Below, in pieces: positions 1-64,000 of a DNA stretch of 64,000 nucleotides; within the stretch, counting starts at the first letter, position 1; each line of letters begins with the position of its first letter. The position numbers and the translations under genes were made by a program. The notes under the pieces are model-generated. The model had not been told where the DNA came from. It worked only from the letters and a program-made list of their open reading frames with translations, and made no database searches. The stretch covers positions 45,854-109,853 of the forward strand of contig CAZCZB010000001.1 in assembly GCA_964502995.1 (NCBI GenBank), written 5' to 3'. The DNA comes from an uncultured Dehalococcoidia bacterium. GTDB taxonomy: Bacteria > Chloroflexota > Dehalococcoidia > Lucifugimonadales > UBA3495.

Positions 1-491
1 AGGTGGACGTCACCGACCTCCGGTGTCGGGTCCTCGTCGAACTCAGCCTCCTCTTGCAGGGAGTCCGCGATGAACTTGTCCAGGTCTTGAAGGGACGCCA
101 CCAGATCCGCGTGAGGCTCGGTGATGTCGTTCAACAGGGCCAGGTAGCCGGAAACGTCGAGCTCTGCCGCCATGGTGATCGCGTCCAGCGAAGCGAGCGC
201 GGCCTTTTCCTGGGTCTCGTCCAAATCCACAACCAGCACCGGAACCTCGGTATGACCCGAGGCGATGGCTTCCTGGGCGCGCAGGTGGCCGTCAATCAGG
301 TGGTCGGATCGCTCGTTGAACAGCAGCGGCGCCAGCCAGCCCAGGTCGTTGATCGCCTGGTGCAGGGCCTGCCGCTGCTTCTGGGGATGCTTGCGGGGAT
401 TCAGCGGGTTCGCCTTGAGGGAGTAGGGATCTCTCCACTCAAGACGAAACGGGAAGGCGCTGGTGTCAGAAGAGTTGCCGGTTGATGTCAT
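1..491 (-). CDS. ParB-like nuclease (ParBc) domain protein, N-terminal part; C-terminus lies beyond position 1
   Basis: Not in ORF track (no stop in window). My translation from ATG 491..489: MTSTGNSSDTSAFPFRLEWRDPYSLKANPLNPRKHPQKQRQALHQAINDLGWLAPLLFNERSDHLIDGHLRAQEAIASGHTEVPVLVVDLDE... NPRKH and DGHLR patterns fit the ParB N-terminal fold, which is often fused to phage methylases. Confidence 0.6.
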   Translation of the reverse strand, partial: MTSTGNSSDTSAFPFRLEWRDPYSLKANPLNPRKHPQKQRQALHQAINDLGWLAPLLFNERSDHLIDGHLRAQEAIASGHTEVPVLVVDLDETQEKAALASLDAITMAAELDVSGYLALLNDITEPHADLVASLQDLDKFIADSLQEEAEFDEDPTPEVGDVH

Positions 492-1116
492 CGCCACTCT
501 CGTTCCATGAGGAGCTGTACCGCCAGGGAACACCATCGGGGATGCCCAGGACCTCCGCCTCCAACTCGCCGTCCAGGGGCTGGAAAGCGTCCGTGTGCGG
601 GTGAACGTCCATGCAGTTCTCGACCCAATGCTGGGAACCGCGACCCATCCGTCGGCCCCTGGGAGTGTGCATGTCCAGAGCGTTGTCCGGGATGTCGTAC
701 CGCTCCTTCTGATGATAGACGGCCCACACCAGGTTATCGCAGATGCGAGTCTTGGGGGCGGAGCACATCGCAAGGATAGCATGGGCGAGGAACAATCGCC
801 AACTGTCGTTTTTGCGGGACTTGGCCGAGCTGTAATTCTCGGCCAGCGTCGGCAGCAGGATCGCCACCGCGTTGCCTTCCGGCGTTGGGCCGATGTCCTC
901 GGAGGCGATGACCCTGAGACGGTTCCACAGGTAGGTGGCCTCCTTGGATCCGGTAGCTTCGATCTCGGCCGCCCAGTAAAGGGCCTGGCGGGGATCGCCG
1001 GCCCTGATGGTCTTCTGGAGTGCCGACACGCACTCGCCGAAATCGTAGTCGCCAGGGGTGCGCTGCCGGAACATATTGAAGCTCCCCTGCCTTCTTCTGC
1101 CAGATGCTGAGGTCAT
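466..1116 (-). CDS. stand-alone RarA/MgsA C-terminal-like protein (helical lid + MgsA_C), no ATPase module
   Basis: 216 aa. ALQKTIRAGDPRQALYWAAEI, RVIASEDIGPT, ILAMCSAPKTR and IPDNALDMHTPRG resemble the C-terminal half of RarA/MgsA. No Walker motifs. RBS AAGGAG upstream of ATG 1116. Confidence 0.6.
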   Translation of the reverse strand: MTSASGRRRQGSFNMFRQRTPGDYDFGECVSALQKTIRAGDPRQALYWAAEIEATGSKEATYLWNRLRVIASEDIGPTPEGNAVAILLPTLAENYSSAKSRKNDSWRLFLAHAILAMCSAPKTRICDNLVWAVYHQKERYDIPDNALDMHTPRGRRMGRGSQHWVENCMDVHPHTDAFQPLDGELEAEVLGIPDGVPWRYSSSWNESGDDINRQLF

Positions 1117-1144
1117 ACAATCAACTCCTTATCTTGATACTCAT

Positions 1145-1173
1145 ATTCTAGCAGAACAGGGAGTTGCAAGCCA
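1145..1173 (-). promoter_or_regulatory. candidate promoter, extended -10 TGCTAGAAT
   Basis: Minus strand reads TGGCTT-N17-TAGAAT with TGC directly upstream of the -10. It sits ~30 nt upstream of the RBS of the 466..1116 gene. The -35 is weak. Confidence 0.35.
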
Positions 1174-1178
1174 GACAT

Positions 1179-1640
1179 TTACGCGGAGGCGGGGATTGAC
1201 CCGTCCAGTTCGTGGCGGCTTGGGAACGCATCTATGGACACATGATTCCTTGGTGCGGGGATGGTCTGCCATCCCGGTTCGATCATGCCACCCACGACCG
1301 GCTCCATGTCGTAGAGGTGCCGGTTGGCCAGGGCCTCGCGTCCAGCGTCGGTAATCCATACCGGGGCGGCGTAGCGTTCGTCAGACCACTCGCCTATCTC
1401 CGTCCAGTCCGGGTGCCGGTTCAGCCAGTTGACCAGTTCGTTTGCGTCTGGAATCCCGCACACCTTCAAGTCGGCCGGCCGATCTCCTTTGTGCCTTCCT
1501 GCTTTGTCCCACCAGCAGATATAGAGCGGATTATGTTCCACAATCCGCTCCAGTGTCTCCCACTGGAGGTCGCGGATGTAGCGGGCACGCTCCCGGTGCC
1601 AGGGTTCATCCAGTAACTTGGGTTCGCGTTTCGTAGTCAT
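1179..1640 (-). CDS. hypothetical phage protein
   Basis: 153-aa ORF tightly packed between neighbouring minus-strand genes. No recognisable motif. Confidence 0.55.
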   Translation of the reverse strand: MTTKREPKLLDEPWHRERARYIRDLQWETLERIVEHNPLYICWWDKAGRHKGDRPADLKVCGIPDANELVNWLNRHPDWTEIGEWSDERYAAPVWITDAGREALANRHLYDMEPVVGGMIEPGWQTIPAPRNHVSIDAFPSRHELDGSIPASA

Positions 1641-1662
1641 CGTGTCCTATCTCCTTGTCGGC

Positions 1663-2334
1663 CTACAGCCCCATGCTCAGGGACAGGCGCAGCGGGTCAA
1701 ACACCTCGTAGGCTTGATCCGTGCCGCGGAGTCCGTGCCCCAACGCCTTGCCGTGGAGCTGGTCGTTCCATTTCATCCCGCCGTACTTCTTCCATTCGGT
1801 GAAGTGGGCGTTGAGCGCGGCGAACTTCAACTGCATGGCCTCCGGTGAAACGGGCCACGACACCGCCCCGTGGAAGGGATGTCCGGGCATACGCGCCGCG
1901 CTGATCGGCTCCCACAGCAGGATGTTGGGCATGTACCGGGTCGCGCTGATCACCGCCATGGCCGTGGCGCGATGGTCCTGGTGGCTGTCCGACGGCGAAT
2001 GCGTCAACACCAGGTCCGGCTGGAACTCGATGATCTCCTGCTCGACGGGGATCACGGCGTCCTTGCCCCAGGGAACATCCATGTTCTCCAGAAACAGGAC
2101 GGCCAGGTTGTCGGCGCCTACCCCGATTACGTCCGCGGCCTTGCGTCCTTCCTCCCAACACACCTCGTCGCTACGGTGGTGCGTGCCTTCGAGATTGCGG
2201 TATCCGGACAGTGTCATTGACACCATCCGGACCTCGTGCCCTCGCAACACCATGTCGGCTACGAAACCTCCGGCGCCGATTTCAATATCGTCCAAGTGGG
2301 CCCCCACGGCCATGATCTTCATTGCCGCCTCCAT
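1663..2334 (-). CDS. PIG-L/LmbE-family N-acetyl-sugar deacetylase-like protein
   Basis: 223 aa. N-terminal MAVGAHLDDIEIGAGG (AHPDD-type motif) and THSPSDSHQDHRAT (HxDH zinc motif) are characteristic of the PIG-L family. Confidence 0.8.
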   Translation of the reverse strand: MEAAMKIMAVGAHLDDIEIGAGGFVADMVLRGHEVRMVSMTLSGYRNLEGTHHRSDEVCWEEGRKAADVIGVGADNLAVLFLENMDVPWGKDAVIPVEQEIIEFQPDLVLTHSPSDSHQDHRATAMAVISATRYMPNILLWEPISAARMPGHPFHGAVSWPVSPEAMQLKFAALNAHFTEWKKYGGMKWNDQLHGKALGHGLRGTDQAYEVFDPLRLSLSMGL

Positions 2335-2356
2335 AGCTTACGTTCGGGCGCCCAAT

Positions 2357-3325
2357 TTACACATCGTCTGCCGCCGTGTCCACAGCCGCCGTGTCAGCCG
2401 GCAGGTGGGCGATGCGTCGCACGCGGAGCGAGTTCCTGACCTGGTAGAGGCCCTTGATAACCTCGTCGATCTGGGACTCGACCAGGCTGGGGTTCGCCAA
2501 CCCCTGCGCGAAGGCTCCGGGCGATTCCTTGTCCATCGCCTGCAACTTGTCCAGAGTCGAGCAGATGCTCTTGAACGCCCCCTCGAAGCTCGTAACCGCC
2601 TCGCGCTGGGCCTCGGTCAGCAGCCCCTCAGTGAACAGGGCCGTTTCCTCGGAGTTCTCCTCCTCATGGACCCGGTTGCACAGCAGCTCGACCTCGCGGG
2701 TCGTCAGGTTGGACCGGTTCATCGCCGCCAACACCCGACCCTGGCCGCTGGGCGACAGCTTGGACATGAAGATGGCCGACATCGGGTTGACCTCGCCCTT
2801 CGACACCATTTGCAGGACGTCTTCCCGAGCATCCAGGAGCTTGATGAACCAGTTGATGTTGCCGGCAGTGGTGCCGACCGATTCGCCGATCTCCTTGGCT
2901 GTGTAATCCTCGTCCAGCATCTTCTGGTAGGCGCGGGCCTTCTCGACCGGGTCGAGGTCCACCCGCACGATGTTTTCCAGCAGCTGGAGCTTGGCCGTTT
3001 CCTGGGCGGTGAGGTCCTTGCGGATGATGGCGGGGATGGTCTCCCAGCCGAGCAGACCGGCGGCTCGCCACCGGCGCTCACCGGCGATGATGATGTAGCG
3101 CTTGTTGCGCGTGGTGCTGTTCTCCTCGTCGGGCCGGATGCTGATGGGCTGGAGCAGGCCGTTGCTGGCCAGGCTCGCCGACAGTTCCTTGAGCGCCGCG
3201 TCGTCGAAGGTCTTGCGGGGCTGATCCGGGTCCGGCGTGATGGAATCGTGCCGGACGCTGATGACGTTGCCGACTACGACGTTGGTGGTCGGCTTGGCCC
3301 TGGTCGATTTCTGCGCGGTGGTCAT
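2357..3325 (-). CDS. parB: ParB/Spo0J-type partition or DNA-binding protein
   Basis: 322 aa. LLQPISIRP, IIAGERRWRAAGLLGWETIPAII, QLLENIVRVDLDPVEKARAY and an HTH (YTAKEIGESVGTTAGNINWFIKLL) match ParB box I/II. Confidence 0.85.
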   Translation of the reverse strand: MTTAQKSTRAKPTTNVVVGNVISVRHDSITPDPDQPRKTFDDAALKELSASLASNGLLQPISIRPDEENSTTRNKRYIIIAGERRWRAAGLLGWETIPAIIRKDLTAQETAKLQLLENIVRVDLDPVEKARAYQKMLDEDYTAKEIGESVGTTAGNINWFIKLLDAREDVLQMVSKGEVNPMSAIFMSKLSPSGQGRVLAAMNRSNLTTREVELLCNRVHEEENSEETALFTEGLLTEAQREAVTSFEGAFKSICSTLDKLQAMDKESPGAFAQGLANPSLVESQIDEVIKGLYQVRNSLRVRRIAHLPADTAAVDTAADDV

Positions 3326-3343
3326 GGTGTACTCTCCTTTTTT

Positions 3344-3371
3344 GCGGGCTTGCGGTGTAGGTGATGCCCGC
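3344..3371 (-). promoter_or_regulatory. 5' leader hairpin GCGGGC-(..CCUACAC..)-GCCCGC directly upstream of SD of parB-like gene
   Basis: Minus strand: GCGGGCAUCACCUACACCGCAAGCCCGC AAAAAAGGAGAG..AUG(3325). Same architecture as the 3' products of the hammerhead elements. Confidence 0.55.
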
Positions 3372-3384
3372 TTTTCGTAGTCGT

Positions 3385-3413
3385 ATTCTGGCAGAATAAC
3401 TATCTATTGTAAA
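3385..3413 (-). promoter_or_regulatory. candidate promoter TTTACA-N17-CAGAAT (TGC extended -10)
   Basis: Minus strand: CCCTTTACAATAGATAGTTATTCTGCCAGAATACG. Shares the cccTTTAC -35 and TGC-NAGAAT layout with the promoters at 22467-22495, 10135-10162 and 18145-18172. Confidence 0.4.
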
Positions 3414-3552
3414 GGGTTTTAGTCGGGATATTCCGAAATTCCTACGGGAGATTTCCCAGAACGACGGTTTCAGTAATCCGGGGCAAGGTAGCCAAACCTG
3501 ACCGCTCGCAATACAATGGCGGCAGCCGGATTTGCTCTCCTTTTCCGGCGCC

Positions 3553-3586
3553 GTTGCAGCCAGGGAGTGTAGGCCCGGGCTGCAAC
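3553..3586 (-). other. 9-bp hairpin with CCUACAC in the loop, just after the radC-like stop
   Basis: GUUGCAGCC-cgggCCUACACucccu-GGCUGCAAC on the minus strand, followed by AAAAGGAGAG but no obvious ORF. Confidence 0.4.
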
Positions 3587-3602
3587 CCTTCGTCCAGCCA
3601 AA

Positions 3603-4118
3603 TCAGAACCCCAGACCCTTTTCCTTGTGGCTGACGAAGCGGCCGGCGCCGATGACGACGTGATCCAGCACCTCGATGTCCAGCAGCTTGCCGGCCTGCA
3701 ACAGGTCACGGGTCACCGCAACGTCCTCAGGGCTGGGTGTCGGATCACCTGACGGGTGATTGTGGGCGATAATGATGCTGGGAGCGTTTTCAATCACGGC
3801 CGTGCGGAAGACTTCTGCCGGCCGGACTGCCGATGAGTTAACAGTGCCCTGATAGATGACCCGCTGGCCTACCACCTTGTTGCGGGTGTTCAGCAGCAGC
3901 ACCCGGAGCTGTTCCTGGGTCAAGGACTGCATCTCCGGCGCCAGCAGGTTGTAGATGTCCTGGGGACAGTTGATGGTGGTCAGTCCGTCCGGCCCGTCCG
4001 TTGGGGCCGACACCTGGTAGCGCAGGGACAGCTCGCGGAGCAGGTTCATGTTGTCGCGCAAGGTGTCCAACAGCGTCGCTTCGATTGGCGTAGCGTCCGT
4101 TGTGGTGGTCGACGTCAT
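3603..4118 (-). CDS. RadC-like JAB/MPN domain protein
   Basis: 171 aa. IIIAHNHPSGDPTPSPEDVAVTRDL carries the HxHPSG...S..D JAMM motif typical of RadC. Confidence 0.85.
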   Translation of the reverse strand: MTSTTTTDATPIEATLLDTLRDNMNLLRELSLRYQVSAPTDGPDGLTTINCPQDIYNLLAPEMQSLTQEQLRVLLLNTRNKVVGQRVIYQGTVNSSAVRPAEVFRTAVIENAPSIIIAHNHPSGDPTPSPEDVAVTRDLLQAGKLLDIEVLDHVVIGAGRFVSHKEKGLGF

Positions 4119-4146
4119 AGCGGCTCTCCTTTGGTGAATGCGGCCG

Positions 4147-4163
4147 GCGCGGTGTAGGCGCGC
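4147..4163 (-). promoter_or_regulatory. leader hairpin GCGCG-CCUACAC-CGCGC upstream of radC-like SD
   Basis: Perfect 5-bp stem with a 7-nt loop CCUACAC on the minus strand, 34 nt upstream of ATG 4118. AAAGGAGAG SD follows. Confidence 0.5.
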
Positions 4164-4226
4164 GAGTCAGCCGCTGCTACTGGTCTTGCGGGTTGGGCGG
4201 TGCCGAGGTTCGCCTTGCCGATGGGA

Positions 4227-4442
4227 CTAAACGACCCGCTGGAGCCGGCGCTCCATGAGCGCCCAGAACTTCGACTCGTCAGCAGCTTTGTTGGCCTCCG
4301 ACCACGCGGCGGACGTGTTCACGCTCTTGGCTCGATCAGTGAGATTTTTCTCTGTGTTGAACGCCAACGTCTTGCTCCGCACAACGTCCGCGACCGTCAT
4401 GTTGTCCTCGATCCAACGAATCATGTTGCTGATAGTGGCCAT
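4227..4442 (-). CDS. small hypothetical protein (71 aa)
   Basis: Starts at internal ATG 4442 (MATISNMIRWIEDN...), preceded by GCAAGGAGAUC from the hammerhead-a leader. The longer track ORF (to 4640) would run through the ribozyme. Confidence 0.55.
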   Translation of the reverse strand: MATISNMIRWIEDNMTVADVVRSKTLAFNTEKNLTDRAKSVNTSAAWSEANKAADESKFWALMERRLQRVV

Positions 4443-4475
4443 CGTGTGATCTCCTTGCGGGGCAGGTGTAGGAAT

Positions 4476-4528
4476 CCCGCGACCCGCCGGCTGGCGGGTT
4501 TCGCCGTCGCTACGGCTCATCAGGCGGG
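4476..4528 (-). ncRNA. hammerhead ribozyme, type I (copy a)
   Basis: Minus strand: CCCGC CUGAUGA GCCGU-AGCG-ACGGC GAA A-CCCGCC-AGCC-GGCGGG-U C^GCGGG. Full catalytic core. Predicted cleavage between 4481 and 4480. Confidence 0.85.
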
Positions 4529-4738
4529 CTGGCTGCAATGTTGGGTGTTGAAGCCGTGTACCTGGCACCAATCCCTTACCGGCGTACCGGTGGAGCTTTG
4601 GCACGGAACCTGCGGAGTCCCGAGGTTGGCCTTCCAGCACTTGGGGCAGTCCTGCTGGCTCCAGTACTCGACCGTCTTCGGCAGCGCTTTGCCCAGGGAC
4701 TCCCGAGCGCGGTCGATGAGGACCTGGGGCGCCCGCAT
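4520..4738 (-). CDS. small Cys-containing protein, probably 5'-truncated
   Basis: 72 aa from ATG 4738, ending ...HGFNTQHCSQPA with its UGA inside the hammerhead core. The frame stays open and protein-like up to 4876 (..FKKKYETILDLDYLEG M..) with no ATG, GTG or TTG. Confidence 0.5.
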   Translation of the reverse strand: MRAPQVLIDRARESLGKALPKTVEYWSQQDCPKCWKANLGTPQVPCQSSTGTPVRDWCQVHGFNTQHCSQPA

Positions 4739-5011
4739 CCCCTCCAGATAGTCCAGGTCGAGGATGGTCTCGTACTTCTTCTTGAACGGGGAGGAAATTT
4801 CGCTACTCCGGATCAGATGGACCAGTAGCTGAAAGCCGCCAATCCCGTGACGAATTGCGTCTCGGTGTTTCTGGAGTCAGCCGGCCTTTGGGAGTGAGCA
4901 AATCCTAGGCAGACCAGCACCGTGCAAAGTCGCGGAAATCAGGCAACTAAAGCAGGGAACTCCGGTACCTAGGAGTTTTCGTCGAAATTGGACTCGTGGT
5001 GACCACAATCG

Positions 5012-7480
5012 CTAGGTCACCAACTTGTCCCCCAAATGCCCCCGCAAAGAATCTGTGGCATCTTGAGCGTCCCACTTCAAACGAATAATTTTCTCCACGT
5101 CGTCGCTGATATGGGACACCTCATTGCGGTCGTCATGAACAGGTAACACTAGATCTCGCCACCGGTCTGCGAGATTGGGCAGAGTGGTGTCGGTAAATAC
5201 GTGCCCGCTCATTTGCGCCTGGACGAACTCTGAAGACAGCAACGCCAGCAAGTAAAACGGAGTGATGCCATGCCGGTTTTGAACATTGACGACTCGTATG
5301 GTCAGCAGTTCCCGAGTTAGCAGGACATTTTTGTCCCTGCTGGATGCCATTGCCACGGTTCCTATCCTGTAGCTTCCACGCCTCACCATGATGATGTCGC
5401 CTTCTTCCGGTAGGCGCTTGTTTTTGGTCATTCTGCAGAACGTATCAATAGGCACCAAGGACACCGGATTGCGGTACATCTCCCAATTCACGATGTCCTT
5501 CACCCGAATGTAGGGGATAGTCCCTTGTCCCTTAGCAGTCGCGGGCGGAGACCCGTGACCATCCCAGCACTGGATGACTCCTTTTTCTTCCAGTTGCCCC
5601 AAGGTGATCCCGGTCCGACCTGTCGGGACATTGACTGGTCGGGCTTTTTTCGAGAGGTAGTACGACGGAACCAACGCGTTGCGGTCAACGTCAGAGTAAG
5701 GGACCGTAAACGTGAACTGGTTACCAGGGTCACCCGGGTTGTGAAGTTCGCCCTTGACGACGGCGATGTCATCCCATATCTCGGCTGTTCCAGTCCTGTA
5801 CAAAGTTTTGCCGTTATGGTCATGCCCCATCTCTTCTGGCACTGCCATGACGATGGTGTCTTGCTGAGGCACGCCTTTCTCCAGCACCAACAGGCAGGTC
5901 TTGGCATTGCAGTAGGGCCGGAACGTGTTGTGTGGTAGCTGGACAACCGCTTTGAGGTTGTTGTTTTTCATAATGAATTGGCGGAGGTAGCCGAGCTGCT
6001 GACCGTGAAGCACTGTTTCAGGCAACACGATTGCCAGCGTACCTTCGTCCAGTAGCATGTCCAAGCATCGCTCAACGAACAGAACGTAAGGGTCTCGGGC
6101 GATTACCGACCGGGTCATCTGGTATTCACCACTCTGCTTTTCCAACTTCCACTTGTGCCCGAGTTCGAAATTCGCACAATCAGACGTGAGGACCTTAGTC
6201 TTTGTCCCAAATGGCGGGTTTGTCAGCACGAAGTTGAACCGCCGGAAATTGTTTCCAACGACGAACTTGGCTTTGGCTGGGTCCGTGAAATGATCAGCCT
6301 CGTGTAGCGAATTGTCGTGGACGACGTTGCTTTTGCCGTCGCCGGCAATGGACATGTGCGCTTTCGCGATTTTCACGAGATCCGATTCTTTGTCGATCCC
6401 GAACAAGGTACGTGCCGCCATGGATTTCTTGATACCTTCGAGTTGGGCTGAGCCCTTGTACCTAGGATCCTGATCCATTTCCCGCCAAATATGGTGCATC
6501 GCCTGAATGAGAAATCCACCAGACCCACAAGCTGGATCACATACCGTCTCGTTAGGTTTAGGTGCAGCGATCTCGACAGCCAACTCCACTACGTTCCTTG
6601 GCGTAAAGAATTCTCCTTTTTCGCCAACGAGACGCGACTCAGCGAAAACTTCAAAAGCGTCCCCCACAACATCGGTATCAGTGGACAGCAGGCTGCCTCT
6701 CTCGAGTTGACCCACGACCCAAGCGGTCGAACGTGCGTCCAGCGTGACTGTATCACCCTCCAGGAACACTCCGTCGCTCTGCAGGTCCTCCTTCACGCGT
6801 TCGAACAGACCGTCGATTCTCTGTTTTACATCTTCGGGGTCCTCACCAAACTGGACGCGAAAATCTGGCGGAAGACTCAAAAAACTCTTCTCATCTTCGA
6901 TCTTGCAAAAGATCAATTTGATCATTTCAGCGCCGAGCTTTTCGCGGCGACTGATGTTCGTGTTCGCATACAGATTATTCAGGATGCGGCGAAAAGCAGT
7001 GATGAGGTCGGCACGCTGGAATGGTGCCAACTCCGACTTTTTGATACGTCCAATGTCAGCAATCGTTTGTCCACGGGCAGGGATGTTGTAAAGGGAACCT
7101 TCCAACACCGCATTCTGGCTGACGTCCTTGAACAGGTACTCAATGTCGTTCCCGTTCGTCCAGACTGCCCAGACGGCCGATGTGGCGGTCATATACGATT
7201 TGAGCTGAGCTATCCCGTCGTCCCGCTCTGGCCTTTTGGTTTCGACAATTCCCCACACGTCCCGGGCAGGGTCACGCCCCGAGGCTGGCCTGTAGACCAC
7301 GATGTCAGCCTTGTCGGCGAAATAGCCTGATCCACGAGGAATCTGCACCTCAATGTCCAGTTCGCTCTTGCGATAGCCATAACTCTCGATCAGCACGCGC
7401 TCGTAATCTTGGCGCACCCGTTCTTCAGGCTTCGACAGGTCAATGGACTTGCCCGTCGCAAAGTCTTTCGATTTCGCCAT
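5012..7480 (-). CDS. single-chain type IIG-like restriction-modification enzyme (PD-(D/E)xK HSDR_N-like nuclease + N6-adenine methylase + target-recognition region)
   Basis: Motif I DPACGSGGFL and motif IV LTNPPFG. N-terminus YGYRKSELDIEVQIPRGSGYFADKADIVVY...GIVETKRP resembles the type I R-subunit N-terminal nuclease fold. Start placed at ATG 7480 (MAKSKDF); the track ORF extends to 7666. Confidence 0.8.
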   Translation of the reverse strand: MAKSKDFATGKSIDLSKPEERVRQDYERVLIESYGYRKSELDIEVQIPRGSGYFADKADIVVYRPASGRDPARDVWGIVETKRPERDDGIAQLKSYMTATSAVWAVWTNGNDIEYLFKDVSQNAVLEGSLYNIPARGQTIADIGRIKKSELAPFQRADLITAFRRILNNLYANTNISRREKLGAEMIKLIFCKIEDEKSFLSLPPDFRVQFGEDPEDVKQRIDGLFERVKEDLQSDGVFLEGDTVTLDARSTAWVVGQLERGSLLSTDTDVVGDAFEVFAESRLVGEKGEFFTPRNVVELAVEIAAPKPNETVCDPACGSGGFLIQAMHHIWREMDQDPRYKGSAQLEGIKKSMAARTLFGIDKESDLVKIAKAHMSIAGDGKSNVVHDNSLHEADHFTDPAKAKFVVGNNFRRFNFVLTNPPFGTKTKVLTSDCANFELGHKWKLEKQSGEYQMTRSVIARDPYVLFVERCLDMLLDEGTLAIVLPETVLHGQQLGYLRQFIMKNNNLKAVVQLPHNTFRPYCNAKTCLLVLEKGVPQQDTIVMAVPEEMGHDHNGKTLYRTGTAEIWDDIAVVKGELHNPGDPGNQFTFTVPYSDVDRNALVPSYYLSKKARPVNVPTGRTGITLGQLEEKGVIQCWDGHGSPPATAKGQGTIPYIRVKDIVNWEMYRNPVSLVPIDTFCRMTKNKRLPEEGDIIMVRRGSYRIGTVAMASSRDKNVLLTRELLTIRVVNVQNRHGITPFYLLALLSSEFVQAQMSGHVFTDTTLPNLADRWRDLVLPVHDDRNEVSHISDDVEKIIRLKWDAQDATDSLRGHLGDKLVT

Positions 7481-7686
7481 GATGCCACCCCCAACGCCGT
7501 CGACGTCGACAGCTCGTGGTTTCGCAGCAAGACCGAACCGCCTGCAGGCGCTGACAGTCCGTACCATGCGATGTGATGTTATCACAAAACTCTCGGCCCT
7601 TTGATGCAGACGAACGCTCCTACCGGGGTAGCGGGAGAAACAATAGAGTTCGTCCTCGTCGGCCAATCGGCGTTAATGTGCTTCAC

Positions 7687-9174
7687 CTACGCCGCCTGTT
7701 GAGCGGCGTTGAGTTCGTGGAGCACCAGCGCCGCCACGACGCCCGGCTCAACGCTCTGCTCTTCCCGACGCTTGGAACCTTTGGCAGGCGGCATCCTGAT
7801 CCTCATGTGCCGCATGTGGACGTAGTCGTCGGCCTTCAGGTGGGCCAGCGCCGTGGCCAAGTAGGTCAGCGTCGCCATCGCCACGTGCAGCGACACCTTC
7901 TGGATGTTCAGGTAGCGGTGGGTGTCCAGCAGCCTGCTGTGCTTGGCACTGCTGAAGTGCCGCTCGATGATCGGCCGCTTCTTGTACTCGGCCTTCCATT
8001 CGTCCGAACAGCGGGGCAGCAGGCCCACAATCCGCAACAGCCGACCCTCGGTCTTCTCGTAGTGGGCGTAATCGCAATGCCTCGTAAACTGCACGCTGTC
8101 CTTCAGGTGGCAACCCTCGGCGGGACACCCGAACAGGTGCCCCTGCTCTGGATCAGTCTCGACGTACTCCATGGACTTACCGCCCACGCAGGTCGGCCGG
8201 CCATCAGCGTCATAAATGCCGTCGTACCGCCGCTCGCCGGTTTCCTTGTCCTTCTCGGGCAGCCGGACCGCGATCACTGGCATCATGCCCACGTCGATGA
8301 CGTGCCGGATGTTGTCCAATTTGTCGTAGCCCTTGTCGCCCAGGAAGTAGTGCGGCCTCAGTTCGGGGTACAGGACCAAGCAGTCATCAAGGTCCTCGAC
8401 CATCACCGCCACGTCGCTGGCGTTGGCTGGACGGGTCCTGGCGAACATCGGCAATCCGTAGTTGGAGTCTGCGACGACATCAATCGAGTAGCCGAAGTAC
8501 AGCTCGTCCTTGCTGTCCTTCTGGCCCGACTCCGCGCTGTCGCCTTTGGGCTTGGACTTGCTCTTCTTGGAATTGCGGCCTTTGCGTCCCTTGCTGGAGC
8601 GGGCATTCTTGGCGGTGCGGTGTCCCCACTTGGCGTCCGTATCCTTGGACGGTATCTCGTCACCCGTCTTCCGGCTCTTGCGACTTGGCCGTGCCCACGC
8701 CTCAACGTCGGTGCTGTCGATGACCAGCGAGTGTCCCAGCGGCGGCTTATCGGCAGGGACGATGCCGGCTTCGCGCAGCCGTTCGATCTCGCCTCGGCAT
8801 TCAAGGAACACTTCGGCGATGATGGGATCGAAGGTGTCTCGATGCGCGGCCAGTTTCTTCTTGAATCGGCTGTAGGCCCCTTCACTGGGGGCGCATTCGA
8901 GGTCGCAGATGCCCAGCAGGCGGTCGTCGCTGCCCAAGCGGTTCAGGAAGCCGTTGGCGTAGCGCTCATTGAGCGCGAACTGCATCACGAAAGCAGCCAG
9001 CATGGGCAAAGCTGTGTAGCCTGGGTTTCCGCCGCGCTCGTGGGGCGCGTCCAAGGTCTCCGCCAGAGGGCCGGCACGGGATACTACACCCCCAACCACG
9101 CCTTCGAGGAAGCCGTAGCCGCTCTTGGGGGGTTGTTTAGGTAATGGTGTATGCTTAAAATAGCAGTCGCCCAC
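7687..9174 (-). CDS. IS4/IS5-superfamily DDE transposase (DUF772-like N-terminus)
   Basis: 495 aa. GNPGYTALPMLAAFVMQFALNERYANGFL resembles the DUF772 N-terminus. FLGDKGYD and YKKRPIIERHFSSAKH give the Y-2-R-3-E-6-K signature. I could not define the IS ends by eye. Confidence 0.85.
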   Translation of the reverse strand: MGDCYFKHTPLPKQPPKSGYGFLEGVVGGVVSRAGPLAETLDAPHERGGNPGYTALPMLAAFVMQFALNERYANGFLNRLGSDDRLLGICDLECAPSEGAYSRFKKKLAAHRDTFDPIIAEVFLECRGEIERLREAGIVPADKPPLGHSLVIDSTDVEAWARPSRKSRKTGDEIPSKDTDAKWGHRTAKNARSSKGRKGRNSKKSKSKPKGDSAESGQKDSKDELYFGYSIDVVADSNYGLPMFARTRPANASDVAVMVEDLDDCLVLYPELRPHYFLGDKGYDKLDNIRHVIDVGMMPVIAVRLPEKDKETGERRYDGIYDADGRPTCVGGKSMEYVETDPEQGHLFGCPAEGCHLKDSVQFTRHCDYAHYEKTEGRLLRIVGLLPRCSDEWKAEYKKRPIIERHFSSAKHSRLLDTHRYLNIQKVSLHVAMATLTYLATALAHLKADDYVHMRHMRIRMPPAKGSKRREEQSVEPGVVAALVLHELNAAQQAA

Positions 9175-9683
9175 AACGATTTTTCTCGGTCCGCGGGGGC
9201 ACCAGGCCGCTTGGTTTGTGAGAGATCCAAGCGGTCAAAATTATGTTCTATTTTGACTGGTGACATTATACCCGGAGGCCCTTCCTGCCTCAACCGAAAA
9301 CAGGGGGTTCGGGCCGTTTTTGAGTACAAAAAGTGCTCATTTCGAGCAGGGTAGGGCGATTGCGCAACGGCCCGGCCGGGCGTTCCTAGGGCGCAGTTAA
9401 GGCCCCGAGTGCACCCTGATTTTTGCCCCAGCGAAAAATGGATGCCCCAGGGCGTCCGTAGACGGCCCGTATTGGCCGTTCCGGGATTCCATGCGGTATT
9501 ATTCGACGGAGTCGGAAAAATCGCTCAGGGGCCGGATATGGCGATTTTCGGGGGCATTTTCGACGGTGCGCCCGGGGCGATTTCGGGACGCCGGCAGGGG
9601 CCGGCAATCAGCGGTTACCCGGAAAAATCGGGTCTGTGGCGGATTACGAAAAGCGTCGCTTCGCTGGATGATATACGTCCCGG

Positions 9684-9803
9684 TCAGCTCGGGGGCGGAG
9701 TAGCGAAATTTCCTCTGAACGGGTTGAACTTCTTGACCAGCCTGGTGGCCTCGTGGCCGCAGCGGTGAAGCACGACCGTGCTGGCTTGGCTTTTGGTGGT
9801 CAT
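9684..9803 (-). CDS. short ORF (39 codons) behind hammerhead-b leader; possibly the 5' remnant of a disrupted gene
   Basis: My translation: MTTKSQASTVVLHRCGHEATRLVKKFNPFRGNFATPPPS*. Good SD (GCAAGGAGAGAGACC AUG). Followed by ~500 nt with no convincing ORF. Confidence 0.3.
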   Translation of the reverse strand: MTTKSQASTVVLHRCGHEATRLVKKFNPFRGNFATPPPS

Positions 9804-9835
9804 GGTCTCTCTCCTTGCAGGGTTGGTGTAGGTAT

Positions 9836-9891
9836 CCCGCGACGGCCCGTAGGTTGGGGCCGTTTCGCCGTCTCACGGCTCATCAGGCAGG
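9836..9891 (-). ncRNA. hammerhead ribozyme, type I (copy b)
   Basis: CCUGC CUGAUGA GCCGU-GAG-ACGGC GAA A-CGGCCC-CAACCUAC-GGGCCG-U C^GCGGG. Predicted cleavage between 9841 and 9840. Confidence 0.85.
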
Positions 9892-10092
9892 CTGGTTCTC
9901 GGAGTTTGCCAAGCAGTCTTCGCAGTTCACCATGTAGCCTGCCGAGCTGTAGACCACGTAGTGCTCTCCCGCCATAGTGGACTGGCCCATGGCATAGTGG
10001 CGGGTCGTGACCTCGGCCAAACAGGCGGGCCGGGAGCTACCAACGCACTCTGTCAAATGGAAGGTAGCGCGCTTCTCGAACTTCTCAAACAT
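9883..10092 (-). CDS. small Cys-containing hypothetical protein
   Basis: 69 aa ending ...SENQPA, with its UGA being core nucleotides U4-G5-A6 of hammerhead b. SD AAGGAGAGAGACC before ATG 10092. Confidence 0.55.
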   Translation of the reverse strand: MFEKFEKRATFHLTECVGSSRPACLAEVTTRHYAMGQSTMAGEHYVVYSSAGYMVNCEDCLANSENQPA

Positions 10093-10134
10093 GGTCTCTC
10101 TCCTTGCCTTGTGAACTAGCGTTCTGATACGATA

Positions 10135-10162
10135 ACGATAGCAGACCGACCAGTGGTGTAAA
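10135..10162 (-). promoter_or_regulatory. candidate promoter TTTACA-N16-TATCGT (TGC extended -10)
   Basis: Minus strand: CCCCTTTACACCACTGGTCGGTCTGCTATCGT. Nearly identical copy at 18145-18172. Confidence 0.4.
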
Positions 10163-10367
10163 GGGGTTTGCGGAAAATGCGAACCGTGGCATTGGGACGC
10201 CGGCCAGCGAGCGCATCGGACGCCCTGGGCTGCTACGGCGGTAAGACCGTCTGCAAAAAAACCAGTTCAGGATAGGTAGGAAGCGGGGGTTCTGTAACAT
10301 TTGCGGGGTAGTTCCCTGTTCTAAAAACTCGTGCTGGGATTTGGCGGTTTTAGAACGCTACCCCCCC

Positions 10368-10397
10368 TTGACAGGGTGTATCCGTAGGGTGTATCCT
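10368..10397 (+). promoter_or_regulatory. candidate promoter TTGACA-N18-TATCCT overlapped by a tandem direct repeat GGGTGTATCC x2
   Basis: TTGACA at 10368-10373 and TATCCT at 10392-10397. The spacer and -10 consist of GGGTGTATCC-gta-GGGTGTATCC. Confidence 0.45.
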
Positions 10398-10427
10398 ATG
10401 GGTACATCAAAAACGGAGGAACCCAAA

Positions 10428-10928
10428 ATGGCCACCACCGTCAACGGCTACGAGATAAAACCTGGCGCAGACCTGCGCCATGCGTGCCTGACCGGCGCGG
10501 ACCTGTACCGCGCGGACCTGTACCGCGCGGACCTGTACCGCGCGAACTTGCGCGGCGCGGACCTGATCGGCGCAGACCTGCGCCATGCGTGCCTGACCGG
10601 CGCGGACCTGTACGGCGCGGACCTGTACCGCGCGACCCTGCGCCATGCGGACCTGTACGGCGCGAACTTGCGCGGCGCGAACCTGTACGGCGCGAACCTG
10701 TACGGCGCGAACCTGACCTGCGCGGACCTGATCGGCGCGGACCTGCGCCGTGCGTGCACCGGCGCGAACCTGCGCCATGCGGACCTGACCGGCGCGGACC
10801 TGCGCCGCGCGGACCTGTACGGCGCGGACCTGACCGGCGCGGACCTGACCGGCGCGAACCTGTACCGCGCGGACCTGTACGGCGCGACCCTGCCCTCTGG
10901 ATGGCACGCAGTCAGCTGCTGGTACTGA
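10428..10928 (+). CDS. pentapeptide-repeat protein
   Basis: 166 aa from ATG 10428 (RBS GGAGGA). Nearly the whole length is A(D/N)L(Y/R/I/T)(G/R/C) pentads (ADLYR ADLYR ANLRG ADLIG...). Built from near-identical 15-nt DNA units. Confidence 0.85.
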   Translation: MATTVNGYEIKPGADLRHACLTGADLYRADLYRADLYRANLRGADLIGADLRHACLTGADLYGADLYRATLRHADLYGANLRGANLYGANLYGANLTCADLIGADLRRACTGANLRHADLTGADLRRADLYGADLTGADLTGANLYRADLYGATLPSGWHAVSCWY

Positions 10929-10932
10929 TGCG

Positions 10933-11106
10933 ATGCCCCCCTACGCCGATCCCGCTGACCGCCGCGCATTCGAGCGGTTGCGCGCAGAGCGTCGCCGCAA
11001 CGCCGGCCTCTGCGCCAACTGCAACAGCAAGGCCGAACCTGGCCACTCACGCTGCGCCAAGTGCGCGGAACGCCGCAAGAACCGCTTGACTACCCCGCAA
11101 ATGTAA
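10933..11106 (+). CDS. small zinc-ribbon-like protein (57 aa)
   Basis: Below the track cutoff. My translation: MPPYADPADRRAFERLRAERRRNAGLCANCNSKAEPGHSRCAKCAERRKNRLTTPQM*. Has CxxC...CxxC. Its stop lies inside IR-R of the cassette. Confidence 0.45.
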   Translation: MPPYADPADRRAFERLRAERRRNAGLCANCNSKAEPGHSRCAKCAERRKNRLTTPQM

Positions 11107-11330
11107 CAGAACCGAAGCGGGACTTCCATAAATCCTGCGTGTGCGGCCTTGTGGCAAAAATCGCCAGTCCGAACCGTTCGAGAAAAACCGCTCCAGGATG
11201 GTAAAGGGGCGATGCGGCGAAACCCTCGCGTGTGCAGCCTTGTGGCCTGTGTGCGCCGCCTTGCGAAATTGCCTTAGAGCGGCGCCGAACGGAGCTTGTT
11301 GGGCCGGAGCGTGGGGGACGGCGAGACAAC

Positions 11331-11368
11331 AAAAAAAGGCCGGGGCAGGGTTCAACCCTGCCCCGGCC
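11331..11368 (-). terminator. rho-independent terminator (minus strand)
   Basis: Perfect 13-bp stem GGCCGGGGCAGGG/CCCTGCCCCGGCC with a 5-nt loop. An A7 run on the plus side gives U7 after the hairpin on the minus strand, downstream of the 11403..11924 gene. Confidence 0.7.
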
Positions 11369-11402
11369 TCGGGATCCCTTTTCGGTGATGGAGGTAGGCG
11401 CT

Positions 11403-11924
11403 TCAGACCACCGTTTCGTCATTCGCCAACAGTTGCCGGTCTTTAATCACAATTGGCCCGGCGTAGCCAGACTCCAGAAATCTCTGCACCTGTTCTGGGC
11501 TCGGCGGTCGCTCCCCCCGCCGCTGCGCCCAGAAATCACCATTGGCTACGAGGTAGTCGCCAAGTTCCTCAAGTGTCGGGAAAGGCGGCGAGACCGGCGT
11601 GCCTTCGCTTATGGTTTCATACACCTGATACCAGGTCGGTGCCTCCGCGAAGGGCGGCCGGTAGTCCTCTTTCATGGGAGGTCCACCATCGTACTCCCAG
11701 TATTCCATGTGCCGAGTCTCATCGCTCAGGTCTGGGTGGTCCCCGGTCTCCCACTGGCGGAAGTTCTCCTTCCACGTGTGGCTTGCTTCCTCGAAGCATT
11801 CGTCGAACAACGGCTTGTAGTGGCCCATCCAATCCTTACTGATTCGATTGCCGGTGGGCGGGTCATCCTCGGTGTAGCGCGGATGCTCCCAGTTTGGCGG
11901 CACTCGCCTGATCTCTCTGCCCAT
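11403..11924 (-). CDS. hypothetical phage protein
   Basis: 173 aa (MGREIRRVPPNWEHPRYTEDD...). Followed by a strong terminator. Confidence 0.65.
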   Translation of the reverse strand: MGREIRRVPPNWEHPRYTEDDPPTGNRISKDWMGHYKPLFDECFEEASHTWKENFRQWETGDHPDLSDETRHMEYWEYDGGPPMKEDYRPPFAEAPTWYQVYETISEGTPVSPPFPTLEELGDYLVANGDFWAQRRGERPPSPEQVQRFLESGYAGPIVIKDRQLLANDETVV

Positions 11925-11952
11925 GATATTCCTCCAATCGTCATTAGCGAAT

Positions 11953-12315
11953 CTACTTGTCCGGGTGTTCAGCGGCAGGAGGCCGGCCAGGGCGTCCCCT
12001 GATGCGTTCGATTGGCGTGGGGATCGCCCATTTCTTGCCGATCTTCCTGGCCCCCACGATTCGCCCGCTCCAACAGAGCTGGATCACACGTTTCGTCGTG
12101 ACGCCCAGTTCGGCGGCGGCCTCTTCCACAGTCACGTGGTTTTTCTCCCAAGGGGCCTTGGGTTCGATGTTGAACGGATCTGGAATTGCCCAGGTAGCAC
12201 CCATCTTGAACGCGCCCCTTATGCGGCCTTCCCTGCACATTTGGCTGATCCAGCTGATGTGGCAGCCTTCCCGCTCCGCGGCTTGCCGAACGCTGATGTA
12301 TGGGGCTGGCGGCAT
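11953..12315 (-). CDS. tandem excisionase/MerR-type helix-turn-helix DNA-binding protein
   Basis: Two repeats of the HTH_17-like pattern: ISVRQAAEREGCHISWISQMCREGRIRGAFKMGATWAIP and VTVEEAAAELGVTTKRVIQLCWSGRIVGARKIGKKWAIP. Confidence 0.7.
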   Translation of the reverse strand: MPPAPYISVRQAAEREGCHISWISQMCREGRIRGAFKMGATWAIPDPFNIEPKAPWEKNHVTVEEAAAELGVTTKRVIQLCWSGRIVGARKIGKKWAIPTPIERIRGRPGRPPAAEHPDK

Positions 12316-12324
12316 GTCAGTCCG

Positions 12325-13602
12325 CTATTCCAAACCTGGCCTAATCTGCGTTATCTGACCTAATCTCTCGATTGGCGATCCACAGGCAGGCACAGTGTTG
12401 GTTGACGCTTCACCGACCACCGCCGGCGTAGCCGGACTTACACAGTCTCCACGTCCTGACACCGGGAAGCTCGAACCCGGCCATTGTTCCAAATTCAGCG
12501 CGGCGTTCGCGTCACGCTCGACCAGCGCACCACATCCGCCGCAATACCACTGCCGATCAGAGAGCGTCATCTCTGCGTTGTGCCATCCGCAGTGAGCGCA
12601 CAGCCTGGACGAAGGGAACCATCGATCCGCCTTCTCAAAGTGGGCGCCGTACCAGGCGCACTTGTACTCCAGTTTGACCAGGAACCCGGCCATCCCAGCA
12701 TCGGCGATGGCCCGCGCCAGTCGCCGGTTCCGCATCATGCCAGCCACGTTCAGCGTCTCCACCACCACCCGGCCCGCCGACTTGGCTATCGCCGTCGTCG
12801 CCTTGTGGTGGTTGTCATTCCGAACGTTGACTATCCTGGCGTGCAGCCGCCGTCGTTTCGCGTACAGACACTCGCGCCGGTTGGAGCGATTGCTCTTGCC
12901 GTGGACGTTCCGGCTGCGGGCGATGGCTTTGTCAAGCCGGCGCAACTGCTTGAGGCCGCTGGCCAGCGCCTTTGGATTGGCCACCCTGGTACCGTCCGAG
13001 CACTCGGCCATCGTACCAACGCCGACATCGACACCGGTGGTCCGTCCATCCTTGACCGGCGGCGGTTGTTCACCGTCCTCGATGCAGAACGCGGCGAACC
13101 ACGTCCCCGCCGTGCGATTGATCGTTACCTCGCGGATCGAGCCGGGAAAGCGCAGAGCCTCCACCATGTCCACCCGGCCTATCTTCGGGAGGACCACCGC
13201 CTTGCCGTCCACGCGCACGGTGTCGGGACCGTTGTCGGCTCGGAATCCTTGTTCGTGCCGCCGCCGCTTGAAACGCGGGAACCCAACGCGCCGTCCTGGG
13301 CGCTGGCCAGCCTTCACCGCCTTGCGGTACGCCCCCCAACCCGCCGCGGCCTGGCCGAAGTCGATGATGGCGTATTTCGCAGCGTTCTGAGACAGCGGCG
13401 CGGACCATGGGGCGATCATCCCCTTGACCTTGTTCCAACGCGGCCGCAACGTGCGCTCGGACAGCCACTCGCCAACGTCCAGTCCAGCCTTGAACTCGCC
13501 CACCGCCCAGTTGTAGGCGAACCTGGCATAGCCGGCGTGCTGAGCCAGGACGGACTCCTGCTCCCGCGTAGGCTTCAACGCTATCCGGTGTGCTCGCTTC
13601 AT
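12325..13602 (-). CDS. tnpB: TnpB (OrfB) RNA-guided-endonuclease-type transposon protein
   Basis: 425 aa. N-terminal MKRAHRIALKPTREQESVLAQHAGYARFAYNWAV and a C-terminal zinc ribbon CAHCGWHN...WYCGGCGALVERDANAALNL. Confidence 0.9.
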   Translation of the reverse strand: MKRAHRIALKPTREQESVLAQHAGYARFAYNWAVGEFKAGLDVGEWLSERTLRPRWNKVKGMIAPWSAPLSQNAAKYAIIDFGQAAAGWGAYRKAVKAGQRPGRRVGFPRFKRRRHEQGFRADNGPDTVRVDGKAVVLPKIGRVDMVEALRFPGSIREVTINRTAGTWFAAFCIEDGEQPPPVKDGRTTGVDVGVGTMAECSDGTRVANPKALASGLKQLRRLDKAIARSRNVHGKSNRSNRRECLYAKRRRLHARIVNVRNDNHHKATTAIAKSAGRVVVETLNVAGMMRNRRLARAIADAGMAGFLVKLEYKCAWYGAHFEKADRWFPSSRLCAHCGWHNAEMTLSDRQWYCGGCGALVERDANAALNLEQWPGSSFPVSGRGDCVSPATPAVVGEASTNTVPACGSPIERLGQITQIRPGLE

Positions 13603-13605
13603 GGC

Positions 13606-14262
13606 CTATCCGATCAGCGACAGTTGCCGCGCCGTCTCCACCACAGTCTGATCTCCATCGTTGGCCAGCGCGTCCAGCAGTTTCTTGCTCTTGTGGCTGC
13701 GACTGCCGTACAACTTCGCCGAAAACACGGTGATGATCTCCAGCACGTCCTGCGCCAACTCTTCCTCAAAACTCGGCTGCTCGCCTTGATGGATGATGAC
13801 GATCTCGATACCTTGCAGCTCGCACAACGTGAACACCAGTTCAGCGCCGAACCGCAACAGCCGGTCCTTGTGCGTGATTACCAGCCGCTCCGTCCGCCGG
13901 CGCAGGATCAACTCCAGCAACTCCTGGAGTCCTTTCTTGCGGTAGTTCATACCGCTGCCGAGGTCGCGGATCACCTGGGTGCGCCATCCTTTCGTCGCGC
14001 AGTAGGCCTCTAGCGCGGCGTGCTGGCGATCCAGATCCGCCTTCTGGTCCGGGCTGGATACTCGCGAATAGCAAATGGTCAGCGGTTCCGCCGGGTCGCT
14101 CCGGTAGCCGAGCAGGTCCGCGACGGCGTAGTAGCGAGTGCCGCCCTGCGTTTTGCGCGTCGGCATCAATTCGCCGGTGGACTCCCACTTCCGCAACTGT
14201 CCCGGTGTGGTCCCGAGCATTCTCGCCGCTTCGCCTATCTTGACCAGTCTGGCATCGTTCAT
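13606..14262 (-). CDS. tnpA: IS607-type serine recombinase transposase
   Basis: 218 aa. MerR-like HTH (VKIGEAARMLGTTPGQLRKWESTGEL) followed by the resolvase catalytic motif ICYSRVSSPDQKADLDRQ. Confidence 0.9.
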   Translation of the reverse strand: MNDARLVKIGEAARMLGTTPGQLRKWESTGELMPTRKTQGGTRYYAVADLLGYRSDPAEPLTICYSRVSSPDQKADLDRQHAALEAYCATKGWRTQVIRDLGSGMNYRKKGLQELLELILRRRTERLVITHKDRLLRFGAELVFTLCELQGIEIVIIHQGEQPSFEEELAQDVLEIITVFSAKLYGSRSHKSKKLLDALANDGDQTVVETARQLSLIG

Positions 14263-14298
14263 TAGACCATATTAGCATCGATTAGGTGAGATTTTGGC

Positions 14299-15057
14299 TT
14301 ACAGTTTCAAACCCCGTAGTTTCTTCAACCGGGCCAACCGGTCTTTCTGGCGCTTGATGTTGCCGCCGAGGTTCTGCAGGACATAAGGCGGGAACGTCTT
14401 GCGGCCGTGATTGGCGGCGGCGAATTGGAGATCCCTCGTTTCCTTCTCGGTCAACCCCAGGCTGTCCAGGGGTTCGCCCTTGCGGATGCGCCGGTTCAGG
14501 TCCTTGATCCTTTCCCGCTGCTCTTCCAGCATGGCGATGCGCTCGGTCAGCGCTTCGATCACGTCGGGGTCATCGTCGTAGATGGACTGGTCCAGCTGTC
14601 GCCGGATTCCCTCGGCCGCCTGCTGGTGGCGGTCCGCCATTCGGTGATGCTCAATTCCTTCAAACGCCTTCCGCTCCGAGGTTCCCAGCGCTTTCCGGTG
14701 GGCGCGCTCCGAGTGGTGTCCCACCAGGATGGGCTGGCCCAGCGGGATTCCCTCCACGGCCTGGCGGCTGGCTTCCCATGCCGCCTCTCCCTTCCGTTCT
14801 CGGCTGTCGGCCCACTCCTCCCGCCGCTCGGCCCGCCGATCCAATCGGTCGCGGGTCGCTCCCGACGCCGGCTCCGTTTGATCGGTGGACCATACGCCGG
14901 CGATGACCTCCTCGACCAGTACGGCAGTCCAGGTCTTGCCCTTGCGGGTCGTAACCTGGACCGTCTCACCGGTCACTCCACCGGGGCCTACCAGCACTCC
15001 CCAACCTAGTCCGCCGGGCAGTTTGCGCGGCGTTGCGTTCTTCAATTCGTTGGACAT
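14299..15057 (-). CDS. DUF3560-like phage/plasmid protein
   Basis: Start at ATG 15057 (MSNELKN; RBS GGAAAGGAGGAT). GQPILVGHHSERAHRKAL plus Arg/Glu-rich helices match my recollection of DUF3560. Confidence 0.65.
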   Translation of the reverse strand: MSNELKNATPRKLPGGLGWGVLVGPGGVTGETVQVTTRKGKTWTAVLVEEVIAGVWSTDQTEPASGATRDRLDRRAERREEWADSRERKGEAAWEASRQAVEGIPLGQPILVGHHSERAHRKALGTSERKAFEGIEHHRMADRHQQAAEGIRRQLDQSIYDDDPDVIEALTERIAMLEEQRERIKDLNRRIRKGEPLDSLGLTEKETRDLQFAAANHGRKTFPPYVLQNLGGNIKRQKDRLARLKKLRGLKL

Positions 15058-15080
15058 TCTATCCTCCTTTCCAATTCCCG

Positions 15081-15671
15081 CTACACGATTCGCCAGAAAA
15101 CCTGGGCGATGGTCTCGTCTTCCCGTTGCTGGTGGATCAGGTGGTTTGCCAGGTGATCTACCCAATGGACGCCGAACCGGTCTCGTCGGGGATCGCCTGT
15201 GGCGTTGTCGATGACGCAGTGCTCATAGATCCACTGCAACGCATCGGCCAACCTTTCCTCGTGGTTCGACCGGCTCCGGTGACAGAAAACGAAGTCGGCG
15301 CCGAACTTCACCAGTTTCACCTCCTCGGGCATCAGGTCAATCAGCATCCTGTTGTCCTCGCCCTGGTGGTGCCCCATGCTGCCCTCGGTACCGGGATCGA
15401 AATGCACCAGCACCGTACCGTCGGGCTTCAGGTAGTGGGTGCGGTAATAGGCCAGGTCAATTGACCCGTCGAACCCGCCGCCCTCGTACTGCCTGACGAC
15501 GGCTTCGACCGCGGATTCCAGGGGGCCGTCCTCCCATCTGACGTTGATGCTGCCACCGCCGGCGTACCTCTCGGACCGGACACTGAACTTCCGGCCTGGA
15601 AAGGCTGACTTCAATCGCTGGCGGACGAGCTTGGCCGTCTCCGCCGGATTCAGGTAGGTGTAGTCAGACAT
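15081..15671 (-). CDS. conserved hypothetical phage/plasmid protein
   Basis: 196 aa (LVRQRLKSAFPGRKFSVRSERYAGGGSINVRWEDGP...). RBS GAAGGAGG before ATG 15671. Family name not asserted. Confidence 0.6.
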   Translation of the reverse strand: MSDYTYLNPAETAKLVRQRLKSAFPGRKFSVRSERYAGGGSINVRWEDGPLESAVEAVVRQYEGGGFDGSIDLAYYRTHYLKPDGTVLVHFDPGTEGSMGHHQGEDNRMLIDLMPEEVKLVKFGADFVFCHRSRSNHEERLADALQWIYEHCVIDNATGDPRRDRFGVHWVDHLANHLIHQQREDETIAQVFWRIV

Positions 15672-15886
15672 CGTGGTCTTGCCTCCTTCTACTCACAGGG
15701 TTGCCGTCGCGCGCTGGCGGTGGAAAAGTAGTACCGCCGGCAGACGTAGCATTGGCGTCCGCCCAACTTGTCGGGCGGCGCCAGTCGGTGCTGCCGTCCG
15801 GAGACACACGCCCGGCAGGGGCAATGGTCGCCGTGCTCTCACCAAGGGCCCAGCAACGTTGGCATTGGTATCTGCCCTTCCATCGC

Positions 15887-16180
15887 TCAGGCTATCCTGG
15901 CGGTTGCCCGTTCGTAGTCGCGGCTTCGCCGCAGGATCCGGTAGATGGAGCGATCAGTAACCTGAAACCGTACCGCCGCTTCCCTGGTCGTCAGGCCCTC
16001 ATTCCTGATAATCGCCGCAACGATCAGGTCGCGCTCCCGGCGTTGCTGCAACCGGTAATCAGCCAGCGCGTCGGGATTGTCGTAGAGACATTCCGGCAAC
16101 GGGCAATTCAGGCACGAGGGGAAATACTTGCAGCCGGTGTCCTTGTAATAGTCCGGCCAGTGATTTTCCATCTGATCCAT
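15887..16180 (-). CDS. small HTH DNA-binding protein
   Basis: Start at ATG 16180 (MDQMENH; RBS GAGGAA). The C-terminal LTTREAAVRFQVTDRSIYRILRR is a typical HTH. N-terminal Cys cluster. Confidence 0.6.
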   Translation of the reverse strand: MDQMENHWPDYYKDTGCKYFPSCLNCPLPECLYDNPDALADYRLQQRRERDLIVAAIIRNEGLTTREAAVRFQVTDRSIYRILRRSRDYERATARIA

Positions 16181-16259
16181 GTCCTTGTTCCTCTGACCTG
16201 CCTTGTTCAACGCCGGGCGGTCAACCCCGGTCGGACGCCCCGTGTCCGGGGCGTTTCGG

Positions 16260-16433
16260 CTATCCCTCGGCAACCGTTACTTCGATGGCCTTGGGAGCGC
16301 CGCCGGGGAACGCGGACTTGCTGATGTACACCGTGCTGACGGCGGCGTTTTCGTCCACTGCGGCGTACCGGTAGGTGCCCTTGGTCTCCTTGTCCTGTTC
16401 CATTCGAATGCTGATTGGTGTAATCTTTGCCAT
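16260..16433 (-). CDS. small hypothetical protein (57 aa)
   Basis: Below the track cutoff. My translation: MAKITPISIRMEQDKETKGTYRYAAVDENAAVSTVYISKSAFPGGAPKAIEVTVAEG*. RBS AAGGAGG before ATG 16433. Confidence 0.5.
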   Translation of the reverse strand: MAKITPISIRMEQDKETKGTYRYAAVDENAAVSTVYISKSAFPGGAPKAIEVTVAEG

Positions 16434-16460
16434 GGTTCTTCCTCCTTGGCAGGTGAATCT

Positions 16461-16483
16461 GGGGGCCGGACATTCCGGCCCCC
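16461..16483 (-). other. intercistronic GC hairpin immediately after dnaN stop
   Basis: GGGGGCCGG-aaugu-CCGGCCCCC (9 bp) with no U tract. Followed by an SD for the next gene. Confidence 0.5.
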
Positions 16484-16490
16484 GTGGTGG

Positions 16491-17756
16491 CTACCACTGG
16501 ACGTACATGGGCATTACCACGTACTTGAAGGTTTCATCGTCTGGGAGGGTCCAAAGGCCGGGGCTGCTGGGATTGTTTGCCGACAGGACCAACGGCCCCT
16601 CAACGACCTTGAGCAATTCGGACACGTACTTCGAGTTGAAGGCGATGCGGCCGAGATTTTCGTCCTCACCATCCAGTCCCATGACTTCGGCGCACTGGGC
16701 CTCCCGCTTGGCGTAGCCGACATCCTCGGTCCTGGCCGACACCCGGATGATTCCCGCCATCGCCGGCCCGTCTTCAGTGCGTTCTTCCTCGGGGATGGCC
16801 GTCTGCTCCGTCCAGAAGCGGATGATGTTGCTACCGTCCACCGCGTACACTGCGGCGCTTTCCACGGCGCCCTTCAAGACTTTGGCGTCGGTCTGCACCT
16901 GCCACGTCGGGCTGTCGGGAATCAGGGGCTCATAGTTGGGAAATTCGCTGGCGATCATCTGGGTCAGCACCAGATAGCTGCCGACCTCGAACTGGGCCTT
17001 GCTGTTGTCACGGTCGATGTTCAACCGCACCGGGTCTTCGGTGGACTTGAGCAGTTTCTCCATCGCCGTGAAGGTGCGGGCCGGAATCACCACCTGTAGC
17101 GGATCCTCCATCGGCTCGGCCTCCGGTGCAATCTCCCCCGTCTGGCAGGCCGCCTCAATCAGGTTGCCCCGCTGGCAGGCCAACCGGAAACCGTCGGCTG
17201 CGGCCAGCTCGTAACCGTTGTCGTCGAGCTTGAGGCAAATGCCAGTCAACACCGGCCTGGACTCGTCCTTCGCCGCCGCCAGTTGCACCCGCCGGATGTT
17301 CCCGGCCAGCTCGTCAGGGTCGAAGAGAACCGCCACGGGTTGGTTGAACTCCGTCTCTATCGTCGGCGGGAAGTCCGCAACAGCAACGCCGTTGAACGTG
17401 GCCTCGGTGTCGTTGACGCCAGACCGGATGGTCAGAACCAGGTTGCTGCCGCCGATGCCCGGCTCGGCTTCCTCATCGACGGGGCCGACCTCAAGGTCCA
17501 GACGGTCGGAGGCGAGGGTGCGGACGAAATCGTTCAGCATCTTGTGGCTGACGCAGATCCCGCCCTCATCTTCCACCATCGCTCCGACCCAGGTGCTGAA
17601 CCCCTTCTCAAGGTCAGTGGTATCCACCCGAAGCATTCCACGGTCGGTGGTCAGTCTCACCATCTTGCAGACGGGGATGCCATCCCCGCTGGCGGTGAAC
17701 GGCTTGGCCGCCGCCAGCGCCCTGGTGAAGTTTTCCTGTAACAACGAGACTCTCAT
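16491..17756 (-). CDS. dnaN: DNA polymerase III beta sliding clamp
   Basis: 421 aa. The start (LLQENFTRALAAAKPF...VRLTTDRGMLRVDTTDLE), the three-domain length and the ending ...FKYVVMPMYV fit DnaN. Confidence 0.8.
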   Translation of the reverse strand: MRVSLLQENFTRALAAAKPFTASGDGIPVCKMVRLTTDRGMLRVDTTDLEKGFSTWVGAMVEDEGGICVSHKMLNDFVRTLASDRLDLEVGPVDEEAEPGIGGSNLVLTIRSGVNDTEATFNGVAVADFPPTIETEFNQPVAVLFDPDELAGNIRRVQLAAAKDESRPVLTGICLKLDDNGYELAAADGFRLACQRGNLIEAACQTGEIAPEAEPMEDPLQVVIPARTFTAMEKLLKSTEDPVRLNIDRDNSKAQFEVGSYLVLTQMIASEFPNYEPLIPDSPTWQVQTDAKVLKGAVESAAVYAVDGSNIIRFWTEQTAIPEEERTEDGPAMAGIIRVSARTEDVGYAKREAQCAEVMGLDGEDENLGRIAFNSKYVSELLKVVEGPLVLSANNPSSPGLWTLPDDETFKYVVMPMYVQW

Positions 17757-17786
17757 GGTCTTCTCCTTTGCGGGTAGTGTAGGTAT

Positions 17787-17842
17787 CCCGCGACGGCCCG
17801 GAGGCCGGGCCGTTTCGCCGTCGCTACGGCTCGTCAGGCGAG
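17787..17842 (-). ncRNA. hammerhead ribozyme, type I (copy c)
   Basis: CUCGC CUGACGA GCCGU-AGCG-ACGGC GAA A-CGGCCCGG-CCU-CCGGGCCG-U C^GCGGG. Predicted cleavage between 17792 and 17791. Leader and SD feed dnaN. Confidence 0.85.
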
Positions 17843-17850
17843 CTGGGCGT

Positions 17851-18102
17851 CTAGTTCTCGGTCGTCTTCAAGGTGCCGTCGGCGTTGAGTTCCTCGGCAA
17901 AAACGTGGCCAGCGCTGAAAGACTCCCAAGTCCGTGGAACTGTCATCGGGGGAAGTGGCACGTCGTTATGCAGGGTTGCGGGGCAGTAGCGGCAGATCAT
18001 GTCAATGGGGTCGCCGTTGCGGTCGCGGGGAGAATCGGGCGCGGCGGTGAAGGAATGCCGACCCCTTTCCTCAAAGTATTCGCAGATGATGGTGGCGTCC
18101 AT
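17851..18102 (-). CDS. small hypothetical protein (83 aa)
   Basis: Start at ATG 18102 (MDATIICEYFEERG; RBS GGCAAGGAG). The UAG stop lies just before hammerhead c. Confidence 0.55.
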   Translation of the reverse strand: MDATIICEYFEERGRHSFTAAPDSPRDRNGDPIDMICRYCPATLHNDVPLPPMTVPRTWESFSAGHVFAEELNADGTLKTTEN

Positions 18103-18144
18103 GTTCCTACTCCTTGCCTTGTGAACTAGCGTTCTGATACGATA

Positions 18145-18172
18145 ACGATAGCAGGCCGACCGGTGGTGTAAA
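18145..18172 (-). promoter_or_regulatory. candidate promoter TTTACA-N16-TATCGT (copy of 10135-10162)
   Basis: Region 18111-18180 is ~97% identical to 10101-10170 (2 mismatches by eye). Confidence 0.4.
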
Positions 18173-18226
18173 GGGGTTTGGCGGGGAGTTGCGGAAATTC
18201 CTGAAAATGCGAACCTTGGCAATAAG

Positions 18227-18397
18227 TCACGGACATTGCAGCCGGTTAACGGGCAGGCGTGGATCGTAGGGGCGACGGCATTGGCAACACATCAGGGAGC
18301 CGTCGGGCATTCGGTAACAGGCCAGGCCGTTCCAAGGGTGATTGGCGCGACAGGCGCACAGCAGGGCAATGCTGGCGGTCTCGTCGGTGATCGTCAT
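18227..18397 (-). CDS. small Cys-rich protein (56 aa)
   Basis: Below the track cutoff. My translation: MTITDETASIALLCACRANHPWNGLACYRMPDGSLMCCQCRRPYDPRLPVNRLQCP*. RBS UAGGAGAG before ATG 18397. Confidence 0.4.
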   Translation of the reverse strand: MTITDETASIALLCACRANHPWNGLACYRMPDGSLMCCQCRRPYDPRLPVNRLQCP

Positions 18398-18432
18398 CTG
18401 CGTGCTCTCCTAAATCGGTAGGTCGGAATCCA

Positions 18433-18840
18433 TTAGGCGTCGGCGCAACCGAAGCCCGTGCAGCGTGAGGCCATGCGGTCAAAGACATTAGGTTCGCCGC
18501 GCTGGTGGCACCCGACCTCGACCTCGTACATTGACCCTCCCCAGTTTTTGTCCAGAGGGACATGGGTGAGGTAATGGCCCCTCGCGCACAGGTACACAAT
18601 GTGCTTTTTGTAGTGCCGCGCGATTGCCCTGGCTGGACCCACGGGCCGGATTTGAGCGTCCTTGTTCGCGCAATCGGCGTTGACCTGCCCATCGTCGCGG
18701 TTACCGCAGTCGTCGCACAGGGGCAGCCTGCAACGCGGGCAAAACTTGTGGCCGTCCATGACCCAATTCCACACGCTGGCGGGAGCCGGGTCAATTGGAC
18801 GGGTACAGTGTGAGCATTGGTGCATCGCTGCTGTAGTCAT
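18433..18840 (-). CDS. Cys-rich hypothetical protein
   Basis: 135 aa with several CxxC pairs (CSHC, CPRC, CDDC). Confidence 0.55.
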   Translation of the reverse strand: MTTAAMHQCSHCTRPIDPAPASVWNWVMDGHKFCPRCRLPLCDDCGNRDDGQVNADCANKDAQIRPVGPARAIARHYKKHIVYLCARGHYLTHVPLDKNWGGSMYEVEVGCHQRGEPNVFDRMASRCTGFGCADA

Positions 18841-18852
18841 GGGTTTCCTGGT

Positions 18853-19209
18853 CTAGCCAGCGCGTTCGGTCGTGTGGCAGATGGTGCACTCGCGGATACT
18901 GTCGCGCCCTACCACGCCATAAACCCAATCGTGGCTGGCGGGGACGCACTGGTCTTCGTGGAATAGCGTACCGCCGCCGTCCTCCCTGTTCTCATCCGAG
19001 TGCCGCTGGCACAGGCTGTCCAGCCCCACCGACCGGAACGAGCAAACCTCGCCCTGCCGGGTTGCGGCGCAACACTGGTCCGCCCACTTGCCCGCGTACT
19101 CCACGAAAATCGGGATGACATAGCAGACCCGGTAGCTGAACGGCTCCCCCTTGTAGCCATTGGCCGTCAATTCGATTGTGACGGGTTCTTTGCTGATCGT
19201 GATAATCAT
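18853..19209 (-). CDS. hypothetical protein (118 aa)
   Basis: Start at ATG 19209 (MIITISKEPV), behind the hammerhead-d leader GCAAGGAGAGAACC. Confidence 0.55.
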   Translation of the reverse strand: MIITISKEPVTIELTANGYKGEPFSYRVCYVIPIFVEYAGKWADQCCAATRQGEVCSFRSVGLDSLCQRHSDENREDGGGTLFHEDQCVPASHDWVYGVVGRDSIRECTICHTTERAG

Positions 19210-19239
19210 GGTTCTCTCCTTGCGGGTTGGTGTAGGGAT

Positions 19240-19298
19240 CCCGCGACCCGCCGGTCCTGACCGGCAGGTTTCGCTGTCGATACAGCTCATCAGGCGGA
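19240..19298 (-). ncRNA. hammerhead ribozyme, type I (copy d)
   Basis: UCCGC CUGAUGA GCUGU-AUCG-ACAGC GAA A-CCUGCCGG-UCAGGA-CCGGCGGG-U C^GCGGG. Stem II is compensatory relative to copies a-c. Predicted cleavage between 19245 and 19244. Confidence 0.85.
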
Positions 19299-19391
19299 CT
19301 GAATTTGGATCGCTCCGTCCCGTATCTGCTCCTGAATGACGGACTTGGTGCGCTCGAAGTCGTCCTGGGCCGCTTCCAACGAGTCGTGAGA

Positions 19392-19583
19392 CTAGCAGTA
19401 GAAGCCCGGGTTGCCGCGGACCTGAACGGTCAATATGAACACCTCCCGGGACGGCGTAACGCCCTGGAAAATGAGGCCCATCGCGGTGCCGGGCTCAAGG
19501 TCGGCGGTGGACGAATGTGTCTCCCAGGTGGCGACGATGCCGTCGTTGGGATGTCCGTAACGTCTCCAAGTGGTCTCGCTCAT
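19392..19583 (-). CDS. small hypothetical protein (63 aa) ending at an in-frame UAG
   Basis: Track ORF. After UAG (19394..19392) the same frame stays open for 33 codons to the UGA inside hammerhead d (see findings). Confidence 0.5.
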   Translation of the reverse strand: MSETTWRRYGHPNDGIVATWETHSSTADLEPGTAMGLIFQGVTPSREVFILTVQVRGNPGFYC

Positions 19584-19595
19584 GCTGGTCCTCCG

Positions 19596-20258
19596 TCAGA
19601 ACTCCGCGTGTTCGTTGCCCTGGGCGTCGACGTAGGTCGGGAACTCCGGCAGCTCGCCTCGGGCTTCCTCAGCCCTGAAGGCTGCCAGCGCCTTGTCAGC
19701 AACTTCCCGGATTACCGGGTACTTTTCGAGCAACTTCTTCGTCCCGTTTGCACTCTCGTTCCACCAGATCCCGACCTCGGGATGGTTGTCGTAGAACATG
19801 CAGACAGCGGACAGCAATTCCTGCATCATCGGAACCGTCATGACGTCCATTTCTACCGAGTCGCCGTCAGCGGGGTGCAAATCCTCGTACCTCTCTTCGA
19901 CGGTTTGGATCGCCGCGACGAAGATCCGTGCCAGGTCCGTCCCGAGGATGGCCTGGGACTGGTCGTTCCATTGCAGCAGGGTCGGCCGGCGATCAGCCAT
20001 GGCCAACGTCTCGAATTCGGCCTCAGTGACTTCGACGAGCACCTGGTAACGCCTTTCACCGTCCGGCACAGAAACCCAAAGGGATGCTGCGCGGGGAACC
20101 GTAACGGACCGGTCGAGGACGGTATGCTCGCCTCCCGTGCCGATAGTCCAGTCTTCCCAGACATCCTGGGGCACACGGCGCAGTTCAACTTCGTCCAGGC
20201 TATCGACCGCGGCAAAGTCGCCGGTCGGCAACACCGCTATCAACTGATACTGACCCAT
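19596..20258 (-). CDS. hypothetical protein with C-terminal ELPEFPTYV..GNEHAEF tail
   Basis: 220 aa. SD AAGGAGAGAAUA from the hammerhead-e leader. Confidence 0.65.
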   Translation of the reverse strand: MGQYQLIAVLPTGDFAAVDSLDEVELRRVPQDVWEDWTIGTGGEHTVLDRSVTVPRAASLWVSVPDGERRYQVLVEVTEAEFETLAMADRRPTLLQWNDQSQAILGTDLARIFVAAIQTVEERYEDLHPADGDSVEMDVMTVPMMQELLSAVCMFYDNHPEVGIWWNESANGTKKLLEKYPVIREVADKALAAFRAEEARGELPEFPTYVDAQGNEHAEF

Positions 20259-20298
20259 TATTCTCTCCTTGCTGCGGGCAGGTGATTTTGTAGGCTAT

Positions 20299-20357
20299 CC
20301 CGCGATCCGCCTGACGGCGGATTTCGGCCCGGCGCCACCGGGCCATCGTCAGGCAGG
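20299..20357 (-). ncRNA. hammerhead ribozyme, type I (copy e; extra U after A9)
   Basis: CCUGC CUGACGA U GGCCCGG-UGGCG-CCGGGCC GAA A-UCCGCC-GUCA-GGCGGA-U C^GCGGG. Predicted cleavage between 20304 and 20303. Confidence 0.75.
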
Positions 20358-20795
20358 GTCATCAACCAGCGAATACCGAGGTTCGCGCCAGGTGTCGTCA
20401 TCATCGTCGTTCCGGGTTGACCATGGGCAGCGGCGGGGGGCGCACGGGACAGCGCGTTCGCCTTCCGGCCCATCGCGTCCATCGCCGTCTTCGCGCATCC
20501 TCAAATGGTCGTTGCCGCAGGCGTGCCAGACCGTTTCTTCACACTGGGGCGTCCCGTCGGTGTACCAGCGTTTGATACAACTAACGCCGTTCCTCATGGC
20601 GGGGGCGAAAGCGATGTTGAGGTCTTCCACACGGACGGACGCGGACGGCTGGCTTGGGGCACGGGAGCATTGGCGGCAGCGGTCGCAGGCCAGACAGACG
20701 TGCAAGAACCCACCGCAGGCTTTACAGGGACGCTTCCACGGTTCGAAGCGATGACCTTCGGGGCGGATGCAAGGGAGAAATGGACGCTTGTTCAT
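20349..20795 (-). CDS. Cys-rich hypothetical protein
   Basis: 148 aa ending ...LVDDPA, with its UGA in the hammerhead-e core. RBS AAGGAGG before ATG 20795. Confidence 0.6.
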   Translation of the reverse strand: MNKRPFLPCIRPEGHRFEPWKRPCKACGGFLHVCLACDRCRQCSRAPSQPSASVRVEDLNIAFAPAMRNGVSCIKRWYTDGTPQCEETVWHACGNDHLRMREDGDGRDGPEGERAVPCAPRRCPWSTRNDDDDDTWREPRYSLVDDPA

Positions 20796-20859
20796 GGCGG
20801 AACCTCCTTATTCGCGGTTGGTTGGCTTCTCTGCCGGGACAAGACGCCCCGATTCGTGG

Positions 20860-21150
20860 TCAGGCGGGCTGGCTGCAATTTTGGGTGTTGAACCCGTGTG
20901 CCTGTAACGTCGGCGGAATGATCGGGCCGATGTCGCCAAACAGCGTATGGGTATCATCAATCGGCGGCGCGTCGGGAAGATCGCATACCTCGCCATTGTC
21001 CTCACACCAGGTGCAGTAGTAACGCTCCCAATCCCGGTACTCGGACGGGCCGAATTGCAGCCGTTCAGCGTGTCCACAGACAGGACACTGCAGCAGTTTC
21101 AGCCCGCAGATGGTTTCGATCACGGCTGGCGTTGTGGGGATGGTCGTCAT
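20860..21150 (-). CDS. small zinc-ribbon protein (96 aa)
   Basis: Start at ATG 21150 (MTTIPTTPAV; RBS GAAGGAG). Has CPVC and CTWC. The C-terminus AHGFNTQNCSQPA parallels the 4520..4738 product. Confidence 0.55.
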   Translation of the reverse strand: MTTIPTTPAVIETICGLKLLQCPVCGHAERLQFGPSEYRDWERYYCTWCEDNGEVCDLPDAPPIDDTHTLFGDIGPIIPPTLQAHGFNTQNCSQPA

Positions 21151-21212
21151 GGGTTCGACTCCTTCTTGTATGTGTTGGACAGTATTTTCGGCGCCTTTTA
21201 TCGCAAGTCGGA

Positions 21213-21530
21213 CTAGCGGCCCTTGCGCAATCGCCCCGACAGTCCCGCCCGTTTCAAGGCCGCATTGACCCTTCGGCGGTTGAGGGAGAACATCTGGCGG
21301 GAGTTGCCGAACGTCCAGTCCACGGCATCGCCCATTTCCACGAAGAAATTGTGGGCCTTCCTGCCACAGTCCGCGCAGATTGGTCCGCCCTCGCCGTCGC
21401 AATGCACGGCCAGCTGATAGGCATAGTCTCCGGTCAGAATCTCGGCCGGGTGCCGGGCTTCTCCGCAGGTGTTGCAAGTCGCGGACGAATCCACTTTGCG
21501 CAAGCCTTCCAGAATTTCGGCAACGGTCAT
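21213..21530 (-). CDS. small Cys-containing hypothetical protein
   Basis: 105 aa, directly behind the hammerhead-f leader. Confidence 0.55.
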   Translation of the reverse strand: MTVAEILEGLRKVDSSATCNTCGEARHPAEILTGDYAYQLAVHCDGEGGPICADCGRKAHNFFVEMGDAVDWTFGNSRQMFSLNRRRVNAALKRAGLSGRLRKGR

Positions 21531-21563
21531 GCTGTCTCTCCCAGCGGGTAGTGAGTTTGGCTT

Positions 21564-21624
21564 CCCGCGATCCCCTGGGCCGGGGATTTCGGGCCGGGAG
21601 CCACCCGGCCCATCGTCAGGCAGG
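21564..21624 (-). ncRNA. hammerhead ribozyme, type I (copy f; extra U after A9)
   Basis: CCUGC CUGACGA U GGGCCGGG-UGGCU-CCCGGCCC GAA A-UCCCC-GGCCCA-GGGGA-U C^GCGGG. Predicted cleavage between 21569 and 21568. Confidence 0.75.
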
Positions 21625-21900
21625 CTGGCAGTCCAGTTTCACGTAGTATCCGAACCGGGATGTGCGCCGCAGCGTCTTCAACTGGTAGCGGACTTCCCGC
21701 TCGGTCTTCACCCAGCTGGAGCCGGACTCTAGCCAGGCTTGGGCATCGTCTCGGTCGATGAACCCGATGGCCAGGCGTAGCCAGCCCCTGCCGTCGTCTA
21801 TCACGATGCTGTACCCGCCCCGATCCGGCACTATGCGGAAAGGGCAGCCGAGCGCGACGGGCGTGTCCAGTGATCGTCGGATGATGTCAGTGTCAGTCAT
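21616..21900 (-). CDS. small hypothetical protein
   Basis: 94 aa ending ...KLDCQPA, with its UGA in the hammerhead-f core. Confidence 0.55.
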   Translation of the reverse strand: MTDTDIIRRSLDTPVALGCPFRIVPDRGGYSIVIDDGRGWLRLAIGFIDRDDAQAWLESGSSWVKTEREVRYQLKTLRRTSRFGYYVKLDCQPA

Positions 21901-21941
21901 TGCGTTGCTCCTGGGGGGTCGTCAGAGCTGGCTCATATGCG

Positions 21942-22142
21942 TCAATCGTTGCTGCGGGTATGCCCGCATTCGGTACATACCCGCACCACTCTGCTGGGGA
22001 ACCGGGAGGGCGATACCGCTACCGTTGGCCCGTTGCATTCGCGCCCAAACTCGGTCGAACCGACCCAGGCTCTGCAACCGTTAGGCTGTATCGCTACCCG
22101 TTTCTGCGCGTTCTCGGGGACGCCGGAGTAAATCGTGACCAT
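21942..22142 (-). CDS. small hypothetical protein (66 aa)
   Basis: Start at ATG 22142 (MVTIYSGVPEN; RBS GAGAGGAG). Confidence 0.45.
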   Translation of the reverse strand: MVTIYSGVPENAQKRVAIQPNGCRAWVGSTEFGRECNGPTVAVSPSRFPSRVVRVCTECGHTRSND

Positions 22143-22199
22143 TGCGTCAACTCCTCTCGTTGCTCCTGTGGGGGCGTCGTTTCTGTGCAAGCAGGCGGG

Positions 22200-22409
22200 C
22201 TAGTAACCACTGGCCTGACGCAGCATCTCTTTGGTCTCCCTGGCATCGGGCCTGCCAAGCCTGTCCCACTCGGTGATCTCACGGATCAGGTCCTCCGGCC
22301 ACCACGTGCGTTCTGCGATCTTGGGCGGCACGTTGCCCCCGTTTCGCATGATGGCGCGGATGTCCTCCCGTAGTTCGCTGGCGGTGTAGGTGGTCTCTGT
22401 GCTGGTCAT
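22200..22409 (-). CDS. small hypothetical protein
   Basis: 69 aa. RBS GAAGGAGGAA before ATG 22409. First gene after the promoter at 22467-22495. Confidence 0.55.
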   Translation of the reverse strand: MTSTETTYTASELREDIRAIMRNGGNVPPKIAERTWWPEDLIREITEWDRLGRPDARETKEMLRQASGY

Positions 22410-22466
22410 TTCGGGTTCCTCCTTCGTGTGACACCGGGCTTTCGTGGCAACCTTTCTTATACCGAT

Positions 22467-22495
22467 ATTCTAGCAAATCTAGGAGTAAAAGTAAA
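22467..22495 (-). promoter_or_regulatory. candidate promoter TTTACT-N17-TAGAAT (TGC extended -10)
   Basis: Minus strand: CCCTTTACTTTTACTCCTAGATTTGCTAGAATATCGG. Best sigma70-like match among the repeated modules. Confidence 0.5.
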
Positions 22496-22644
22496 GGGAT
22501 TTAGCCGCGAGATTTCGGAATTGCCGAAGATGCGAACCGTGGCAATATCGCGGTCGGCATCTAGGCCGGACGCCGGCACCCATGGACCGCGCCGAAGGGA
22601 CTTTCAAAAAAAGGCCGGTCAAGATAGGTAGGAAGCGAGCTATC

Positions 22645-22666
22645 AAAAAAGGCTGCGTGTGCAGCC
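22645..22666 (-). terminator. rho-independent terminator (minus strand)
   Basis: GGCTGC-gtgt-GCAGCC stem-loop preceded by A6 on the plus strand, which gives U6 after the hairpin on the minus strand. Downstream of the 22790..23236 gene. Confidence 0.55.
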
Positions 22667-22789
22667 TTGTGACATGGTCTTGGAGCGGCGCCGAACGGCG
22701 TTGGCGGCTCCCGAACGCCTCACACGCCAATGGCGACGGTTAGACGTTTCCGATGCAGGCGGTCAGGGCATGACTATTCCGCGGCGCTG

Positions 22790-23236
22790 CTACTGACCGG
22801 CCTCGCCCAGCCTATGCAACACCTGAACCAGGAGCGCCCGCACCTCTTCGTTTTCGATGCCGAACACTCTCCGCAGCAACGTGCTCATCACCCGTTCGGT
22901 CATTCCGCCGGCCGGCGCCAGCGCGTCAACCGTCGCCACCGCCACCGCCTGGTTCGCACTCAGCCCGTCCTCCACCAGGATGATGATGGCTTTCTCCATG
23001 GCGGAGCATTGCTGCCAGGGCTGACCCGCCCGCTGGATCGCGCCGTAGGCAGTGGTCACCGCAGATTCGACCTCACGCAGCGGAGCGTCGGGATCCCTGA
23101 CCCCTTTGTCGTAGGGCCACGCGGCCTGCCCGTGCCGGACTTCCTGCGCGTTCAGGTCTGGAGCCAGGCCGAGAATCAGCCCGACCACGCTGCACACGAT
23201 CTGCCGGTCGGACGCCTCAGGATCGGACGGCATCAC
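22790..23236 (-). CDS. hypothetical protein
   Basis: 148-aa ORF that overlaps the upstream gene by 20 nt. Confidence 0.55.
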   Translation of the reverse strand: MMPSDPEASDRQIVCSVVGLILGLAPDLNAQEVRHGQAAWPYDKGVRDPDAPLREVESAVTTAYGAIQRAGQPWQQCSAMEKAIIILVEDGLSANQAVAVATVDALAPAGGMTERVMSTLLRRVFGIENEEVRALLVQVLHRLGEAGQ

Positions 23237-23588
23237 GACTGCGCTCCATCAGGACGGCCAAGTCCTGAAGGATTTCCTGCTGTTGGGTTCGGATCGCCTG
23301 CAACTCGGCGAGGATCTGCTGCAACAGCGTCAGCATCTGCTGGTCGCGGACGGCGGCCTGTTCGCGGCTGGTCTCGCAGCTCGTGAGCTGAGTGGTGACG
23401 AAACCGGAATCCATTGGGCAGGCGCGATCTACTACGGACGGGGGCGGTGCATGTACTGACTTGCCGTTCGATTCCCAAGAGGCCTTGATCGTCCGTGTGA
23501 ACCACCGCACCAGCATGGAGACACCTCCTATGATGCCTGCAATAGCAATAGCCAGGAGGAACCATTCGGGCAACACATCGAGAGCCAT
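23217..23588 (-). CDS. membrane-anchored coiled-coil protein
   Basis: 123 aa. The N-terminal LPEWFLLAIAIAGIIGGVSMLV looks like a TM helix. The C-terminus is Gln/Leu-rich. Confidence 0.55.
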   Translation of the reverse strand: MALDVLPEWFLLAIAIAGIIGGVSMLVRWFTRTIKASWESNGKSVHAPPPSVVDRACPMDSGFVTTQLTSCETSREQAAVRDQQMLTLLQQILAELQAIRTQQQEILQDLAVLMERSRDAVRS

Positions 23589-23672
23589 CTTCCATCTACC
23601 CCAGATTAACCGTTCTCAGCAAGCGGACCGGCCACACCAACCCTCACCTGTGCCCATTGGCCACGCAAACGA

Positions 23673-23709
23673 CAAAAGGCCGTTGGCCGACGGGTGTCGG
23701 CTAACGGCC
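23673..23709 (-). terminator. 14-bp hairpin, possible minus-strand terminator
   Basis: GGCCGTTGGCCGAC-gggt-GTCGGCTAACGGCC (one G-T pair). Only A4 on the plus side, which gives U4 on the minus strand. Confidence 0.35.
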
Positions 23710-23977
23710 TCGATGTAATAACATAGCGTCGCATCGTGCCCCGCTTCCTCGGGTTGCGATGTAGGGCTGGTTCGTGTGTCCGCACGGGCCAGTCCACTTG
23801 CCCCAATCTTACAGGATAGGCCGGGGCAGGTAAAGGGGCCGACTGCTATGCTGGGAGCGCAAGACGCAATGGAACTGCGTGGCGACCACCCTGAAAGCCC
23901 GGGTGCTGGCCGGGCAGCAGCGGTTGAGATGGACGGGCGTTCCTCGTCCTTTGACACATCAGACTGGAGGTGAAACG

Positions 23978-24250
23978 ATGCCGTATCTGGTCGGTCTGGC
24001 CGTCGTGATTGCCGGGTTCCTGTTCTGGCTCTTATTCGTCAAGCGGAACAAACCCCGCCCCATGGGTTCCGATCTGACGGAGCTGCGCCAGGCGGAGAAC
24101 AAGGTCAAGGTGTCCGCTCCCATTCTGCGCAGAGACATCGACATCCTGGAACGATTTAGTTCCGAGGTGTTGCAAGAAGCCATTGAGCTGCGCCGCGCCC
24201 AGATACTGCGGGGCGACCATCCCGACAGCCCGGGTGCCGGCCGGCCCTGA
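23978..24250 (+). CDS. small membrane-anchored protein (90 aa)
   Basis: Start at ATG 23978 after GGAGG (MPYLVGLAVVIAGFLFWLLFV = TM helix). An isolated plus-strand gene. Confidence 0.5.
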   Translation: MPYLVGLAVVIAGFLFWLLFVKRNKPRPMGSDLTELRQAENKVKVSAPILRRDIDILERFSSEVLQEAIELRRAQILRGDHPDSPGAGRP

Positions 24251-24268
24251 GACCTACTCGGCCACAGC

Positions 24269-25084
24269 TTATTCCGGGAACTGCCGCCAGAGTCGCCCGC
24301 CCAACTCCGCTCCGCCCTTGCCGTTGGCGGGCGGGTCGATCTCCTTCACCGTGGCGATGCTGTAACCCCGTTCCACCACCAGCGGGTGGTTGCCATACTG
24401 ACCCCACTGTTTCCCGAACACTGCGACGCCCAGATTCAAGCATTCCACGGTGATGCTGCTTGCCCATCCCGGAGCCATCGGACGCGCTCCGGCCCCGCTC
24501 TCACCGCCCCATATCAACCAGTCGGGGACGGTGTCGTGGTCCATCAGCGTCAACGGCCCCAACGCTGGCTCGTAGCTCACGAACTTCACCACGGCGGGGA
24601 TGCTGTCAAGGATCGGCCAGCGATGGTCGTAGCGCACTTGGTCCTCGGCGGAGATCCCGAGCCAGACGTTGGGCCAACCGTCGCCCCATTCCGGTAGGTC
24701 GAACGCGCTGGGCAGCATCCGTGTGATGTTCTCGGGTCGCTTGGTCAGCAGCAGCCAATCCAAATCAGGCGTCTGGTCGATCAGCTTCCACAGCCGATAC
24801 CGCGCTCCGCATGGCGCCTGGTTGTCGAACACATCGGCCAAGGACGCGCAGAACACCCTGTGGCGCTCGCCGGCCTCCGCCGCCTTCCGGTTCCAGGCCA
24901 ACGGCTTGCGCCAGTTGGTCTCGGAGGTGATCTGGCGCGGGGCTAGTGGCCCCCACTGGACCTTGCCGAACCGGTTAGCCCAAGTCTCGGCGTAACAGTT
25001 GGTGCATCCTGGGCTGACCGGCTGGCAACCGATCCAAGGGTTCATAGTATGGTGACACCATTCTATTTTGCTGTTCTCAGCCAT
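24269..25084 (-). CDS. phage Gp37/Gp68-family (DUF5131) protein
   Basis: Start at ATG 25084. MAENSKIEWCHHTMNPWIGCQPVSPGCTNCYAETWA is the family's signature N-terminus. Confidence 0.8.
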   Translation of the reverse strand: MAENSKIEWCHHTMNPWIGCQPVSPGCTNCYAETWANRFGKVQWGPLAPRQITSETNWRKPLAWNRKAAEAGERHRVFCASLADVFDNQAPCGARYRLWKLIDQTPDLDWLLLTKRPENITRMLPSAFDLPEWGDGWPNVWLGISAEDQVRYDHRWPILDSIPAVVKFVSYEPALGPLTLMDHDTVPDWLIWGGESGAGARPMAPGWASSITVECLNLGVAVFGKQWGQYGNHPLVVERGYSIATVKEIDPPANGKGGAELGGRLWRQFPE

Positions 25085-25358
25085 CGCTATCCTCCGCATA
25101 CAACAATCGCTTTGCGGCCAGCAACGACGCCTTCACGTCCCCCCGGACCGGCAACTCCTCAATGTTTTCCAGCGCCACTTCCAGGTAGCCCAGCAGTTGC
25201 AGTCCCGGCGTAAGGCTCAGGCAATCGGGGCAATCATAGCTCGATGGCATGAAAGTCAGCGTCCCGTTGGATGCTCCGCATACTGCGTCGCCCTGGCGGC
25301 GGCCGGACACCGCAAAGTCAACTATTCGATGTACAACTCTTGTCGTGTTTTCAACCAT
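25077..25358 (-). CDS. hypothetical protein
   Basis: 93-aa ORF with an 8-nt overlap with the downstream start. Confidence 0.5.
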   Translation of the reverse strand: MVENTTRVVHRIVDFAVSGRRQGDAVCGASNGTLTFMPSSYDCPDCLSLTPGLQLLGYLEVALENIEELPVRGDVKASLLAAKRLLYAEDSDG

Positions 25359-25361
25359 CTT

Positions 25362-25997
25362 CTACTCCGCAACCACCAGGTCCGGTTCCGGCTCGATGCT
25401 AACCGAGTGCCCACACAGCCGGCAATTCAGGACGGTTTCCCGCCGGTTCAGGGAGTCCGCCACGACCTGCTCCACGAGTTTCCCGCCACACCGTTTGCAT
25501 ACAGGCTTGGGAGGCGGCGGATCCGTTGGCTCAGCCGGCGGTTCTCTGCGGGAATACGTACCGTCGCCATTGCTCTCGAACTCCTTGTAGACGTACATCA
25601 ATTGACGCACCTGCTTCACGCAGCCGGCCAAATCCTCCGCGGCTTTTTCGTCCGTGGAATTCAGCAGGGCCAGGGCGACGGCGCGAACGTCCACGTTTCC
25701 GCGTTCTTGTACAACATGGCGCAGGGCCGATATGCGGTTCGGAGCATCGTTGATTATCGCCACCAACTCCGGGTCGGGGGTCTCCTCCACTTCATTCGTT
25801 GCTGCCCTGGAAACAGCCGGGGCGACGGCGGGAGACGGCTCAGGTGGGGCTTCAATCACCGACACGACGCTGCCGCCTCTCCGCAGAATGTCCACCGTGC
25901 GTTGCAGGGCATCGACCTCGGTTTCCAGCGAGGCGATGGAATCCAGCCGCGTCTTGATTTCCTGCTTCAACATTTCGACCATTTCATTGTTATCCAT
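25362..25997 (-). CDS. hypothetical coiled-coil protein with C-terminal zinc ribbon
   Basis: Start at ATG 25997 (MDNNEMVEMLKQ; RBS GGGAGA). C-terminus has CKRCGG...CRLCGH. Confidence 0.55.
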   Translation of the reverse strand: MDNNEMVEMLKQEIKTRLDSIASLETEVDALQRTVDILRRGGSVVSVIEAPPEPSPAVAPAVSRAATNEVEETPDPELVAIINDAPNRISALRHVVQERGNVDVRAVALALLNSTDEKAAEDLAGCVKQVRQLMYVYKEFESNGDGTYSRREPPAEPTDPPPPKPVCKRCGGKLVEQVVADSLNRRETVLNCRLCGHSVSIEPEPDLVVAE

Positions 25998-26271
25998 CGT
26001 TCTCCCTCGCACAAATCGCGCATACCAATTCGACTCCCCTCCCACCCTCGTTGTCCCGCCATTGCCGCCGTGCCAGGAACCCGCCGCAGTGCCCGCATTT
26101 GCCGTCCACTGGAACGGGGCGATGCACCATCCTCAAGTTGCTGCGGTCGAACCGGCGACGCAGATACGCCTTATGAGCGCAGGCTTCGGAACAATACAGC
26201 TTGGCCTGCCCTGGCCGCACCAACGGTTCAAACTCGTTGGGACATTCGGGCAGCAGGCACTTTTGCAACAT
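25990..26271 (-). CDS. small zinc-finger protein
   Basis: Start at ATG 26271 (MLQKCLLPECPNEF...). Several Cys pairs. The start choice is tentative. Confidence 0.45.
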   Translation of the reverse strand: MLQKCLLPECPNEFEPLVRPGQAKLYCSEACAHKAYLRRRFDRSNLRMVHRPVPVDGKCGHCGGFLARRQWRDNEGGRGVELVCAICARENDG

Positions 26272-26302
26272 GGCGGGTTCACCACTTCGCCACCAAGAGC
26301 GA

Positions 26303-26533
26303 CTACAACCCCATCTCGCGGATTGCCCGGTAGTCTGTGATGGCGTCCCGGATCTGTCCGTCAGATAGGTCCTCGGCAGTCCGTATGCCATCGTGAAGGA
26401 ACGTGTCCGCGATTTCATCGGCGATTTCATCGGCGTCGTTCCACCACTCCACGGCCTGCTCGTAGGTGCCGCCGTTCAACTGGACGTCACGGATGAACTC
26501 CAGGCGGCTTCGGGCGGTCTTGTTGTCTGCCAT
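26303..26533 (-). CDS. small acidic hypothetical protein
   Basis: 76-aa ORF. RBS GGUAAGGAG before ATG 26533. Confidence 0.55.
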   Translation of the reverse strand: MADNKTARSRLEFIRDVQLNGGTYEQAVEWWNDADEIADEIADTFLHDGIRTAEDLSDGQIRDAITDYRAIREMGL

Positions 26534-26728
26534 CAGAATGACTCCTTACCCTTGCAGCCACACGGGCACCAGTAGAGAGGCGCCGGCAGCAGCATGGCCA
26601 ATGGCGTGAGTTGCGTAATCAACTCAAACTCGATCTCTTCGTGGTCGAGGTGATCGACCGAGCTGTTCTGTTCCTCGGCCTGGGTCCCTGGAACCCGTAC
26701 ATGGTTTCGTTCATTGCGATGAAGCCGA

Positions 26729-27100
26729 TCATTGCGCTCTGACCTCCGTAGGCAGCGGCTCCACGCCTTCCGGCGCGTTGGCAATGGCCCAGGCCCGCCA
26801 GGCTTCCTGGTCGCGGAACGGCTCGCCGTCCACATCGGGCAGGTACTCATACTCGGCGCTGACGGACTGGACGCAGCGGCGGCCCCGTCCGTTCTTACCG
26901 GCGAGCATCACCGAAACGATGCCGCCGTCGTTCTTGACGCAGCGATAGACGTGGATCCTCTCGCTGCCTTTGGGGTAGTCCCCGAGCTGGTCGAGGACGT
27001 CGGTTTCGCCCGTCTTTTCGTCCACCACCGCCCGGAGGTGGTACGGGGCCCGGCGCACGGCGTAGGCGCCTTTGGCGGGGCCGTCTTTGAGAACCATCAT
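26729..27100 (-). CDS. hypothetical phage protein
   Basis: 123-aa ORF (MMVLKDGPAKGAYAVRRAPYHLRAV...). Confidence 0.6.
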   Translation of the reverse strand: MMVLKDGPAKGAYAVRRAPYHLRAVVDEKTGETDVLDQLGDYPKGSERIHVYRCVKNDGGIVSVMLAGKNGRGRRCVQSVSAEYEYLPDVDGEPFRDQEAWRAWAIANAPEGVEPLPTEVRAQ

Positions 27101-27104
27101 GGTG

Positions 27105-27422
27105 TTACTCCTCCTTCACAATGATGACTGGCTTGCCAGTAGCAGCCAGCATCCCAATGATCTCCTCGATAGTGGGCGGCTCTTTGCCCTCATACAATTC
27201 CGCTTTCAAGCCTTCCCAATTCAACCCTAGCTCGTGGTTGTACACTGGCCGGCCGAAAACATCCGCCAGTGATTCGAGAAGGATGTCCATGGGCATACAC
27301 ACCAATCCGTGAGAAAACTGAAAGTCAACACGTTCCCGGTGGGTCATGCCTTTCCAGCCTTCATGTTCGTAGAACTCTTTCGCTTGTTCAGGTGTAATCA
27401 TGGTCTGCTCCATATCATCCAC
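27105..27422 (-). CDS. hypothetical protein
   Basis: 105-aa ORF, tightly packed. Confidence 0.55.
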   Translation of the reverse strand: MDDMEQTMITPEQAKEFYEHEGWKGMTHRERVDFQFSHGLVCMPMDILLESLADVFGRPVYNHELGLNWEGLKAELYEGKEPPTIEEIIGMLAATGKPVIIVKEE

Positions 27423-27732
27423 TGAGCCTGTCGTCAGCGGTCGAATCCAAGCGTCCTCTACGACGCGCCCGATACCAGGTCCCGAGCAGCGGATCCGCCA
27501 GCTCCCATTTCCGATTTTGGTGCGACACGATCCCCTTGGCCTTCAGGCGGGTGAGCGCCATGCTTGCCTTGCGGGGTTCCAGCCTGGCCTCGCGGGCAAT
27601 CTCCGTCGCGCCGGCGGGAACGGGTAGCCTGGTCAGCGCCCCGATGACCTTTCGATGAGCCAGCGGAAGGCTGTCCATCAGGCGTTTGTACTTGGGGGTC
27701 ATTTCGTCGATCTGGTCCAGCGTTATCATCAT
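27415..27732 (-). CDS. winged-helix (MarR/ArsR-like) DNA-binding protein
   Basis: Start at ATGATG 27732 after AGGAGG. VIGALTRLPVPAGATEIAREARLEPRKASMALTRLKAKGIV is wHTH-like. Confidence 0.6.
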   Translation of the reverse strand: MMITLDQIDEMTPKYKRLMDSLPLAHRKVIGALTRLPVPAGATEIAREARLEPRKASMALTRLKAKGIVSHQNRKWELADPLLGTWYRARRRGRLDSTADDRLSG

Positions 27733-27748
27733 CGCCTCCTGACCTGTG

Positions 27749-27991
27749 TTACTCATCGCTCCCGTCGATAAATGGCGAAGTCCCAGACACGCAAACCGGC
27801 GGATGATGTCCCCAAACCTCCAGCCAGACAACTCCGGTTGCGAGGATTTCAGCGATTTCCTCGGCGGACAGCTCCCAGCACGAAATGTTCAAGCCAGTGG
27901 CATCGTCGCGCCAGGCCGGCAGGTCGGCGATGTCTCCCGGCCCGCCCCAGGTGATCGTGGCTTCGGGGAATGCCGTAGGTCGCGCCATCAT
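27749..27991 (-). CDS. hypothetical protein
   Basis: 80-aa ORF with a start/stop overlap with the neighbour. Confidence 0.5.
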   Translation of the reverse strand: MMARPTAFPEATITWGGPGDIADLPAWRDDATGLNISCWELSAEEIAEILATGVVWLEVWGHHPPVCVSGTSPFIDGSDE

Positions 27992-28311
27992 TCCCCCACC
28001 GTGAGAGTGAGCCGGTCGGTGAATTGTTTGATGATGCGCTCCGGGATCTCGTTGCTCCAGACGTTGCCTTCCGGCGACGGGATTTTGAGCGTGGTCTCAC
28101 CGGCCTCGGGGCGCAGTTCGGGGTTGTGCTTGTAGCAGACGAACTTACCGCACTTCCAGCCGTTTCCGTAGTCGCAGGTCAGGTACTGCTCCAGAACCTC
28201 GTGTCCACCGCCGGTCAGGATGATGGCATCGACGCCGGCCGACTCGACGGTGTGTTTGAGGTGGGCATACTTCTCGGCGGAAATGCGTCCGCTGGGTATT
28301 TCTTCGATCAT
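27988..28311 (-). CDS. hypothetical protein (107 aa)
   Basis: Start at ATG 28311, sharing one nt with the upstream UGA (UGAUG). Confidence 0.5.
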   Translation of the reverse strand: MIEEIPSGRISAEKYAHLKHTVESAGVDAIILTGGGHEVLEQYLTCDYGNGWKCGKFVCYKHNPELRPEAGETTLKIPSPEGNVWSNEIPERIIKQFTDRLTLTVGE

Positions 28312-28523
28312 CAAATGTCTCCCATTAGGATTTTGTGAATAACGTCCTTGGCAATATCCACTAAATCGGCGTGGCACTCCGGGCAGAGGTCGAAATCGTC
28401 CTCCTCTACCCGTCTCCATTCGGCGATTTCCTCTGGCACCTCGCGGTTCCCCACCGCATCGCAACGGTCACAATAGACAACCGCCGTTTCCAAGCCTGTA
28501 GCCGTGATCGTCGAATACATCAT
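28311..28523 (-). CDS. small zinc-ribbon protein
   Basis: 70 aa with CDRC...CPEC. Confidence 0.55.
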   Translation of the reverse strand: MMYSTITATGLETAVVYCDRCDAVGNREVPEEIAEWRRVEEDDFDLCPECHADLVDIAKDVIHKILMGDI

Positions 28524-28535
28524 TCACTCCCTTGT

Positions 28536-28856
28536 TCATGTTCCTTCGACTTTGGCGATGACGGCCTTGGCCTTCGCCAGTGCTTCCTCGGCGTCGTATG
28601 GAGCAGAGCCGGCGAGGTCATTGATCGACGAGATCAGACTGTCCAACTCGTCGGTGACGTGCAGCAGGGCCTCGAAGGTTTCCGGTGCGTTGCCGAGGAG
28701 CCGGCGGTTGGCCTGGGTGCGCCGGTCCGCCGCGGGAGTAGCCGGCATTTGCTGGAACACCCAGAGTACGAGGTTGCCGTCGGAGTCTTCAAATTTGGCG
28801 AAGTCCCCTAGTCGGTGCTTCCACGGTCCGGGACTGTATTTGTTCTCTTGGCTCAT
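28536..28856 (-). CDS. hypothetical protein, GPW...AAP-helix family paralog
   Basis: 106 aa with YSPGPWKH, LLGNAPETFEALL and a C-terminal AVIAKVEG. Paralogous to 29057..29383. Confidence 0.55.
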   Translation of the reverse strand: MSQENKYSPGPWKHRLGDFAKFEDSDGNLVLWVFQQMPATPAADRRTQANRRLLGNAPETFEALLHVTDELDSLISSINDLAGSAPYDAEEALAKAKAVIAKVEGT

Positions 28857-28862
28857 GTGTTT

Positions 28863-29060
28863 TCACCTTTTCTTTACCGGCCACACATTCTTCACCGCTT
28901 CCACGGCCTCTGCTATATCGCTGAGGGATGCGTTGGGATCCATGACAGTCATGACGACGTAGCAGTCCGAGCAACGCCAGGCTACCCACATCGGGCCGGA
29001 AATTTGGCCTTGAAAATCGTGCCATCCGAAATGGCAGAATATCCGACGCAGGTATCTCAC
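28863..29060 (-). CDS. small hypothetical protein (GTG start)
   Basis: 65-aa ORF. GTG 29060 overlaps the upstream UGA (GUGA). Confidence 0.45.
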   Translation of the reverse strand: MRYLRRIFCHFGWHDFQGQISGPMWVAWRCSDCYVVMTVMDPNASLSDIAEAVEAVKNVWPVKKR

Positions 29061-29383
29061 AATTCACCTCGAGCCTTTGCGATGGCAGCTTTGATCCGCT
29101 GCATTTCGGGCGATGATTGGTACTCCGCCCATCCGGCCTGCCCGTGGAAAAATCTGATGATGTCCACCGCCTCCTCCAATTCGTCCAGGAGGTCCGGCGC
29201 GGCGGAGATGAGGCACACATTGGCGCATGTAGTCTCCTGATCGAAGTCGCTATAGGCGTAATCAACGATGGTCAGGCCCGATGCCTTTTCCCAAATTTGG
29301 GGCTCGACGTTCTTGTCATCCCAACAATCAGGCAGGTTGCAAGTTGCGAGCCAGGGTCCCTGCGTGTGCTTTCTTTCGCTCAT
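29057..29383 (-). CDS. hypothetical protein, GPW...AAP-helix family paralog
   Basis: 108 aa with HTQGPWLA, LISAAPDLLDELEEA and a C-terminal AAIAKARGEL. Confidence 0.55.
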   Translation of the reverse strand: MSERKHTQGPWLATCNLPDCWDDKNVEPQIWEKASGLTIVDYAYSDFDQETTCANVCLISAAPDLLDELEEAVDIIRFFHGQAGWAEYQSSPEMQRIKAAIAKARGEL

Positions 29384-29700
29384 ACTTCTCCTTTGGCCTT
29401 GGCGATGACCCTGCGGGCGTTGTCGAGGACGGCGCGCCGAAGTTGAGACTCCGGCAAGCTCTCCAGCAGGTCGTCGAGGATGAGCACCATTTGCTCGCAG
29501 CCGAGGCGCACCTTGTGCTGGTTGTTTCGATAGTAGTCGCCCACGTATTCGATGTACTGATTCAGCCCTTCTAACGCGCTGCCTTCCAGGGCAATGCTGT
29601 TCAATACGGTAATGCCATTGCTGGTTTCCACGATCAGCGAGTGGCCATCGTGCCGGACGTAAACGCCGTCTCCGATGTATCGCGGGTTGGGTAGTCTCAT
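29380..29700 (-). CDS. hypothetical protein
   Basis: 106 aa. The C-terminal RRVIAKAKGEV encodes the SD for the next gene (AUGA overlap). Confidence 0.55.
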   Translation of the reverse strand: MRLPNPRYIGDGVYVRHDGHSLIVETSNGITVLNSIALEGSALEGLNQYIEYVGDYYRNNQHKVRLGCEQMVLILDDLLESLPESQLRRAVLDNARRVIAKAKGEV

Positions 29701-29731
29701 CTCTGTACGTTCTCCTTGTTCGGTCGTCGGA

Positions 29732-30772
29732 TCAGGGTCGTCGCAGCGACGACGTCCCTGCCTCGCCGTCGCCTATGGCCCGCTGCCACGCTTCGCGCAG
29801 GGCCGGGAGTTGGTCAGCGAACACACTCGGGTCTTGATGGGTCAACCAGTAAACGAAATCGTCACTGGCGTCCGATGCGTTTTGAGGTGGCGGCAGACCA
29901 TCACAATATGACTGCCACAGCAGCGCGAGGATGCGGTCAATTTGCCGGCGTTCCGCGCAGCGACGGCGACGCTCCCAGAACAGGTACACTCCATGATCCA
30001 GCCATTCCTCGAGGGCGTGGTCCAGCGGGTCGCCTTGGAAGCCCAGCACGTCGGAGCGGTATGCGTCGCGTCCGATGCGCAGACGGTCAAACACGGCGTC
30101 GGCAAGCCAGTCGCGGCAAGCCTTCAGGTCGGCCGGCTGCATGGACCGCCAGCCGTGAACCTGTTGGTATTCCAGATCATCGGGCGCCTTGGCCGGGGCG
30201 CCGGCATCCCCCAGACTCACCGGCTCGATGTTGTGCAGCCACCACCAGCCGTTGAGGTTGTTGATCAGCTCGGCCTTCACAACCATACCGGCCAGCCCAC
30301 GCACCATCGGCATCACCATTTCCGAGACCTCAGCTATAAATCCGTCGATGATCACCTTGCGATTACGTGGCTCGTTGCTCTCGATTCGCAGCACGCCGAC
30401 GACCACCTCGGGATACGGGAGCTGACGCCGGTCTTGAAGATCTTCTTGGCCATCGCCTTGCACCAGCTCGTGTTCAAGCGCCGCCCCCAGCGGTCCGTAG
30501 GCTTCCCTGGCAGTGGGTAGGTCCGCCCGCTCTGCGGATTCCTCCCGAACGCTGCCGATGCCCTCCGCATCGTCGGACTGGGTGATGCCGACGGTGGCGG
30601 CTACTTCGGCCTGGAGTTCCTGTTCCGCTATGGTTCCAAAATGCGGTGATGCCCTCCAGTCGGCGTCAACGTAGTCGCTGAGATACCAGAGGTGTGCATA
30701 TCGGCTCCACCACGCGGCGGGGTGCTCTCCCGGTCTTGGGTTGTGCATCATGTAGGCAGGTATCAATTTCAT
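29732..30772 (-). CDS. hypothetical protein (346 aa)
   Basis: Long ORF with consistent codon bias and no recognisable motif. Confidence 0.6.
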   Translation of the reverse strand: MKLIPAYMMHNPRPGEHPAAWWSRYAHLWYLSDYVDADWRASPHFGTIAEQELQAEVAATVGITQSDDAEGIGSVREESAERADLPTAREAYGPLGAALEHELVQGDGQEDLQDRRQLPYPEVVVGVLRIESNEPRNRKVIIDGFIAEVSEMVMPMVRGLAGMVVKAELINNLNGWWWLHNIEPVSLGDAGAPAKAPDDLEYQQVHGWRSMQPADLKACRDWLADAVFDRLRIGRDAYRSDVLGFQGDPLDHALEEWLDHGVYLFWERRRRCAERRQIDRILALLWQSYCDGLPPPQNASDASDDFVYWLTHQDPSVFADQLPALREAWQRAIGDGEAGTSSLRRP

Positions 30773-30779
30773 TCTCCTT

Positions 30780-31727
30780 TTAGTTCCAATCGGCCACGTC
30801 CCACCCTTTCGGGCAGGGACCGTAGCCGCCCAGGGCGCGGTACACGTCCTCGGCTTTCAGCATCTTCACGTCGCCGGCGATCCCGTCCAGGTAGTCGCGG
30901 ACGCGCAGCACGAACATCACGCCGGCGTCGTCGTTGTCGCCCATGACCAGCACTTCACGGTCTTTCAGCGGCCACCACGAGGTCGGCGCCGGCCCGCTCC
31001 CGCCCACCGGACAGGTGCAGGCGTACTGCGGCCACAGCTCGGCCGCGGCGTCCGTGGCCTTCTCGCCCTCGCAGATCAGCACCGTGGCGTCGGGCATGGC
31101 CAACAGTTCCGGCAACCGATACAGGGGCAGGATGGCGTCCTGGGTTCCGCCCAGCGCCCAGCGCCGGCCCGTCCAGGTAGCCCGACGCACTTCCTTGTCC
31201 GGGATGCCCTTTTTGTCGTTCCACGCCGGCCACCTGACCACCAGCAGGGCGATGCCGCCGTCCTTCGTGCGGTAGCGGTAGATCTCCGGCGCTCCGGTGG
31301 ACGAAATTTCCTGGTTCTCCGCCCAGAAGTCCAGTTCCTCTTTACGCGGCAACCGGGCGTCGGGCGGCGCGATCTTCAGGCGGTAGGTGGGCGGCGGGGT
31401 CTCCGGTACCGCCGGCGCCGTGGCGACGGAGCCGGTGCCACGGCTGAGCCAGTTGCTTGCCCTGAGCCACCGGATCGCGTCGCCGGCGTCGCAGCCCAGC
31501 CTGGCGGCCACCACGTCCACCACGTCGTGATAGACGCCCCCGTTGAACTCGTACCCATGCCCATCAGTGAGCGAGATCATGCAGGACTGGCCCGGTTCGC
31601 CCTGGAAGTTGCCGACCTGGAGCGTCTGCTTCCGTGAGTTGACCTTCCCAGTGGGATAGAGGCCCACCATCAACGCCCGCATGTCCGCGATCCGCTGGGA
31701 GATTGGGGGCCGTTTGTGCTGCGTCAT
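30780..31727 (-). CDS. Toprim-domain primase-like protein
   Basis: Start at ATG 31727 (AUGA overlap). VLICEGEKATDAA and VLVMGDNDDAG match the Toprim E...DxD motifs. Confidence 0.75.
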   Translation of the reverse strand: MTQHKRPPISQRIADMRALMVGLYPTGKVNSRKQTLQVGNFQGEPGQSCMISLTDGHGYEFNGGVYHDVVDVVAARLGCDAGDAIRWLRASNWLSRGTGSVATAPAVPETPPPTYRLKIAPPDARLPRKEELDFWAENQEISSTGAPEIYRYRTKDGGIALLVVRWPAWNDKKGIPDKEVRRATWTGRRWALGGTQDAILPLYRLPELLAMPDATVLICEGEKATDAAAELWPQYACTCPVGGSGPAPTSWWPLKDREVLVMGDNDDAGVMFVLRVRDYLDGIAGDVKMLKAEDVYRALGGYGPCPKGWDVADWN

Positions 31728-32092
31728 CGGCCTGCCCTCCCTGAGCGCAGCATGTGGCCCGCGCTCGGCATGGCCGCACATGCGCTACACATTGGCAGGT
31801 CCGGTGATTCCTTACGCCGGCTGCATTCGCAGAGCGACCGCTGATACTCCCGTGACTTGGCTCGGCAGGCTTCCAAGTTGCGATAGTAATAATCGCGCCA
31901 CCATTGCCGCCGCCGCTCCGATGGCAAGGAGTCTTGATATACCCTCGTGCGGCAGCTCGCCGAGCAGTAGATCTGCCGCATCCCCTTGACCTTGGGTGTG
32001 AAGGTGTTTTCGCAGCCATCGCGGGCGCACGTTCTAACCTCTGTCGTCATTACTGGACTCATGCCCTTCTCCGTTCGCATAGCGGGCCTCAC
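31724..32092 (-). CDS. zinc-finger protein
   Basis: 122-aa ORF with CARDGC...CSASC and further Cys pairs. The true start may be internal (MSPVMTTEV). Confidence 0.5.
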   Translation of the reverse strand: MRPAMRTEKGMSPVMTTEVRTCARDGCENTFTPKVKGMRQIYCSASCRTRVYQDSLPSERRRQWWRDYYYRNLEACRAKSREYQRSLCECSRRKESPDLPMCSACAAMPSAGHMLRSGRAGR

Positions 32093-32226
32093 AACGCCGC
32101 TTTGCTGCCCTTTTGATGCGTCTGTCGTTCGGCGTCGCCCGGATGCGCGAATCTCGGCGTCTCGGCTCCAATCGCCGAGACTCGGATTTTCGATTTCATG
32201 TCACCTGCCTGTCGTTCCCTGACCTG

Positions 32227-32344
32227 AAAATTGTCAAAATTGTCAATTTTCCAGTGCGTGTTATTCCAAATACCTATATTTCGTATTTCCTCGCGTACTA
32301 AATCTGTTAACACGCACCGACAATTTGACAATTTTGACAATTTC
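32227..32344. repeat. iteron/palindrome array: AAATTGTCA x2 - GTGCGTGTTA - 44-bp AT-rich core - TAACACGCAC - TGACAATTT x3 (origin-like)
   Basis: Two direct 9-10-bp repeats at 32227-32245. Three inverted copies at 32319-32344. A perfect 10-bp inverted repeat at 32254-32263 and 32308-32317. The region is markedly AT-rich and lies between the helicase-like and primase genes. Confidence 0.7.
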
Positions 32345-32348
32345 GGCG

Positions 32349-33878
32349 TTACTCTCGTGCCGCCGGATGGACCAGCCACTTTCCGCGCTGGCCGGGGATC
32401 GGCTCGACCAAGCCCTCGGTTTCCAGGCGACGGATGGCGTCATTCCGGCGGTCTGGATCGGTACGAAAAGATCTCCAACCCAACGTCAACAGCGACCGCA
32501 GCCCGACCACCAGCTCGCCCTCGGCGTCGGTGCTGACGCCCTTGGCGCCGCTGTACACGGCGTCACCGATGGCCCTCCACGCGATGAGCGCGTCGTTGGC
32601 CTCCTGGGTTGCCATGCTCATGCTGGCCACACGGCGCAGTTCGTTGCCGTACCAGTCGGCCAGGTCAATGCCGGCCTGGGCCTCGTCCGGTGTCATGGTC
32701 AGGTCGGAGCCGGGGCTGACCGTCTGATAGCCGCGCAACGCGGTCAGCAGCCCGGCGATGCGCTGGGCGTGTTCCGTGGATCGGTTGTGCCAGCCGGCCA
32801 TGACGGTGTCCCCGTCGCCGTTGGCCGTGGCAACGAGCACGTACTCGGTCTCCAGGTACGAGCGCATCATCCCGTGGGCCTCCAGGTCCAGTGTGATGTT
32901 GGCCCGTTCCGGCGTCCGGTAGCCCGCGAATTCGACGCCGTCGTTCTGGCGCCGGAGGGCCTCCGCCATGATGCGCTCGATGCCGTTGAATCGGCGCTTG
33001 GCGTCGGCGCGTTCCTGACGGGACAGATCCGGCGGCAGGTCTTCGAGGTCCGCCTGATACGACACCAGCAACCGTTGGGCATAACCGTTGGCGGCGGCCG
33101 GGTCCATCACCCATGAAGCGAAGGGGCCGGGCTGCCCGAAAAACAGGCAGGACAGATAGCGGCCGGTGATCGTATAGTCGGTCTGATCGCGCACGCGGTT
33201 GACATGTATGCCGGTGCCGTCCCAAAGGGCGGCGTAGTCGTGCATGGTCTTGGGCCGGTTGGCGGACTTGCCGGACCAACCGTCGGTCAACGTCACCAGC
33301 TCGGTCAGATATTGCCACTGGGCGGGCCGGCCCTCCGCCAGGCATTGCATCAGGGCCTCGATGGTGGCGTCGGACCGGAGCACCTGGGGCGATGAACGGG
33401 CCGGGGCCCGGTCGGGATTGTCGTCGCGGGCGGCTTTGTCGGCGTGGGACCACCACGCCTTGGCGTCGCGCCAACGCAGGCCGACGGCGGTATCGGCCTG
33501 GTCGAATATCTTCTTGACCTCGCCCAGGGTCGAGGACTTGCGCTGTCCCGTGGGCGCGGCGCAGATCGCATAGACCTGGAGCGGGAGGTCGGGGCCGATG
33601 CCCTGCACCACGTAGTCCAGCTGAGCGACGCCGGCCAGACCCGCCAGCAGAGCCGTGCCCGCCATGGCGGGGTTGGCGCCAGTGAGTTCGTAGAGCGCAT
33701 CGACGGCATCCTGCACGACCGGCGGCAGCTTGTGCAGCGGATATGGGGCCTGATCCGGTATGCGGGCATCGAGCGTCGGCTCCGGCCACTCGATGGCCGG
33801 GAGCGCCGGCCTTGATGGGCCGTCGTCCCGTTCGGGAGGGGCGTTCGCCATTGCCGCGAGGTCGGTTGTATCAGCCAT
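32349..33878 (-). CDS. DUF3987/P4-type replicative helicase-like protein
   Basis: 509 aa. Walker-A-like ICAAPTGQRKSS. Position next to the Toprim primase, and its size, fit phage primase-helicase partners. Confidence 0.6.
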   Translation of the reverse strand: MADTTDLAAMANAPPERDDGPSRPALPAIEWPEPTLDARIPDQAPYPLHKLPPVVQDAVDALYELTGANPAMAGTALLAGLAGVAQLDYVVQGIGPDLPLQVYAICAAPTGQRKSSTLGEVKKIFDQADTAVGLRWRDAKAWWSHADKAARDDNPDRAPARSSPQVLRSDATIEALMQCLAEGRPAQWQYLTELVTLTDGWSGKSANRPKTMHDYAALWDGTGIHVNRVRDQTDYTITGRYLSCLFFGQPGPFASWVMDPAAANGYAQRLLVSYQADLEDLPPDLSRQERADAKRRFNGIERIMAEALRRQNDGVEFAGYRTPERANITLDLEAHGMMRSYLETEYVLVATANGDGDTVMAGWHNRSTEHAQRIAGLLTALRGYQTVSPGSDLTMTPDEAQAGIDLADWYGNELRRVASMSMATQEANDALIAWRAIGDAVYSGAKGVSTDAEGELVVGLRSLLTLGWRSFRTDPDRRNDAIRRLETEGLVEPIPGQRGKWLVHPAARE

Positions 33879-33913
33879 CGTGCTTGTTCAATTCGGCGTT
33901 GGTGGCGTTGTCG

Positions 33914-35941
33914 TCATTCCGTAGGTTGGGCGTCAGACAGCGTGGCCCGGACGAGCGCGGCCGCCAGATGGACGGGAACCGCGTTGCCGATTTGCTTCGT
34001 GACCTCGCTGATGTTGCCCACGAACTCGTACTGCGACTCCTCGTCGTCAAACCCCATGGCCCGGGCCAGCTCGGCGTTCTCCAGCATCCTGAACCGGATG
34101 TCCAGCAGGTGAGGCTGGCCGTCCACGAAAACGATGCGCCTGGGGTCGATGCCGGCTTCGACGGCCTCGCGGGCGATGTCCTCCGCGATGGTGGGCGTAA
34201 CCAGGTTGCCCGCCCCTCGACTGGTGACTTTGGGCAGCGGGTCGGACACGTCATGCACCCTCGGCTCCTGACCGGAAGCCTCGCCGAAGTTGGGCACGAT
34301 GTAGGACTGCGCCACCGGAACCGTCAGCGTCAAATCTCCCTTGGTGGTCATGGTGGGCAGTGGGCTATCCAGCGGCCGGCTATAGTCGCCGCTGCGTCCC
34401 GTCTGACTGATCCGGGCCACGATGGGTTGCGCCAACCCCAGCCCCGGCGAGGTGGTGATAGAACCCAACGGCTTATCCACCGAGTGGACACGGCGGTCGT
34501 CGCCCTTCTCCCCCTGGCTGCCGTTGCCGTGGGCCAGTTTGATCACGGCGGGGTTGGCCAGCCCATGACGCGCCTTCGTGGTAACCGTGTGCAGGGGATC
34601 GTCGATGCTGGCGGCATCGCTGTTGCCGTAGTATTCGACGATAACCGGACTGACGACGGCGTGTTTACGGCAGCCGGTGATCGCCGACAGCGGGTGAGCC
34701 GTGTCCTGGGCGAAGCTCTGGCCGTAATACTGGATGATGGTCGGGCGTACCAGCGAGATCTTGCCCGCCGTGGCGATGGTAGGGGTCGGCTCCTCGGTCG
34801 ATCTTGGCGCTCCGGCGCTCTGCTGGCCCAGCATGAAGGGCCGCAGGTCCGGCTCGACGAGAATGCTGCCGCCGCCGTGGGCCGTGGTGATACAGGGAAC
34901 CGGCTCATCGACACCCTTGGGGGCATTGTCGGTCCGGTTCGCGTTCAGGAACGGTTCGGCGTCGGTGTTCACCAGGTAGCCGCCGCCCTGGCAGGTGACG
35001 GTTGGGAACGGATCATCGATTGAATGGAAGCGGCCGGTCCCGTTCTCGCCGTGGCGATTCAGGATGAACGCCTGCGCCGGCAGATCGGCGGGATCCGCGC
35101 CGATCTCGTCTTCCAGGTCCAATAGCCGGATGTAGAGCGGGGCCAGCGGACCGCCGAAATGCTGGAGGCCCTTGGCGATGCGCCGGCGCGTCTTGGGGCT
35201 GAGCGGACGCTTCCGGTACTTGGGGTCGTCCAGCAGGGAGCGTCCCAGGTTCTCCCAGTTGATGATCTCCTTGGCCCCGCGCCAGGGTTGCCGCCCCGGG
35301 AACATCCCCGTGTCGCCCCTGGCATGGGACGGCTCGGGCCAAACCGTCGGCCTGCCGTCCTTCCGGGCCAGCAGAAAGAACCGGGTGCGCGTGGTCGCGT
35401 CGCCGTAGTCGGCGGCGTTGAGCATCTTCCACTCGGCGGTGTAGCCCAGGGCGTGGAAGGTCAGGAACCAGGCTTCAAAATGCTTGCCGCGCTGGGACTT
35501 ATCGGGCCGTCCACTTTCGTCGAGAGGCCCCCAATTCACGAACTCCGGCACGTTCTCTATGATGACGCAGCGGACATCGAGCTTGGTGAGCCAATTGTGG
35601 ATCGCCCAGGGGTTCATCCTGCCCTGGTCGTGAATGGGCTTGCCGCCCCGTGCGCGGGAGTAGAACCGGCACTCCGGGCTGGCCATCAGCAGGTCCAGCC
35701 GGCCCCCCGGTACGACGGCCTCGGGATCCACGATGCTGACGTCCTCCACCAGGTGCCTGGCCGTGGGATGGTTGGCCTGGTGTGTGGCGATAGCGGTGTT
35801 CCAGTGGTTGATTGCCACCAGGTCCATGGCGCTGCCGAGGTCCTCTATGGCGTGTTGGGCGCCGGTCGAGGAACCGCCGGCTCCACAGAAGAGGTCGGCG
35901 ACGAGGAACGTACTCTGCAAATCTATGGTGGATGCTTTCAC
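33914..35941 (-). CDS. DNA (cytosine-5) methyltransferase with an expanded, 8-fold repeated target-recognition region
   Basis: GTG start. Motif I DLFCGAGGSS, PC-type motif IV ASPECRFYS, VIIENVPEF, TTRTRFFLLA and motif X GNAVPV. Between VIII and IX there are eight D-x-P-x-x-[TS]-[IV]-T units. Confidence 0.9.
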   Translation of the reverse strand: MKASTIDLQSTFLVADLFCGAGGSSTGAQHAIEDLGSAMDLVAINHWNTAIATHQANHPTARHLVEDVSIVDPEAVVPGGRLDLLMASPECRFYSRARGGKPIHDQGRMNPWAIHNWLTKLDVRCVIIENVPEFVNWGPLDESGRPDKSQRGKHFEAWFLTFHALGYTAEWKMLNAADYGDATTRTRFFLLARKDGRPTVWPEPSHARGDTGMFPGRQPWRGAKEIINWENLGRSLLDDPKYRKRPLSPKTRRRIAKGLQHFGGPLAPLYIRLLDLEDEIGADPADLPAQAFILNRHGENGTGRFHSIDDPFPTVTCQGGGYLVNTDAEPFLNANRTDNAPKGVDEPVPCITTAHGGGSILVEPDLRPFMLGQQSAGAPRSTEEPTPTIATAGKISLVRPTIIQYYGQSFAQDTAHPLSAITGCRKHAVVSPVIVEYYGNSDAASIDDPLHTVTTKARHGLANPAVIKLAHGNGSQGEKGDDRRVHSVDKPLGSITTSPGLGLAQPIVARISQTGRSGDYSRPLDSPLPTMTTKGDLTLTVPVAQSYIVPNFGEASGQEPRVHDVSDPLPKVTSRGAGNLVTPTIAEDIAREAVEAGIDPRRIVFVDGQPHLLDIRFRMLENAELARAMGFDDEESQYEFVGNISEVTKQIGNAVPVHLAAALVRATLSDAQPTE

Positions 35942-35966
35942 TTTGGGTCTCCGATAGCGTGTAGGT

Positions 35967-36476
35967 TTATGTCTGGTAGAGCATCGGCGTCGCCGCCTTG
36001 GGCAGGTACAGCGGATGGCGGGGCGCTCCGCCCTTCGTGGTCCCGAGGCAGTACAGCGACCTGTGCCGGAACCTGCTCAACATCGTCGCCACCGTGTCTC
36101 CCCGGTCCCGGTGGTGGCCGTGGACGCCCCAGGCACAAACCGTCAACGTCGCGTTGTCGTGCATGTCCACCAGGGCATCGTCGTTGTCAGGGCCGACCGG
36201 GTCGTCGCTCTCGTAGAGCCGGTTCGGGTCGGTGGCACGGAGGGCAAAGAGGTTGCCCACCACGAGGCCGCCGAAGTCCCAGCGCCGGGCGTAGTCAATG
36301 CAGCGGCGGATGGTCGGATCATCCTGGCTGGCGTCGGCGGTGGACGGGTTCAGCATGATGAACAGGCACGACGGCTTGTCGGCGTCCCATTCGCGCCAGA
36401 GGCGGTAGCGGTACACGCCGTCGTCGGAGAGGACGGCCCCACTGGTTGGCGGAAGGTTTAGGTCTAGGGGCAACAT
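35967..36476 (-). CDS. DUF1643-family protein
   Basis: 169 aa. YRYRLWREW...CLFIMLNPSTADASQDDPTIRRCIDYA...VVGNLFALRATDP is the DUF1643 signature. Confidence 0.8.
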   Translation of the reverse strand: MLPLDLNLPPTSGAVLSDDGVYRYRLWREWDADKPSCLFIMLNPSTADASQDDPTIRRCIDYARRWDFGGLVVGNLFALRATDPNRLYESDDPVGPDNDDALVDMHDNATLTVCAWGVHGHHRDRGDTVATMLSRFRHRSLYCLGTTKGGAPRHPLYLPKAATPMLYQT

Positions 36477-36479
36477 GGC

Positions 36480-36725
36480 TCACTTCTCCAGAGCTATGCA
36501 CGTAGGGCAATCGACTACCTCAGTCGAAACGCGATAGTGAGCGCCGTTGGCAGGTACATCCATCGACCCGCAAGCGGTCCATGCACAAAACGTTGCCCGA
36601 GGATTCTTCGGTACCAACGGTTCGCCAAGGACCCAATGCACGGTCCCAGCGCGGTCGCAATAGACGGCCTGACCGATCTTCAACGAGGTATAAGGAAGGT
36701 GGTCTTTCGGGTTGGCTAAAGTCAT
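36480..36725 (-). CDS. small hypothetical protein
   Basis: 81-aa ORF, tightly packed. Confidence 0.5.
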   Translation of the reverse strand: MTLANPKDHLPYTSLKIGQAVYCDRAGTVHWVLGEPLVPKNPRATFCAWTACGSMDVPANGAHYRVSTEVVDCPTCIALEK

Positions 36726-36816
36726 TAGTCCTTCTCCAATGGTGTGACGGTGATGCAGACCGGTCTCGATGCCATCGGCCGCTGGGCGATGAGGTTGAGC
36801 AGGTTGTCGGTCATGG

Positions 36817-37050
36817 TCAGTCCTGTACTCCGTTGATGTCGTGCCACAGCGAGATGAGCGAGACCATCGGGCGGGTCAGACTGCGCTTCAACGACCGGAA
36901 CCTCGGCGGAGACTCATTGGCGTACTTCCATGCCGGCGAGCCGATCACCGCTTCGGAGGTCGTCTTGAGCGCGTCCTGCACCAGGACGTAGTAGCGCAGG
37001 TGGAGTTGCTGCTGGTCGGCCATGCCACCCTCCAATTCGGTGCCTACCAT
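36817..37050 (-). CDS. small hypothetical protein (77 aa)
   Basis: Start at ATG 37050 after AAGGAG (MVGTELEGGMADQQQ...). Confidence 0.5.
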   Translation of the reverse strand: MVGTELEGGMADQQQLHLRYYVLVQDALKTTSEAVIGSPAWKYANESPPRFRSLKRSLTRPMVSLISLWHDINGVQD

Positions 37051-37345
37051 CGTTTGTACTCCTTGGACGGGTCGCCATTCGGACGACGCCGACCGGTATC
37101 GGGAGACCTGAACCAGCCGTCCGGTTCGTCCGCTCCTGTGTTCACCATTTCTGCAAGGGCCGCGACCGCGGCCAGTAAATCGGAGTATCAATATGAGCGG
37201 GCCAGGCCGGGACGTACGGGGCCCAAGTAATGCAAGCGCCACCCGCCCATAAACAGCGGCTGTAACTCCCAATTCCGCACCTCTTCGAGGAATGCGGAGT
37301 CCTGGGTTGCTTCGGCGGCGGCACAGGTTTCGGATACTTCGGGTG

Positions 37346-37696
37346 TCATTGGGTCTTTCCTTTCGCCTTGGCGATGGCTAAGCGGGCGGCGGCGCAATTC
37401 TCGTGATGATCGCCCGAGTCAAGCGGGATGAAGCTGTCGGGACAAATGCACCAGTCATCGGATGGCCCGCGATTCAAACCAAGCAGCGCAGACATCAGGT
37501 AGGGAGCGGCTCTTATGGTGGCGTCGCTGAGATGGTTCGGCACCAACACCAGCCGCCAGTCCGCTCCGTTGCAGCAGGTGATCTCGTGATTGCACCGGCG
37601 GTAGCCGCACTCGGAACAATGGCTGCATGGGATTTGCAGGTCTCCTAAATTGGGGATAACCATTCGCAACTTGTCGGTGTGTTCGCAATCAGGCAT
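37346..37696 (-). CDS. Cys-rich hypothetical protein
   Basis: 116 aa. CSHCSECGYRRC and a C-terminal LAIAKAKGKTQ. Confidence 0.55.
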   Translation of the reverse strand: MPDCEHTDKLRMVIPNLGDLQIPCSHCSECGYRRCNHEITCCNGADWRLVLVPNHLSDATIRAAPYLMSALLGLNRGPSDDWCICPDSFIPLDSGDHHENCAAARLAIAKAKGKTQ

Positions 37697-37698
37697 GG

Positions 37699-38175
37699 CT
37701 ATCTCCCTTCACCCACGGGTGAACCGGACATGAGCATGGGAGGCATCCGGCCGGTGGCATAGGCTTCGTCCACCTGAGGGGAAAGCCAGTCAATGGCGCG
37801 GTGGTTGTTCGGCAATACCAGGTGAGCCATGAACTCTTCCTCCAGGGTGCTGATGCCGGACTCCACCGCTTCGAGCTTGGCCTTGATAACCAGGAGCAGG
37901 GCCCGCCAGCGTTGGCGACAGGCTTGTTCCCATGCTCTCTGCCATGCGTCTTCGCTGCGCCGCTGCCGGGTTGGCGTGAGGGTAAAGTTGTTCGCATCGG
38001 GCATGGTCATCACCATGCGGAACCGGCGACCGGACAACATGAACTCGATGAATGTCTGCCCGCCCTCGATGTTCTCTCCTCGCAGGAATGCCGTCGCTCC
38101 GTAACGGGCGAGCAGAGATTCAATCTCGGCCTTGCTGCGTTCAATCGATACAGTGGTTTTGCGTGCGTAGGTCAT
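37699..38175 (-). CDS. hypothetical protein (158 aa)
   Basis: Start at ATG 38175 (MTYARKTTVSIERSKAEIESLL...). The longer track ORF overlaps the methylase gene. Confidence 0.55.
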   Translation of the reverse strand: MTYARKTTVSIERSKAEIESLLARYGATAFLRGENIEGGQTFIEFMLSGRRFRMVMTMPDANNFTLTPTRQRRSEDAWQRAWEQACRQRWRALLLVIKAKLEAVESGISTLEEEFMAHLVLPNNHRAIDWLSPQVDEAYATGRMPPMLMSGSPVGEGR

Positions 38176-38182
38176 TCGCTTT

Positions 38183-39739
38183 TCACCTGTCTTCTGTATC
38201 CTCGTAGACCAGCGGCATTGGTAGGTTGGTCGCTTCCAGGTTGCGGCGGGCCAACGCGAGATAATCGGGGTTGAGGTCCAGGCCAACGGAACGCCGGCCC
38301 AGGCGTTGGGCGACGATGCTGGTGGTGCCCCGGCCGACGAAACAGTCCAGGACGGTGGCGGGCACGGTATCGGCGCCGCACTCGCAGGTGGGCCGCCACT
38401 GGTCGGTAGATACCATCGTTGGTTTCCACCCCGTGCTATCGGTTTTCGTTGGGCAATTCCCAGGAACATGGGCGGGCTCACGTTGATTGACGTGTCCGGT
38501 TTTCTCCGCCACGCGGACCCAGGGGTTGCCGCATTGGGCGCAGACGCCGCGCTCGCTGGTGCCGGCCAGGATGCACAGCTCAGGCAGGCGGTCGGGGAAC
38601 GAGGCGTAGTGCGTGTCCTTCCTCCCCTGCGTCGGGATCACCCACCAGTTGCGAAGGTTGGCGCTGCCGATTAGGCCGTTCGACATTGCAGACGTAAAAC
38701 CCTCATTGGCTCTAACCATGCCCGGCTCACCGACTTTGTTTTTCGACGAGGTGTTGGGGTTTTTACCAAATCGTTCTATCGTGCTATTGGCGTACGGCTG
38801 CCGGACAGCCTCAGCGTCATAGAAATAGCGGGCCTGCTTCGTCAGGTGGAACACGTACTCCACCCCCGACGTGGTGCGGTCGTTGACCGACTCCGGCATG
38901 GGGTTGGGCTTGATCCAGTGGTTGGTCTGCCGCGCGATCCAGCCGGGCGTTTCCACCGCGACGCCGTGGCTGCCCAGGCATTCGGGGCAGATAAGCCGGC
39001 CGTCGGGCCAGCGTCCGTATCTGCTCTGATGATGCGTCGCCTCGCACTCGCGGCAGGTGAGCCACGGCTGCTGCAACGCCAGCGCCACGCGGTGGGGCTG
39101 GAACACCAGGTTTTTGGCGGCCAACCCTTCCACCGGCATGTTGCCGCCACCCCAACGTCCGCTGCCCTCTCCGCGCGCAACCCGCTTCCCACGTACCACG
39201 GGGATGTTCAGGGTGCCCCGATTGGTCTTCTGTTTCTCACCGTCCGAGTGCGTCCCGTCCGCGTTCATGCCCTTGCCGCTGCCCGCGTAGGCGTCGCCCA
39301 AGTTGAGCCAGACGCTGCCGTCGTCGCGGAGCACGCGGCGGACCTCGCGCAGCACGGCGACGATGTTGGCCAGCCATTCCTCCAGGGACGGCTCCAGGCC
39401 GATGCCGGCCGATTGCTGGTGGGCACCGCAGTGTCCGCACACTCCGTTGGGCCAGTGTTCGGGAGCATCCCCGCCGTAACTCGCGGTCGTGTCCAGTCGG
39501 TCCGGCCAATCCCGCTGCTGCTGGTGGTCCCGAGCGTGTCGTATGTGGTCGCAGTGCGGGTCCCCGCCTTCCCACGTCGCCAGCCCGTAATCCCTGAGCG
39601 ACCAGTAAGGCGGTGATGTCACAACGCAGTGGACGGACTGGTCTGGGAGCGGGAGGTAGCGGGCATCGCCCTTCCGCAGCTCGACCAGGCCATTGCTCCA
39701 AACCACACTATCCGCTTGGGCTATCGGGTATTCAGGCAT
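38183..39739 (-). CDS. beta-class N4-cytosine/N6-adenine DNA methyltransferase with zinc-ribbon insert
   Basis: Motif IV VVTSPPYW is N-terminal and motif I VLDCFVGRGTTS is C-terminal (beta order). Inserted CRECEA...CPEC. Start placed at ATG 39739. Confidence 0.85.
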   Translation of the reverse strand: MPEYPIAQADSVVWSNGLVELRKGDARYLPLPDQSVHCVVTSPPYWSLRDYGLATWEGGDPHCDHIRHARDHQQQRDWPDRLDTTASYGGDAPEHWPNGVCGHCGAHQQSAGIGLEPSLEEWLANIVAVLREVRRVLRDDGSVWLNLGDAYAGSGKGMNADGTHSDGEKQKTNRGTLNIPVVRGKRVARGEGSGRWGGGNMPVEGLAAKNLVFQPHRVALALQQPWLTCRECEATHHQSRYGRWPDGRLICPECLGSHGVAVETPGWIARQTNHWIKPNPMPESVNDRTTSGVEYVFHLTKQARYFYDAEAVRQPYANSTIERFGKNPNTSSKNKVGEPGMVRANEGFTSAMSNGLIGSANLRNWWVIPTQGRKDTHYASFPDRLPELCILAGTSERGVCAQCGNPWVRVAEKTGHVNQREPAHVPGNCPTKTDSTGWKPTMVSTDQWRPTCECGADTVPATVLDCFVGRGTTSIVAQRLGRRSVGLDLNPDYLALARRNLEATNLPMPLVYEDTEDR

Positions 39740-40130
39740 AACGGTCAATCCATCGCCATTGCCACCAGGCTTCGTTGATGACCAACTCGGCCCAGAGGTC
39801 GTTTTTGTATCCATTCCACATTTGCAAGTCGCGGATCGCGGGGTCGTCGCTGTACTTCGTCAACATCCAATCACGGCCACAAAAGCGGGAGCGTGCGTCC
39901 TCAGCCATTTCCCGATCCAACCGTTGCTGCCAACGGAGAAATCGGGGGCTGGCTTCGTGGCCGGCTATCCAATCGCCCTCGGCGACGGACGCGCCGCACT
40001 TACGGCACCGCCAGCGGGGAGCCGTGCGATACTCGGTCATGTAGCGCTCGCGGTGTCCATTGCCGCACCGCGGTTTGTCAGGCGACGGCGGACCGAGCCA
40101 TGCGGGGCTAACACAGATGGCGGATGTCAT
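39732..40130 (-). CDS. hypothetical protein
   Basis: 132-aa ORF with start/stop overlaps on both sides. Confidence 0.5.
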   Translation of the reverse strand: MTSAICVSPAWLGPPSPDKPRCGNGHRERYMTEYRTAPRWRCRKCGASVAEGDWIAGHEASPRFLRWQQRLDREMAEDARSRFCGRDWMLTKYSDDPAIRDLQMWNGYKNDLWAELVINEAWWQWRWIDRYA

Positions 40131-40564
40131 GCTGCCTCCAGCCCTCGATTCACGGCGGCCATCGTTTCACTGTCCGGGAGCCACAACCCCAGCGCGCCTT
40201 TCGCCTCCACCGGTTCCGGCAATACCCGCAGGTTGCCCAGTTGCCATGCCCACCGGCCCGGGCTGTAATCCCCATAGCGGCGTTCATTGGGCGGGAGGTC
40301 CGCCGGCAACATCAACCCATCGGTGCGGTAGCACTCCATGAGATCGACGGCGCACAGGATCGCGCTTTGGGGCAGTTCCTCATCCAGGATGCCCTCATTG
40401 AGCAACTCCGCAGTGAAGGCGCGGTCGATGCCCTTACCGGCGTGTATCAGCAACGGCCCGCGATAGGTGGGTGCCCAACTCCGCGTCTCAAACCGTTTCA
40501 AGTGCAGGGCGATGAGCGACGCCCACGGTTGCCAAAGAGTGATAGCGCGAGGCGCGTCAGTCAT
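40127..40564 (-). CDS. ASCH-domain protein
   Basis: 145 aa. AITLWQPWASLIALHLKRFETRSW matches the ASCH N-terminal pattern. Confidence 0.75.
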   Translation of the reverse strand: MTDAPRAITLWQPWASLIALHLKRFETRSWAPTYRGPLLIHAGKGIDRAFTAELLNEGILDEELPQSAILCAVDLMECYRTDGLMLPADLPPNERRYGDYSPGRWAWQLGNLRVLPEPVEAKGALGLWLPDSETMAAVNRGLEAA

Positions 40565-40859
40565 AAATCCTCCTCAGCACCTCGCGAGGATTGACTTTGC
40601 CGTGCTCGATGTCGTTCAGGGATAGCGGCGTAATTCCCAACATCTGGGCGCGTTCTCGCCCGCCGACGTTATGAGCGATGCGATCACGGCGCAGCAGTTC
40701 TCCGCAACGGATCCACTCGGCTTGCTCGGACGGGATCGCCCGTTCGCCTTTGCATCTGAAGCAGGGCATGGTTCGGATGCTGCCGCCGTCAGGTCCGCAG
40801 ACCAGCCCTGTGATGTCGCCGGATGCGTTGCAGTCGGGGCATGGAATCATCGAGGTCAT
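40557..40859 (-). CDS. zinc-finger + XRE-type HTH protein
   Basis: CPDCNASG...CFRCKG, then RERAQMLGITPLSLNDIEHGKVNP. Confidence 0.65.
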   Translation of the reverse strand: MTSMIPCPDCNASGDITGLVCGPDGGSIRTMPCFRCKGERAIPSEQAEWIRCGELLRRDRIAHNVGGRERAQMLGITPLSLNDIEHGKVNPREVLRRIYD

Positions 40860-40863
40860 ACCA

Positions 40864-41121
40864 TCACTTCTCCCACACCAAGATGCAGTGGCTGTTGTCG
40901 AGGCCGAAACCTTGGATCTCGACCAGTCGATGCCCTTCCTCCACCCGGCGGTTTATGCGACTCAGGGCTTGGCGGCACTTCACGGTTTCCGCCCCGCCGC
41001 CAAAGAGCGTTACGCGCTCCGGCAAAGCTGGCGTTGGTTGCGGTGGTGGTCCGCCCTTGCCACAGGCAACCCCGAGGGCCAACAGTGTGGCTACCCCGAA
41101 CGCGGCGATTTGGTACTTCAT
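40864..41121 (-). CDS. putative lipoprotein
   Basis: 85 aa. The signal-like MKYQIAAFGVATLLALGVAC has Cys at the lipobox position. Confidence 0.5.
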   Translation of the reverse strand: MKYQIAAFGVATLLALGVACGKGGPPPQPTPALPERVTLFGGGAETVKCRQALSRINRRVEEGHRLVEIQGFGLDNSHCILVWEK

Positions 41122-41483
41122 GAGGACGCCTCGTCGCTTGGGCGCGCCGGTTGGCGCGGCGGTCGATACTCAAAGCGGGTAAAGTCCCCGTGTTCATCCG
41201 TGTAGCCAACGATAAAGCCCCAGCTGTCCGGTCCGATGCCAAACAGTCCGTTGATGACACCCAGCAGCCGCACTCGGTAAGGGCCGTGCTGTAGCGGGTC
41301 GTCGGTCTCGTCGTCGGTCTCCGGGTCATACGCGCCAACCTGGATGCTCCAGTGGTCGCCCAGGTCCCAGTTGCATTCCACGGAATGTTTGAGCAAGGCG
41401 TTCATCGCCACACGGTCGGCTTCAAGGGCCTCGTTCAGAACCTTGATCGCCAGTTGGATTGCGGGGATGTTTGGTGTCGTCAT
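41118..41483 (-). CDS. hypothetical protein
   Basis: 121-aa ORF with a 4-nt overlap. Confidence 0.5.
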   Translation of the reverse strand: MTTPNIPAIQLAIKVLNEALEADRVAMNALLKHSVECNWDLGDHWSIQVGAYDPETDDETDDPLQHGPYRVRLLGVINGLFGIGPDSWGFIVGYTDEHGDFTRFEYRPPRQPARPSDEASS

Positions 41484-41514
41484 CTTGGGTCGTCTCCTCT
41501 TCTCTCGGCAGAGT

Positions 41515-41745
41515 TCAAGTTCGGCTACTGAGTTTCTCGCCGATACGTTTCACGAGTCGCTTTTCGGCTGTCTGTAAGGCAGAGCGTGAGATGTACCCGC
41601 GAACTTTCAACCGTACCAGCGCGTTGGCGTCCAATTGCTCGTGCTCCCAATCAGCCTCCGACCCTCCCAATTGCTCGTGCAACGGTGGAGCCAAAGTGCC
41701 GAAAACCACTTCCGTGTTGGCTGGGAGATGTTTACTCGTCGTCAT
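41515..41745 (-). CDS. small hypothetical protein (76 aa)
   Basis: Start at ATG 41745 in an AUGA overlap with the upstream stop. Confidence 0.5.
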   Translation of the reverse strand: MTTSKHLPANTEVVFGTLAPPLHEQLGGSEADWEHEQLDANALVRLKVRGYISRSALQTAEKRLVKRIGEKLSSRT

Positions 41746-42170
41746 AGCATTACCTCCACGGGCGTAATCGTGATGCGGAAGCCGGGCTTGCCCTTGCGGT
41801 ACACCAGCTCGGCGTCGATATGTTTCAGCGCCGGCCAGTCGTCGCTCACCATGTCGCCCTCGTAGTGGACTCCCTCGATTTCCAGGGGGCACACGGCGTC
41901 CATGTAGGGCTTCGCCGCGGCAATCAAGTTTTCCACGCCGCGCCGGCCCTGGGTCGGCACGAAGAACGTTAGCTTGAACACCGCCTGCGCCATCATCAGC
42001 GGCGGGCGGTTGGCCCGTCTGCGCTGCTCATCAATCTGCCGGAACGCAGCCACCTTGACTTCGCGGGTGAGGCGGGCGCGGTAGGCCATACCCGCCTTGC
42101 TGGTGCCCTGGGAGCGGTTCAGTGTCTTGCCGGTCGGCAGGTGGTCGAACTCATACACGATGGGCGTCAT
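41742..42170 (-). CDS. possible RusA-like Holliday-junction resolvase
   Basis: 142 aa. VENLIAAAKPYMDAV...GDMVSDDW loosely resembles the RusA D-x-D-N...D-A...DD pattern. Weak. Confidence 0.4.
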   Translation of the reverse strand: MTPIVYEFDHLPTGKTLNRSQGTSKAGMAYRARLTREVKVAAFRQIDEQRRRANRPPLMMAQAVFKLTFFVPTQGRRGVENLIAAAKPYMDAVCPLEIEGVHYEGDMVSDDWPALKHIDAELVYRKGKPGFRITITPVEVML

Positions 42171-42369
42171 AGCAGTTTGCCCTGCGTGTTGAGTTCACAG
42201 CGGCAGTAGCCCCCGCCATAGCAGAATAGGCAGGTCTGGCATCCAAAGCCTTCCCGTAACACTTGGCGCACAGCCAGCGTCGGACGCGATCTACTCTTGC
42301 AGAGATAATGGCGACGTTGTCGCAGTGGGTGATCCGGTCATAATCGCAATTCACGGGTCTAGGCATCAC
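42151..42369 (-). CDS. small hypothetical protein
   Basis: 72-aa ORF overlapping both neighbours. Confidence 0.4.
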   Translation of the reverse strand: MMPRPVNCDYDRITHCDNVAIISARVDRVRRWLCAKCYGKALDARPAYSAMAGATAAVNSTRRANCYDAHRV

Positions 42370-43078
42370 TAACCTCCATCAGCACAGCCCAGGACACCGG
42401 AAAAGCGCGGGCCATTTCGTCGGCAATCATTTCGGCAACTGAGCGGGTCTCGGGTTGGGCATCAGGCGCCAGCCGTTCACGGCACAGCTTCGCGTAGGCG
42501 AACAGCGAGCCGGTCCACAGCCATGTCGTCAGCGTACACACGGGCAGCACCACGCGGGCTTGCTCCGGAGCGACGCCCATCGTTATCAATTCTCGGTATG
42601 AGGACATCATCTGCGCCACGGCCATTTCCGCGATATAACGGGCGTCCCGTTGCCGAGCGACGGGAAGCCCGCTGACTTGTGGATTGCCGGATTTGCCCGC
42701 CTCTCGCCATTCCTTGGGCAATTCGACCATCGGATCACTGCTGGTGTAGCGCCGGCTGACCTCGTTGCGGGAAACGTCGTTGTCGTCAGCGAAGTCGTCC
42801 ATTTCCACGATGCCAGGCTCATCAGCCCAATACAGCGGGCTAGCTTTCAACCCCACGTGGGAACGGCGAAGCTGCCGCGCCATGTAAAAAGGTATCGTGA
42901 TGCGAAACTGCGCCTGAGGATGGTAAAACGGGCTGTTATGGCCGCTGCGGGCGAGATGGACGATCAGGCGGCTATCCTTGTCGGTAAGCGTATCGCTCTG
43001 GCGGTCGTAAGAGATCCTGGCGGCGTTCACCACCATCAGGTCGTCGCCAAACGTGTCCATTAGTTCAACTTTCGCCAT
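42359..43078 (-). CDS. thyX: ThyX-like (flavin-dependent thymidylate synthase family) protein with atypical signature
   Basis: 239 aa. GHNSPFYHPQAQFRITIP, ...EVSRRYT and EQARVVLPVCTLTTW fit the ThyX fold. The RHR motif reads RRSH and is followed by a ~30-aa insert. Confidence 0.7.
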   Translation of the reverse strand: MAKVELMDTFGDDLMVVNAARISYDRQSDTLTDKDSRLIVHLARSGHNSPFYHPQAQFRITIPFYMARQLRRSHVGLKASPLYWADEPGIVEMDDFADDNDVSRNEVSRRYTSSDPMVELPKEWREAGKSGNPQVSGLPVARQRDARYIAEMAVAQMMSSYRELITMGVAPEQARVVLPVCTLTTWLWTGSLFAYAKLCRERLAPDAQPETRSVAEMIADEMARAFPVSWAVLMEVSDA

Positions 43079-43166
43079 GTTTGTCCTCCGTTTATGAATG
43101 TGGTGATGGTGTTTCCCATACTGTCAAAACGGCCCTCGCCACCCCGAAGGCAACAAAGGTAATCGG

Positions 43167-43448
43167 CTACACCTCCAGCGCCAGGCGCTCGTTGCCGGTA
43201 GCGTCGATGGCGTACACGCGGTCGCCCGGTCGCACGGCTACACCGGCAAACCGGATACCCAATTTCATCAGCCAGTAACCCAGCGTTGCCTTGCTGATGC
43301 CCAAGTCCTGGGCCGCCAAGGCCATGGATTGGTCCCAAAACTCAACGCCGTTCAACCGGTCCCACAGGTAGGTTTCCAACGGGCACTCGATGCGGGCCTC
43401 GACGCTCAACATCCTGCTCGTTTTCTTCTTGCTCATGGTCATCCTCAT
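43167..43448 (-). CDS. HTH DNA-binding protein
   Basis: 93 aa. MALAAQDLGISKATLGYWLMKLGI. Confidence 0.55.
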   Translation of the reverse strand: MRMTMSKKKTSRMLSVEARIECPLETYLWDRLNGVEFWDQSMALAAQDLGISKATLGYWLMKLGIRFAGVAVRPGDRVYAIDATGNERLALEV

Positions 43449-43452
43449 CTTC

Positions 43453-43686
43453 CTACCCCACTGGGTTCAGGTGGGAATAATCGCGTTCGGGGTGCATACC
43501 GTCGCCGGCGCTATCAACGTGGTGGTGCAGAACGCACCAGGGATGCAAGGGTGTTCTGCAAATGGAACAGTGGCGGACCATGCGACCGCTGACCGTCTCT
43601 CCACACTGGGCGCACACGCAATTGCGTGTGGGCTGGCGACGGCGAGGCTTGCGCTCTTCTCTTTTTTTGACGGGCATTGGTCGCAT
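43453..43686 (-). CDS. small zinc-finger protein
   Basis: 77 aa. CVCAQCG...CSICRTPLHPWC. Confidence 0.5.
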   Translation of the reverse strand: MRPMPVKKREERKPRRRQPTRNCVCAQCGETVSGRMVRHCSICRTPLHPWCVLHHHVDSAGDGMHPERDYSHLNPVG

Positions 43687-43727
43687 TCCTCCAACGGCTC
43701 GAATTCAGGGGAATCCCGCCTGTTGGT

Positions 43728-45494
43728 TTAGAGCAGTGCCGCGCCGGCGGGTTCCGGCTCGGTTGCTGGATCTTCGGATGTTGCCGGGTTGTTGCCGGGA
43801 ACCGGCATGGTGCAGAGCGAACACAACCCATCCTCATTGACTTGGGTGCTATCCACCTCCTCGCCGCATCCCTCACACTCCACGCGGACCGCCTGCTTGG
43901 GTCCTTCGCTTGCCTCGGCTCCGTCGCTCTTCTGGTCCGGCGCGGCGCTAGGACTGTTGGACGTCTCAGGTTCCTCGACGGCGTTGGTTGCCGTATCCTC
44001 CGCCTGGGCCACGGCCTCACCCTCAGTCGGCGGTTTTTCGGGTTCCGGCTCGACTTCCTTCACCCGAGGGTCGGAGATCAGCAACTTCGGCTTGTCCACG
44101 ACGTAGCCGCCTTCCTCGGCCGCGTCGCTGATCCGGTCCAGCAACCGTACTTTCTGCTCGCCCTCATCGAGGCGGTCGTACACATCGTTCAGCAGAGCGG
44201 TGTAGTCGGCCGCGCTCTCACAGGCGTTGATGCGGTCGCGGAAGGTCGCGCCCTTCTGATCCGGTTCCTGGGGGATTTCCCCCGTCTCGAAGTCTGCGTT
44301 GCCGAAGTCGTCATCCGCCTGGCGCTGTGGTACGCCGGCCTGGGCGCGGCGGAAATTGGCCGCGTTGGAATAGTCGTCATCGTCCGGGAGCGGAACCACG
44401 CCTTCGGGGGCGTACTCGCCGGCGTGGAGCATTTCATCCCTTTCCTCGTCCGGTTCCGGCACCACTCCCTCGCCGAGGGCCCACATGGGCGACTTTGCCG
44501 CTTCCAGGAGGTTATCCAGCTTGCCCTGCATTTTGAGTTTCAGCACGTACACCGTGATTTTCTTGCCGAACGGGGTGACGTCCTTCGGTTCCAGTGCCAA
44601 GGTCAACGGCACACCAGCGAAGTTGCCGAACAGGTTGAGGTAGGCCACGCTGTCGTAGAAGCCGGTGATGCTGTGAAAACTGCCGGTGTCGATTTGCCAG
44701 ACGCCGTAGCCATCCACATCGGGCATCAGGAACTGGAGGTTCATCACCTCGCTGCACGCGCCGCGAGGGTTGCTGTCGCTGTGATAGTCGGGGCACTCGC
44801 GGCCTCGGCAAACCACATTCGGATAGAGCTGGATGCTGCGGTCGTCGCGGTGCGGGAGCGGCCCCCACACTCCGTTGCCCATTCGGTCCACTCGCTCGGG
44901 ATTCATCTTGCGGTTGGCCCGTTCGCCGTCGCCCTTGCACACCCAGTCGCGGGTTTGCTGATAGGCTTTGTACCAGGTGGGCGCGATGACATCGAGATCC
45001 ATCGTGGGCAGGACGATGGTGAGTTCCTTCGGAAACTCGCCGTACACTTCCCTCACCTCCGGCGGGCAAACGAAGTAGTCGGTCTTGGCCGGGTATTCGT
45101 TACCGTTGGAATGCTTCTTCTTAATGCCGAGCCGGATCTTGCCGATGCGGGGCAACATCCTTTGCCGGTCGTGAGTCAGTCCTCTGATGGGCATGATTTT
45201 GATCTCCTCCAAGTAGGGTTCTAGCGTGCGAAACAGTCGGATGTGTTTGCAGTGGGTCAGTTTCGGCTGGCGCCGATATTTGAAGTCAGCACATCCGCAC
45301 CAGTCCAAAGTCGTCTTGTAGTGAAGCAGTCGCTCCAGAGCGTGGACGAGCTGCTCCTTGGTCAGTGCGTCTGACACGGCGGCATGGGCTGCCTCGCTCT
45401 CCTGGATGCCAACCACCGGTTCCGCGACCAGAGCAGGGCACCCAGCATCGTGCTGGCCATCGCCGAAAAGGACGCCGGCGCAGTCGCAGTCCAT
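43728..45494 (-). CDS. SWIM-zinc-finger-containing large protein with acidic C-terminal half
   Basis: Start at ATG 45494. CGCADFKYRRQPKLTHCKH gives CxC...CxH (SWIM). An internal strong RBS (GGAGGAG) precedes ATG 45194 (MPIRGLTHDRQR...). Confidence 0.6.
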   Translation of the reverse strand: MDCDCAGVLFGDGQHDAGCPALVAEPVVGIQESEAAHAAVSDALTKEQLVHALERLLHYKTTLDWCGCADFKYRRQPKLTHCKHIRLFRTLEPYLEEIKIMPIRGLTHDRQRMLPRIGKIRLGIKKKHSNGNEYPAKTDYFVCPPEVREVYGEFPKELTIVLPTMDLDVIAPTWYKAYQQTRDWVCKGDGERANRKMNPERVDRMGNGVWGPLPHRDDRSIQLYPNVVCRGRECPDYHSDSNPRGACSEVMNLQFLMPDVDGYGVWQIDTGSFHSITGFYDSVAYLNLFGNFAGVPLTLALEPKDVTPFGKKITVYVLKLKMQGKLDNLLEAAKSPMWALGEGVVPEPDEERDEMLHAGEYAPEGVVPLPDDDDYSNAANFRRAQAGVPQRQADDDFGNADFETGEIPQEPDQKGATFRDRINACESAADYTALLNDVYDRLDEGEQKVRLLDRISDAAEEGGYVVDKPKLLISDPRVKEVEPEPEKPPTEGEAVAQAEDTATNAVEEPETSNSPSAAPDQKSDGAEASEGPKQAVRVECEGCGEEVDSTQVNEDGLCSLCTMPVPGNNPATSEDPATEPEPAGAALL

Positions 45495-46015
45495 CAGAAC
45501 TCTCCGTGCTCCTGCCCGTCCCAGCCCACATAGATTGGGAACTCCGGCAACTCGACAGGTTCGGGTTCGCGGTGCATCTTCATGCGCCCGAACACATCGC
45601 CCGGATTGCACCGATCGCAGGCGGTGAGCCAATGGACCGCTTCAAAAAGTATCCCGGTGGGCACGCCGCAGAAATCGCAACGCGCCGCATCGATTTGGTG
45701 AATGAACGTATCGGACGGCTCACGCTCTTCCAATTCGCGGCCGTCAAAAAATGGGTTGTACCTACCGTCGCTATACCGCCAATGCCCTGCTTGCCACCAC
45801 GCCTGGTGACTGCGCCGTTCGGGTCGGGGCTGCGACGGGCAGGCGGGGTAGCAGACAAGGCGCCAGTTGTGGCCGATGATGCCGCGGTCCTCGGTTCCCC
45901 ATTTGGAGCGTCCCCCCTTGCCGCAGAGATCGCACAGGGCAGCGTCCCAAAAGAACCGGAATGGTGCCAACGGTGCCAGCTGCCCGAGGTAGTATGACGA
46001 TTCAACGATGTTCAT
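45494..46015 (-). CDS. Cys-rich hypothetical protein with C-terminal ELPEFPIYV..GQEHGEF tail
   Basis: Start at ATG 46015 (RBS GGAGG). The tail is shared with the 19596..20258 product. Confidence 0.55.
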   Translation of the reverse strand: MNIVESSYYLGQLAPLAPFRFFWDAALCDLCGKGGRSKWGTEDRGIIGHNWRLVCYPACPSQPRPERRSHQAWWQAGHWRYSDGRYNPFFDGRELEEREPSDTFIHQIDAARCDFCGVPTGILFEAVHWLTACDRCNPGDVFGRMKMHREPEPVELPEFPIYVGWDGQEHGEF

Positions 46016-46017
46016 GG

Positions 46018-46347
46018 TCAGTTGCCTCCGTTGTCGCGAAATCCGGGGAGTCCGAACATATCGGCCTGGCGAGTGCGGACCTCGTGAGCGTCCGGGTCCT
46101 CGGCCGGCAGGATGGCGAAGTCGCCGCCCAGCCAGTCCATGAAGCACTCGTCGCACATGGCGACCGTGGTGTCGCCCTCGCATGCATGGAACGGCATTTC
46201 GGTTTCGTGTTCGCAGCGCCAGCAGGTGGTCATAGGCATCTGTGGGAGTTCCGGCTGTTCACCTTCCTGTTCGTCGATGAGTCCATCGACGCGCCTGACG
46301 AATTGATCGACGCTTTCCGCGTCGACGGTAATGGTTGAATCGGGCAT
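46018..46347 (-). CDS. acidic zinc-finger protein
   Basis: 109 aa. CWRCEHE...CDEC. Confidence 0.55.
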   Translation of the reverse strand: MPDSTITVDAESVDQFVRRVDGLIDEQEGEQPELPQMPMTTCWRCEHETEMPFHACEGDTTVAMCDECFMDWLGGDFAILPAEDPDAHEVRTRQADMFGLPGFRDNGGN

Positions 46348-46489
46348 TTTCTATCTACTCCTCGGATGAATGGGACGCACCACGGTGACGATCCCGTCGC
46401 AGACATTGCACGGCTTTCCCGTCGGGCAAACGGCCGGCTGGCCATTCTCGAACTGGGGATGTTTGGGCTTGCGGGCCATGCTGGCCGAC

Positions 46490-46942
46490 CTATCGCCGGG
46501 GCGGCAGGAGCGCAGAGACGGTGGCTTCGACACGCTGGTCGGTGTTGTCAAACACAGCCGCGTCGTCAATCGGCCCGTAGCGTTCTTGGCTGCGCGCGGC
46601 TTCTTGTGCCGCCACGACGCGCTCCTGGTTGGCTTTCATTTCCTTGGCGCGGGGCAACAGTGTCTCCACCAAATGTTCGACCCACACGCCGGGGCGGAAA
46701 ATCTGAGGATGGCCCCAACTGCTGTAGCCCGCAGCAAACACCGTGGTCCACTGCTCGTTGAGATTGACCAAAACGTCGACGTTCGACACGTAAGTGTCGA
46801 GCGTGACGCGGATCTTCTCGTCCTCGTAGATGTCGTACCCACCGTGCTTCTTGGTCCTGTGCTTGGTCTTGAGGTACCGGGCCACCACTGCTGCCGCGGA
46901 CGCGACCATGATGGCCTGGTCTTTATCTGGCTGTGTCATCAC
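46490..46942 (-). CDS. hypothetical protein
   Basis: 150-aa ORF. Confidence 0.55.
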   Translation of the reverse strand: MMTQPDKDQAIMVASAAAVVARYLKTKHRTKKHGGYDIYEDEKIRVTLDTYVSNVDVLVNLNEQWTTVFAAGYSSWGHPQIFRPGVWVEHLVETLLPRAKEMKANQERVVAAQEAARSQERYGPIDDAAVFDNTDQRVEATVSALLPPRR

Positions 46943-46984
46943 TGGATCGTCCGTTTGTTCGGGTTCATCGGGACGGACAACCGA

Positions 46985-47452
46985 CTACGTCTTCACGTCG
47001 ACGCGCTCTTCACGGTCGGTGACCTTGTAGATGCCGGGGTGCTCCTTGGGAGGAAACGCCTTGCGGACTGCCGTGGTATCGATCTTGCGCGGGCCGTACA
47101 GCGAGGGGTATTCGTCCTCCGGGTACTGGTGCCGGAACTCCGGTTCGTCGATGTTGGTCGTGGTGCCGGGAGCTTTGTATTCGAACACCACGCTGGCGTC
47201 GGTCAGGATCGCGCTGGCGCCGACACCGCCGCGAACCACGTCCAGGGCGTCGTTCTTGCCGCTGGTCTCAAGGTGGTCGGCCAGCAGGCGCAATTCCACG
47301 GCCAGGTGAATGCGTTCGCCGGGCGAGTAGGTGCAGCCCGGATCGGTCAGCTCGTCGGCCAAGCGCTCCAGACCGTCTCCGCTCAGCAGCGTCGACAGGG
47401 AGCGCAGGCGCTCGATGGTGAGGGGAGATTGCGGGACAGATTTTTTAGCCAT
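46985..47452 (-). CDS. hypothetical protein
   Basis: 155-aa ORF. Confidence 0.55.
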   Translation of the reverse strand: MAKKSVPQSPLTIERLRSLSTLLSGDGLERLADELTDPGCTYSPGERIHLAVELRLLADHLETSGKNDALDVVRGGVGASAILTDASVVFEYKAPGTTTNIDEPEFRHQYPEDEYPSLYGPRKIDTTAVRKAFPPKEHPGIYKVTDREERVDVKT

Positions 47453-47717
47453 GGGGCCACTCCTTCGGTCGTGGTTGGGCCGGGTCGTCGTTTATCGAAA
47501 AGAACACGACCTTGCCGTCGTCTCTGGCCAGCAGGCTGCATCCGGTCTCCAGCGCCTCGTCCAGCAGCACGCAGATTTCGTCGGCGGTGGTTTCGACGTA
47601 CCACTCCCAGTCGGACGGGGCGTGCATGGGGACCTGCACTTGGCGATCCTTGGCCAGCGTTCTAACCTGGGCTTTATCGGTGACCACCTCGGTCACTGTT
47701 GGAATAGAAATTGGCAT
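47445..47717 (-). CDS. hypothetical protein
   Basis: 90-aa ORF. SD AAAGGAGAGGAA. CCUACAC lies 28 nt upstream of the start. Confidence 0.5.
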   Translation of the reverse strand: MPISIPTVTEVVTDKAQVRTLAKDRQVQVPMHAPSDWEWYVETTADEICVLLDEALETGCSLLARDDGKVVFFSINDDPAQPRPKEWPHG

Positions 47718-47761
47718 AATTTCCTCTCCTTTATGCCTTCGTGCGTGTAGGACGTGATCCG

Positions 47762-47983
47762 TCAGTACGTTTTGAAGGGCCCAGTCGCGTTCTCTTCCGC
47801 GGGCGTAGTTTCTTCCAGCCAGGCTTCCAAGGCCCAGGCCGGCACCAGGCGAGAACGCCCAACCTTTTTGCTGGCGATGTCGCCGCGCAGAAGAAGCTCT
47901 CGCATCTTGGTTTCACCCAGGCCCACGGCTTGAGCAGCCTCGGCCACGCTGTAGGCCAGTCGTTTGATTTCGACCTCAGACAT
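47762..47983 (-). CDS. excisionase/AlpA-type HTH protein
   Basis: Start at ATG 47983. LAYSVAEAAQAVGLGETKMRELLLRGDIASKKVGRSRLVPAWALEAWL is the HTH_17 pattern. Confidence 0.6.
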   Translation of the reverse strand: MSEVEIKRLAYSVAEAAQAVGLGETKMRELLLRGDIASKKVGRSRLVPAWALEAWLEETTPAEENATGPFKTY

Positions 47984-48245
47984 AGCGGCCCTCCTCCATG
48001 CAAGCGTTCTGAGCCTCCGCCAGCAGCATGTTGAACCTGGCCCGCTTCCGGGCGATGTCCCGTTCCAACTCCGCGATGCGGTCGGCGCGGTGCTCACCGG
48101 CCGGCCGGCAGCGCAGCACGGTCAGGCTCTCCCGGTCGTAGGCCAGTTCTCCGGCCAACTTCCGCAAGGGACCTTCGTAGCGGCGCCGAGCCGTGGGTTG
48201 GGCCAGACGTTTCTGTTGGCGTTCCGCGATGGCCAGCGTCATCAC
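47976..48245 (-). CDS. hypothetical basic protein
   Basis: 89-aa ORF, second gene of the rightmost minus-strand operon. Confidence 0.5.
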   Translation of the reverse strand: MMTLAIAERQQKRLAQPTARRRYEGPLRKLAGELAYDRESLTVLRCRPAGEHRADRIAELERDIARKRARFNMLLAEAQNACMEEGRYV

Positions 48246-48487
48246 TCCGTCTCCGGCTTTTCTTTCCCTGCCAATACCCGTTGCCGGGCCTCTTCGGCCC
48301 GATCCAACAGGTCCAGGGCTTCATAGACGTCCGGCTCGAACCCTTCGGGCATGGGGCGCCGGCCGTTCAGGATCGCGCTGAGCGCGGTTTCGTGGATTTG
48401 CAGGATATCTGCGAGTTCCCTGGCCCGGTGTCCACGGGAGGCTATCTGGCCCCGGAGCCGGGCTAGTAATGGCGTGACTTCAGGCAT
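48242..48487 (-). CDS. Cro-like HTH regulator
   Basis: 81 aa. ARELADILQIHETALSAILNGRR. Divergent from the cI-like gene across the operator region. Confidence 0.7.
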   Translation of the reverse strand: MPEVTPLLARLRGQIASRGHRARELADILQIHETALSAILNGRRPMPEGFEPDVYEALDLLDRAEEARQRVLAGKEKPETE

Positions 48488-48511
48488 TGCAGTCTCCTCG
48501 TTTTGCTGGTT

Positions 48512-48532
48512 GATACCAGTAATACTGGTATC
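48512..48532. promoter_or_regulatory. operator O1: perfect 10-1-10 palindrome GATACCAGTA-A-TACTGGTATC
   Basis: Read directly from the sequence. Related imperfect sites at 48548-48566 (AAACCAGTATTACTTGTAT) and a half-site GATACAGTA at 48584-48592. Confidence 0.75.
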
Positions 48533-48542
48533 AGATTGGCGA

Positions 48543-48571
48543 ATCCTAAACCAGTATTACTTGTATGTCAA
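48543..48571 (-). promoter_or_regulatory. candidate cro-side promoter TTGACA-N17-TAGGAT with operator O2 in the spacer
   Basis: Minus strand: TACTTGACATACAAGTAATACTGGTTTAGGATTCG. O1 lies just downstream of the -10. Confidence 0.55.
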
Positions 48572-48618
48572 GTATTTTTGTTTGATACAGTAAGGCCACC
48601 GTTGATAGCGGAGGTGTC

Positions 48619-49290
48619 ATGGCGACTACAAATCTTTTAGGCGGTCGGGTGAAGCGAGCACGTGACCGCGCCAACATGACTCAAGCGGAATTGGCCGATT
48701 GCTTGGGCGTGCGACAACAGGCCATATCCAACGTCGAGACCAACCGCAACGAGTTGAAGTGGGAGATGATTGTCGATTTAGCGAAAGCGCTCAACGTCTC
48801 CGTTGACTACCTAGCCTGTCTGACGGACGACCCCATATCCTGCGACGACCGATTTGTCAGGTCTATCGGCTATGAGTTCGTCGAATACGTACCCATCCAA
48901 CGGGATTTGGCAGTGGCCGGCATCAACATGGGGAATCTTGTTGGCCACGAGGTCGGCGGCTTGCCTTTTCGCCGCTTCCGACTGGAACAGCTCGGCATCG
49001 ACCCGACGAATGCGCGTGTGTTTCGGGTCAAGGGCGATTCCATGTGCCCGACATTGACCGACGGCGGCGCAATCCTGGTGGACTACGCCCAAAGCAGGCT
49101 CTACGACGGCGGGATATTCGTTTTTGAGATAGACGACACCCTGATGGTGAAGCGCGCCCGTTACAGCGACCAATGGATGATGGTCAGCGACAATCCGGAC
49201 CCGGCATTTGCGTCGATTCCCTTCACCGAAGAGGCCATTATCTGGGGGCGGGTGGTCTGGACGTCACGGATTTTCTACGGCAGTAAGTAA
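48619..49290 (+). CDS. CI/LexA-like repressor (XRE HTH + S24 peptidase)
   Basis: 223 aa. MTQAELADCLGVRQQAISNVE HTH. VKGDSMCPTL (Ser) and MVKRARY (Lys) form the autocleavage dyad. Confidence 0.9.
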   Translation: MATTNLLGGRVKRARDRANMTQAELADCLGVRQQAISNVETNRNELKWEMIVDLAKALNVSVDYLACLTDDPISCDDRFVRSIGYEFVEYVPIQRDLAVAGINMGNLVGHEVGGLPFRRFRLEQLGIDPTNARVFRVKGDSMCPTLTDGGAILVDYAQSRLYDGGIFVFEIDDTLMVKRARYSDQWMMVSDNPDPAFASIPFTEEAIIWGRVVWTSRIFYGSK

Positions 49291-49442
49291 TAGGGCAGGC
49301 TCGTTCCTTGCACTCTTGGGATGGCCGACGATGTGTCCGATGCTGAGGGGAACGGCCACCCCAGAATACCAAGCCCGCCTGATCAACCTAGAACTGGAGA
49401 AATGACGTTGACGAAACTACCGACGCTCTTCCAAGGAGAACC

Positions 49443-50294
49443 ATGAAACTCACCAAACGAATCGGTATTCTGATAATCGCCGTAGCCGTCATCGCGGCTG
49501 CGATAGTCGGATCGGTCGTTGCCGCCGGCGATGCCCAAAAGTTCACCACCTGGCAGGCCGCATTTGACCACCTGACCGGTCGCGTGGCGGACCTGGAGGC
49601 CAAGCACAGCATCGTCTGCTCCACGCTCGTGGACGAGTACAACGTCGGTCACCGGGCGTCCAGCACCGACACTGAGCAGGAATCGCACGACCTCGGGATC
49701 GGCAAGGTCGAAGATTACCTGGATAAGGCAACCAGCGGGACCCACTACGAAACGAGCTGGACGCGAGCCGGAGCGGAGGCTGAGTACAAACGATGCACTC
49801 CCGTCAGTCAGACCTCCAACACCCCGAAACCAACTTCCACCACGCCGGCGCCGTCATCGACCACGACCTGCACACCGGACGATTACGACCGCCAAGAATG
49901 GGGCGACTACCCGGCCGCCAATGCTGATGCAACGCCCCGGTGGACGTTGCCCGCAGACAATGTAAATTCACCGGGCATCACCCAGGACCACCATGTTGCG
50001 CTGAAGGACGCCCACGTATCCGGCGGATGCGATTGGTCGGAGGCTCGGAAAGATACCTTTTCCGACGACACCGGCAACCTGAACCCGACCACTCGGTCGT
50101 TCAACTCCAGCAAGGGGAATCGCACGCCCGACCAGTTGACGGGTATCGCGCTGCGCATCATTGATACGCCTGTTGAGAAGTGCGCTTATGCCACTCAACA
50201 CGACGCGGTGAAACGCAAGTACGGCCTGACCATGACGGACAGTGAGCAAACGACCGTGACCGCTTGGCTCGCACTCTGTTCGTCCGAGAGGTAG
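49443..50294 (+). CDS. membrane-anchored DUF1524/His-Me-finger nuclease-like protein
   Basis: N-terminal TM GILIIAVAVIAAAIVGSVVAA and a Thr/Pro linker. DYDRQEWGDYP...QDHHVALKDAH...GNLNPTTRSFNSSKGNRTP resembles secreted DUF1524 nucleases. Confidence 0.6.
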   Translation: MKLTKRIGILIIAVAVIAAAIVGSVVAAGDAQKFTTWQAAFDHLTGRVADLEAKHSIVCSTLVDEYNVGHRASSTDTEQESHDLGIGKVEDYLDKATSGTHYETSWTRAGAEAEYKRCTPVSQTSNTPKPTSTTPAPSSTTTCTPDDYDRQEWGDYPAANADATPRWTLPADNVNSPGITQDHHVALKDAHVSGGCDWSEARKDTFSDDTGNLNPTTRSFNSSKGNRTPDQLTGIALRIIDTPVEKCAYATQHDAVKRKYGLTMTDSEQTTVTAWLALCSSER

Positions 50295-50300
50295 TTCAAA

Positions 50301-50753
50301 ATGGCAACGGAGACAAGAAACAGGATCCCTTGGTGGCGCCGTTGGGGGATGATCGTCGTCTGGGGAGTCTTGATCGGTTTGTGCATTGCCGCAATATCTT
50401 GTGGCGACGAAACCGATCAATCCTCAGCCGTTAACACTCAGATTTCCGCTGACCTGAAAGCCATGATCGTAGCGCAGGTCACAGGCTACCCAGAAGCGTT
50501 GGACGCCGCGATCACGCAACAAGACGAGGACATCAGCATTGTCCTTGTGGTCGCAGGCTGGACTTCCGAATCGAAGGCCAGAGAACTAGGCGACAACGCC
50601 GTAAGAATGACCAAAAGCCTCAGCCCAGATTCTTCTCCAGGGGAGTCAATTGGACAGGGAAGGTACAACTACTTGGTCAGCGTATATGACCCAGGTGAGC
50701 GGTTGATTGCTCAGGGCGCTAAAGCCAAGGGCGCCGACCGTATCACGTGGTAA
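50301..50753 (+). CDS. putative lipoprotein or membrane protein
   Basis: 150 aa. WGMIVVWGVLIGLCIAAISCGDE is signal/lipobox-like. Confidence 0.5.
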   Translation: MATETRNRIPWWRRWGMIVVWGVLIGLCIAAISCGDETDQSSAVNTQISADLKAMIVAQVTGYPEALDAAITQQDEDISIVLVVAGWTSESKARELGDNAVRMTKSLSPDSSPGESIGQGRYNYLVSVYDPGERLIAQGAKAKGADRITW

Positions 50754-50792
50754 TCAGCGCAAACCTTTGCGGCGTCATTTCGGAGCCTAATC

Positions 50793-51899
50793 ATGCCACT
50801 TGAAGAAAGCATCCACTCCCTCGCTGCACGACTGCCCGACGTCCTGTCTCTGATAGAAACCGAGGAGGGCACCAAGAACGCCCTGGTGCTCCCCTTCATC
50901 GCGGCGCTGGGCTACAACCCATTCGACCCGAATGAAGTCATACCTGAGTACGTCGCCGACGTGGGGATCCGGCGCGGCGAAAGGGTTGACTTTGCCTTGA
51001 TGCGGGACAGAGAGCCTATCATCCTCTTTGAGTGCAAGGCAGCTAACGTCAACTTGGGCGATAGCCACATATCGCAACTGTTTCGCTACTTCACCACCAC
51101 GCCGGTCCGCATCGGCGTGCTCACCAACGGCGTCGTTTATCGGTTCTTTTCGGACCTGGACAAAGCCAACACCATGGACCAGCAGCCTTTTCTCGAAGTC
51201 AACCTGGCGGAGTTGGACGATGCAACGGTCGCTGTACTGCACCGTTTCGCCAAAGGTTCCTTTGACGCGGAACGGACCATCGAGGCAGCCCTCGATCTGA
51301 AATACACCAACTCAATCCAACAGGTGCTGGCCGAAGAGTTCGCCAACCCGTCCGGCGAGTTGGTCCGAATGATAGCGCGGCGGGTCCATGGCAGCAGCGT
51401 ACCACAGGCAGTAATCAAGAGATTCGAGGCGTTGGTCAAGGACGCATTTGCTCGGTTCATCAACAAAAGAACCGAAGCCCGTCCTCAGTCCGGTCCCGAA
51501 CCGGACGGGTCGGGGACATCCACAGAAGAGGCTATTGCACAACACCGCCCGAACCCGGCGCCCGTGGAGCTTCCCATTGACTTGTTTATGGAACCGGGCG
51601 TCGGTATGTATTCGAGGGCGCGACTGGAGGACGATGGCTTTACCGTTGTCGTGCTTGCCGGGTCAGCGATTTGCGCGCACGAAAGGCGGACAGCTGGACT
51701 CGTCGTTTCCGAACAAAGAAGAGACGCCCTGGAGCGGGCCACATGGGTTGAAGATGGCGAACACTATCAACTGACGCAAGACTACAGATGCACATCGCCT
51801 ACCAACGCGGCCACTTTCGTCTTGGGGTGGCACGCCAATGGTCGTCAATGGTGGACAGATGCAGACGGCAGAAAGCTGGCCCAAATCCTGAACGGCTGA
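50793..51899 (+). CDS. restriction-endonuclease-like (HSDR_N-type PD-(D/E)xK) protein with C-terminal DUF4357-like domain
   Basis: EEGTKNALVLPFIAALGY...VDFALMRDREPIILFECKAANVNL...QLFRYF matches the type I R N-terminal fold. The C-terminal FTVVVLAGS...TSPTNAATFVLGWHANGRQWWTDADGRKL resembles DUF4357. Confidence 0.65.
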   Translation: MPLEESIHSLAARLPDVLSLIETEEGTKNALVLPFIAALGYNPFDPNEVIPEYVADVGIRRGERVDFALMRDREPIILFECKAANVNLGDSHISQLFRYFTTTPVRIGVLTNGVVYRFFSDLDKANTMDQQPFLEVNLAELDDATVAVLHRFAKGSFDAERTIEAALDLKYTNSIQQVLAEEFANPSGELVRMIARRVHGSSVPQAVIKRFEALVKDAFARFINKRTEARPQSGPEPDGSGTSTEEAIAQHRPNPAPVELPIDLFMEPGVGMYSRARLEDDGFTVVVLAGSAICAHERRTAGLVVSEQRRDALERATWVEDGEHYQLTQDYRCTSPTNAATFVLGWHANGRQWWTDADGRKLAQILNG

Positions 51900-51928
51900 G
51901 CCGAGATAGTCCATAACGAACGACCGAT

Positions 51929-52405
51929 TTGACGACAAGGGAGACTACTTTGAAAACTAGGACCACTTTGCTTGCCGCCTTTGCGGTGGTCGTCGCCATC
52001 GTTGGGGCGTGGTTCTCTGCCGGCGCGAGCGTCTCCGCGCACCAGCCTGACGTTTATCAGATTGATCAGAGCAATGCACCTGATCCCCCCTGCACCTTCT
52101 ACCACGACGATGCCTGTGAAATCGCCGCTACCCCAGGAAGTTTGACTATCTCTGAGTCGAACTGGGCCGGGCAATCCCATGGACTCGATACCCAACTCAG
52201 CGCCGCGCAAGCGCACTTTCAGAACCTTACCGGCTTCGCCGAACTAAAGGGGCAGGTGAACGACCACATCGTGCCAAGCGTCACCCGCTTACTTGTCGCA
52301 AGCGGCGGGACCGATACTTCGAGCGGAGATGTGAGCTACGCCATAACCTCAGACATCACCGGCCTGCCGTGGATCGCGGAGGCGGAGTACCAGGTACTGC
52401 CTTAG
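51929..52405 (+). CDS. secreted hypothetical protein
   Basis: 158 aa. Signal-like TLLAAFAVVVAIVGAWFSAGASVSA. Confidence 0.5.
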   Translation: MTTRETTLKTRTTLLAAFAVVVAIVGAWFSAGASVSAHQPDVYQIDQSNAPDPPCTFYHDDACEIAATPGSLTISESNWAGQSHGLDTQLSAAQAHFQNLTGFAELKGQVNDHIVPSVTRLLVASGGTDTSSGDVSYAITSDITGLPWIAEAEYQVLP

Positions 52406-52425
52406 GTCAGACCGACATCAACCCC

Positions 52426-53553
52426 ATGGCCGGCCAGATAACACAACGCAAGCCCGGCGTCTGGAAGCTCGTCGTCAACCTCGGCCGCGATACCCAGGGC
52501 ATCCGCCGGCGCCGCGCCTTCACCGTTCACGGCACCCGCCGCGACGCCGAGCGACGCCTGCGTGAAATCCTGACCGACCTTGACCGCGGCGTCGCTCCGC
52601 CGGAACACATCACCTTGGCCGAGTGGCTCGACCGTTGGATGCGGGAGGTCATCGTCCCTCAGCGGAGTGTGGCCACCGCCGAGCGGTACGAGGGCATCAT
52701 CCGCAAGTACATTGGCCCAGCCCTCGGCCATCACGAATTGGCCCGACTATCGCCCCTGCGGATCAAGCGGTTCCAGGACGAGATGCTCGATGACGGCCTG
52801 TCGCCCTCGTCAGTGGGCCTGATGCACATCATCATTTCGGGGGCCTACCGCTACGCCATGATGCTGGAGGTAGTCCAGCGCAACCCCGCGTCGGCGGTGC
52901 CGGGCCCACCCCGCGTTCGGGGCGCAATCGACGTACCCGAGGTCGAATACGTTCAGGCGATGCTGGACCTGGCCGAACGCGAAAAGCACCTGTTGTTCCC
53001 CATGATCCACGCCATCGCCTACACCGGAATGCGCCGGGGCGAGGCCATCGCGCTGACGTGGGACGACGTCGACCTGGACAACGGCTATTTGGAGATAACC
53101 CGTTCGGCGGGCTGGCGACGGGCCGGGCTGGTCATCTCGTCGCCCAAGACTGCCGCCGGCGCCCGCATGGTGGACCTGGACCCGAGGACGATTGAGGTGC
53201 TGCTGGACCACCGGAAGTGGCAGGCCGCTTACATCGCGGACCATGCCGGCTACTACGACAACCGGGGCATATTGTTCGCTGACGAAAAAGGCGGCTATAT
53301 CAAGCCCAACCGGGTGTCGCGGACTATTGGGGACCTTGGTCGGAAGGTCGGCCACCCCCGAATGACGACCCACTCCCTGCGCCACTTCCACGTGACGATG
53401 CTGTTGCAATCGGGGTTCCACGAGGCCATCGTCGCCCAGCGCGCCGGCCACGCCAATTCCTCAATCACCCGGACGGTGTACGCCCACGCACTGCCCGGCT
53501 GGCAACGCGAAGCGGCGGAAGCCTTCGGTAAGGCTATGGAGCGTGGAGCGTGA
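52426..53553 (+). CDS. int: tyrosine integrase
   Basis: Start at ATG 52426 (MAGQITQRKPGVWKLVVNLG). AYTGMRRGEAIALTWDDVD (Arg I), HSLRHFHVT (H-x-x-R) and RTVYAH (Tyr). Confidence 0.9.
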   Translation: MAGQITQRKPGVWKLVVNLGRDTQGIRRRRAFTVHGTRRDAERRLREILTDLDRGVAPPEHITLAEWLDRWMREVIVPQRSVATAERYEGIIRKYIGPALGHHELARLSPLRIKRFQDEMLDDGLSPSSVGLMHIIISGAYRYAMMLEVVQRNPASAVPGPPRVRGAIDVPEVEYVQAMLDLAEREKHLLFPMIHAIAYTGMRRGEAIALTWDDVDLDNGYLEITRSAGWRRAGLVISSPKTAAGARMVDLDPRTIEVLLDHRKWQAAYIADHAGYYDNRGILFADEKGGYIKPNRVSRTIGDLGRKVGHPRMTTHSLRHFHVTMLLQSGFHEAIVAQRAGHANSSITRTVYAHALPGWQREAAEAFGKAMERGA

Positions 53554-53693
53554 CTGTGAGATTGGTGCCTCTCTCCGAAAATGGTGCCCTAATGGTGCCC
53601 TGCTCGCCAACGTCCCATGATGGACGGTGGCGCCAAACCCCTGATTTCCCGCACGGATGCGATGCCAACGATGCTTTGCGATGCTGATATGCG

Positions 53694-53713
53694 GAGTCCC
53701 TCCCTCGGCACCA
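53694..53713 (+). other. tRNA 3'-end-like fragment; candidate att core / right prophage boundary
   Basis: GAGTCCCTC-CCTCGGC-A-CCA reads as T-loop end + T-stem + acceptor strand + discriminator + CCA. The 5' two-thirds of a tRNA are absent upstream. 140 nt after the int stop. Confidence 0.3.
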
Positions 53714-54192
53714 GATTTCTTCCAAATGAGTATAAAAAGCCCCATCGGCGTTGCTGTGTATGACATCCTGCTTCTTTGGGTTGCCTGCTGCCAAGGCGCG
53801 ACGTCAGCCGTCAGCAAAGCGGAGCGCCACTCGTTCTATTGGCGCGGCTGCGGAACCGAAAAACCGTACGAGCCGAAAATCTGCGAACGGCATGGTTCCC
53901 GGGTCATGTGAGCGGGTACCGGGTAACAGGTGAAACCGGTGGCCCATGCCATAGCCGGTTCCTTGCCCGTCAAGAGTAAAGTCCCCACACGTGGATCAAC
54001 TGAAATCGGGTGGCAGGAAGATGGCCACCGCGTCATCCTGATCGGAATTACCAAAGCCCGATGAGGGAGGGCCGCGATGGCCAAGCACAGCGTGGCGAAC
54101 GCAGTCCGGACCGGCTCACCCACTGCGATGTGGTGGGCACGTTTGGGGATAAACTCCCAAAACCCCATTCCAAACGAGGTTGCCCATTGCCG

Positions 54193-55026
54193 TCAGGTAG
54201 GCTTCGTTGCCACGAACAGCGCCCAGCCAATGTTGCCGGCGTTGGCCGAATCGACCCAGAAGGACAGTGCCTCCACCGTTCCGTCAATGGTGTCGTAACC
54301 GATTCTGGGAGCCAGGGCCTCGCGGTTTTCCAGCAGGCGGTCGCGCACCCACGCATAGGAACGACCGACGTGCTGGGACCAGTCCTCCTCCCGTGTAACG
54401 GGCAGGTCGAGGCGGGACAACGCGGCCCGATAATCTTGCATATCCCACATATCGGGGGACTTGACCCGGTCATATATCTTTTCCCGATCGGCCTCCGGCG
54501 TGGTTCGGCGCACCAGGATGTCAGTGAATATCAGGCTGCCGCCCGGCCTCGCTACGCGCCGGCATTCCGACAGGACGGCGTTCTTGTCTGCGGCGTGCAG
54601 AAAGGCTTCCTGGCTCCAGACCACATCGTAGGAATCGTCGGCGTAGAAGAGTCGGTGAAAATCCCCGTACTCAAAGGACAGGAGGTGGTCCAGGCCGGCC
54701 TCCGTGGCGCGCGAGCGGGCCAGTTCCAATTCCTTCTCGCTGATGTTTGCGCCGGTCACCGCGCAACCGAAGTTTGCCGCAAGGTATCGGGCGGTGGAAC
54801 CATAGCCGCACCCCAGGTCCAACACCCGCGTACCCGGCCGCAACGAGACAGCGTTGGCCATAATCTCGTTGGTATGCTCCATCGCCTCGGGATGCGAGCA
54901 GTCGGGGTGGCGAGGCACGCCCAGATGCAGATTATCACCCCAGATGGTGCGATATATCTCGTCGGCGGGGCCGTCGTAGTATTCCTGGGTGCTGGCAACG
55001 ATGGCGCCGATGTCCCTTTCCGTCAT
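54193..55026 (-). CDS. SAM-dependent methyltransferase, sarcosine/dimethylglycine N-methyltransferase-like
   Basis: VLDLGCGYGSTARYLA is SAM motif I. YYDGPADEIYRTIWGDNLHLG is typical of this subgroup. Start could be ATG 55026, 55041 or 55086. Confidence 0.7.
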   Translation of the reverse strand: MTERDIGAIVASTQEYYDGPADEIYRTIWGDNLHLGVPRHPDCSHPEAMEHTNEIMANAVSLRPGTRVLDLGCGYGSTARYLAANFGCAVTGANISEKELELARSRATEAGLDHLLSFEYGDFHRLFYADDSYDVVWSQEAFLHAADKNAVLSECRRVARPGGSLIFTDILVRRTTPEADREKIYDRVKSPDMWDMQDYRAALSRLDLPVTREEDWSQHVGRSYAWVRDRLLENREALAPRIGYDTIDGTVEALSFWVDSANAGNIGWALFVATKPT

Positions 55027-55094
55027 GGTGAACGTCTCCATTGGTGTCGACTGGAATGAAGCCGGTTGTCCGGCAACAGCGGCCAAGCTGAAGC

Positions 55095-55865
55095 TTACTT
55101 CAAGGCGATCTGGATCACGAAATCCGGATCGTAGCGCTCATAACTCGCTTCGAAATCGCCGTACCGCTCCACGCTCCGAAAGCCGGCGTCGAGCAAAAGT
55201 CCGGTTATGTAGTCCTGCCGGATGGGACATATCGTCAGGAAGTGGACCTCGCCATCGCTGTATTCGTACCGCATCTTCAGGATGTCTTCGGTCAGTTCCT
55301 CGGGTTTGACATCCACGGTATCGCCCAGATAGTACGACTGGTGCTTGCTGCTGAAACCGTTGTCCAGAATGGCGTCATAGTTGCGCTGGTCGATGATGGC
55401 GACCCCGCCATCGTTGAGCAAGTGGTACACCTCATCAAGCGACCGGATACGATCCGATTCGTCGAACAGGTGGGTGAATGCGTTGCCCAGGCAGATGACG
55501 GCATCGAACCGCTCGTCGGGGAATGACTCTCCCAACGTGGTCCACTCGGCCTCCACGATACGCAGGTTGTCTATTCCCCAGCGTTCGGCGTTTTCCCTGG
55601 TCTGCGCCAGCATATTGGGCGCACCGTCGGCCGCGGTCACGTCGAAACCGTCGGATGTCAGCGTAACGGCGTGAAATCCGGTGCCGCAGGCGATGTCCAG
55701 CACGGTTTCCGCCCCATGCTGGCTCAAAATATCCTGGAAAAAATTGTTCTCCGCCTCTGCCCGACGCTGCCAATCGATCAATTCGTCCCACCGTCCGGCG
55801 AACTCCGGCGAGTACTCCTCCTTGTACAACTCCTTGGGGACGATGCTTCTTTCGGCTTTGGACAT
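55095..55865 (-). CDS. SAM-dependent methyltransferase, glycine/sarcosine N-methyltransferase-like
   Basis: Start at ATG 55865 (RBS AAGGAG). VLDIACGTGFHAVTL is motif I. AVICLGNAFTHL is GNMT-like. Confidence 0.7.
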   Translation of the reverse strand: MSKAERSIVPKELYKEEYSPEFAGRWDELIDWQRRAEAENNFFQDILSQHGAETVLDIACGTGFHAVTLTSDGFDVTAADGAPNMLAQTRENAERWGIDNLRIVEAEWTTLGESFPDERFDAVICLGNAFTHLFDESDRIRSLDEVYHLLNDGGVAIIDQRNYDAILDNGFSSKHQSYYLGDTVDVKPEELTEDILKMRYEYSDGEVHFLTICPIRQDYITGLLLDAGFRSVERYGDFEASYERYDPDFVIQIALK

Positions 55866-56575
55866 GCCATCACTCCTTGTGTGGTGAACTCTATTCCCCT
55901 GGAAGGGTCGGCAACCGGTCAGCATCGTGATTCGCTTCAAGGAATCCAACAGTCGGGTGGGCAGCAGCGGAATCCTGAAACCCCGCACCGCATCCCTGCC
56001 AGCGAGCGATGCAGCCCCGGATTCGGGCGGGAATCGGGCGCGAGAGGCGCCGGAGGCGAAAGAGCCGGCAAGATGCCGGCGCAATGGCACGGCCAGACTC
56101 TACCCAGACCTGGCCCACCAGGGTTTATTCGTTTGTAACAGTAAGTAGCCGGACCCGGCCCGGTCAAAGATAATCCGCTCCGGCGTCCTTCCCCCACGGT
56201 TGTACCACGTTCGATGTGGACCGACCAGCCTGGGTTCAGGATCCCTGGGCCGGATGGCCCCGGACGCGCCGGATCATAGCAGCCATTGAACCATGTGGTG
56301 GCGGCCGCACTACGGAAACTCGACCGTGATGGCGCCGTATCTCTCCAGATAGCCGTTCGCGTGGCGCCAGAGGGGCGGCGTTTCATCATCGTCCTGGACA
56401 ATCATCGGAGGCGTCGGTTATCGATGGCAGCGCTCGCCGCTCCGAGCGGGCAGGGACAAGGACACCAACGACAGGGAAACGGCAAACTGCACCGGTCAAA
56501 CTGCCACGCGACCAGGGTCGGGCGTGATCCCTGGCGATCACCGGGTCAATTCCCGCCGCGTTTCCGGATGGCGGC

Positions 56576-57784
56576 TCAGATAACCCTGACCGCCCGCAGC
56601 AGTCCCAGGTCCCGAAGCGTGAGGCCCAGTTCACCACACAGAATTTCGACGTTGTGTTCGCCCAGGCGGGGCGCCGGTCGGGTCGATGCCATGGCGTTTT
56701 CCCCATCGATAAAGAATCCCGAACCCGGGTAGTTCAACTGCCCGGCGCTGGCATGATCCATTTCCACGAAGAATCCTCTCTCTTCCAGGTGCGGCGATTC
56801 CACCACTTGCTGCGGCGTCTGAACCAGTCCAATGACGAGGCCCCGGGCCATGCTCTCTCGCATCAAGTCCAGATTGGTCCACTGGGCCAGTTTGGGGGCC
56901 ACCAGGGCGTGAAGTTCCTCCCAGTGTTCCATCCGGCCTCCGCGGGATGCGAACTTGGGGTCCAGCAGCCCGGGTTCTTCCAGAAACTCTGCCCACGCCT
57001 GCATGGGTCGGCCGCCGGTGCCGGCTGTGGTGAGTGTTACTTCTCCGTCCAGGGTGGGCAGGTGCATCCCGTCCATGACGTTGCCGTCGCTGCCTCCCCG
57101 GTGAGGATTGCGTCCGGTGTAGGTGTAGGGGTGAATCAGCCCGGAGGGGGTGCTGACGGCGGCCTCCATCGTCGAAACGTCGATGTGCGTGCCGTTGCCC
57201 GACTGCTCCCGTCGCATGAGCGCGGCCATCACCGCCACCGCGCTGTTGCGCGCTGCGGTGATCTCCATCTGCTGCAGGGCTGTGCCCATTGGCGGCTTGC
57301 TGGCCGAGCCGGTCACTGCGTAAAGGTAACCGCCCATGGCCTGAGCCACCAGATCATCGCCCTGGTAGCCGGCGTATGGCCCGTCCTGGCCAAAATAGGT
57401 GATGGAAACCAGGATCAGGCCGGGGTTGAATTGAGACAGGTTTTCATAGCCCAGCCCCAATTCCGCCAGCCTGCCGGGTGGATGGCTCTCAACAATCACA
57501 TCCGCGGTGGCGGCCAATCGCTGGAAAAGGTCGCGCCCGTCCGCCTGCTCCACGTCCAGCGTGATGCCCCGCTTGTTGGTGTTGAAGGCAAGGTAGGAGG
57601 TGCTCCGGTCGGGATGGGGCGCCTCGTCTATGAAGGGTGGTTCGTGCCGGGCCTGGTCGCCCCAGCCGGGCGGCTCAACCTTGATGGTGTCCGCGCCCTG
57701 ATCGGCCAGCAGCTTGGCGCAATAGGAACCGGAGGGCCGGTGGGTCAGTTCCAATACGCGCAATTCTGAAAGTATTCCGGGCAT
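56576..57784 (-). CDS. family III CoA-transferase (CaiB/BaiF)
   Basis: 402 aa. LRVLELTHRPSGSYCAKLLADQGADTIKVEPPGWGD is the N-terminal signature. Confidence 0.85.
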   Translation of the reverse strand: MPGILSELRVLELTHRPSGSYCAKLLADQGADTIKVEPPGWGDQARHEPPFIDEAPHPDRSTSYLAFNTNKRGITLDVEQADGRDLFQRLAATADVIVESHPPGRLAELGLGYENLSQFNPGLILVSITYFGQDGPYAGYQGDDLVAQAMGGYLYAVTGSASKPPMGTALQQMEITAARNSAVAVMAALMRREQSGNGTHIDVSTMEAAVSTPSGLIHPYTYTGRNPHRGGSDGNVMDGMHLPTLDGEVTLTTAGTGGRPMQAWAEFLEEPGLLDPKFASRGGRMEHWEELHALVAPKLAQWTNLDLMRESMARGLVIGLVQTPQQVVESPHLEERGFFVEMDHASAGQLNYPGSGFFIDGENAMASTRPAPRLGEHNVEILCGELGLTLRDLGLLRAVRVI

Positions 57785-57862
57785 ATTCTCTCCAACAATC
57801 GCCTATTCCAGAGTGTTTATTCCACTGCCCTTCTCAATCGGTCGTGGGCGCCGGCGTTTCAA

Positions 57863-59122
57863 CTACGGCCTTGGTTCGTCGGGACGGGGCGCGCCGAAAA
57901 CCACGCCCTCGGATTCCAGATCGGTTATCTCCGCCGGCGACAACCCGGCCAGGTCGGCCAATATGGCCTCGTTGTCCTGCCCCAATCCCGCGACCTTTTC
58001 GATCGACATGGGATTGCCCGGGTCTCTAAACGGTCGCCCGGCGAAAATACGGGGCCCCACGGCAGGCGCTTGAGGGTTGGAAAACTCCCACATATAGCCG
58101 CGTTCCCGTAGATGAGAGTCGTTCGCCAGATCCTGTGCGGTCATCGCCGAACCGGCCGCGATGCCCAGTCCCTGCAACCTTTGAGCCAAGTCCAGGTCGT
58201 CGTGCTGGGAGGTCCAGTTGCCGATCGACTCGTCCAGTTCGTGGCGGTTGTGCCAGCGGGACAAAGCCGTGGCGAATTTGGCATCCTCGGCCCATTGCGG
58301 TCCGCCCATTGCTGCCTTCAGCGATCCCCATTCCGCATCGGACGACACGACGATTACTATCCAACGGTCGTCGCCCCTGGCCGGATACACATTGTGCGGC
58401 GCCTTCCACCAGTGGGCGCAGCCCAAACGATCGCGGGTGATCCCCCGCTGCGCCTCCAGGATGGCCGGTCCCACCGCCGAGACTCCCGTTTCCAGCATGG
58501 TGAGGTCAACCCGCAGGCCCTGGCCGGTTCTGGCGCGCTGGTACAGCGCCAGCAGCAGGGCGTAAGCCACGTTGTTGCCCACGGAATGGTCCATGTAGTT
58601 GGGGCTGGCACGCTGGGAGGGTCCCTCCTCGTAGCCGGTCAGGAAGGACAGACCGCACGCGGCGTCAACAGTCCGGGCACGGGAGCCGGCGCGCCGCCAG
58701 GGTCCGGTGTACCCGTATGCGGTGCTGCTTAGGGTGATGATACGGGGATTGACTGCGGAGAGACTTTCGTGGTCGAACCCGAACCGCTGCATGGTGCCGG
58801 GACGGAAGTTATCGGTCACGATGTCAGCCGTTTCCACCAGTTTGAGAAAGACTTCCTTGCCTCGCGGGTTCGTCACGTCCATGCACAGGCTGCGCTTGTT
58901 GCGAGCGCCGTAATAGACCATGTTGCCGGCTTCGTTCCACCACTCATCGCCGGGAACGCCCTCGGGAAAGGGGCCGGCTTTTCGGTCCTGCAGGTGGTCG
59001 GGGCTTTCGACGCGTATCACATCGGCGCCCAGATCAGCGAGGAACCCCGTCCCCCACGGCAGCGCATGCACCTGCTCCAGGGTCAGGACTCTAACGCCGT
59101 CGAGAATACCCTTCTCCGCCAT
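57863..59122 (-). CDS. family III CoA-transferase (CaiB/BaiF), paralog
   Basis: Start at ATG 59122 (RBS GGGAGG). VRVLTLEQVHALPWGTGFLADLGADVIRVESP. Confidence 0.85.
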   Translation of the reverse strand: MAEKGILDGVRVLTLEQVHALPWGTGFLADLGADVIRVESPDHLQDRKAGPFPEGVPGDEWWNEAGNMVYYGARNKRSLCMDVTNPRGKEVFLKLVETADIVTDNFRPGTMQRFGFDHESLSAVNPRIITLSSTAYGYTGPWRRAGSRARTVDAACGLSFLTGYEEGPSQRASPNYMDHSVGNNVAYALLLALYQRARTGQGLRVDLTMLETGVSAVGPAILEAQRGITRDRLGCAHWWKAPHNVYPARGDDRWIVIVVSSDAEWGSLKAAMGGPQWAEDAKFATALSRWHNRHELDESIGNWTSQHDDLDLAQRLQGLGIAAGSAMTAQDLANDSHLRERGYMWEFSNPQAPAVGPRIFAGRPFRDPGNPMSIEKVAGLGQDNEAILADLAGLSPAEITDLESEGVVFGAPRPDEPRP

Positions 59123-59811
59123 TGTTGCTGGACCTCCCTTTGCCGCCGGTGCGCCGGTGCGTTTGACAGGCGCAATGATAGTCGAGGCCAGGGGCCGCGT
59201 CCACTTGACCGGTGTCCGCTGCATCGCCGCTCTCCCGCTACGGCGACGTTCGACATCTTTACCGGCCTGCCGGCGCGCGACGCATAGGCACTCTGGGATC
59301 CTCGCTTTCGAGCGGTTATCGGCTGGGCGAGACGAGCAATGTCCGCCCCGCCCTGTTCATCCATACAGGTCTGACCCGTAGATTGCCGTCCGATCAGAAT
59401 CGCATTTCTGGCAGACAACGCGCTGCGCTAACACGGCGCCGTTAACCGGCCAGATCAGCATTGGCGGGTGCTTACTGTATTGCGCCGCTTGCCCCAGATC
59501 ATTCGTTGGCGAACCGGTCGGGGCCAACCGGCCGGGTTCAAGAGCCGTGAGTGCATACCCCCGATAGCGGCTCCGGAGATTCGCGGGTCCGGTTTTGACG
59601 GTCAAAGGAGTTTCGGACTCACGAATGAACGGCAACATGATGCCGCGGTTCGGCGGCTGAACCGAAACGGGCTCGCCAGTCTCCTGGGCTTGCCCGCGGT
59701 CGATCTACGCCGTACAGTAATGGCGCTGTGTACTTCACGCTCCGATACCTTTGTCCCGTACCAGGGCGGGCCAGGGCAGCGGGCGGGATCAATCTGGAAA
59801 GGGAGGTCAAG

Positions 59812-60912
59812 ATGCGACTCGACCCCATCAATCTTTACGACTACGAAGAGCGCGCCAGGCTGGCGCTTCCCCACGACGACTGGGACACCATTGACGCCGG
59901 GGCAATGGACATGTTCACCACCCGCCGCAACCGGGCGGCTTTTGAGGAACTTACCCTGCGCCCCAGGTTCCTGCGCGACATCACGGACCGGGACCTTTCG
60001 ACCACCATGCTGGGCAATGAACTCAGCATGCCGGTGTTCGTCTGCCCGGCGGGATCCCATCACCGCGCCCATCCCGAAGGAGAGGTTGCCACCGCGCGCG
60101 GCGCGAGCATGTCGAATACCCTGATGATGCTCAGCACCGGTTCCAACTGCAGCATGGAAGAAGTGGCCGAAGCTGCCACCAGCCCGCTGTTTTTCCAGCT
60201 ATACCACCGGGGTTACGACCTGACCGAAATGCTGGTACGCCGCGCCGAGGAGGCCGGGTTCAAGGCCATCACCCTCACGGTGGACACCCCAACTCCCAGT
60301 CCCAAGGAGCGCGACCTGCGCAACCGGTACAACCGGAACTTCGAGCAGGGCAACTTCCGGGGCGTCAACAAGCCGGAGAATGTTCTTCGGGGCACCGACG
60401 AGTCCGTCGGTTGGGACGTCAACCGAACCGCTCCCCTCACCTGGGAGGAGCTTGAATGGCTCCGCAACCTGACCGGGCTGCCCCTGGTGCTCAAGGGAAT
60501 CCGCACCGCCGAGGACGCCCACATCGCCGCAGAGAGCGGTGTTGACGGCATCCTGGTATCCACCCACGGCGGACGCCAATTGGACATGACCATGGGCGCA
60601 ATCGAGATGCTGCCCGAGGTCGTCGATGCGGTGAAGGGCAACTGCGAAGTGTACGTTGACTCGGGAGTACGCCGCGGCAGCGATGTTGTCAAGGCGCTGG
60701 CCATGGGGGCGAGGGCCGTCGGCATCGGGCGTCCGCTCTACTGGGGACTGGCCGTCGACGGGGCCGAGGGAGTTCACGGTGTGCTGGAACTGCTCAGGGA
60801 AGAGATCGACCGGGCCATGGCCTACTGTGGGCAAACCTCCGTCCAGGACCTGGAGCCGAACCTGGTCAACATACCGCAGGGCTGGGGAGCGCCCCCGCAG
60901 CCTGACTTTTAG
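59812..60912 (+). CDS. FMN-dependent alpha-hydroxy-acid dehydrogenase/oxidase
   Basis: Start at ATG 59812 (RBS GGGAGG). LRPRFLRDI, FFQLY, TVDTPTPSPKERDLRN and ILVSTHGGRQLD. Confidence 0.85.
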   Translation: MRLDPINLYDYEERARLALPHDDWDTIDAGAMDMFTTRRNRAAFEELTLRPRFLRDITDRDLSTTMLGNELSMPVFVCPAGSHHRAHPEGEVATARGASMSNTLMMLSTGSNCSMEEVAEAATSPLFFQLYHRGYDLTEMLVRRAEEAGFKAITLTVDTPTPSPKERDLRNRYNRNFEQGNFRGVNKPENVLRGTDESVGWDVNRTAPLTWEELEWLRNLTGLPLVLKGIRTAEDAHIAAESGVDGILVSTHGGRQLDMTMGAIEMLPEVVDAVKGNCEVYVDSGVRRGSDVVKALAMGARAVGIGRPLYWGLAVDGAEGVHGVLELLREEIDRAMAYCGQTSVQDLEPNLVNIPQGWGAPPQPDF

Positions 60913-61186
60913 GATGGCGCCCGTAATGGCTGTGGTTCCGAGGAGTTGGTGAATCCCCGATCGCTGCAGGACAGTGAACCCACTTGCGGTGGCGGTGTCT
61001 ACCGCCCTGCGGTCGTATCGCTTTTCAAGCCGGGTTGATCGCCACCTTTGCAGGATGATCCTCGGTGCGGGTTGGGGATAACCGCCAAGGTCTGCGGTCA
61101 ATAGGGAAAGGCGCGCATCATCGTTCGGTTGCACGGGCGATGGGCGCGCCTTACGTCATAAATCTGCAACTACTGATGCCAGCGAG

Positions 61187-61612
61187 GTGAACAAAATGGC
61201 GGAATTGCAGCGGACAGCGATAACCAGCGATCAGGCTCCCCGACCTTTGGGCGCGTATTCAGTCGGAATGTCGGTGAACGCCGGCAGGTTGATATACGTA
61301 GCGGGACAGGTTGGCGTGGACATTTCGGGCTCCCTGGTGGGGCCCGGCGATGCAGCGGCCCAGACCCGCCAGGTGTTTGAGAACATAGGCAGCGTCCTGG
61401 CATCCGCCGGCGCAGGGTTCGACAACGTGGTGGAACTCACGACCTACGTTGTGGGGCGCGATTCGGTGCAAGGCTTCATCGACGGCCGCAACCAGGTATT
61501 CCCCGAGATTTTCCCCAATGGAGACTATCCTCCAAACACGCTGCTGGTGGTCAGCGGCCTGGTGAGGGAGGAGTTCCTGGTGGAAATAAAGGCGGTGGCC
61601 GCCCTGCGGTAA
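61187..61612 (+). CDS. ridA: RidA/YjgF-family enamine/imine deaminase
   Basis: 141 aa. APRPLGAYSVGMSVNAGRLIYVAGQVG...LVEIKAVA. Confidence 0.85.
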   Translation: MNKMAELQRTAITSDQAPRPLGAYSVGMSVNAGRLIYVAGQVGVDISGSLVGPGDAAAQTRQVFENIGSVLASAGAGFDNVVELTTYVVGRDSVQGFIDGRNQVFPEIFPNGDYPPNTLLVVSGLVREEFLVEIKAVAALR

Positions 61613-61773
61613 CGGTAACGGGTAACTTCCTGTCCCCCGCATGAGAATGGGCCGGGTGCATCGCCCCGGCCCAATCATTGCCGATCCTTCCACAGAGCCG
61701 TTCCTGCGACCGAGCCGTCCCTTCAGCAAAGGTTTCGCCGGCTGCGGAAATCGCGGGCCATATCGTCCAGCGG

Positions 61774-63153
61774 TTAGGCTGCTCCCAAATCTGCGGCCAC
61801 CTGACCGATGGCGCTGTCCATCGTGGCTATGATTTGCTCGACCTCGCCGGGCGTAACGCAGAGGGGAGGCATGATGTTCATCAGGTCTCCGCCACGGAGG
61901 AAAAGTCCGTCATCGGCGAATTTCTGGGTCAACCTTGGGCCCAGTCCGGCTTCCGCGGGGAAGTGTTCCTTCGTTTCCCGGTCCTTTACCAACTCCATCC
62001 CGCACATGAGGCCCAGGCCACGCACGTTGCCGATGATGGAATGTTTCCGCTTGAGATCTTCGAGGCCGTCCAACAGGTACCGACCCATCCGGGCCGAATT
62101 CTCCACCATTCCTTCCCGTTCCATGATTTCCAGGTTTTTGAGGGACGCGGCCGCGGCAACCGGGTGGCCGCCGAATGTGATCACGTGGCGGAATGCCGCT
62201 CTGGGGCTGCCCACAAACGCGTCGGCAATGGGCTTGCGCAGGATGGTTCCGCCCATGGGGATATAGCCGCTGGTGATGCCTTTCGCCACGGTCATCATGT
62301 CCGGCACAATTCCCCAATGGTCGCAGCCGAACCACTTGCCGGTGCGTCCGAAACCGGTAATCACCTCGTCGGCGATCAACAGGCAACCGTACTTGTCGCA
62401 GACCTCGCGGAGCAGGGGCCAGTAGTTGTCCGGCGGCACCACCGCTCCCATGGGGCTGGAGATGGGTTCGGCGATCACCGCCGCCACCGTGTCGGGCCCC
62501 TGGAACTGGATGATTTTCTCGATGGCGTCCACGGAACGCTGGCCACATTCCTCCGGCGTTTCGCTGTTGAACTCGCAGTGGTAGAAGTTGGGCTGCGGAG
62601 CGTGGAAGGTATTGGGCATCAGGGGCTCGTAGTCTTCGCGGGGATAGAGGTAATTGCCCCCCAACGCCATCGCGCCCATGGTCGCGCCGTGGTACGAGTC
62701 CCGGCGGCTGATGAACTTGGTGCGCTGGGGCTCGCCCATCCGCTTGAAATAGGCGCGGGACAGTTTCAACGCCGTTTCCACCGACTCGGAACCGCCGCTG
62801 GTGAAGAAGCAGCGGGAGAGATCACCGGGCATCATGGACGCGACTTTTTCCGAAAGCCGAATGGTGGGTTCGGTGGTGGTGCCCATGGGCATGTAGGTGA
62901 TCTTGAGCATCTGCTCGTAGGCTGCGTCCGCAATTTCGCTCTGACCGTAGCCTACGTTTTTCAGCCACAGTCCGGACATGGCGTCAATGTAGGTGTTGCC
63001 CTGGGAGTCGGTCACCTGGCAACCCTTGCCTTCCACAAAAATTTGCGGCTCCCCTTTCTCGGCCATATCGCTGGGTTCCCTCAGGTACACCCAGAGATTT
63101 TCCAGGGCGGTTCTCTGCAGGTCCTGGAGCATGGATTCGGATTGGGTAGCCAT
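61774..63153 (-). CDS. class III (omega) aminotransferase
   Basis: 459 aa. SYHGATMGAMALGG and ADEVITGFGRTGKWFGCDHWGIVPDMMTVAKG (PLP lysine). Confidence 0.9.
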   Translation of the reverse strand: MATQSESMLQDLQRTALENLWVYLREPSDMAEKGEPQIFVEGKGCQVTDSQGNTYIDAMSGLWLKNVGYGQSEIADAAYEQMLKITYMPMGTTTEPTIRLSEKVASMMPGDLSRCFFTSGGSESVETALKLSRAYFKRMGEPQRTKFISRRDSYHGATMGAMALGGNYLYPREDYEPLMPNTFHAPQPNFYHCEFNSETPEECGQRSVDAIEKIIQFQGPDTVAAVIAEPISSPMGAVVPPDNYWPLLREVCDKYGCLLIADEVITGFGRTGKWFGCDHWGIVPDMMTVAKGITSGYIPMGGTILRKPIADAFVGSPRAAFRHVITFGGHPVAAAASLKNLEIMEREGMVENSARMGRYLLDGLEDLKRKHSIIGNVRGLGLMCGMELVKDRETKEHFPAEAGLGPRLTQKFADDGLFLRGGDLMNIMPPLCVTPGEVEQIIATMDSAIGQVAADLGAA

Positions 63154-63448
63154 ACGTTCCTCCCGGTGTTGTTTGAGTCATCAGACTGTTTCGATGACTG
63201 CGCGGCAAGTCTAACACCGGAAACAGGCCGCCACAAACCGGAAAGGCAGCCTGGGGTCGAGTCTCTTTGCAATCCGGCGTCGCAGACTCGTCAATTCGCG
63301 ACGCTGGCCGGTCGCCGCTACGGATTGAAAGCAGGCCGGCGCCGTGCTACCGTGCCGGAATTGTAGAATTGAACCGCCGGATGTCGACGGCGCAGGTTCC
63401 CCCGGCGTCTGGCACACCCCGGCGTTCACAAGGAGTCCCACCGTGCGA

Positions 63449-64000
63449 ATGGATCCAATCAACCTTTACGACTACGAGGCCAGGGCCAGGCAGGTCCTGC
63501 CCCATAACTACTGGGAATTCATCGAAGCCGGCGCGATGGATGAGATCGCCACCGCCCGAAACCGCTCCGCCTTCGAGTCGCTGACCCTGCGTCCGCGATT
63601 CCTGCGGGATACCACGGAACGCAAGACCGCCACGACGGTTCTGGGCGCCGACATCAGCTTTCCGGTGATGATCTCTCCCACCGACGCTCACAGCAACGCC
63701 CATCCGGATGCGGAGTGCGCCACCGTCCGAGGCGCGGGAATGTCCAACACCCTGATGATGTGCAGCACCAACTCCAACTGCAGCATGGAAGAGATTGCCG
63801 AGGCCGCAACCGGCCCGCTCTGGTTCCAGCTTTCGCACCGCAGTTTTGAACTCACGGAGAACCTGGTCAAGCGCGCTGAGGCGGCCGGCTACGGCGCAAT
63901 CGTGCTGACCATCGACGCCCCGTTTCCCAGCCCGAAAGAACGGGACATTCGCAATCGCTACGAGCGTCCGGGCGAATACGGTAATTTCCGCGAGCAATTG
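63449..64000 (+). CDS. second FMN-dependent alpha-hydroxy-acid dehydrogenase paralog, partial (runs off window)
   Basis: Not in track (no stop in window). My translation: MDPINLYDYEARARQVLPHNYWEFIEAGAMDEIATARNRSAFESLTLRPRFLRD...LTIDAPFPSPKERDIRNRY. RBS AAGGAG. GTG 63443 is an alternative start. Confidence 0.8.
   Translation, partial: MDPINLYDYEARARQVLPHNYWEFIEAGAMDEIATARNRSAFESLTLRPRFLRDTTERKTATTVLGADISFPVMISPTDAHSNAHPDAECATVRGAGMSNTLMMCSTNSNCSMEEIAEAATGPLWFQLSHRSFELTENLVKRAEAAGYGAIVLTIDAPFPSPKERDIRNRYERPGEYGNFREQL

Follow-up and report, generated by a model that had tools for sequence, protein, structure and literature searches.

A 5′ leader hairpin sharing a strand with hammerhead ribozymes in a phage-like element of a probable Chloroflexota host

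Introduction

[quoted passage not shown] Pseudoknots that join the stem I and stem II regions of hammerheads are common and required for fast cleavage (PMC3088659).

The window analyzed here is a stretch of 64,000 nt from an uncultured Dehalococcoidia bacterium (contig CAZCZB010000001.1, positions 45,854 to 109,853). Its junctions have the same order as RiboJ, a hammerhead and then a hairpin before the RBS, and a comparable function may be proposed by analogy. A hairpin with the loop sequence CCUACAC precedes about nine genes, and six copies have a hammerhead directly upstream. The leader unit comprises this hairpin (loop core CUACAC), a strong Shine-Dalgarno sequence, AAGGAGAG, within about 0-25 nt, and the start codon; it belongs to an integrated, phage-like element of a probable Chloroflexota host. 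With confidence close to even, we interpret the unit as a modular 5′ leader whose 5′ arm is a hammerhead stem I strand and whose loop is probably the site of a trans-acting factor. The sharing of a strand between hairpin and hammerhead suggests a purpose for such ribozymes in bacteria.

Results and discussion

Hammerhead-leader junctions

Six type I hammerheads with intact cores lie in the window, each of them on the minus strand. In each, the cleavage site falls immediately 5′ of GCGGG, so that the 3′ product would begin with this sequence, as originally noted. The common order downstream is GCGGG, the heptamer region, a 3′ arm (CCCGC or CCUGC), the Shine-Dalgarno sequence (A)AGGAGA, replaced by UGGGAGAG in copy f, and the start codon. 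The proposed consensus AU(N)CCUACAC is exact in copies a-d and takes the anticipated variant form AAGCCAAACUCAC in f; it does not extend to e, where one mismatch gives CCUACAA. Leader a is delimited by nucleotide 1 of the 3′ cleavage product and by the AUG, and bit scores refer to R1, a covariance model of the leader.

4440-4480, minus: leader a, GCGGG-AUU-CCUACAC-CUGC-CCCGC-AAGGAGA-N7-AUG; 36.3 bits
4481-4528, minus: type I hammerhead a, CCCGC / CUGAUGA / stem II GCCGU-AGCG-ACGGC / GAAA / stem III / GUC^
9801-9840, minus: leader b, GCGGG-AUA-CCUACAC-CAAC-CCUGC-AAGGAGAG-N5-AUG; 48 bits
9841-9891, minus: type I hammerhead b
17754-17791, minus: leader c of a sliding-clamp (DnaN-like) gene, GCGGG-AUA-CCUACAC-UA-CCCGC-AAAGGAGA-N5-AUG; 40.5 bits
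17792-17842, minus: type I hammerhead c, core CUGACGA
19207-19244, minus: leader d, GCGGG-AUC-CCUACAC-CAA-CCCGC-AAGGAGAG-N4-AUG; 42.9 bits
19245-19298, minus: type I hammerhead d; best Rfam match HH9, 20.5 bits, under the gathering score
20256-20303, minus: leader e, variant loop, GCGGG-AUAG-CCUACAA-AAUCACCUG-CCCGC-AGC-AAGGAGAG-N4-AUG; 28.9 bits
20304-20357, minus: type I hammerhead e, extra U after A9, 7-bp stem II, loop UGGCG
21528-21568, minus: leader f, variant loop, GCGGG-AAGCCAAACUCACUA-CCCGC-UGGGAGAG-N5-AUG; 34.6 bits
21569-21624, minus: type I hammerhead f, extra U after A9, loop II UGGCU

The gene downstream of leader a encodes a 71-aa protein.

Judged by complementarity, GCGGG has two mutually exclusive candidate partners: the upstream CCYGC, with which it forms the 3′ strand of the 5-bp stem I, and the downstream CCCGC, with which it forms the 5′ arm of the leader hairpin. 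The first base of that hairpin would thus be nucleotide 1 of the mRNA after cleavage. The 3′ arm is separated from the following Shine-Dalgarno site by 0-6 nt. After cleavage, GCGGG would re-pair with the downstream arm, freeing the ribozyme-bearing upstream RNA and blocking re-ligation; the mRNA would be left with a blunt, structured 5′-OH end that should withstand RNases that require a free 5′ terminus. In the uncleaved RNA, the hairpin would rival stem I and could set or gate the cleavage rate.

Hairpins without a ribozyme

Three hairpins with CCUACAC lack a ribozyme. They lie exactly at 3344-3371, 3553-3586 and 4147-4163, where the original prediction had placed them, and the promoter described next to the first matches TTTACA-17-CAGAAT.

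3385-3413, minus: sigma-70-like promoter, TTTACA-17-CAGAAT with extended -10 TG, feeding leader hairpin 3344-3371
3323-3371, minus: ribozyme-free leader of a ParB-like gene, GCGGGC-AUCA-CCUACAC-CGCAA-GCCCGC (3344-3371), then AAAAAAGGAGAG-N6-AUG; 37.6 bits
3525-3549, minus: companion hairpin, GCCGGA[AAAGGAGAGCAAA]UCCGGC, Shine-Dalgarno-like sequence in the loop, no ORF after it
3553-3586, minus: long hairpin past the RadC stop codon, ribozyme-free, GUUGCAGCC-C-GGG[CCUACACU]CCC-U-GGCUGCAAC
4116-4174, minus: ribozyme-free RadC leader, GCGGCUG-ACUC-GCGCG[CCUACAC]CGCGC-CGGCCGC, then N10-AAAGGAGAG-N6-AUG
4180-4192: hammerhead remnant upstream of the RadC leader, CCCGC-AAGACCAG

The ParB-like leader hairpin (-10.3 kcal/mol, z -2.55) starts about 7-10 nt past the inferred transcription start; because its first base is set in from the 5′ end, end protection cannot account for everything. 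The RadC-leader hairpin (inner part 4147-4163, outer stem 4140-4174) has a predicted energy of -18.7 kcal/mol. The post-RadC hairpin (-20.6 kcal/mol, z -5.4) shows changes on both sides of four pairs among the four lineages compared, and its loop is invariant.

Heptamer strand and position

GTGTAGG on the plus strand corresponds to CCUACAC in minus-sense RNA. An exhaustive count of the window found 13 copies, with none of 100 shuffled windows attaining this number (expectation 3.42 +/- 1.68). The nine positions previously listed by eye are all correct; the list had missed a copy at 22384, within a coding sequence 20 nt past its start, a tandem pair at 57117 and 57123 within a host CoA-transferase gene, and one at 53018. 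The last lies on the opposite strand within the integrase gene; the other 12 copies share the minus-sense orientation. The proposed check of strand and start-codon enrichment, when run, gave 12 copies versus 1, with 8 of the 10 sense heptamers of the element (1-48600) falling no more than 60 nt ahead of a start codon, a zone that makes up 8.3% of the element sequence (binomial p = 8e-8). An unbiased 6-mer count in the 45 nt preceding Shine-Dalgarno sites ranked CCTACA first (8 of 52 leaders vs 0.8 expected). Count, positional enrichment, the six junctions and the ribozyme-free hairpins together confirm the original observation.

Two further heptamers, noted earlier upstream of the starts at 35941 and 47717, are present without a hairpin.

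35959-35965, minus: CCUACAC without a hairpin, 17 nt ahead of the GTG start codon of a C5 methyltransferase gene; z 0.19
47745-47751, minus: CCUACAC without a stable hairpin, 27 nt ahead of the 47717 start; z 0.12

Folding finds no stable structure at either site (z about 0), and together with the coding copies they make up the number expected by chance; these two sites are therefore probably chance occurrences.

Conservation in relatives

Relatives of the element were compared from sponge-metagenome and IMG/VR contigs. The element family holds 26 sense and 0 antisense heptamers (2.9 expected), and the leader covariance model, built and searched as had been proposed, finds matches in this clade alone when run on 473 kb of loci, both related and unrelated. 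In 20 leaders representing at least six lineages GCGGG does not vary, and both of its partner strands vary solely by C-to-U (wobble) changes or loss of one pair, which is the signature expected of a strand serving two helices. The idea that one GCGGG pairs either upstream or downstream is thus backed by sequence and comparison.

The relatives hold nine more distinct hammerhead copies with intact cores and cleavage directly 5′ of GCGGG. At the RadC junction, the hammerhead is intact in L241, L292 and L278, whereas in the window and in L297 (CCCGCCUGACCAG) a mutated remnant accompanies a rebuilt GCGCG/CGCGC stem and an unchanged CCUACAC. The leader is likewise kept where the ribozyme is degenerate (L278 site 2044, L289 site 292) and behind a C3-to-U core mutant hammerhead (L278 site 3973). 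The promoter-fed leader of the ParB-like gene has orthologues in L241/L292, L278 and L297, and its heptamer is kept while the loop flanks vary in all lineages. Overall, the seven bases are unchanged in 12 of 12 orthologous ribozyme-free sites from four lineages that differ in stem sequence, stem length and loop flanks, and the more distant lineage L289 retains CUACAC.

Because the heptamer survives both stem covariation and hammerhead decay, the loop is selected independently of the ribozyme. The hairpin is retained downstream of a promoter, decayed ribozymes or a stop codon, and on this comparative evidence is no by-product of the ribozyme. Among the three roles first offered (a stabilizing 5′ hairpin, a folding switch and a binding site), the pattern favors the third: a loop that stays fixed, with or without a ribozyme, while stems co-vary most probably serves for recognition by a single trans-acting factor, more likely a protein than an RNA. 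Such a factor would co-ordinate, at the level of translation or stability, some nine genes with accessory or establishment functions, including those for the ParB-like protein, RadC, the sliding clamp and small zinc-ribbon proteins.

It is possible, though unlikely, that the loop has no specific function and that a hammerhead-leader cassette was spread and homogenized by recombination between gene junctions, with CCUACAC kept by descent or gene conversion and the hairpin merely keeping a G-poor unpaired sequence before the Shine-Dalgarno site. Different genes in different relatives bear identical leaders (L293 6596 vs L278 2036), stem II is identical in copies a and c, and all loop variants are G-poor and A/C-rich. 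Recombination between paralogous cassettes may also inflate the apparent within-genome conservation. The sliding-clamp junction loop is exchangeable between relatives: the window and L278 have CCUACAC, L292/L293 have CCAAAUCC and L295/L299 have CCAAACCUC, so the heptamer is dispensable for that gene. Descent or conversion does not, however, readily account for the unchanged heptamer of the 12 ribozyme-free sites, whose stems and loop flanks did change, or for CUACAC in L289.

We regard a DNA-level role as highly improbable. CCTACAC would then be an asymmetric heptamer for a DNA-binding protein of the element, such as the ParB-like protein, by analogy with the heptamer boxes of P1 ParB, or would mark a hotspot of recombination where modules join. 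Of the seven structured heptamer sites, four do fall within 1.2 kb around the ParB-like gene, the element encodes this and several HTH proteins, and cassette shuffling is observed. Against this, orientation follows transcription throughout the family, the heptamer is fixed between cleavage site and Shine-Dalgarno sequence, arm spacing varies between 7 and 20 nt, and the compensatory changes in the flanking arms make sense solely for a folded single strand.

Predicted folding and cleavage

The GCGGG/CCCGC hairpins (5 bp, loops of 12-16 nt) are weak by themselves (-4.8 to -8.1 kcal/mol, z -1.2 to -2.6), and their reality is argued from conservation, not energy. In predicted folds the leader hairpin and the active ribozyme are mutually exclusive, and the 3′ product forms a hairpin beginning with its first nucleotide (-6.5 to -9.8 kcal/mol), in line with the 5′-terminal hairpin originally proposed. 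The full-length RNA is predicted to favor the hairpin in four of the five junctions for which the two folds could be validly compared: in b, c, d and f, pairing of GCGGG with the downstream arm beats enforced stem I by 2-5 kcal/mol, and only junction a prefers the ribozyme fold, although such differences are within model error for 5-bp helices and the nearest-neighbor model ignores hammerhead tertiary stabilization and co-transcriptional order. Given this preference, the modeled hairpin may restrain cleavage, beyond merely following it. Predicted Shine-Dalgarno exposure showed no consistent rise from pre- to post-cleavage RNA.

These energies also fit a regulated hammerhead in which the hairpin is the expression platform that decides whether GCGGG is free for stem I. 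A loop-bound factor would stabilize the hairpin and a ribosome on the adjacent Shine-Dalgarno site would melt it, tying cleavage to the abundance of the factor or to how far the downstream gene is translated. Typical hammerhead cleavage is slower than transcription of 12-20 nt, so the competing arm, 12-20 nt downstream, would be made well ahead of cleavage, and the position of the 3′ arm is within the usual 30S footprint. Considering the limits of the energy model and the presence of the identical loop where there is no ribozyme to regulate, we find this gate doubtful as the primary role and retain a factor-binding leader as the preferred reading.

A ribozyme-accessory role is very unlikely. 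The tail AUN-CCUACAC would be a tertiary element that speeds cleavage through a loop II pseudoknot or contact, in keeping with the requirement for such pseudoknots (PMC3088659), and the ribozyme-free copies would be decaying leftovers. Loop II UGGCU of f-type copies is perfectly complementary to the tail AGCCA (window f, L292 7425), and UGGU pairs with ACCA in L292 9907. The loop II sequences accompanying CCUACAC leaders, on the other hand, are 3-5 nt long (AGCG, GAG, AUCG, AGAAA) with at most two bases complementary to the tail; overall, the score of cognate pairs exceeds that of permuted pairs only slightly (2.75 vs 2.47, p = 0.05), the gap being driven by f-type copies; and orthologous ribozymes combine the same tail with differing loop II (L292 9907 vs L293 9915). 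CCUACAC was accordingly ruled out as a loop II pseudoknot partner. An invariant heptamer with compensating stems in three ribozyme-free hairpin types from four lineages indicates selection, not decay.

Candidate binding partners

No Rfam family matches the leader. The complement of the heptamer, GUGUAGG, does not occur in some 88 kb of sense-strand element sequence (0 vs 2.4 expected, not significant). This absence fits avoidance of self-pairing, and seven exposed invariant bases beside the RBS suit the usual layout of a small-RNA target; the heptamer could accordingly be a seed for a GUGUAG(G) RNA that tunes translation of the regulon, such as a host- or element-encoded small RNA or part of a ribosomal RNA. 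We give base pairing only a slim chance, because the available parts of the element encode no partner, the CCUACAA and CCAAAC... variants are not wobble-compatible with one partner, and the universal GUGUAG of 16S rRNA, in helix 23, is paired in the mature subunit. A Pfam scan of 59 window proteins, 50 of them from the element, recognized no RNA-binding protein; its sole hint of a binding protein was a sub-threshold ASCH match.

Distribution of the CCUACAC heptamer in the integrated element

Between position 1 and ~48.5 kb, the genes of the element are encoded on the minus strand; its right end is marked by two genes of the opposite orientation:

48619-49290, plus strand, CI-like repressor
52369-53553, plus strand, tyrosine integrase

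In the flank beyond ~53.6 kb metabolic genes are found, and the closest named relatives of one flank gene, 73-76% identical, are all Chloroflexota or Dehalococcoidia MAGs. The gene content of the element includes ParB-like, RadC and DnaN-like sliding-clamp proteins, C5 and N6/N4 DNA methyltransferases, DUF3987, ThyX, DUF5131, DUF1643, LPD29, DUF3560, a Gp3-like recombination directionality factor and IS insertions. Sponge metagenomes and IMG/VR viral contigs hold contigs identical or related to it, and no phage structural genes were found within the window. We call the element integrated and phage-like. The IS insertions in its ribozyme-rich region (7687-9174, 12325-13602 and 13606-14262, all on the minus strand) encode a DDE transposase and an IS607-like pair (MerR-HTH serine recombinase and TnpB).

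An exhaustive count found GTGTAGG, the plus-strand form of the minus-sense heptamer CCUACAC, 12 times on the plus strand and once on the minus strand of the window; shuffled versions of the window contained 3.4 +/- 1.7 copies, and 13 was reached in none of 100 shuffles. All nine heptamer positions reported in the original prediction are correct. These nine are also invariably in the leader sense, as had been claimed, whereas the exhaustive count adds one copy on the other strand, at 53018 in the integrase gene. This and the other additional copies (22384 and the tandem pair 57117/57123) are all coding. The tandem sequence GTGTAGGTGTAGG at 57117-57129 (plus strand) belongs to a family III CoA-transferase gene in the host flank and, read on the minus strand, encodes PYTYT; it has no relation to the leaders, and we counted it among the chance copies.

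The expected enrichment near gene starts is pronounced. Within the element, eight of the ten sense copies lie no more than 60 nt upstream of a start codon, a zone that accounts for 8.3% of the element sequence (p = 8e-8). An unbiased count returned CCTACA as the top 6-mer in the 45 nt upstream of Shine-Dalgarno sites (8 of 52 leaders vs 0.8 expected), and in the window combined with four relatives (~88 kb of sense strand) CCUACAC occurs 26 times against 2.9 expected, its complement 0 times against 2.4 expected. The bare copies at 35959 and 47745, each upstream of a gene start, show no sign of a hairpin (z about 0), and chance is the best explanation for them. A full-text literature search for the heptamer yielded only unrelated miRNA and primer papers.

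Hammerhead junctions and the leader module

The ribozymes at the six junctions (copies a-f, with the first G of GCGGG at 4480, 9840, 17791, 19244, 20303 and 21568, minus strand) are all type I hammerheads with full cores, CUGA(U/C)GA ... GAAA ... (G/A)UC^. Each contains C3-U4-G5-A6-N7-G8-A9 and G12-A13-A14, with a predicted cleavage site after N-U-H (H not G); a GUA^ cleavage site is also present in hammerheads of the relatives. Stems II and III are loop-closed, 4-10 bp long and different in sequence between copies with pairing kept, and stem I is open, 5 bp long and reads CCYGC/GCGGG. The assignment is based on a manual check of the core. With the Rfam hammerhead models, no window copy reached the gathering score, the best being 20.5 bits with HH9 under relaxed filters (52 needed; copy d), likely because stem I has only 5 bp and stem III is long. 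Copies e and f represent a type in which A9 is followed by an additional U and stem II is 7-8 bp long.

In all six junctions the predicted cleavage site is directly 5' of GCGGG, as had been suggested. After GCGGG come 12-20 unpaired bases and then a CCCGC or CCUGC arm. The Shine-Dalgarno sequence (AAGGAGAG; UGGGAGAG in copy f) begins 0-3 nt beyond this 3' arm and is separated from the start codon by 4-7 nt. The loop sequence is AUN-CCUACAC in a-d, CCUACAA in e and AAGCCAAACUCAC in f. The order ribozyme, hairpin, ribosome-binding site (RBS) and the common 5' end (GCGGG...) were found in 6/6 junctions. At the sequence level, this shows a common leader module of putative hairpin, Shine-Dalgarno site and start codon, and one strand that the leader hairpin shares with hammerhead stem I.

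The strand in question, GCGGG, had been assigned two alternative partners. It is invariant in 20/20 leaders, while both partner arms vary only by C-to-U changes or one lost pair, which is the pattern expected of a strand common to two alternative helices; the two folds are also predicted to be mutually exclusive.

The element also contains a duplicated promoter-plus-leader segment (10100-10173 and 18110-18184, minus strand; 72/75 aligned positions identical) that reads CCCCTTTACACCAC...GCTATCGTTATCG...CAAGGCAAGGAG and precedes two different small genes. The -35 region CCCTTTAC recurs in several of the element's promoters. The gene that follows hammerhead b (9684-9803, minus strand) encodes 39 aa in the window vs 90 aa in the related contig L278 and may be truncated.

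Leader hairpins without a ribozyme

The hairpin was also said to occur without a ribozyme, and we found three such CCUACAC hairpins:

3344-3371, minus strand, GCGGGC[...CCUACAC...]GCCCGC, -10.3 kcal/mol, z -2.6
3553-3586, minus strand, interrupted stem of 13 bp, loop CCUACACU, directly behind the RadC stop codon, -20.6 kcal/mol, z -5.4
4140-4174, minus strand, GCGCG[CCUACAC]CGCGC enclosed by an outer stem, upstream of RadC, -18.7 kcal/mol, z -2.0

The first begins ~7-10 nt downstream of the transcription start predicted for the promoter TTTACA-17-CAGAAT (3413-3385); at the ParB-like gene, the promoter does the 5'-end job of the ribozyme. By comparison, the short GCGGG/CCCGC hairpins have little predicted stability (-4.8 to -8.1 kcal/mol; z from -1.2 to -2.6). 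Next to the post-RadC hairpin lies a companion at 3525-3549 (minus strand), GCCGGA[AAAGGAGAGCAAA]UCCGGC, with a Shine-Dalgarno-like loop and no ORF after it; the two hairpins behind RadC form one element, which four lineages have in common. The companion could be a decoy or a stabiliser.

Conservation of the leader in related elements

Pattern scans identified the IMG/VR relative L061/L241 and the more distant L289, and a further set of related contigs (L278/L279, L292, L293, L294, L297, L295/L299 and L296) was reached via RadC and sliding-clamp homologues. Contigs of the clade include JGI Ga0157522_1001119, IMGVR_UViG_3300012947_000030 and IMGVR_UViG_3300012041_000032, and the relatives ERZ21830300 ctg688867l and ERZ23495064 scaffold_5534 lack the motif. 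In the scan of genome and viral contig collections for GCGGGATNCCTACAC, L061 was the only real match among those listed, the rest being chance, and the 19 matches to GTCGCGGGATNCCTACAC in metagenome contigs were all chance, mostly 'SRDPYT' codons of HD-domain genes. A sliding-clamp protein search of IMG/VR gave no match, and BLAST against phage and plasmid records returned nothing relevant.

The leader had been expected to recur in related elements. A covariance model built from 20 leaders recovered its training set and revealed new copies in L289, L297 and L281; 11 unrelated ParB loci, one locus of a conjugative element and the twister-bearing relative gave no match below E = 0.1. Rfam 15 contained no match to the leader or hairpin at the gathering score or at E <= 1 across the whole window, nor at E <= 10 in 17700-21700.

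At the RadC junction, L241/L292 and L278 possess an intact hammerhead followed by GCGGGAUA[CCUACAC]..., and the window and L297 retain only a mutated hammerhead remnant, CCCGC-AAGACCAG and CCCGC-CUGACCAG, respectively. In the latter two the leader stem has been rebuilt from GCGGGAUA/UAUCCCCGC to GCGCG/CGCGC, with CCUACAC unchanged. The leader is likewise kept behind degenerate ribozymes (L278 site 2044 and L289 site 292) and behind a hammerhead core with C3 changed to U (L278 site 3973). In the post-RadC hairpin, four base pairs are changed on both sides among four lineages and the CCUACAC loop is invariant. The sequences flanking the heptamer in the promoter-fed leader differ in every lineage (AUCA/CGCAA, GCA/CACUA, G/ACA and AUCA/CACAA), and in L297 the promoter is gone and the heptamer is kept. 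Because the leader is kept without a ribozyme and its stems change around a fixed loop, the loop is selected independently of the ribozyme, and the comparison of lineages shows purifying selection on CCUACAC. The leader hairpin is real, a small clade conserves it, and the ribozyme alone does not account for it. Since it outlasts the ribozyme, the leader looks like the primary functional unit, with the ribozyme as one of several makers of its 5' end.

At the sliding-clamp junction, the loop is CCUACAC in the window and L278, CCAAAUCC in L292/L293 and CCAAACCUC in L295/L299; the last of these carry the sliding-clamp hammerhead only and no CCUACAC leaders. L296 (ENA ERZ23495064 scaffold_5534; sliding clamp 40% identical) contains neither hammerheads nor CCUACAC. 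Nine Twister-P5 ribozymes above the Rfam gathering score occupy the same positions just upstream of its Shine-Dalgarno sites (for example, plus strand 1703-1760, 3770-3827, 9851-9908 and 11200-11257), mostly directly before a GGAGAG-type Shine-Dalgarno sequence, with GAGAGAGG following the copies at 1703-1760 and 9851-9908. What these twisters leave before the Shine-Dalgarno site is their own structured 3' portion, not a CCUACAC hairpin. In related elements, the same junctions are occupied by different ribozyme classes. The patterns in L295/L299 and L296 imply that the design in which a ribozyme abuts the RBS of small accessory genes is older than the CCUACAC loop, which marks one sub-clade.

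An identical leader, GCGGGACACCUACACCAACACCCG, is found at L293 6596-6638 and L278 2036-2078 before different genes, which suggests that ribozyme/leader cassettes serve as recombination joints for gene shuffling. L289 harbors a second hammerhead-like element (10380-10500, minus strand) in which U15.1/A16.1 are swapped (GAAU ... GAA^GCGGG); its leader loop, CCACUACAC, suggests CUACAC as the core of the conserved motif.

Alternative folds and a proposed mechanism

In the six 3' cleavage products, the predicted hairpin starts at nucleotide 1, with G1 paired with the last C of the 3' arm. Pre-cleavage folds were compared for five junctions (a-d and f). Of these, junction a alone is predicted to prefer the ribozyme fold; in the other four, the minimum-energy fold of the uncleaved RNA pairs GCGGG downstream and is 2-5 kcal/mol better than the ribozyme fold. 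On paper, the hairpin and ribozyme folds would be mutually exclusive, and the hairpin would win. Viroid and satellite RNA hammerheads are switched off by alternative folding, and the window junctions resemble them in that a ribozyme strand is predicted to be sequestered in a more stable alternative helix, leaving the catalytic fold transient. Unlike in those replicating circles, the putative switch here is part of the leader of an mRNA, with the alternative helix directly next to the RBS.

Partition-function calculations predict no consistent effect of cleavage on exposure of the Shine-Dalgarno site: its unpaired probability after cleavage goes up in a, b and e, goes down in c and f and is unchanged in d.

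We hypothesize that, after cleavage, GCGGG swaps partners, which would release the upstream RNA and block the reverse reaction. The swap would leave a blunt structured 5'-OH end that might resist 5'-end-dependent decay. Hairpins of the ompA 5' UTR type near nucleotide 1 protect against 5'-end-dependent RNases, and RNase J1 and the 5'-OH play a role in the decay of the glmS ribozyme product; ribozyme products with a 5'-OH are otherwise prone to degradation. The stem of the ribozyme products likewise begins within the first 1-2 nt in all six cases, from which protection may be inferred. Unlike stabilisers of this type, the promoter-fed copies start a short distance inside the RNA (~7-10 nt from the 5' end), and a stabiliser needs no conserved loop. 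By contrast with the proposed protection, the glmS product is degraded after cleavage (PMC6765202).

The CCUACAC loop, for its part, would be the site for one trans-acting factor that co-ordinates ~nine genes. An invariant loop on a freely co-varying stem, the hallmark of a loop-specific operator, is seen in the post-RadC and RadC-leader hairpins. Operator hairpins that are read through their loops include lambda N-boxB, the MS2/PP7 coat-protein operators and the E. coli thrS operator by the Shine-Dalgarno site; the thrS and MS2 operators are placed at the RBS, and binding to them controls translation. The window hairpins share with these a short stem of free sequence and a fixed loop and differ from them in their variable loop size (7-16 nt), which is uncommon among such operators, and in number, ~nine copies per element vs one or two. 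Pfam scans covered 59 proteins encoded in the window, 50 belonging to the element and 9 to the integrase region and host flank, and revealed no recognised RNA-binding domain. The only RNA-binding hint is a sub-threshold ASCH match at 40127-40564; many small proteins have no family, and the window covers only part of the element. The invariant seven-base loop points to a candidate factor that could be fished out.

As the hairpin competes with stem I, it may also set or gate the rate of cleavage, a separate idea to which we give a low probability. In an alternative that we likewise consider unlikely, the CCUACAC hairpin is a regulon operator in a mobile element and, at the six junctions, a hammerhead off-switch. 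It is similarly doubtful that a loop-binding factor, or the adjacent loading ribosome, decides whether GCGGG pairs downstream or upstream. The consequences that would follow, namely that downstream pairing keeps the ribozyme inactive and the upstream RNA attached, whereas upstream pairing leads to cleavage and a structure-capped mRNA, are improbable to the same degree. If true, these would be the first natural hammerheads with cleavage responding to protein or translation, and bacterial hammerheads would have a defined job. Under the mechanism that we favor, with the partner swap following cleavage, the ribozyme is wired to a conserved leader such that cleavage would create a blunt hairpin right before the RBS.

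Comparison with known systems

According to reviews, the biological role of bacterial hammerhead and twister ribozymes is largely elusive (PMC6765202). Hammerhead arrays flank prophage and anti-restriction genes and have been proposed to cut polycistronic RNAs (Perreault et al. 2011, PMC3088659), and twister ribozymes are known in the same contexts. The window resembles these arrays in having several self-cleaving ribozymes between short accessory genes of an integrated element, in the intact catalytic cores with variable stems II and III, and in the proposed role of converting long transcripts to gene-length mRNAs. However, PMC3088659 describes the ribozymes, not the segment from cleavage site to start codon, and in the window stem I is an invariant 5 bp, the 3' strand of which is common to a hairpin that exists also without a ribozyme.

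The closest functional analogue of the window leaders is RiboJ, an engineered part in which an sTRSV hammerhead and a 23-nt hairpin precede the RBS. The terminal hairpin of RiboJ has been suggested to stabilise the mRNA (PMC6206723). Both have the order ribozyme, hairpin, RBS and, after cleavage, a fixed-sequence 5' hairpin leader whatever lies upstream. In RiboJ, the hairpin shares no strand with the ribozyme helices and its loop is not conserved, whereas the window hairpin uses a stem I strand, so that its folds are mutually exclusive, and its loop carries the conserved heptamer. As a natural counterpart of RiboJ, the leader units may supply compact and self-contained expression parts for Chloroflexota, for which few genetic tools exist.

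As a lineage-specific motif before the starts of phage non-structural genes, the leader has its closest natural analogue in the SAS/ESAS of Cluster K mycobacteriophages, for which a host or phage factor is suspected (Pope et al. 2011, PMC3203893). Both are asymmetric repeats in one orientation, directly upstream of the starts of some non-structural genes, linked to genes of different families and frequently accompanied by an upstream inverted repeat. The SAS consensus, GGGATAGGAGCCC, spans 13 bp, is located 3-7 bp upstream of start codons and includes the Shine-Dalgarno sequence itself (PMC3203893). The leaders, which read CCCGC-N(0-6)-AAGGAGAG, are unrelated in sequence and do not match this consensus; only the layout is alike. 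In addition, the ESAS inverted repeats lack the RNA-type compensation seen in the window stems, and SAS has no ribozyme link. Ribozyme-processed operon junctions and phage leader repeats are known kinds, and specific to these leaders are the strand common to both helices and the orphan recognition loop.

Other identities of the heptamer and a loop II pseudoknot

Several other identities were considered and set aside. A mimic of the anticodon arm (CCUACAC resembling the tRNA-Val UAC loop) does not fit, as most copies have 11-16 nt loops and C at position 33; two ribozyme-free hairpins do have an anticodon-arm-like 5-bp stem and 7-nt loop. GCGGG ... CCCGC-AA (all leaders, e.g. 4457-4480, minus strand) matches positions 2-6 and 67-73 of the E. 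coli initiator tRNA acceptor stem. As the AA is part of the Shine-Dalgarno site, this match is probably coincidental, and an acceptor-stem mimic or RNase P substrate seems unlikely, the 3' context being simply Shine-Dalgarno with no CCA. Pairing with 16S rRNA (CUACAC with the universal GUGUAG in helix 23; CCUAC with GUAGG in helix 45) would involve segments that are paired in the mature subunit, in an unfavourable geometry. A MazF-type cleavage site (UACA core) does not agree well with the CCAAAC variants, which lack UACA. REP/MITE-like mobile palindromes show the reverse of the window pattern of conserved loops on variable stems, and the spacing of GCGGG-N-CCCGC, from 12 to 20 nt, argues against the operator of a dimeric DNA-binding protein. 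The complement GUGUAGG is absent from the sense strand of all element parts examined.

A pseudoknot between loop II and the tail was also rejected as the reason for CCUACAC. Co-varying complementarity of at least 4 bases was not found in the CCUACAC leaders, which share at most 2 bases with loop II, and complementarity averages 2.75 for cognate pairs vs 2.47 for permuted ones. It was kept for the AGCCA variant: loop II UGGCU can form 5 bp with an AGCCA tail, which starts two to three bases beyond stem I, in copy f (21569-21624, tail 21560-21566, minus strand) and at L292 7425-7490, and at L292 9907 loop II and tail are complementary over 4 bp (UGGU/ACCA). UGGCU/AGCCA is likely a tertiary pseudoknot and could explain the variant leader in f and L292 7425.

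A type II hammerhead-like element at 16192-16261 (minus strand; 33.5 bits vs the Rfam gathering score of 37) lies just upstream of a gene that starts at 16180, in a junction resembling those of the six type I copies. It has a good GAAA, stem III and GUC, with a deviant core, UUGAACA instead of CUGAUGA, and is possibly a dead or variant ribozyme.

Follow-up and report, generated by a model that had tools for sequence, protein, structure and literature searches.

Candidate self-cleaving type I hammerhead ribozymes between the minus-strand genes of a phage-like element in an uncultured Dehalococcoidia bacterium

Introduction

Several gaps between minus-strand genes in a 64 000-nucleotide stretch of an uncultured Dehalococcoidia genome (GCA_964502995.1, contig CAZCZB010000001.1, positions 45,854 to 109,853; hereafter the window) carry a motif that resembles the hammerhead ribozyme. 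Are these motifs functional ribozymes, and what would they do to the messages in which they lie? The window encodes an integrase, a Gp3-like recombination directionality factor, DUF5131, DUF3987, ParB and a beta clamp, and no virion genes were found in it; the original prediction's description of the minus-strand genes as phage operons is plausible. We consider it probable (about 0.8) that the six motifs are functional, self-cleaving type I hammerheads carried on polycistronic minus-strand RNA from the early or replication block of an integrated phage-like element; co-transcription and cleavage are what we infer from the sequence comparisons below.

Results

Six type I hammerheads on the minus strand

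The window was searched with a descriptor (CUGANGA, stem II of at least 3 bp, GAAA, stem III of at least 4 bp, UH, stem I of at least 3 bp), which matched exactly the six claimed minus-strand sites and had no match on the opposite strand. When the entire window was dinucleotide-shuffled 200 times and both strands were searched, the descriptor matched four times in all (0.02 per window, versus six seen). A covariance model (R1), built from 36 IMG/VR sequences, none of them from the window, and searched with filters off, likewise returned exactly these six sites at 35.8–63.3 bits (E 6e-14 to 8e-7): copy e 63.3 (E 6e-14), f 55.4 (E 7e-12), a 48.4, b 43.6, c 42.7 and d 35.8 bits (E 8e-7). The next R1 match (E 0.05) is an antisense artefact inside copy e.

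All six copies have the same layout. The 5′ strand of stem I (CCCGC, CCUGC, CUCGC, UCCGC, CCUGC and CCUGC in the six) is followed by CUGAUGA or CUGACGA, a closed stem II, GAA, A with a closed stem III and U, then C and GCGGG. Stem I is short (5 bp), and in four copies one of its pairs is G-U. Copies f (21564–21624, cut between 21569 and 21568; stem II GGGCCGGG/CCCGGCCC, loop UGGCU) and e (20299–20357, cut between 20304 and 20303; GGCCCGG/CCGGGCC, loop UGGCG) have an extra U after A9; copy f, folded in isolation, is predicted to form the three-way junction. The remaining copies are d (19240–19298, cut between 19245 and 19244), whose stem II is short (GCUGU/ACAGC, loop AUCG), and c (17787–17842, between 17792 and 17791; loop AGCG), b (9836–9891, between 9841 and 9840; loop GAG) and a (4476–4528, between 4481 and 4480; loop AGCG), all with stem II GCCGU/ACGGC. 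Re-reading of the sequence, the descriptor and the R1 model agree with the original prediction on a complete type I hammerhead at each position, and its stem II sequences, its extra U in e and f and its first product nucleotides (4480, 9840, 17791, 19244, 20303 and 21568) are correct. The invariant core positions are intact in all six copies by descriptor and sequence comparison, and two type I subtypes, all on the coding strand, are supported as predicted.

The original prediction had also proposed a search with Rfam models, a lack of significant matches to count against it. Rfam 15 gave no gathering-level match to the six copies; at E ≤ 10 only Hammerhead_HH9 appeared, for d (20.5 bits) and a (20.0 bits), with a gathering score of 52. 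Six viral loci holding 20 R1 matches of 46–77 bits also gave nothing at E ≤ 0.01. Since Rfam is silent on strong viral members too, we read this as a gap in its models and not as a refutation; because the whole family is missed, the absence of a match was an unsound ground for rejection.

The family in viral contigs and in relatives

The type I family is widespread, with at least 120 loci in each of two viral-contig scans. Among the matches listed, 97 members have 97.3% of their helix cells paired and 13 of 16 helix pairs change on both sides, a degree of covariation reached in none of 500 shuffles. Viral contigs L028 and L067 each hold six copies within ∼ 3.5 kb, and the density of six in 17 kb, which the original prediction had thought unusual, is therefore not so.

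In four relatives (L205, L206, L207 and L123), hammerheads occupy orthologous positions ahead of the 220/234-aa gene, the beta clamp and a RadC-like block. Their stem sequences and even their subtypes differ, yet the cores are intact, which indicates that selection acts on the fold. At the site of copy e, for example, L205, L206 and L123 hold a hammerhead of the other subtype; copy d has orthologues in L206 (11003–11060) and L123 (11–68). Copy c lies directly upstream of the beta-clamp gene (16491–17756) and has counterparts before the orthologous gene in L205 (11380–11439) and L206 (11856–11907); stems II and III of this trio are all different and the core is intact in each. Hammerhead bodies also recur in mosaic fashion at different positions: L206 11856 and copy a have the same stem III. 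A 414-bp indel, comprising one hammerhead and a 105-aa gene, distinguishes L205 from L206; its junction falls in the shared CCCGCCTGACGA, and the flanking sequence is 97% identical on one side and 93% on the other.

The phage-like element itself contains two mobile insertions and one split gene, suggesting a decaying prophage. An insertion has split the gene downstream of copy b: its ORF (ATG 9803) ends after 39 codons, and selection may therefore have ceased to act on b.

Stop codons and a hairpin at the product 5′ end

Each copy sits in the gap that separates one gene's stop codon from the next gene's Shine-Dalgarno (SD) sequence. In four copies the UGA of the core is itself the stop codon of the upstream ORF: f (21618–21616, closing the 94-aa ORF 21616–21900), e (20351–20349, ORF 20349–20795), b (9885–9883, a 127-codon open frame) and a (4522–4520); the L205 orthologue of copy a (17663–17718) likewise overlaps the stop of the gene 17402–17671. 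A start codon follows 35–45 nt past the cleavage site in the six window copies. Among the matches listed, 58 of 77 family members have an SD-like motif and a start codon within 60 nt downstream, with a median distance of 39 nt to the cut. The predicted weave with coding and translation signals is thus real, but it is normal for the family in viral contigs and not, as had been proposed, unusual.

All six products are predicted to fold with a 5-bp stem that starts at their first nucleotide. In product f (21528–21568) GCGGG (21568–21564) pairs with CCCGC (21548–21544), followed by the SD GGAG (21541–21538) and ATG 21530. The corresponding elements are 20303–20299 and 20278–20274, SD 20268–20265 and ATG 20258 of a 220-aa ORF in e (20256–20303); 19244–19240 and 19226–19222, SD 19219–19216 and ATG 19209 of a 118-aa ORF in d (19207–19244); 17791–17787 and 17774–17770, SD 17766–17763 and ATG 17756 of the beta clamp in c (17754–17791); and 4480–4476 and 4461–4457, SD 4454–4451 and ATG 4442 of a 71-aa ORF in a (4440–4480). 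In b (9801–9840) the partner of GCGGG (9840–9836) is CCUGC (9821–9817), with SD 9814–9811 before ATG 9803.

This hairpin covaries with stem I. Among the matches listed in viral contigs, CCGC occurs at nucleotides 8–35 in 60 of 81 products that begin with GCGG versus 5 of 48 that begin with GUGG (Fisher p = 6e-13), and 31 of the 48 GUGG products have CCAC instead. ACGGG:CCCGU and GCAGC:GCUGC are further pairs of this kind. When more of the surrounding sequence is included, the minimum-energy prediction takes the downstream hairpin over stem I in all six copies, so that at equilibrium the uncleaved RNA might rest in an inactive fold; the folding model ignores pseudoknots and co-transcriptional order, which makes this result indecisive.

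A loop II–tail pseudoknot in two copies

In copies e and f only, loop II (GGC) pairs with the 3′ tail (GCC) to form a pseudoknot, which in f extends to UGGCU:AGCCA. The partner (AGCCA in f, GCC in e) lies inside the loop of the product hairpin, making the two folds mutually exclusive. In 68 of the 72 non-redundant members among the matches listed, the base that follows GG in loop II pairs with the one preceding CC in the tail (permutation mean 42.4; none of 5000 reached 68). Copies a–d have no such GGN:NCC pseudoknot; their sole possible alternative contact, GUAG or GUG with CUACAC, does not covary, and to form it the top of stem II would have to open. At cellular Mg2+, minimal hammerheads that lack tertiary contacts are slow. 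Mutations described by Perreault et al. (2011; PMC3088659) show that such pseudoknots matter for cleavage rate. Copies a–d, which lack it, may be slower.

A seventh, type II-like element

A further element with type II hammerhead topology, missed in the original prediction, lies on the minus strand at 16192–16261 (putative cut between 16234 and 16233), between a UAG stop and an SD with ATG 16180. It has stem II GCC/GGC followed by GAAA, stem III CGCCCC/GGGGCG, GUC and a stem I hairpin, and UGACC (16223–16219) pairs with GGUCA (16198–16194) in a pseudoknot. In place of CUGAUGA stands the variant core UUGAACAA (16210–16203). Rfam Hammerhead_II scores it at 33.5 bits (E 0.003; gathering 37), and its orthologues in L205 and L206, with the same variant core, at 35.8 bits each. 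The core UUGAAYAA is common to three independent viral examples (L237, L278 and L319). In five type II-like sequences all of 100 cells pair, and six pairs, three of them in the pseudoknot, are changed on both sides.

Discussion

A model for the cassettes

Consensus scans, on which the proposed operon structure rests, place a promoter-like site (TTTACT-17-TAGAAT with TG, 22467–22495, minus strand) upstream of copy f and a terminator-like hairpin (16-bp stem and T run, 11336–11370, minus strand); these are possibly the start and end of a transcription unit with f, e, d, c and the type II element. Within such a polycistronic RNA each copy would fold into a three-way junction, helped in e and f by the pseudoknot, and cleave itself after C17. 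The upstream cistron would retain its stop codon, ∼ 45 nt before the cut (the core UGA in four copies), and would end in a compact stem II/III body with a 2′,3′-cyclic phosphate, while the downstream cistron would begin 5′-OH-GCGGG. The short stem I could then melt and GCGGG re-pair with CCCGC 8–20 nt further on, forming a hairpin that begins right at the new 5′ end; the 3′ strand of this hairpin would stop 2–5 nt before the SD. We regard the odds on this post-cleavage switch as even. If it occurs, it would keep the cut from being reversed, provide all cistrons with one and the same defined 5′ UTR regardless of the upstream RNA, and shield the 5′-OH end from 5′-end-dependent RNases; a role of the cassettes in stability and insulation is what we infer from this arrangement.

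Alternative explanations

That the copies resemble hammerheads by chance, or that a GC-rich palindromic repeat of the intergenic gaps imitates the consensus, can practically be dismissed. The lack of a significant Rfam match would fit, but Rfam fails on unquestionable family members as well, and chance resemblance is ruled out by the shuffle expectation (0.02 per window against six observed), the E values of the independent R1 model (as low as 6e-14) and the strong covariation within the family. It is improbable, though less so, that they are hammerheads by descent of which some or all, especially a–d and b, are catalytically weak or dead relics, surviving as intergenic repeats without RNA processing. 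Copies a–d do lack the pseudoknot that the rest of the family conserves, the insertions and split gene point to decay, and the minimum-energy fold in context avoids stem I. Relics, however, would gather core mutations first; neither the six copies nor any of their orthologues has lost an invariant core position, the stems differ by paired changes, and at the beta-clamp position three relatives carry three different yet intact hammerheads.

The main selected role could instead lie in the DNA, as dispersed, near-identical recombination sites of 12–60 bp, placed at gene boundaries, that shuffle gene cassettes, with RNA cleavage secondary. The indel junction within CCCGCCTGACGA and the mosaic bodies, such as the stem III shared by L206 11856 and copy a, suit this reading, as does the inconstancy of the flanked genes noted by Perreault et al. 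(2011; PMC3088659). We consider it very unlikely: DNA sites need neither compensatory pairs, pseudoknot covariation nor strand bias, whereas all copies lie on the coding strand and their helices covary, and recombination is better viewed as a side effect of repeated functional elements. RtcB ligases take 5′-OH and 2′,3′-cyclic phosphate ends as substrates. Such ends would be left by the cuts here, and successive cuts lie 1.27 kb (f–e), 1.06 kb (e–d) and 1.45 kb (d–c) apart, so that hammerhead pairs might excise 1–1.5 kb RNAs for an RtcB-type host ligase, or the reverse reaction, to close into circular mRNAs. Perreault et al. (2011; PMC3088659), who raised this possibility, sought spliced or circular products and found none. 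No ligase gene is seen beside the array, and the conserved product hairpin, by sequestering the 5′ end, speaks against religation; we give circularization the least credit after chance likeness. Functional self-cleaving hammerheads remain the reading that we prefer.

Comparison with known systems

The six copies belong to a hammerhead kind that is already known, as the original prediction had said of the class: Perreault et al. (2011; PMC3088659) describe hammerheads clustered around single prophage genes in Agrobacterium tumefaciens, Azorhizobium caulinodans and Clostridium scindens, with three-hammerhead arrays that cleave in vitro and, for one, also in E. coli. Common to those clusters, as described there, and the window are coding-strand hammerheads that flank single genes or short blocks near an integrase, a pseudoknot of the stem I–stem II region that stabilizes the fold, and a proposed role in cutting long phage transcripts to gene-length mRNAs. 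Compared with that description, the window combines six type I copies and one variant type II copy in one block and sets two type I subtypes, one without the pseudoknot, side by side. The present analysis adds the loop II–tail pseudoknot of copies e and f, a product 5′ hairpin that lies beside the SD and covaries with stem I, the core-UGA stop codons, the indel junctions of relatives that coincide with hammerhead copies, and the type II element with variant core, which relatives conserve. In the sections of that paper and the other literature that were searched, we found no mention of the hairpin, of stop codons supplied by the core UGA or of indel junctions inside hammerheads.

The seventh element shares the type II helix order, GAAA and the GUC site with Rfam RF02276, as well as the loop I/3′-tail pseudoknot typical of type II; it and its L205 and L206 orthologues score below the gathering threshold (33.5–35.8 versus 37). 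According to Perreault et al. (2011; PMC3088659), U3-A8 for C3-G8 is an active natural variant and an A inserted after A6 a low-activity one, and a Xanthomonas phage hammerhead-like RNA that departed from the core at more than one position showed no activity in their test (their Fig. S7). The core UUGAAYAA would combine U3-A8 with the A6a insertion.

The order of parts in the window cassettes is that of RiboJ, a synthetic insulator that Lou et al. reportedly described in 2012, in which the sTRSV hammerhead is followed by a hairpin before the ribosome-binding site. There the hammerhead is said to strip the upstream RNA, leaving a hairpin just past the cut and then an exposed ribosome-binding site, and to make downstream translation independent of upstream context. 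The likeness is one of functional analogy only, without family membership: RiboJ is engineered, uses a type III satellite-RNA hammerhead and has a separately added hairpin, whereas the window hairpin re-uses the 3′ strand of stem I and so would compete with the active fold. The glmS ribozyme also cleaves itself in a bacterial mRNA leader, and the 5′-OH on the coding fragment decides the fate of the mRNA; the exposed end reportedly signals degradation by RNase J1 (work ascribed to Collins et al. in 2007). It belongs to another ribozyme class, and no ligand is involved in the window hammerheads, whose 5′-OH end is predicted to be buried in the hairpin, so that, unlike in glmS, protection would be expected.

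Six type I hammerheads on the minus strand

The minus strand of the window carries six copies (denoted a–f, at 4476–4528, 9836–9891, 17787–17842, 19240–19298, 20299–20357 and 21564–21624) of the type I hammerhead layout described in the original prediction: a first stem I strand, CUGAUGA or CUGACGA, stem II, GAA, A-stem III-U, C and GCGGG. This layout is borne out, the stem sequences quoted for it are correct, and so is the extra U that copies e and f have after A9, as do most members of the wider family of phage hammerheads defined below. The invariant core (CUGA(U/C)GA ... GAA ... A-stem-U C) is intact in 6/6 copies, and the GCGGG of each pairs back to its 5-nt first stem I strand. A descriptor that required CUGANGA, GAAA and UH, with minimum lengths of 3 bp for stems I and II and 4 bp for stem III, returned six minus-strand matches, which are copies a–f, and no plus-strand match. 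When the whole window was shuffled 200 times with dinucleotides preserved, both strands together gave 4 matches in total, or 0.02 per window. According to the descriptor, stem I has 5 bp, stem II 5–8 bp and stem III 6–10 bp; in every copy loops cap the latter two, and stem I is open. The junction is the minimum-energy structure for five of the six when folded alone. By motif and fold the six sites are type I hammerheads, and self-cleavage is predicted. Their density (six in 17 kb), which had been thought unusual, is not: the IMG/VR loci L028 and L067 hold six in ∼3.5 kb.

Comparison with Rfam and with an independent covariance model

The original prediction had named an Rfam search as its check and the lack of significant covariance-model hits as grounds for refutation. 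At gathering thresholds, Rfam 15 has no match in the whole window, and at E ≤ 10 the six sites match only Hammerhead_HH9, with 20.5 bits for copy d and 20.0 bits for copy a (threshold 52). The six sites therefore have no significant Rfam match, which at face value is the refuting outcome. We rejected this result as evidence of absence after a control on six viral loci (L028, L067, L065, L061, L042 and L105), where Rfam 15 finds nothing at E ≤ 0.01 despite 20 family members that score 46–77 bits with R1, a covariance model of our own. The Rfam models do not cover this family, and their silence on the six sites is thus uninformative. R1 was derived from a pattern scan of IMG/VR (GCCTGAYGA...CGAAA...TCGCGGGA, at least 120 loci) by aligning 36 diverse matches over three helices; the window was not used. 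Run on the window with filters off, R1 finds exactly the six sites, at 63.3, 55.4, 48.4, 43.6, 42.7 and 35.8 bits (E-values 6e-14 to 8e-7), and the next match (E 0.05) is an antisense artefact within copy e. Two pattern scans of IMG/VR yielded at least 120 loci each; a phage family of this abundance is not detected by Rfam 15 and is therefore missed by routine annotation.

Support for the helices was assessed in 97 members (window, its relatives and viral contigs) aligned to R1. Standard pairs occupy 97.3% of cells, a figure that the R1-fitted alignment favours somewhat, and in 13/16 pairs both partners have changed. No shuffle out of 500 attains any of the five measures, and sliding the partners by 1–3 columns lowers pairing to 33–47%. 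The margin is large despite the alignment having been fitted to R1.

Tertiary contact between loop II and the tail

Fast cleavage at cellular Mg2+ requires a tertiary contact in the stem I/stem II region, either loop–loop or a pseudoknot. Within the viral family, loop II contains GG and then variable bases; their complement and then CC stand in the tail, directly behind stem I. The first variable position pairs in 68/72 non-redundant members (C:G 42, U:A 13, G:C 11), against a permutation mean of 42.4, and 0/5000 permutations reach 68. Copy e has this pseudoknot as GGC:GCC and copy f as UGGCU:AGCCA. The family pseudoknot was not found in copies a–d, where loop II has 3–4 nt and lacks GG; here the tail is conserved as AU(A/U/C)CCUACAC, and an alternative contact of GUAG/GUG (stem-loop II) with CUACAC (tail) is possible in every copy. 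Since the tail is invariant, this alternative shows no covariation. Pseudoknots of such kind raise the cleavage rate by orders of magnitude, as truncation and compensatory mutation showed in the work reported in PMC3088659.

A predicted hairpin at the 5′ end of the cleavage product

In 6/6 copies the GCGGG on the 3′ side of stem I has a second potential partner, CCCGC (CCUGC in copy b), 8–20 nt downstream, and the 3′ strand of the resulting hairpin ends 2–5 nt before the Shine-Dalgarno sequence. ViennaRNA places a 5-bp stem from nucleotide 1 in all six 3′ products; in longer pre-cleavage RNAs it prefers the product hairpin over stem I. The active fold and the product fold are mutually exclusive because the pseudoknot partner sits in the hairpin loop. 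Among non-redundant viral members, 60/81 products that begin with GCGG have CCGC at nt 8–35, whereas those that begin with GUGG have CCGC in 5/48 and CCAC in 31/48 cases (stem I type versus tail complement, Fisher p = 6e-13). Rarer stem I types come with complements of their own (ACGGG:CCCGU, GCAGC:GCUGC). CCGC occurs in 56/77 tails versus 2–18/77 for control tetramers of the same composition. We found no description of this hairpin in the literature searched.

Gene context and the probable right-hand border of the element

Every copy is on the coding strand and has a minus-strand ORF on either side; the genes concerned encode mostly small, uncharacterized proteins. The ORF upstream of copies a, b, e and f terminates at the UGA that belongs to the core CUGA; at copy c it stops 9 nt short of the ribozyme. 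In the relatives described below, independently called genes show the same stop overlap at five hammerheads, with the gene ending 8 nt into the ribozyme. GGAG follows every predicted cleavage site, and an ATG lies 35–45 nt after it. The first stem I strand is coding sequence, and so is the beginning of the core. The unrelated upstream ORFs at copies a, b and f all end in Gln-Pro-Ala-stop (CAG CCY GCC UGA; 4520–4531, 9883–9894 and 21616–21627, minus strand). The same ending is found in the upstream ORF at the hammerhead at 8898 of L205, a syntenic metagenome contig; at copy e the ORF ends in Pro-Ala-stop, without CAG. The CCAG conserved before stem I was considered as an extension of that stem and rejected, as it does not pair with the tail; it is explained by the CAG codon that the upstream ORFs share in their Q-P-A-stop ending.

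The surrounding block encodes a beta-clamp homologue (16491–17756), a RadC-like protein, ParB, a PIG-L family protein, DUF3987, DUF5131, a Gp3-like recombination directionality factor and several DNA methyltransferases. Three of the methyltransferase genes are large (N6, C5 and N4/N6 types; 5012–7666, 33914–36076 and 38183–39859, minus strand) and may represent an anti-restriction load within one element. A tyrosine integrase gene lies at 52156–53553 (plus strand), with host-like genes beyond it; methyltransferase- and aminotransferase-like genes follow the integrase (54193–63177), and this arrangement suggests that the right-hand end of the integrated element is near 53.6 kb. No tRNA genes were found anywhere in the window. 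The element is probably of phage origin, and because no virion genes were found within the 64,000 nt, 'integrated phage-like element' is the safe description. A consensus scan placed a promoter-like site at 22495–22467 and a strong terminator-like hairpin with a T run at 11370–11336 (both minus strand); a further strong terminator-like hairpin with a T run lies at 22649–22668 (minus strand). These signals, which are only suggestive, would frame an ∼11-kb unit containing copies c–f together with the type II element described below.

Relatives keep the positions and differ in the bodies

Relatives were reached via a protein database and subsequent contig look-up. One Dehalococcoidia MAG contig (L123) and three metagenome contigs (L205–L207) are syntenic with window positions 1–28000, and R1 finds 4–5 hammerheads in each. 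They occupy orthologous places, preceding the 220/234-aa gene (copy e), following the small gene next to it (d), and preceding the beta clamp (c) and the RadC-like block (a). Three different sets of stems II and III, all with intact cores, occur at the clamp position in the window, L205 and L206, and at the position of copy e the relatives have the short subtype versus the long subtype in the window. Differing bodies with intact cores at orthologous places are the pattern expected of selection on the fold and not on the sequence. The hammerhead before the clamp gene of L206 (11856–11907) shares an identical stem III (ACCCGCCAGCCGGCGGGU) with copy a (4476–4528), which occupies a different position, and at one position L205 and L206 have a common tail and different ribozyme bodies. 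Such mosaic bodies suggest that sequence has been exchanged between copies.

A 414-bp indel, made up of one hammerhead plus a gene for 105 aa, distinguishes L205 (at 8898) from L206 (8484–8956). Sequence identity in its flanks is 97% and 93%, and its junction falls within 12 nt (CCCGCCTGACGA) common to two hammerhead copies. As the junction lies inside hammerhead sequence, the ribozyme repeats mark breakpoints of gene-cassette gain or loss. Two further differences from L205 involve mobile genes. An insertion of ∼4.9 kb (window 4814–9698, minus strand), which carries a DDE transposase (7687–9174, minus strand) and an 884-aa methyltransferase with HSDR_N and N6-methylase domains (5012–7666, minus strand), splits an 89-aa gene, the front half of which (9803–9699) follows copy b and the back half of which (4813–4520) ends in copy a. 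An IS607-like pair (12325–14262, minus strand), i.e. a 218-aa serine recombinase (13606–14262) and a 425-aa TnpB-like protein (12325–13602), is absent from L205, where the flanks are ∼100 nt apart.

A pattern scan for the subtype of copies a–d returned only two loci from viral contigs (L121 and L122) and two from genomes (L123 and L124). A metagenome scan with TCGCGGGATNCCTACAC gave 80 loci, all chance or coding matches without a hammerhead. No related loci were found among viral contigs searched by protein (beta clamp and 220-aa protein), and BLAST of hammerhead e, the type II element and an 18-kb block against cultured phage genomes returned nothing significant.

A putative type II hammerhead with a variant core

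A seventh element, at 16192–16261 (minus strand), matches the Rfam type II model with 33.5 bits (threshold 37, E 0.003); it was not on the list of the original prediction. Orthologous copies with the same core in L205 (12929–12996) and L206 (13396–13463) score 35.8 bits, likewise below the Rfam threshold of 37. In the Rfam alignment the element has all type II parts, including a 5-bp pseudoknot from loop I to the 3′ tail, and its core is UUGAACAA, not the consensus CUGANGA. A first, loose pattern for such variants gave mostly chance matches, to which structural filtering was applied; a tighter pattern revealed no new lineage. In three unrelated viral contigs (L237, L278 and L319) the core is UUGAACAA or UUGAAUAA, and the sequences of stem III and the pseudoknot differ. 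In five type II sequences 100/100 cells pair, with six both-side pair changes, three of them in the pseudoknot.

The simplest reading of this core is that it would combine the known U3-A8 covariation with a one-base insertion. Each has been observed separately, the insertion with low activity, and a hammerhead-like RNA of a phage that deviated from the core in several ways proved inactive, as described in the account by Perreault et al. (PMC3088659). The type II element with the UUGAAYAA core may be catalytically active and would then represent a core combination (U3-A8 plus insertion) not yet characterized.

Discussion

Clusters of hammerheads around prophage genes, their pseudoknots and the cutting of polycistronic RNA have already been published, as PMC3088659 attests. 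The present analysis adds a product hairpin that covaries with stem I, an indel bounded by hammerheads, a type II element with a variant core and a gap in Rfam coverage. The question of what bacterial and phage hammerheads do has been open since their discovery in 2011, and a 2019 review (PMC6765202) states that their purpose is still to be defined.

Our preferred interpretation is a cassette that cleaves itself between cistrons; in it, we propose, the tail and the GCGGG strand of stem I serve two successive structures. Before cleavage they would form part of the ribozyme (stem I and pseudoknot), which would fold during transcription, ahead of the competitor strand, and then cut; after cleavage the same nucleotides would refold into a 5′-terminal hairpin that abuts the Shine-Dalgarno sequence. 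The upstream mRNA would keep its stop codon and end in a compact folded structure that carries a 2′,3′-cyclic phosphate, whereas the 5′-OH of the downstream mRNA would be buried in the hairpin, with the ribosome-binding site directly after it. mRNA is subject to 5′-end-dependent decay by RNase E and RNase J, and from what is known of these enzymes the hairpin would protect the leader from such decay.

As such cassettes recur at gene boundaries, they would serve in addition as breakpoints where gene cassettes are gained and lost. We give a probability of roughly 0.4 to the joint reading of a two-state cassette, breakpoints at gene boundaries and a perhaps active UUGAAYAA type II hammerhead. The locus and the family provide a concrete and testable design rule, in which the cut leaves the upstream gene its stop codon and the downstream gene would gain a hairpin-capped, context-free leader that ends before the ribosome-binding site. 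If this is true, phages would employ ribozymes to insulate neighbouring genes from one another, uncoupling their stability and translation. In analogy to RiboJ, an engineered insulator, the cassette would standardize the leader of each gene. RiboJ is synthetic; should the two-state reading hold, the phage hammerhead cassette would be its natural counterpart.
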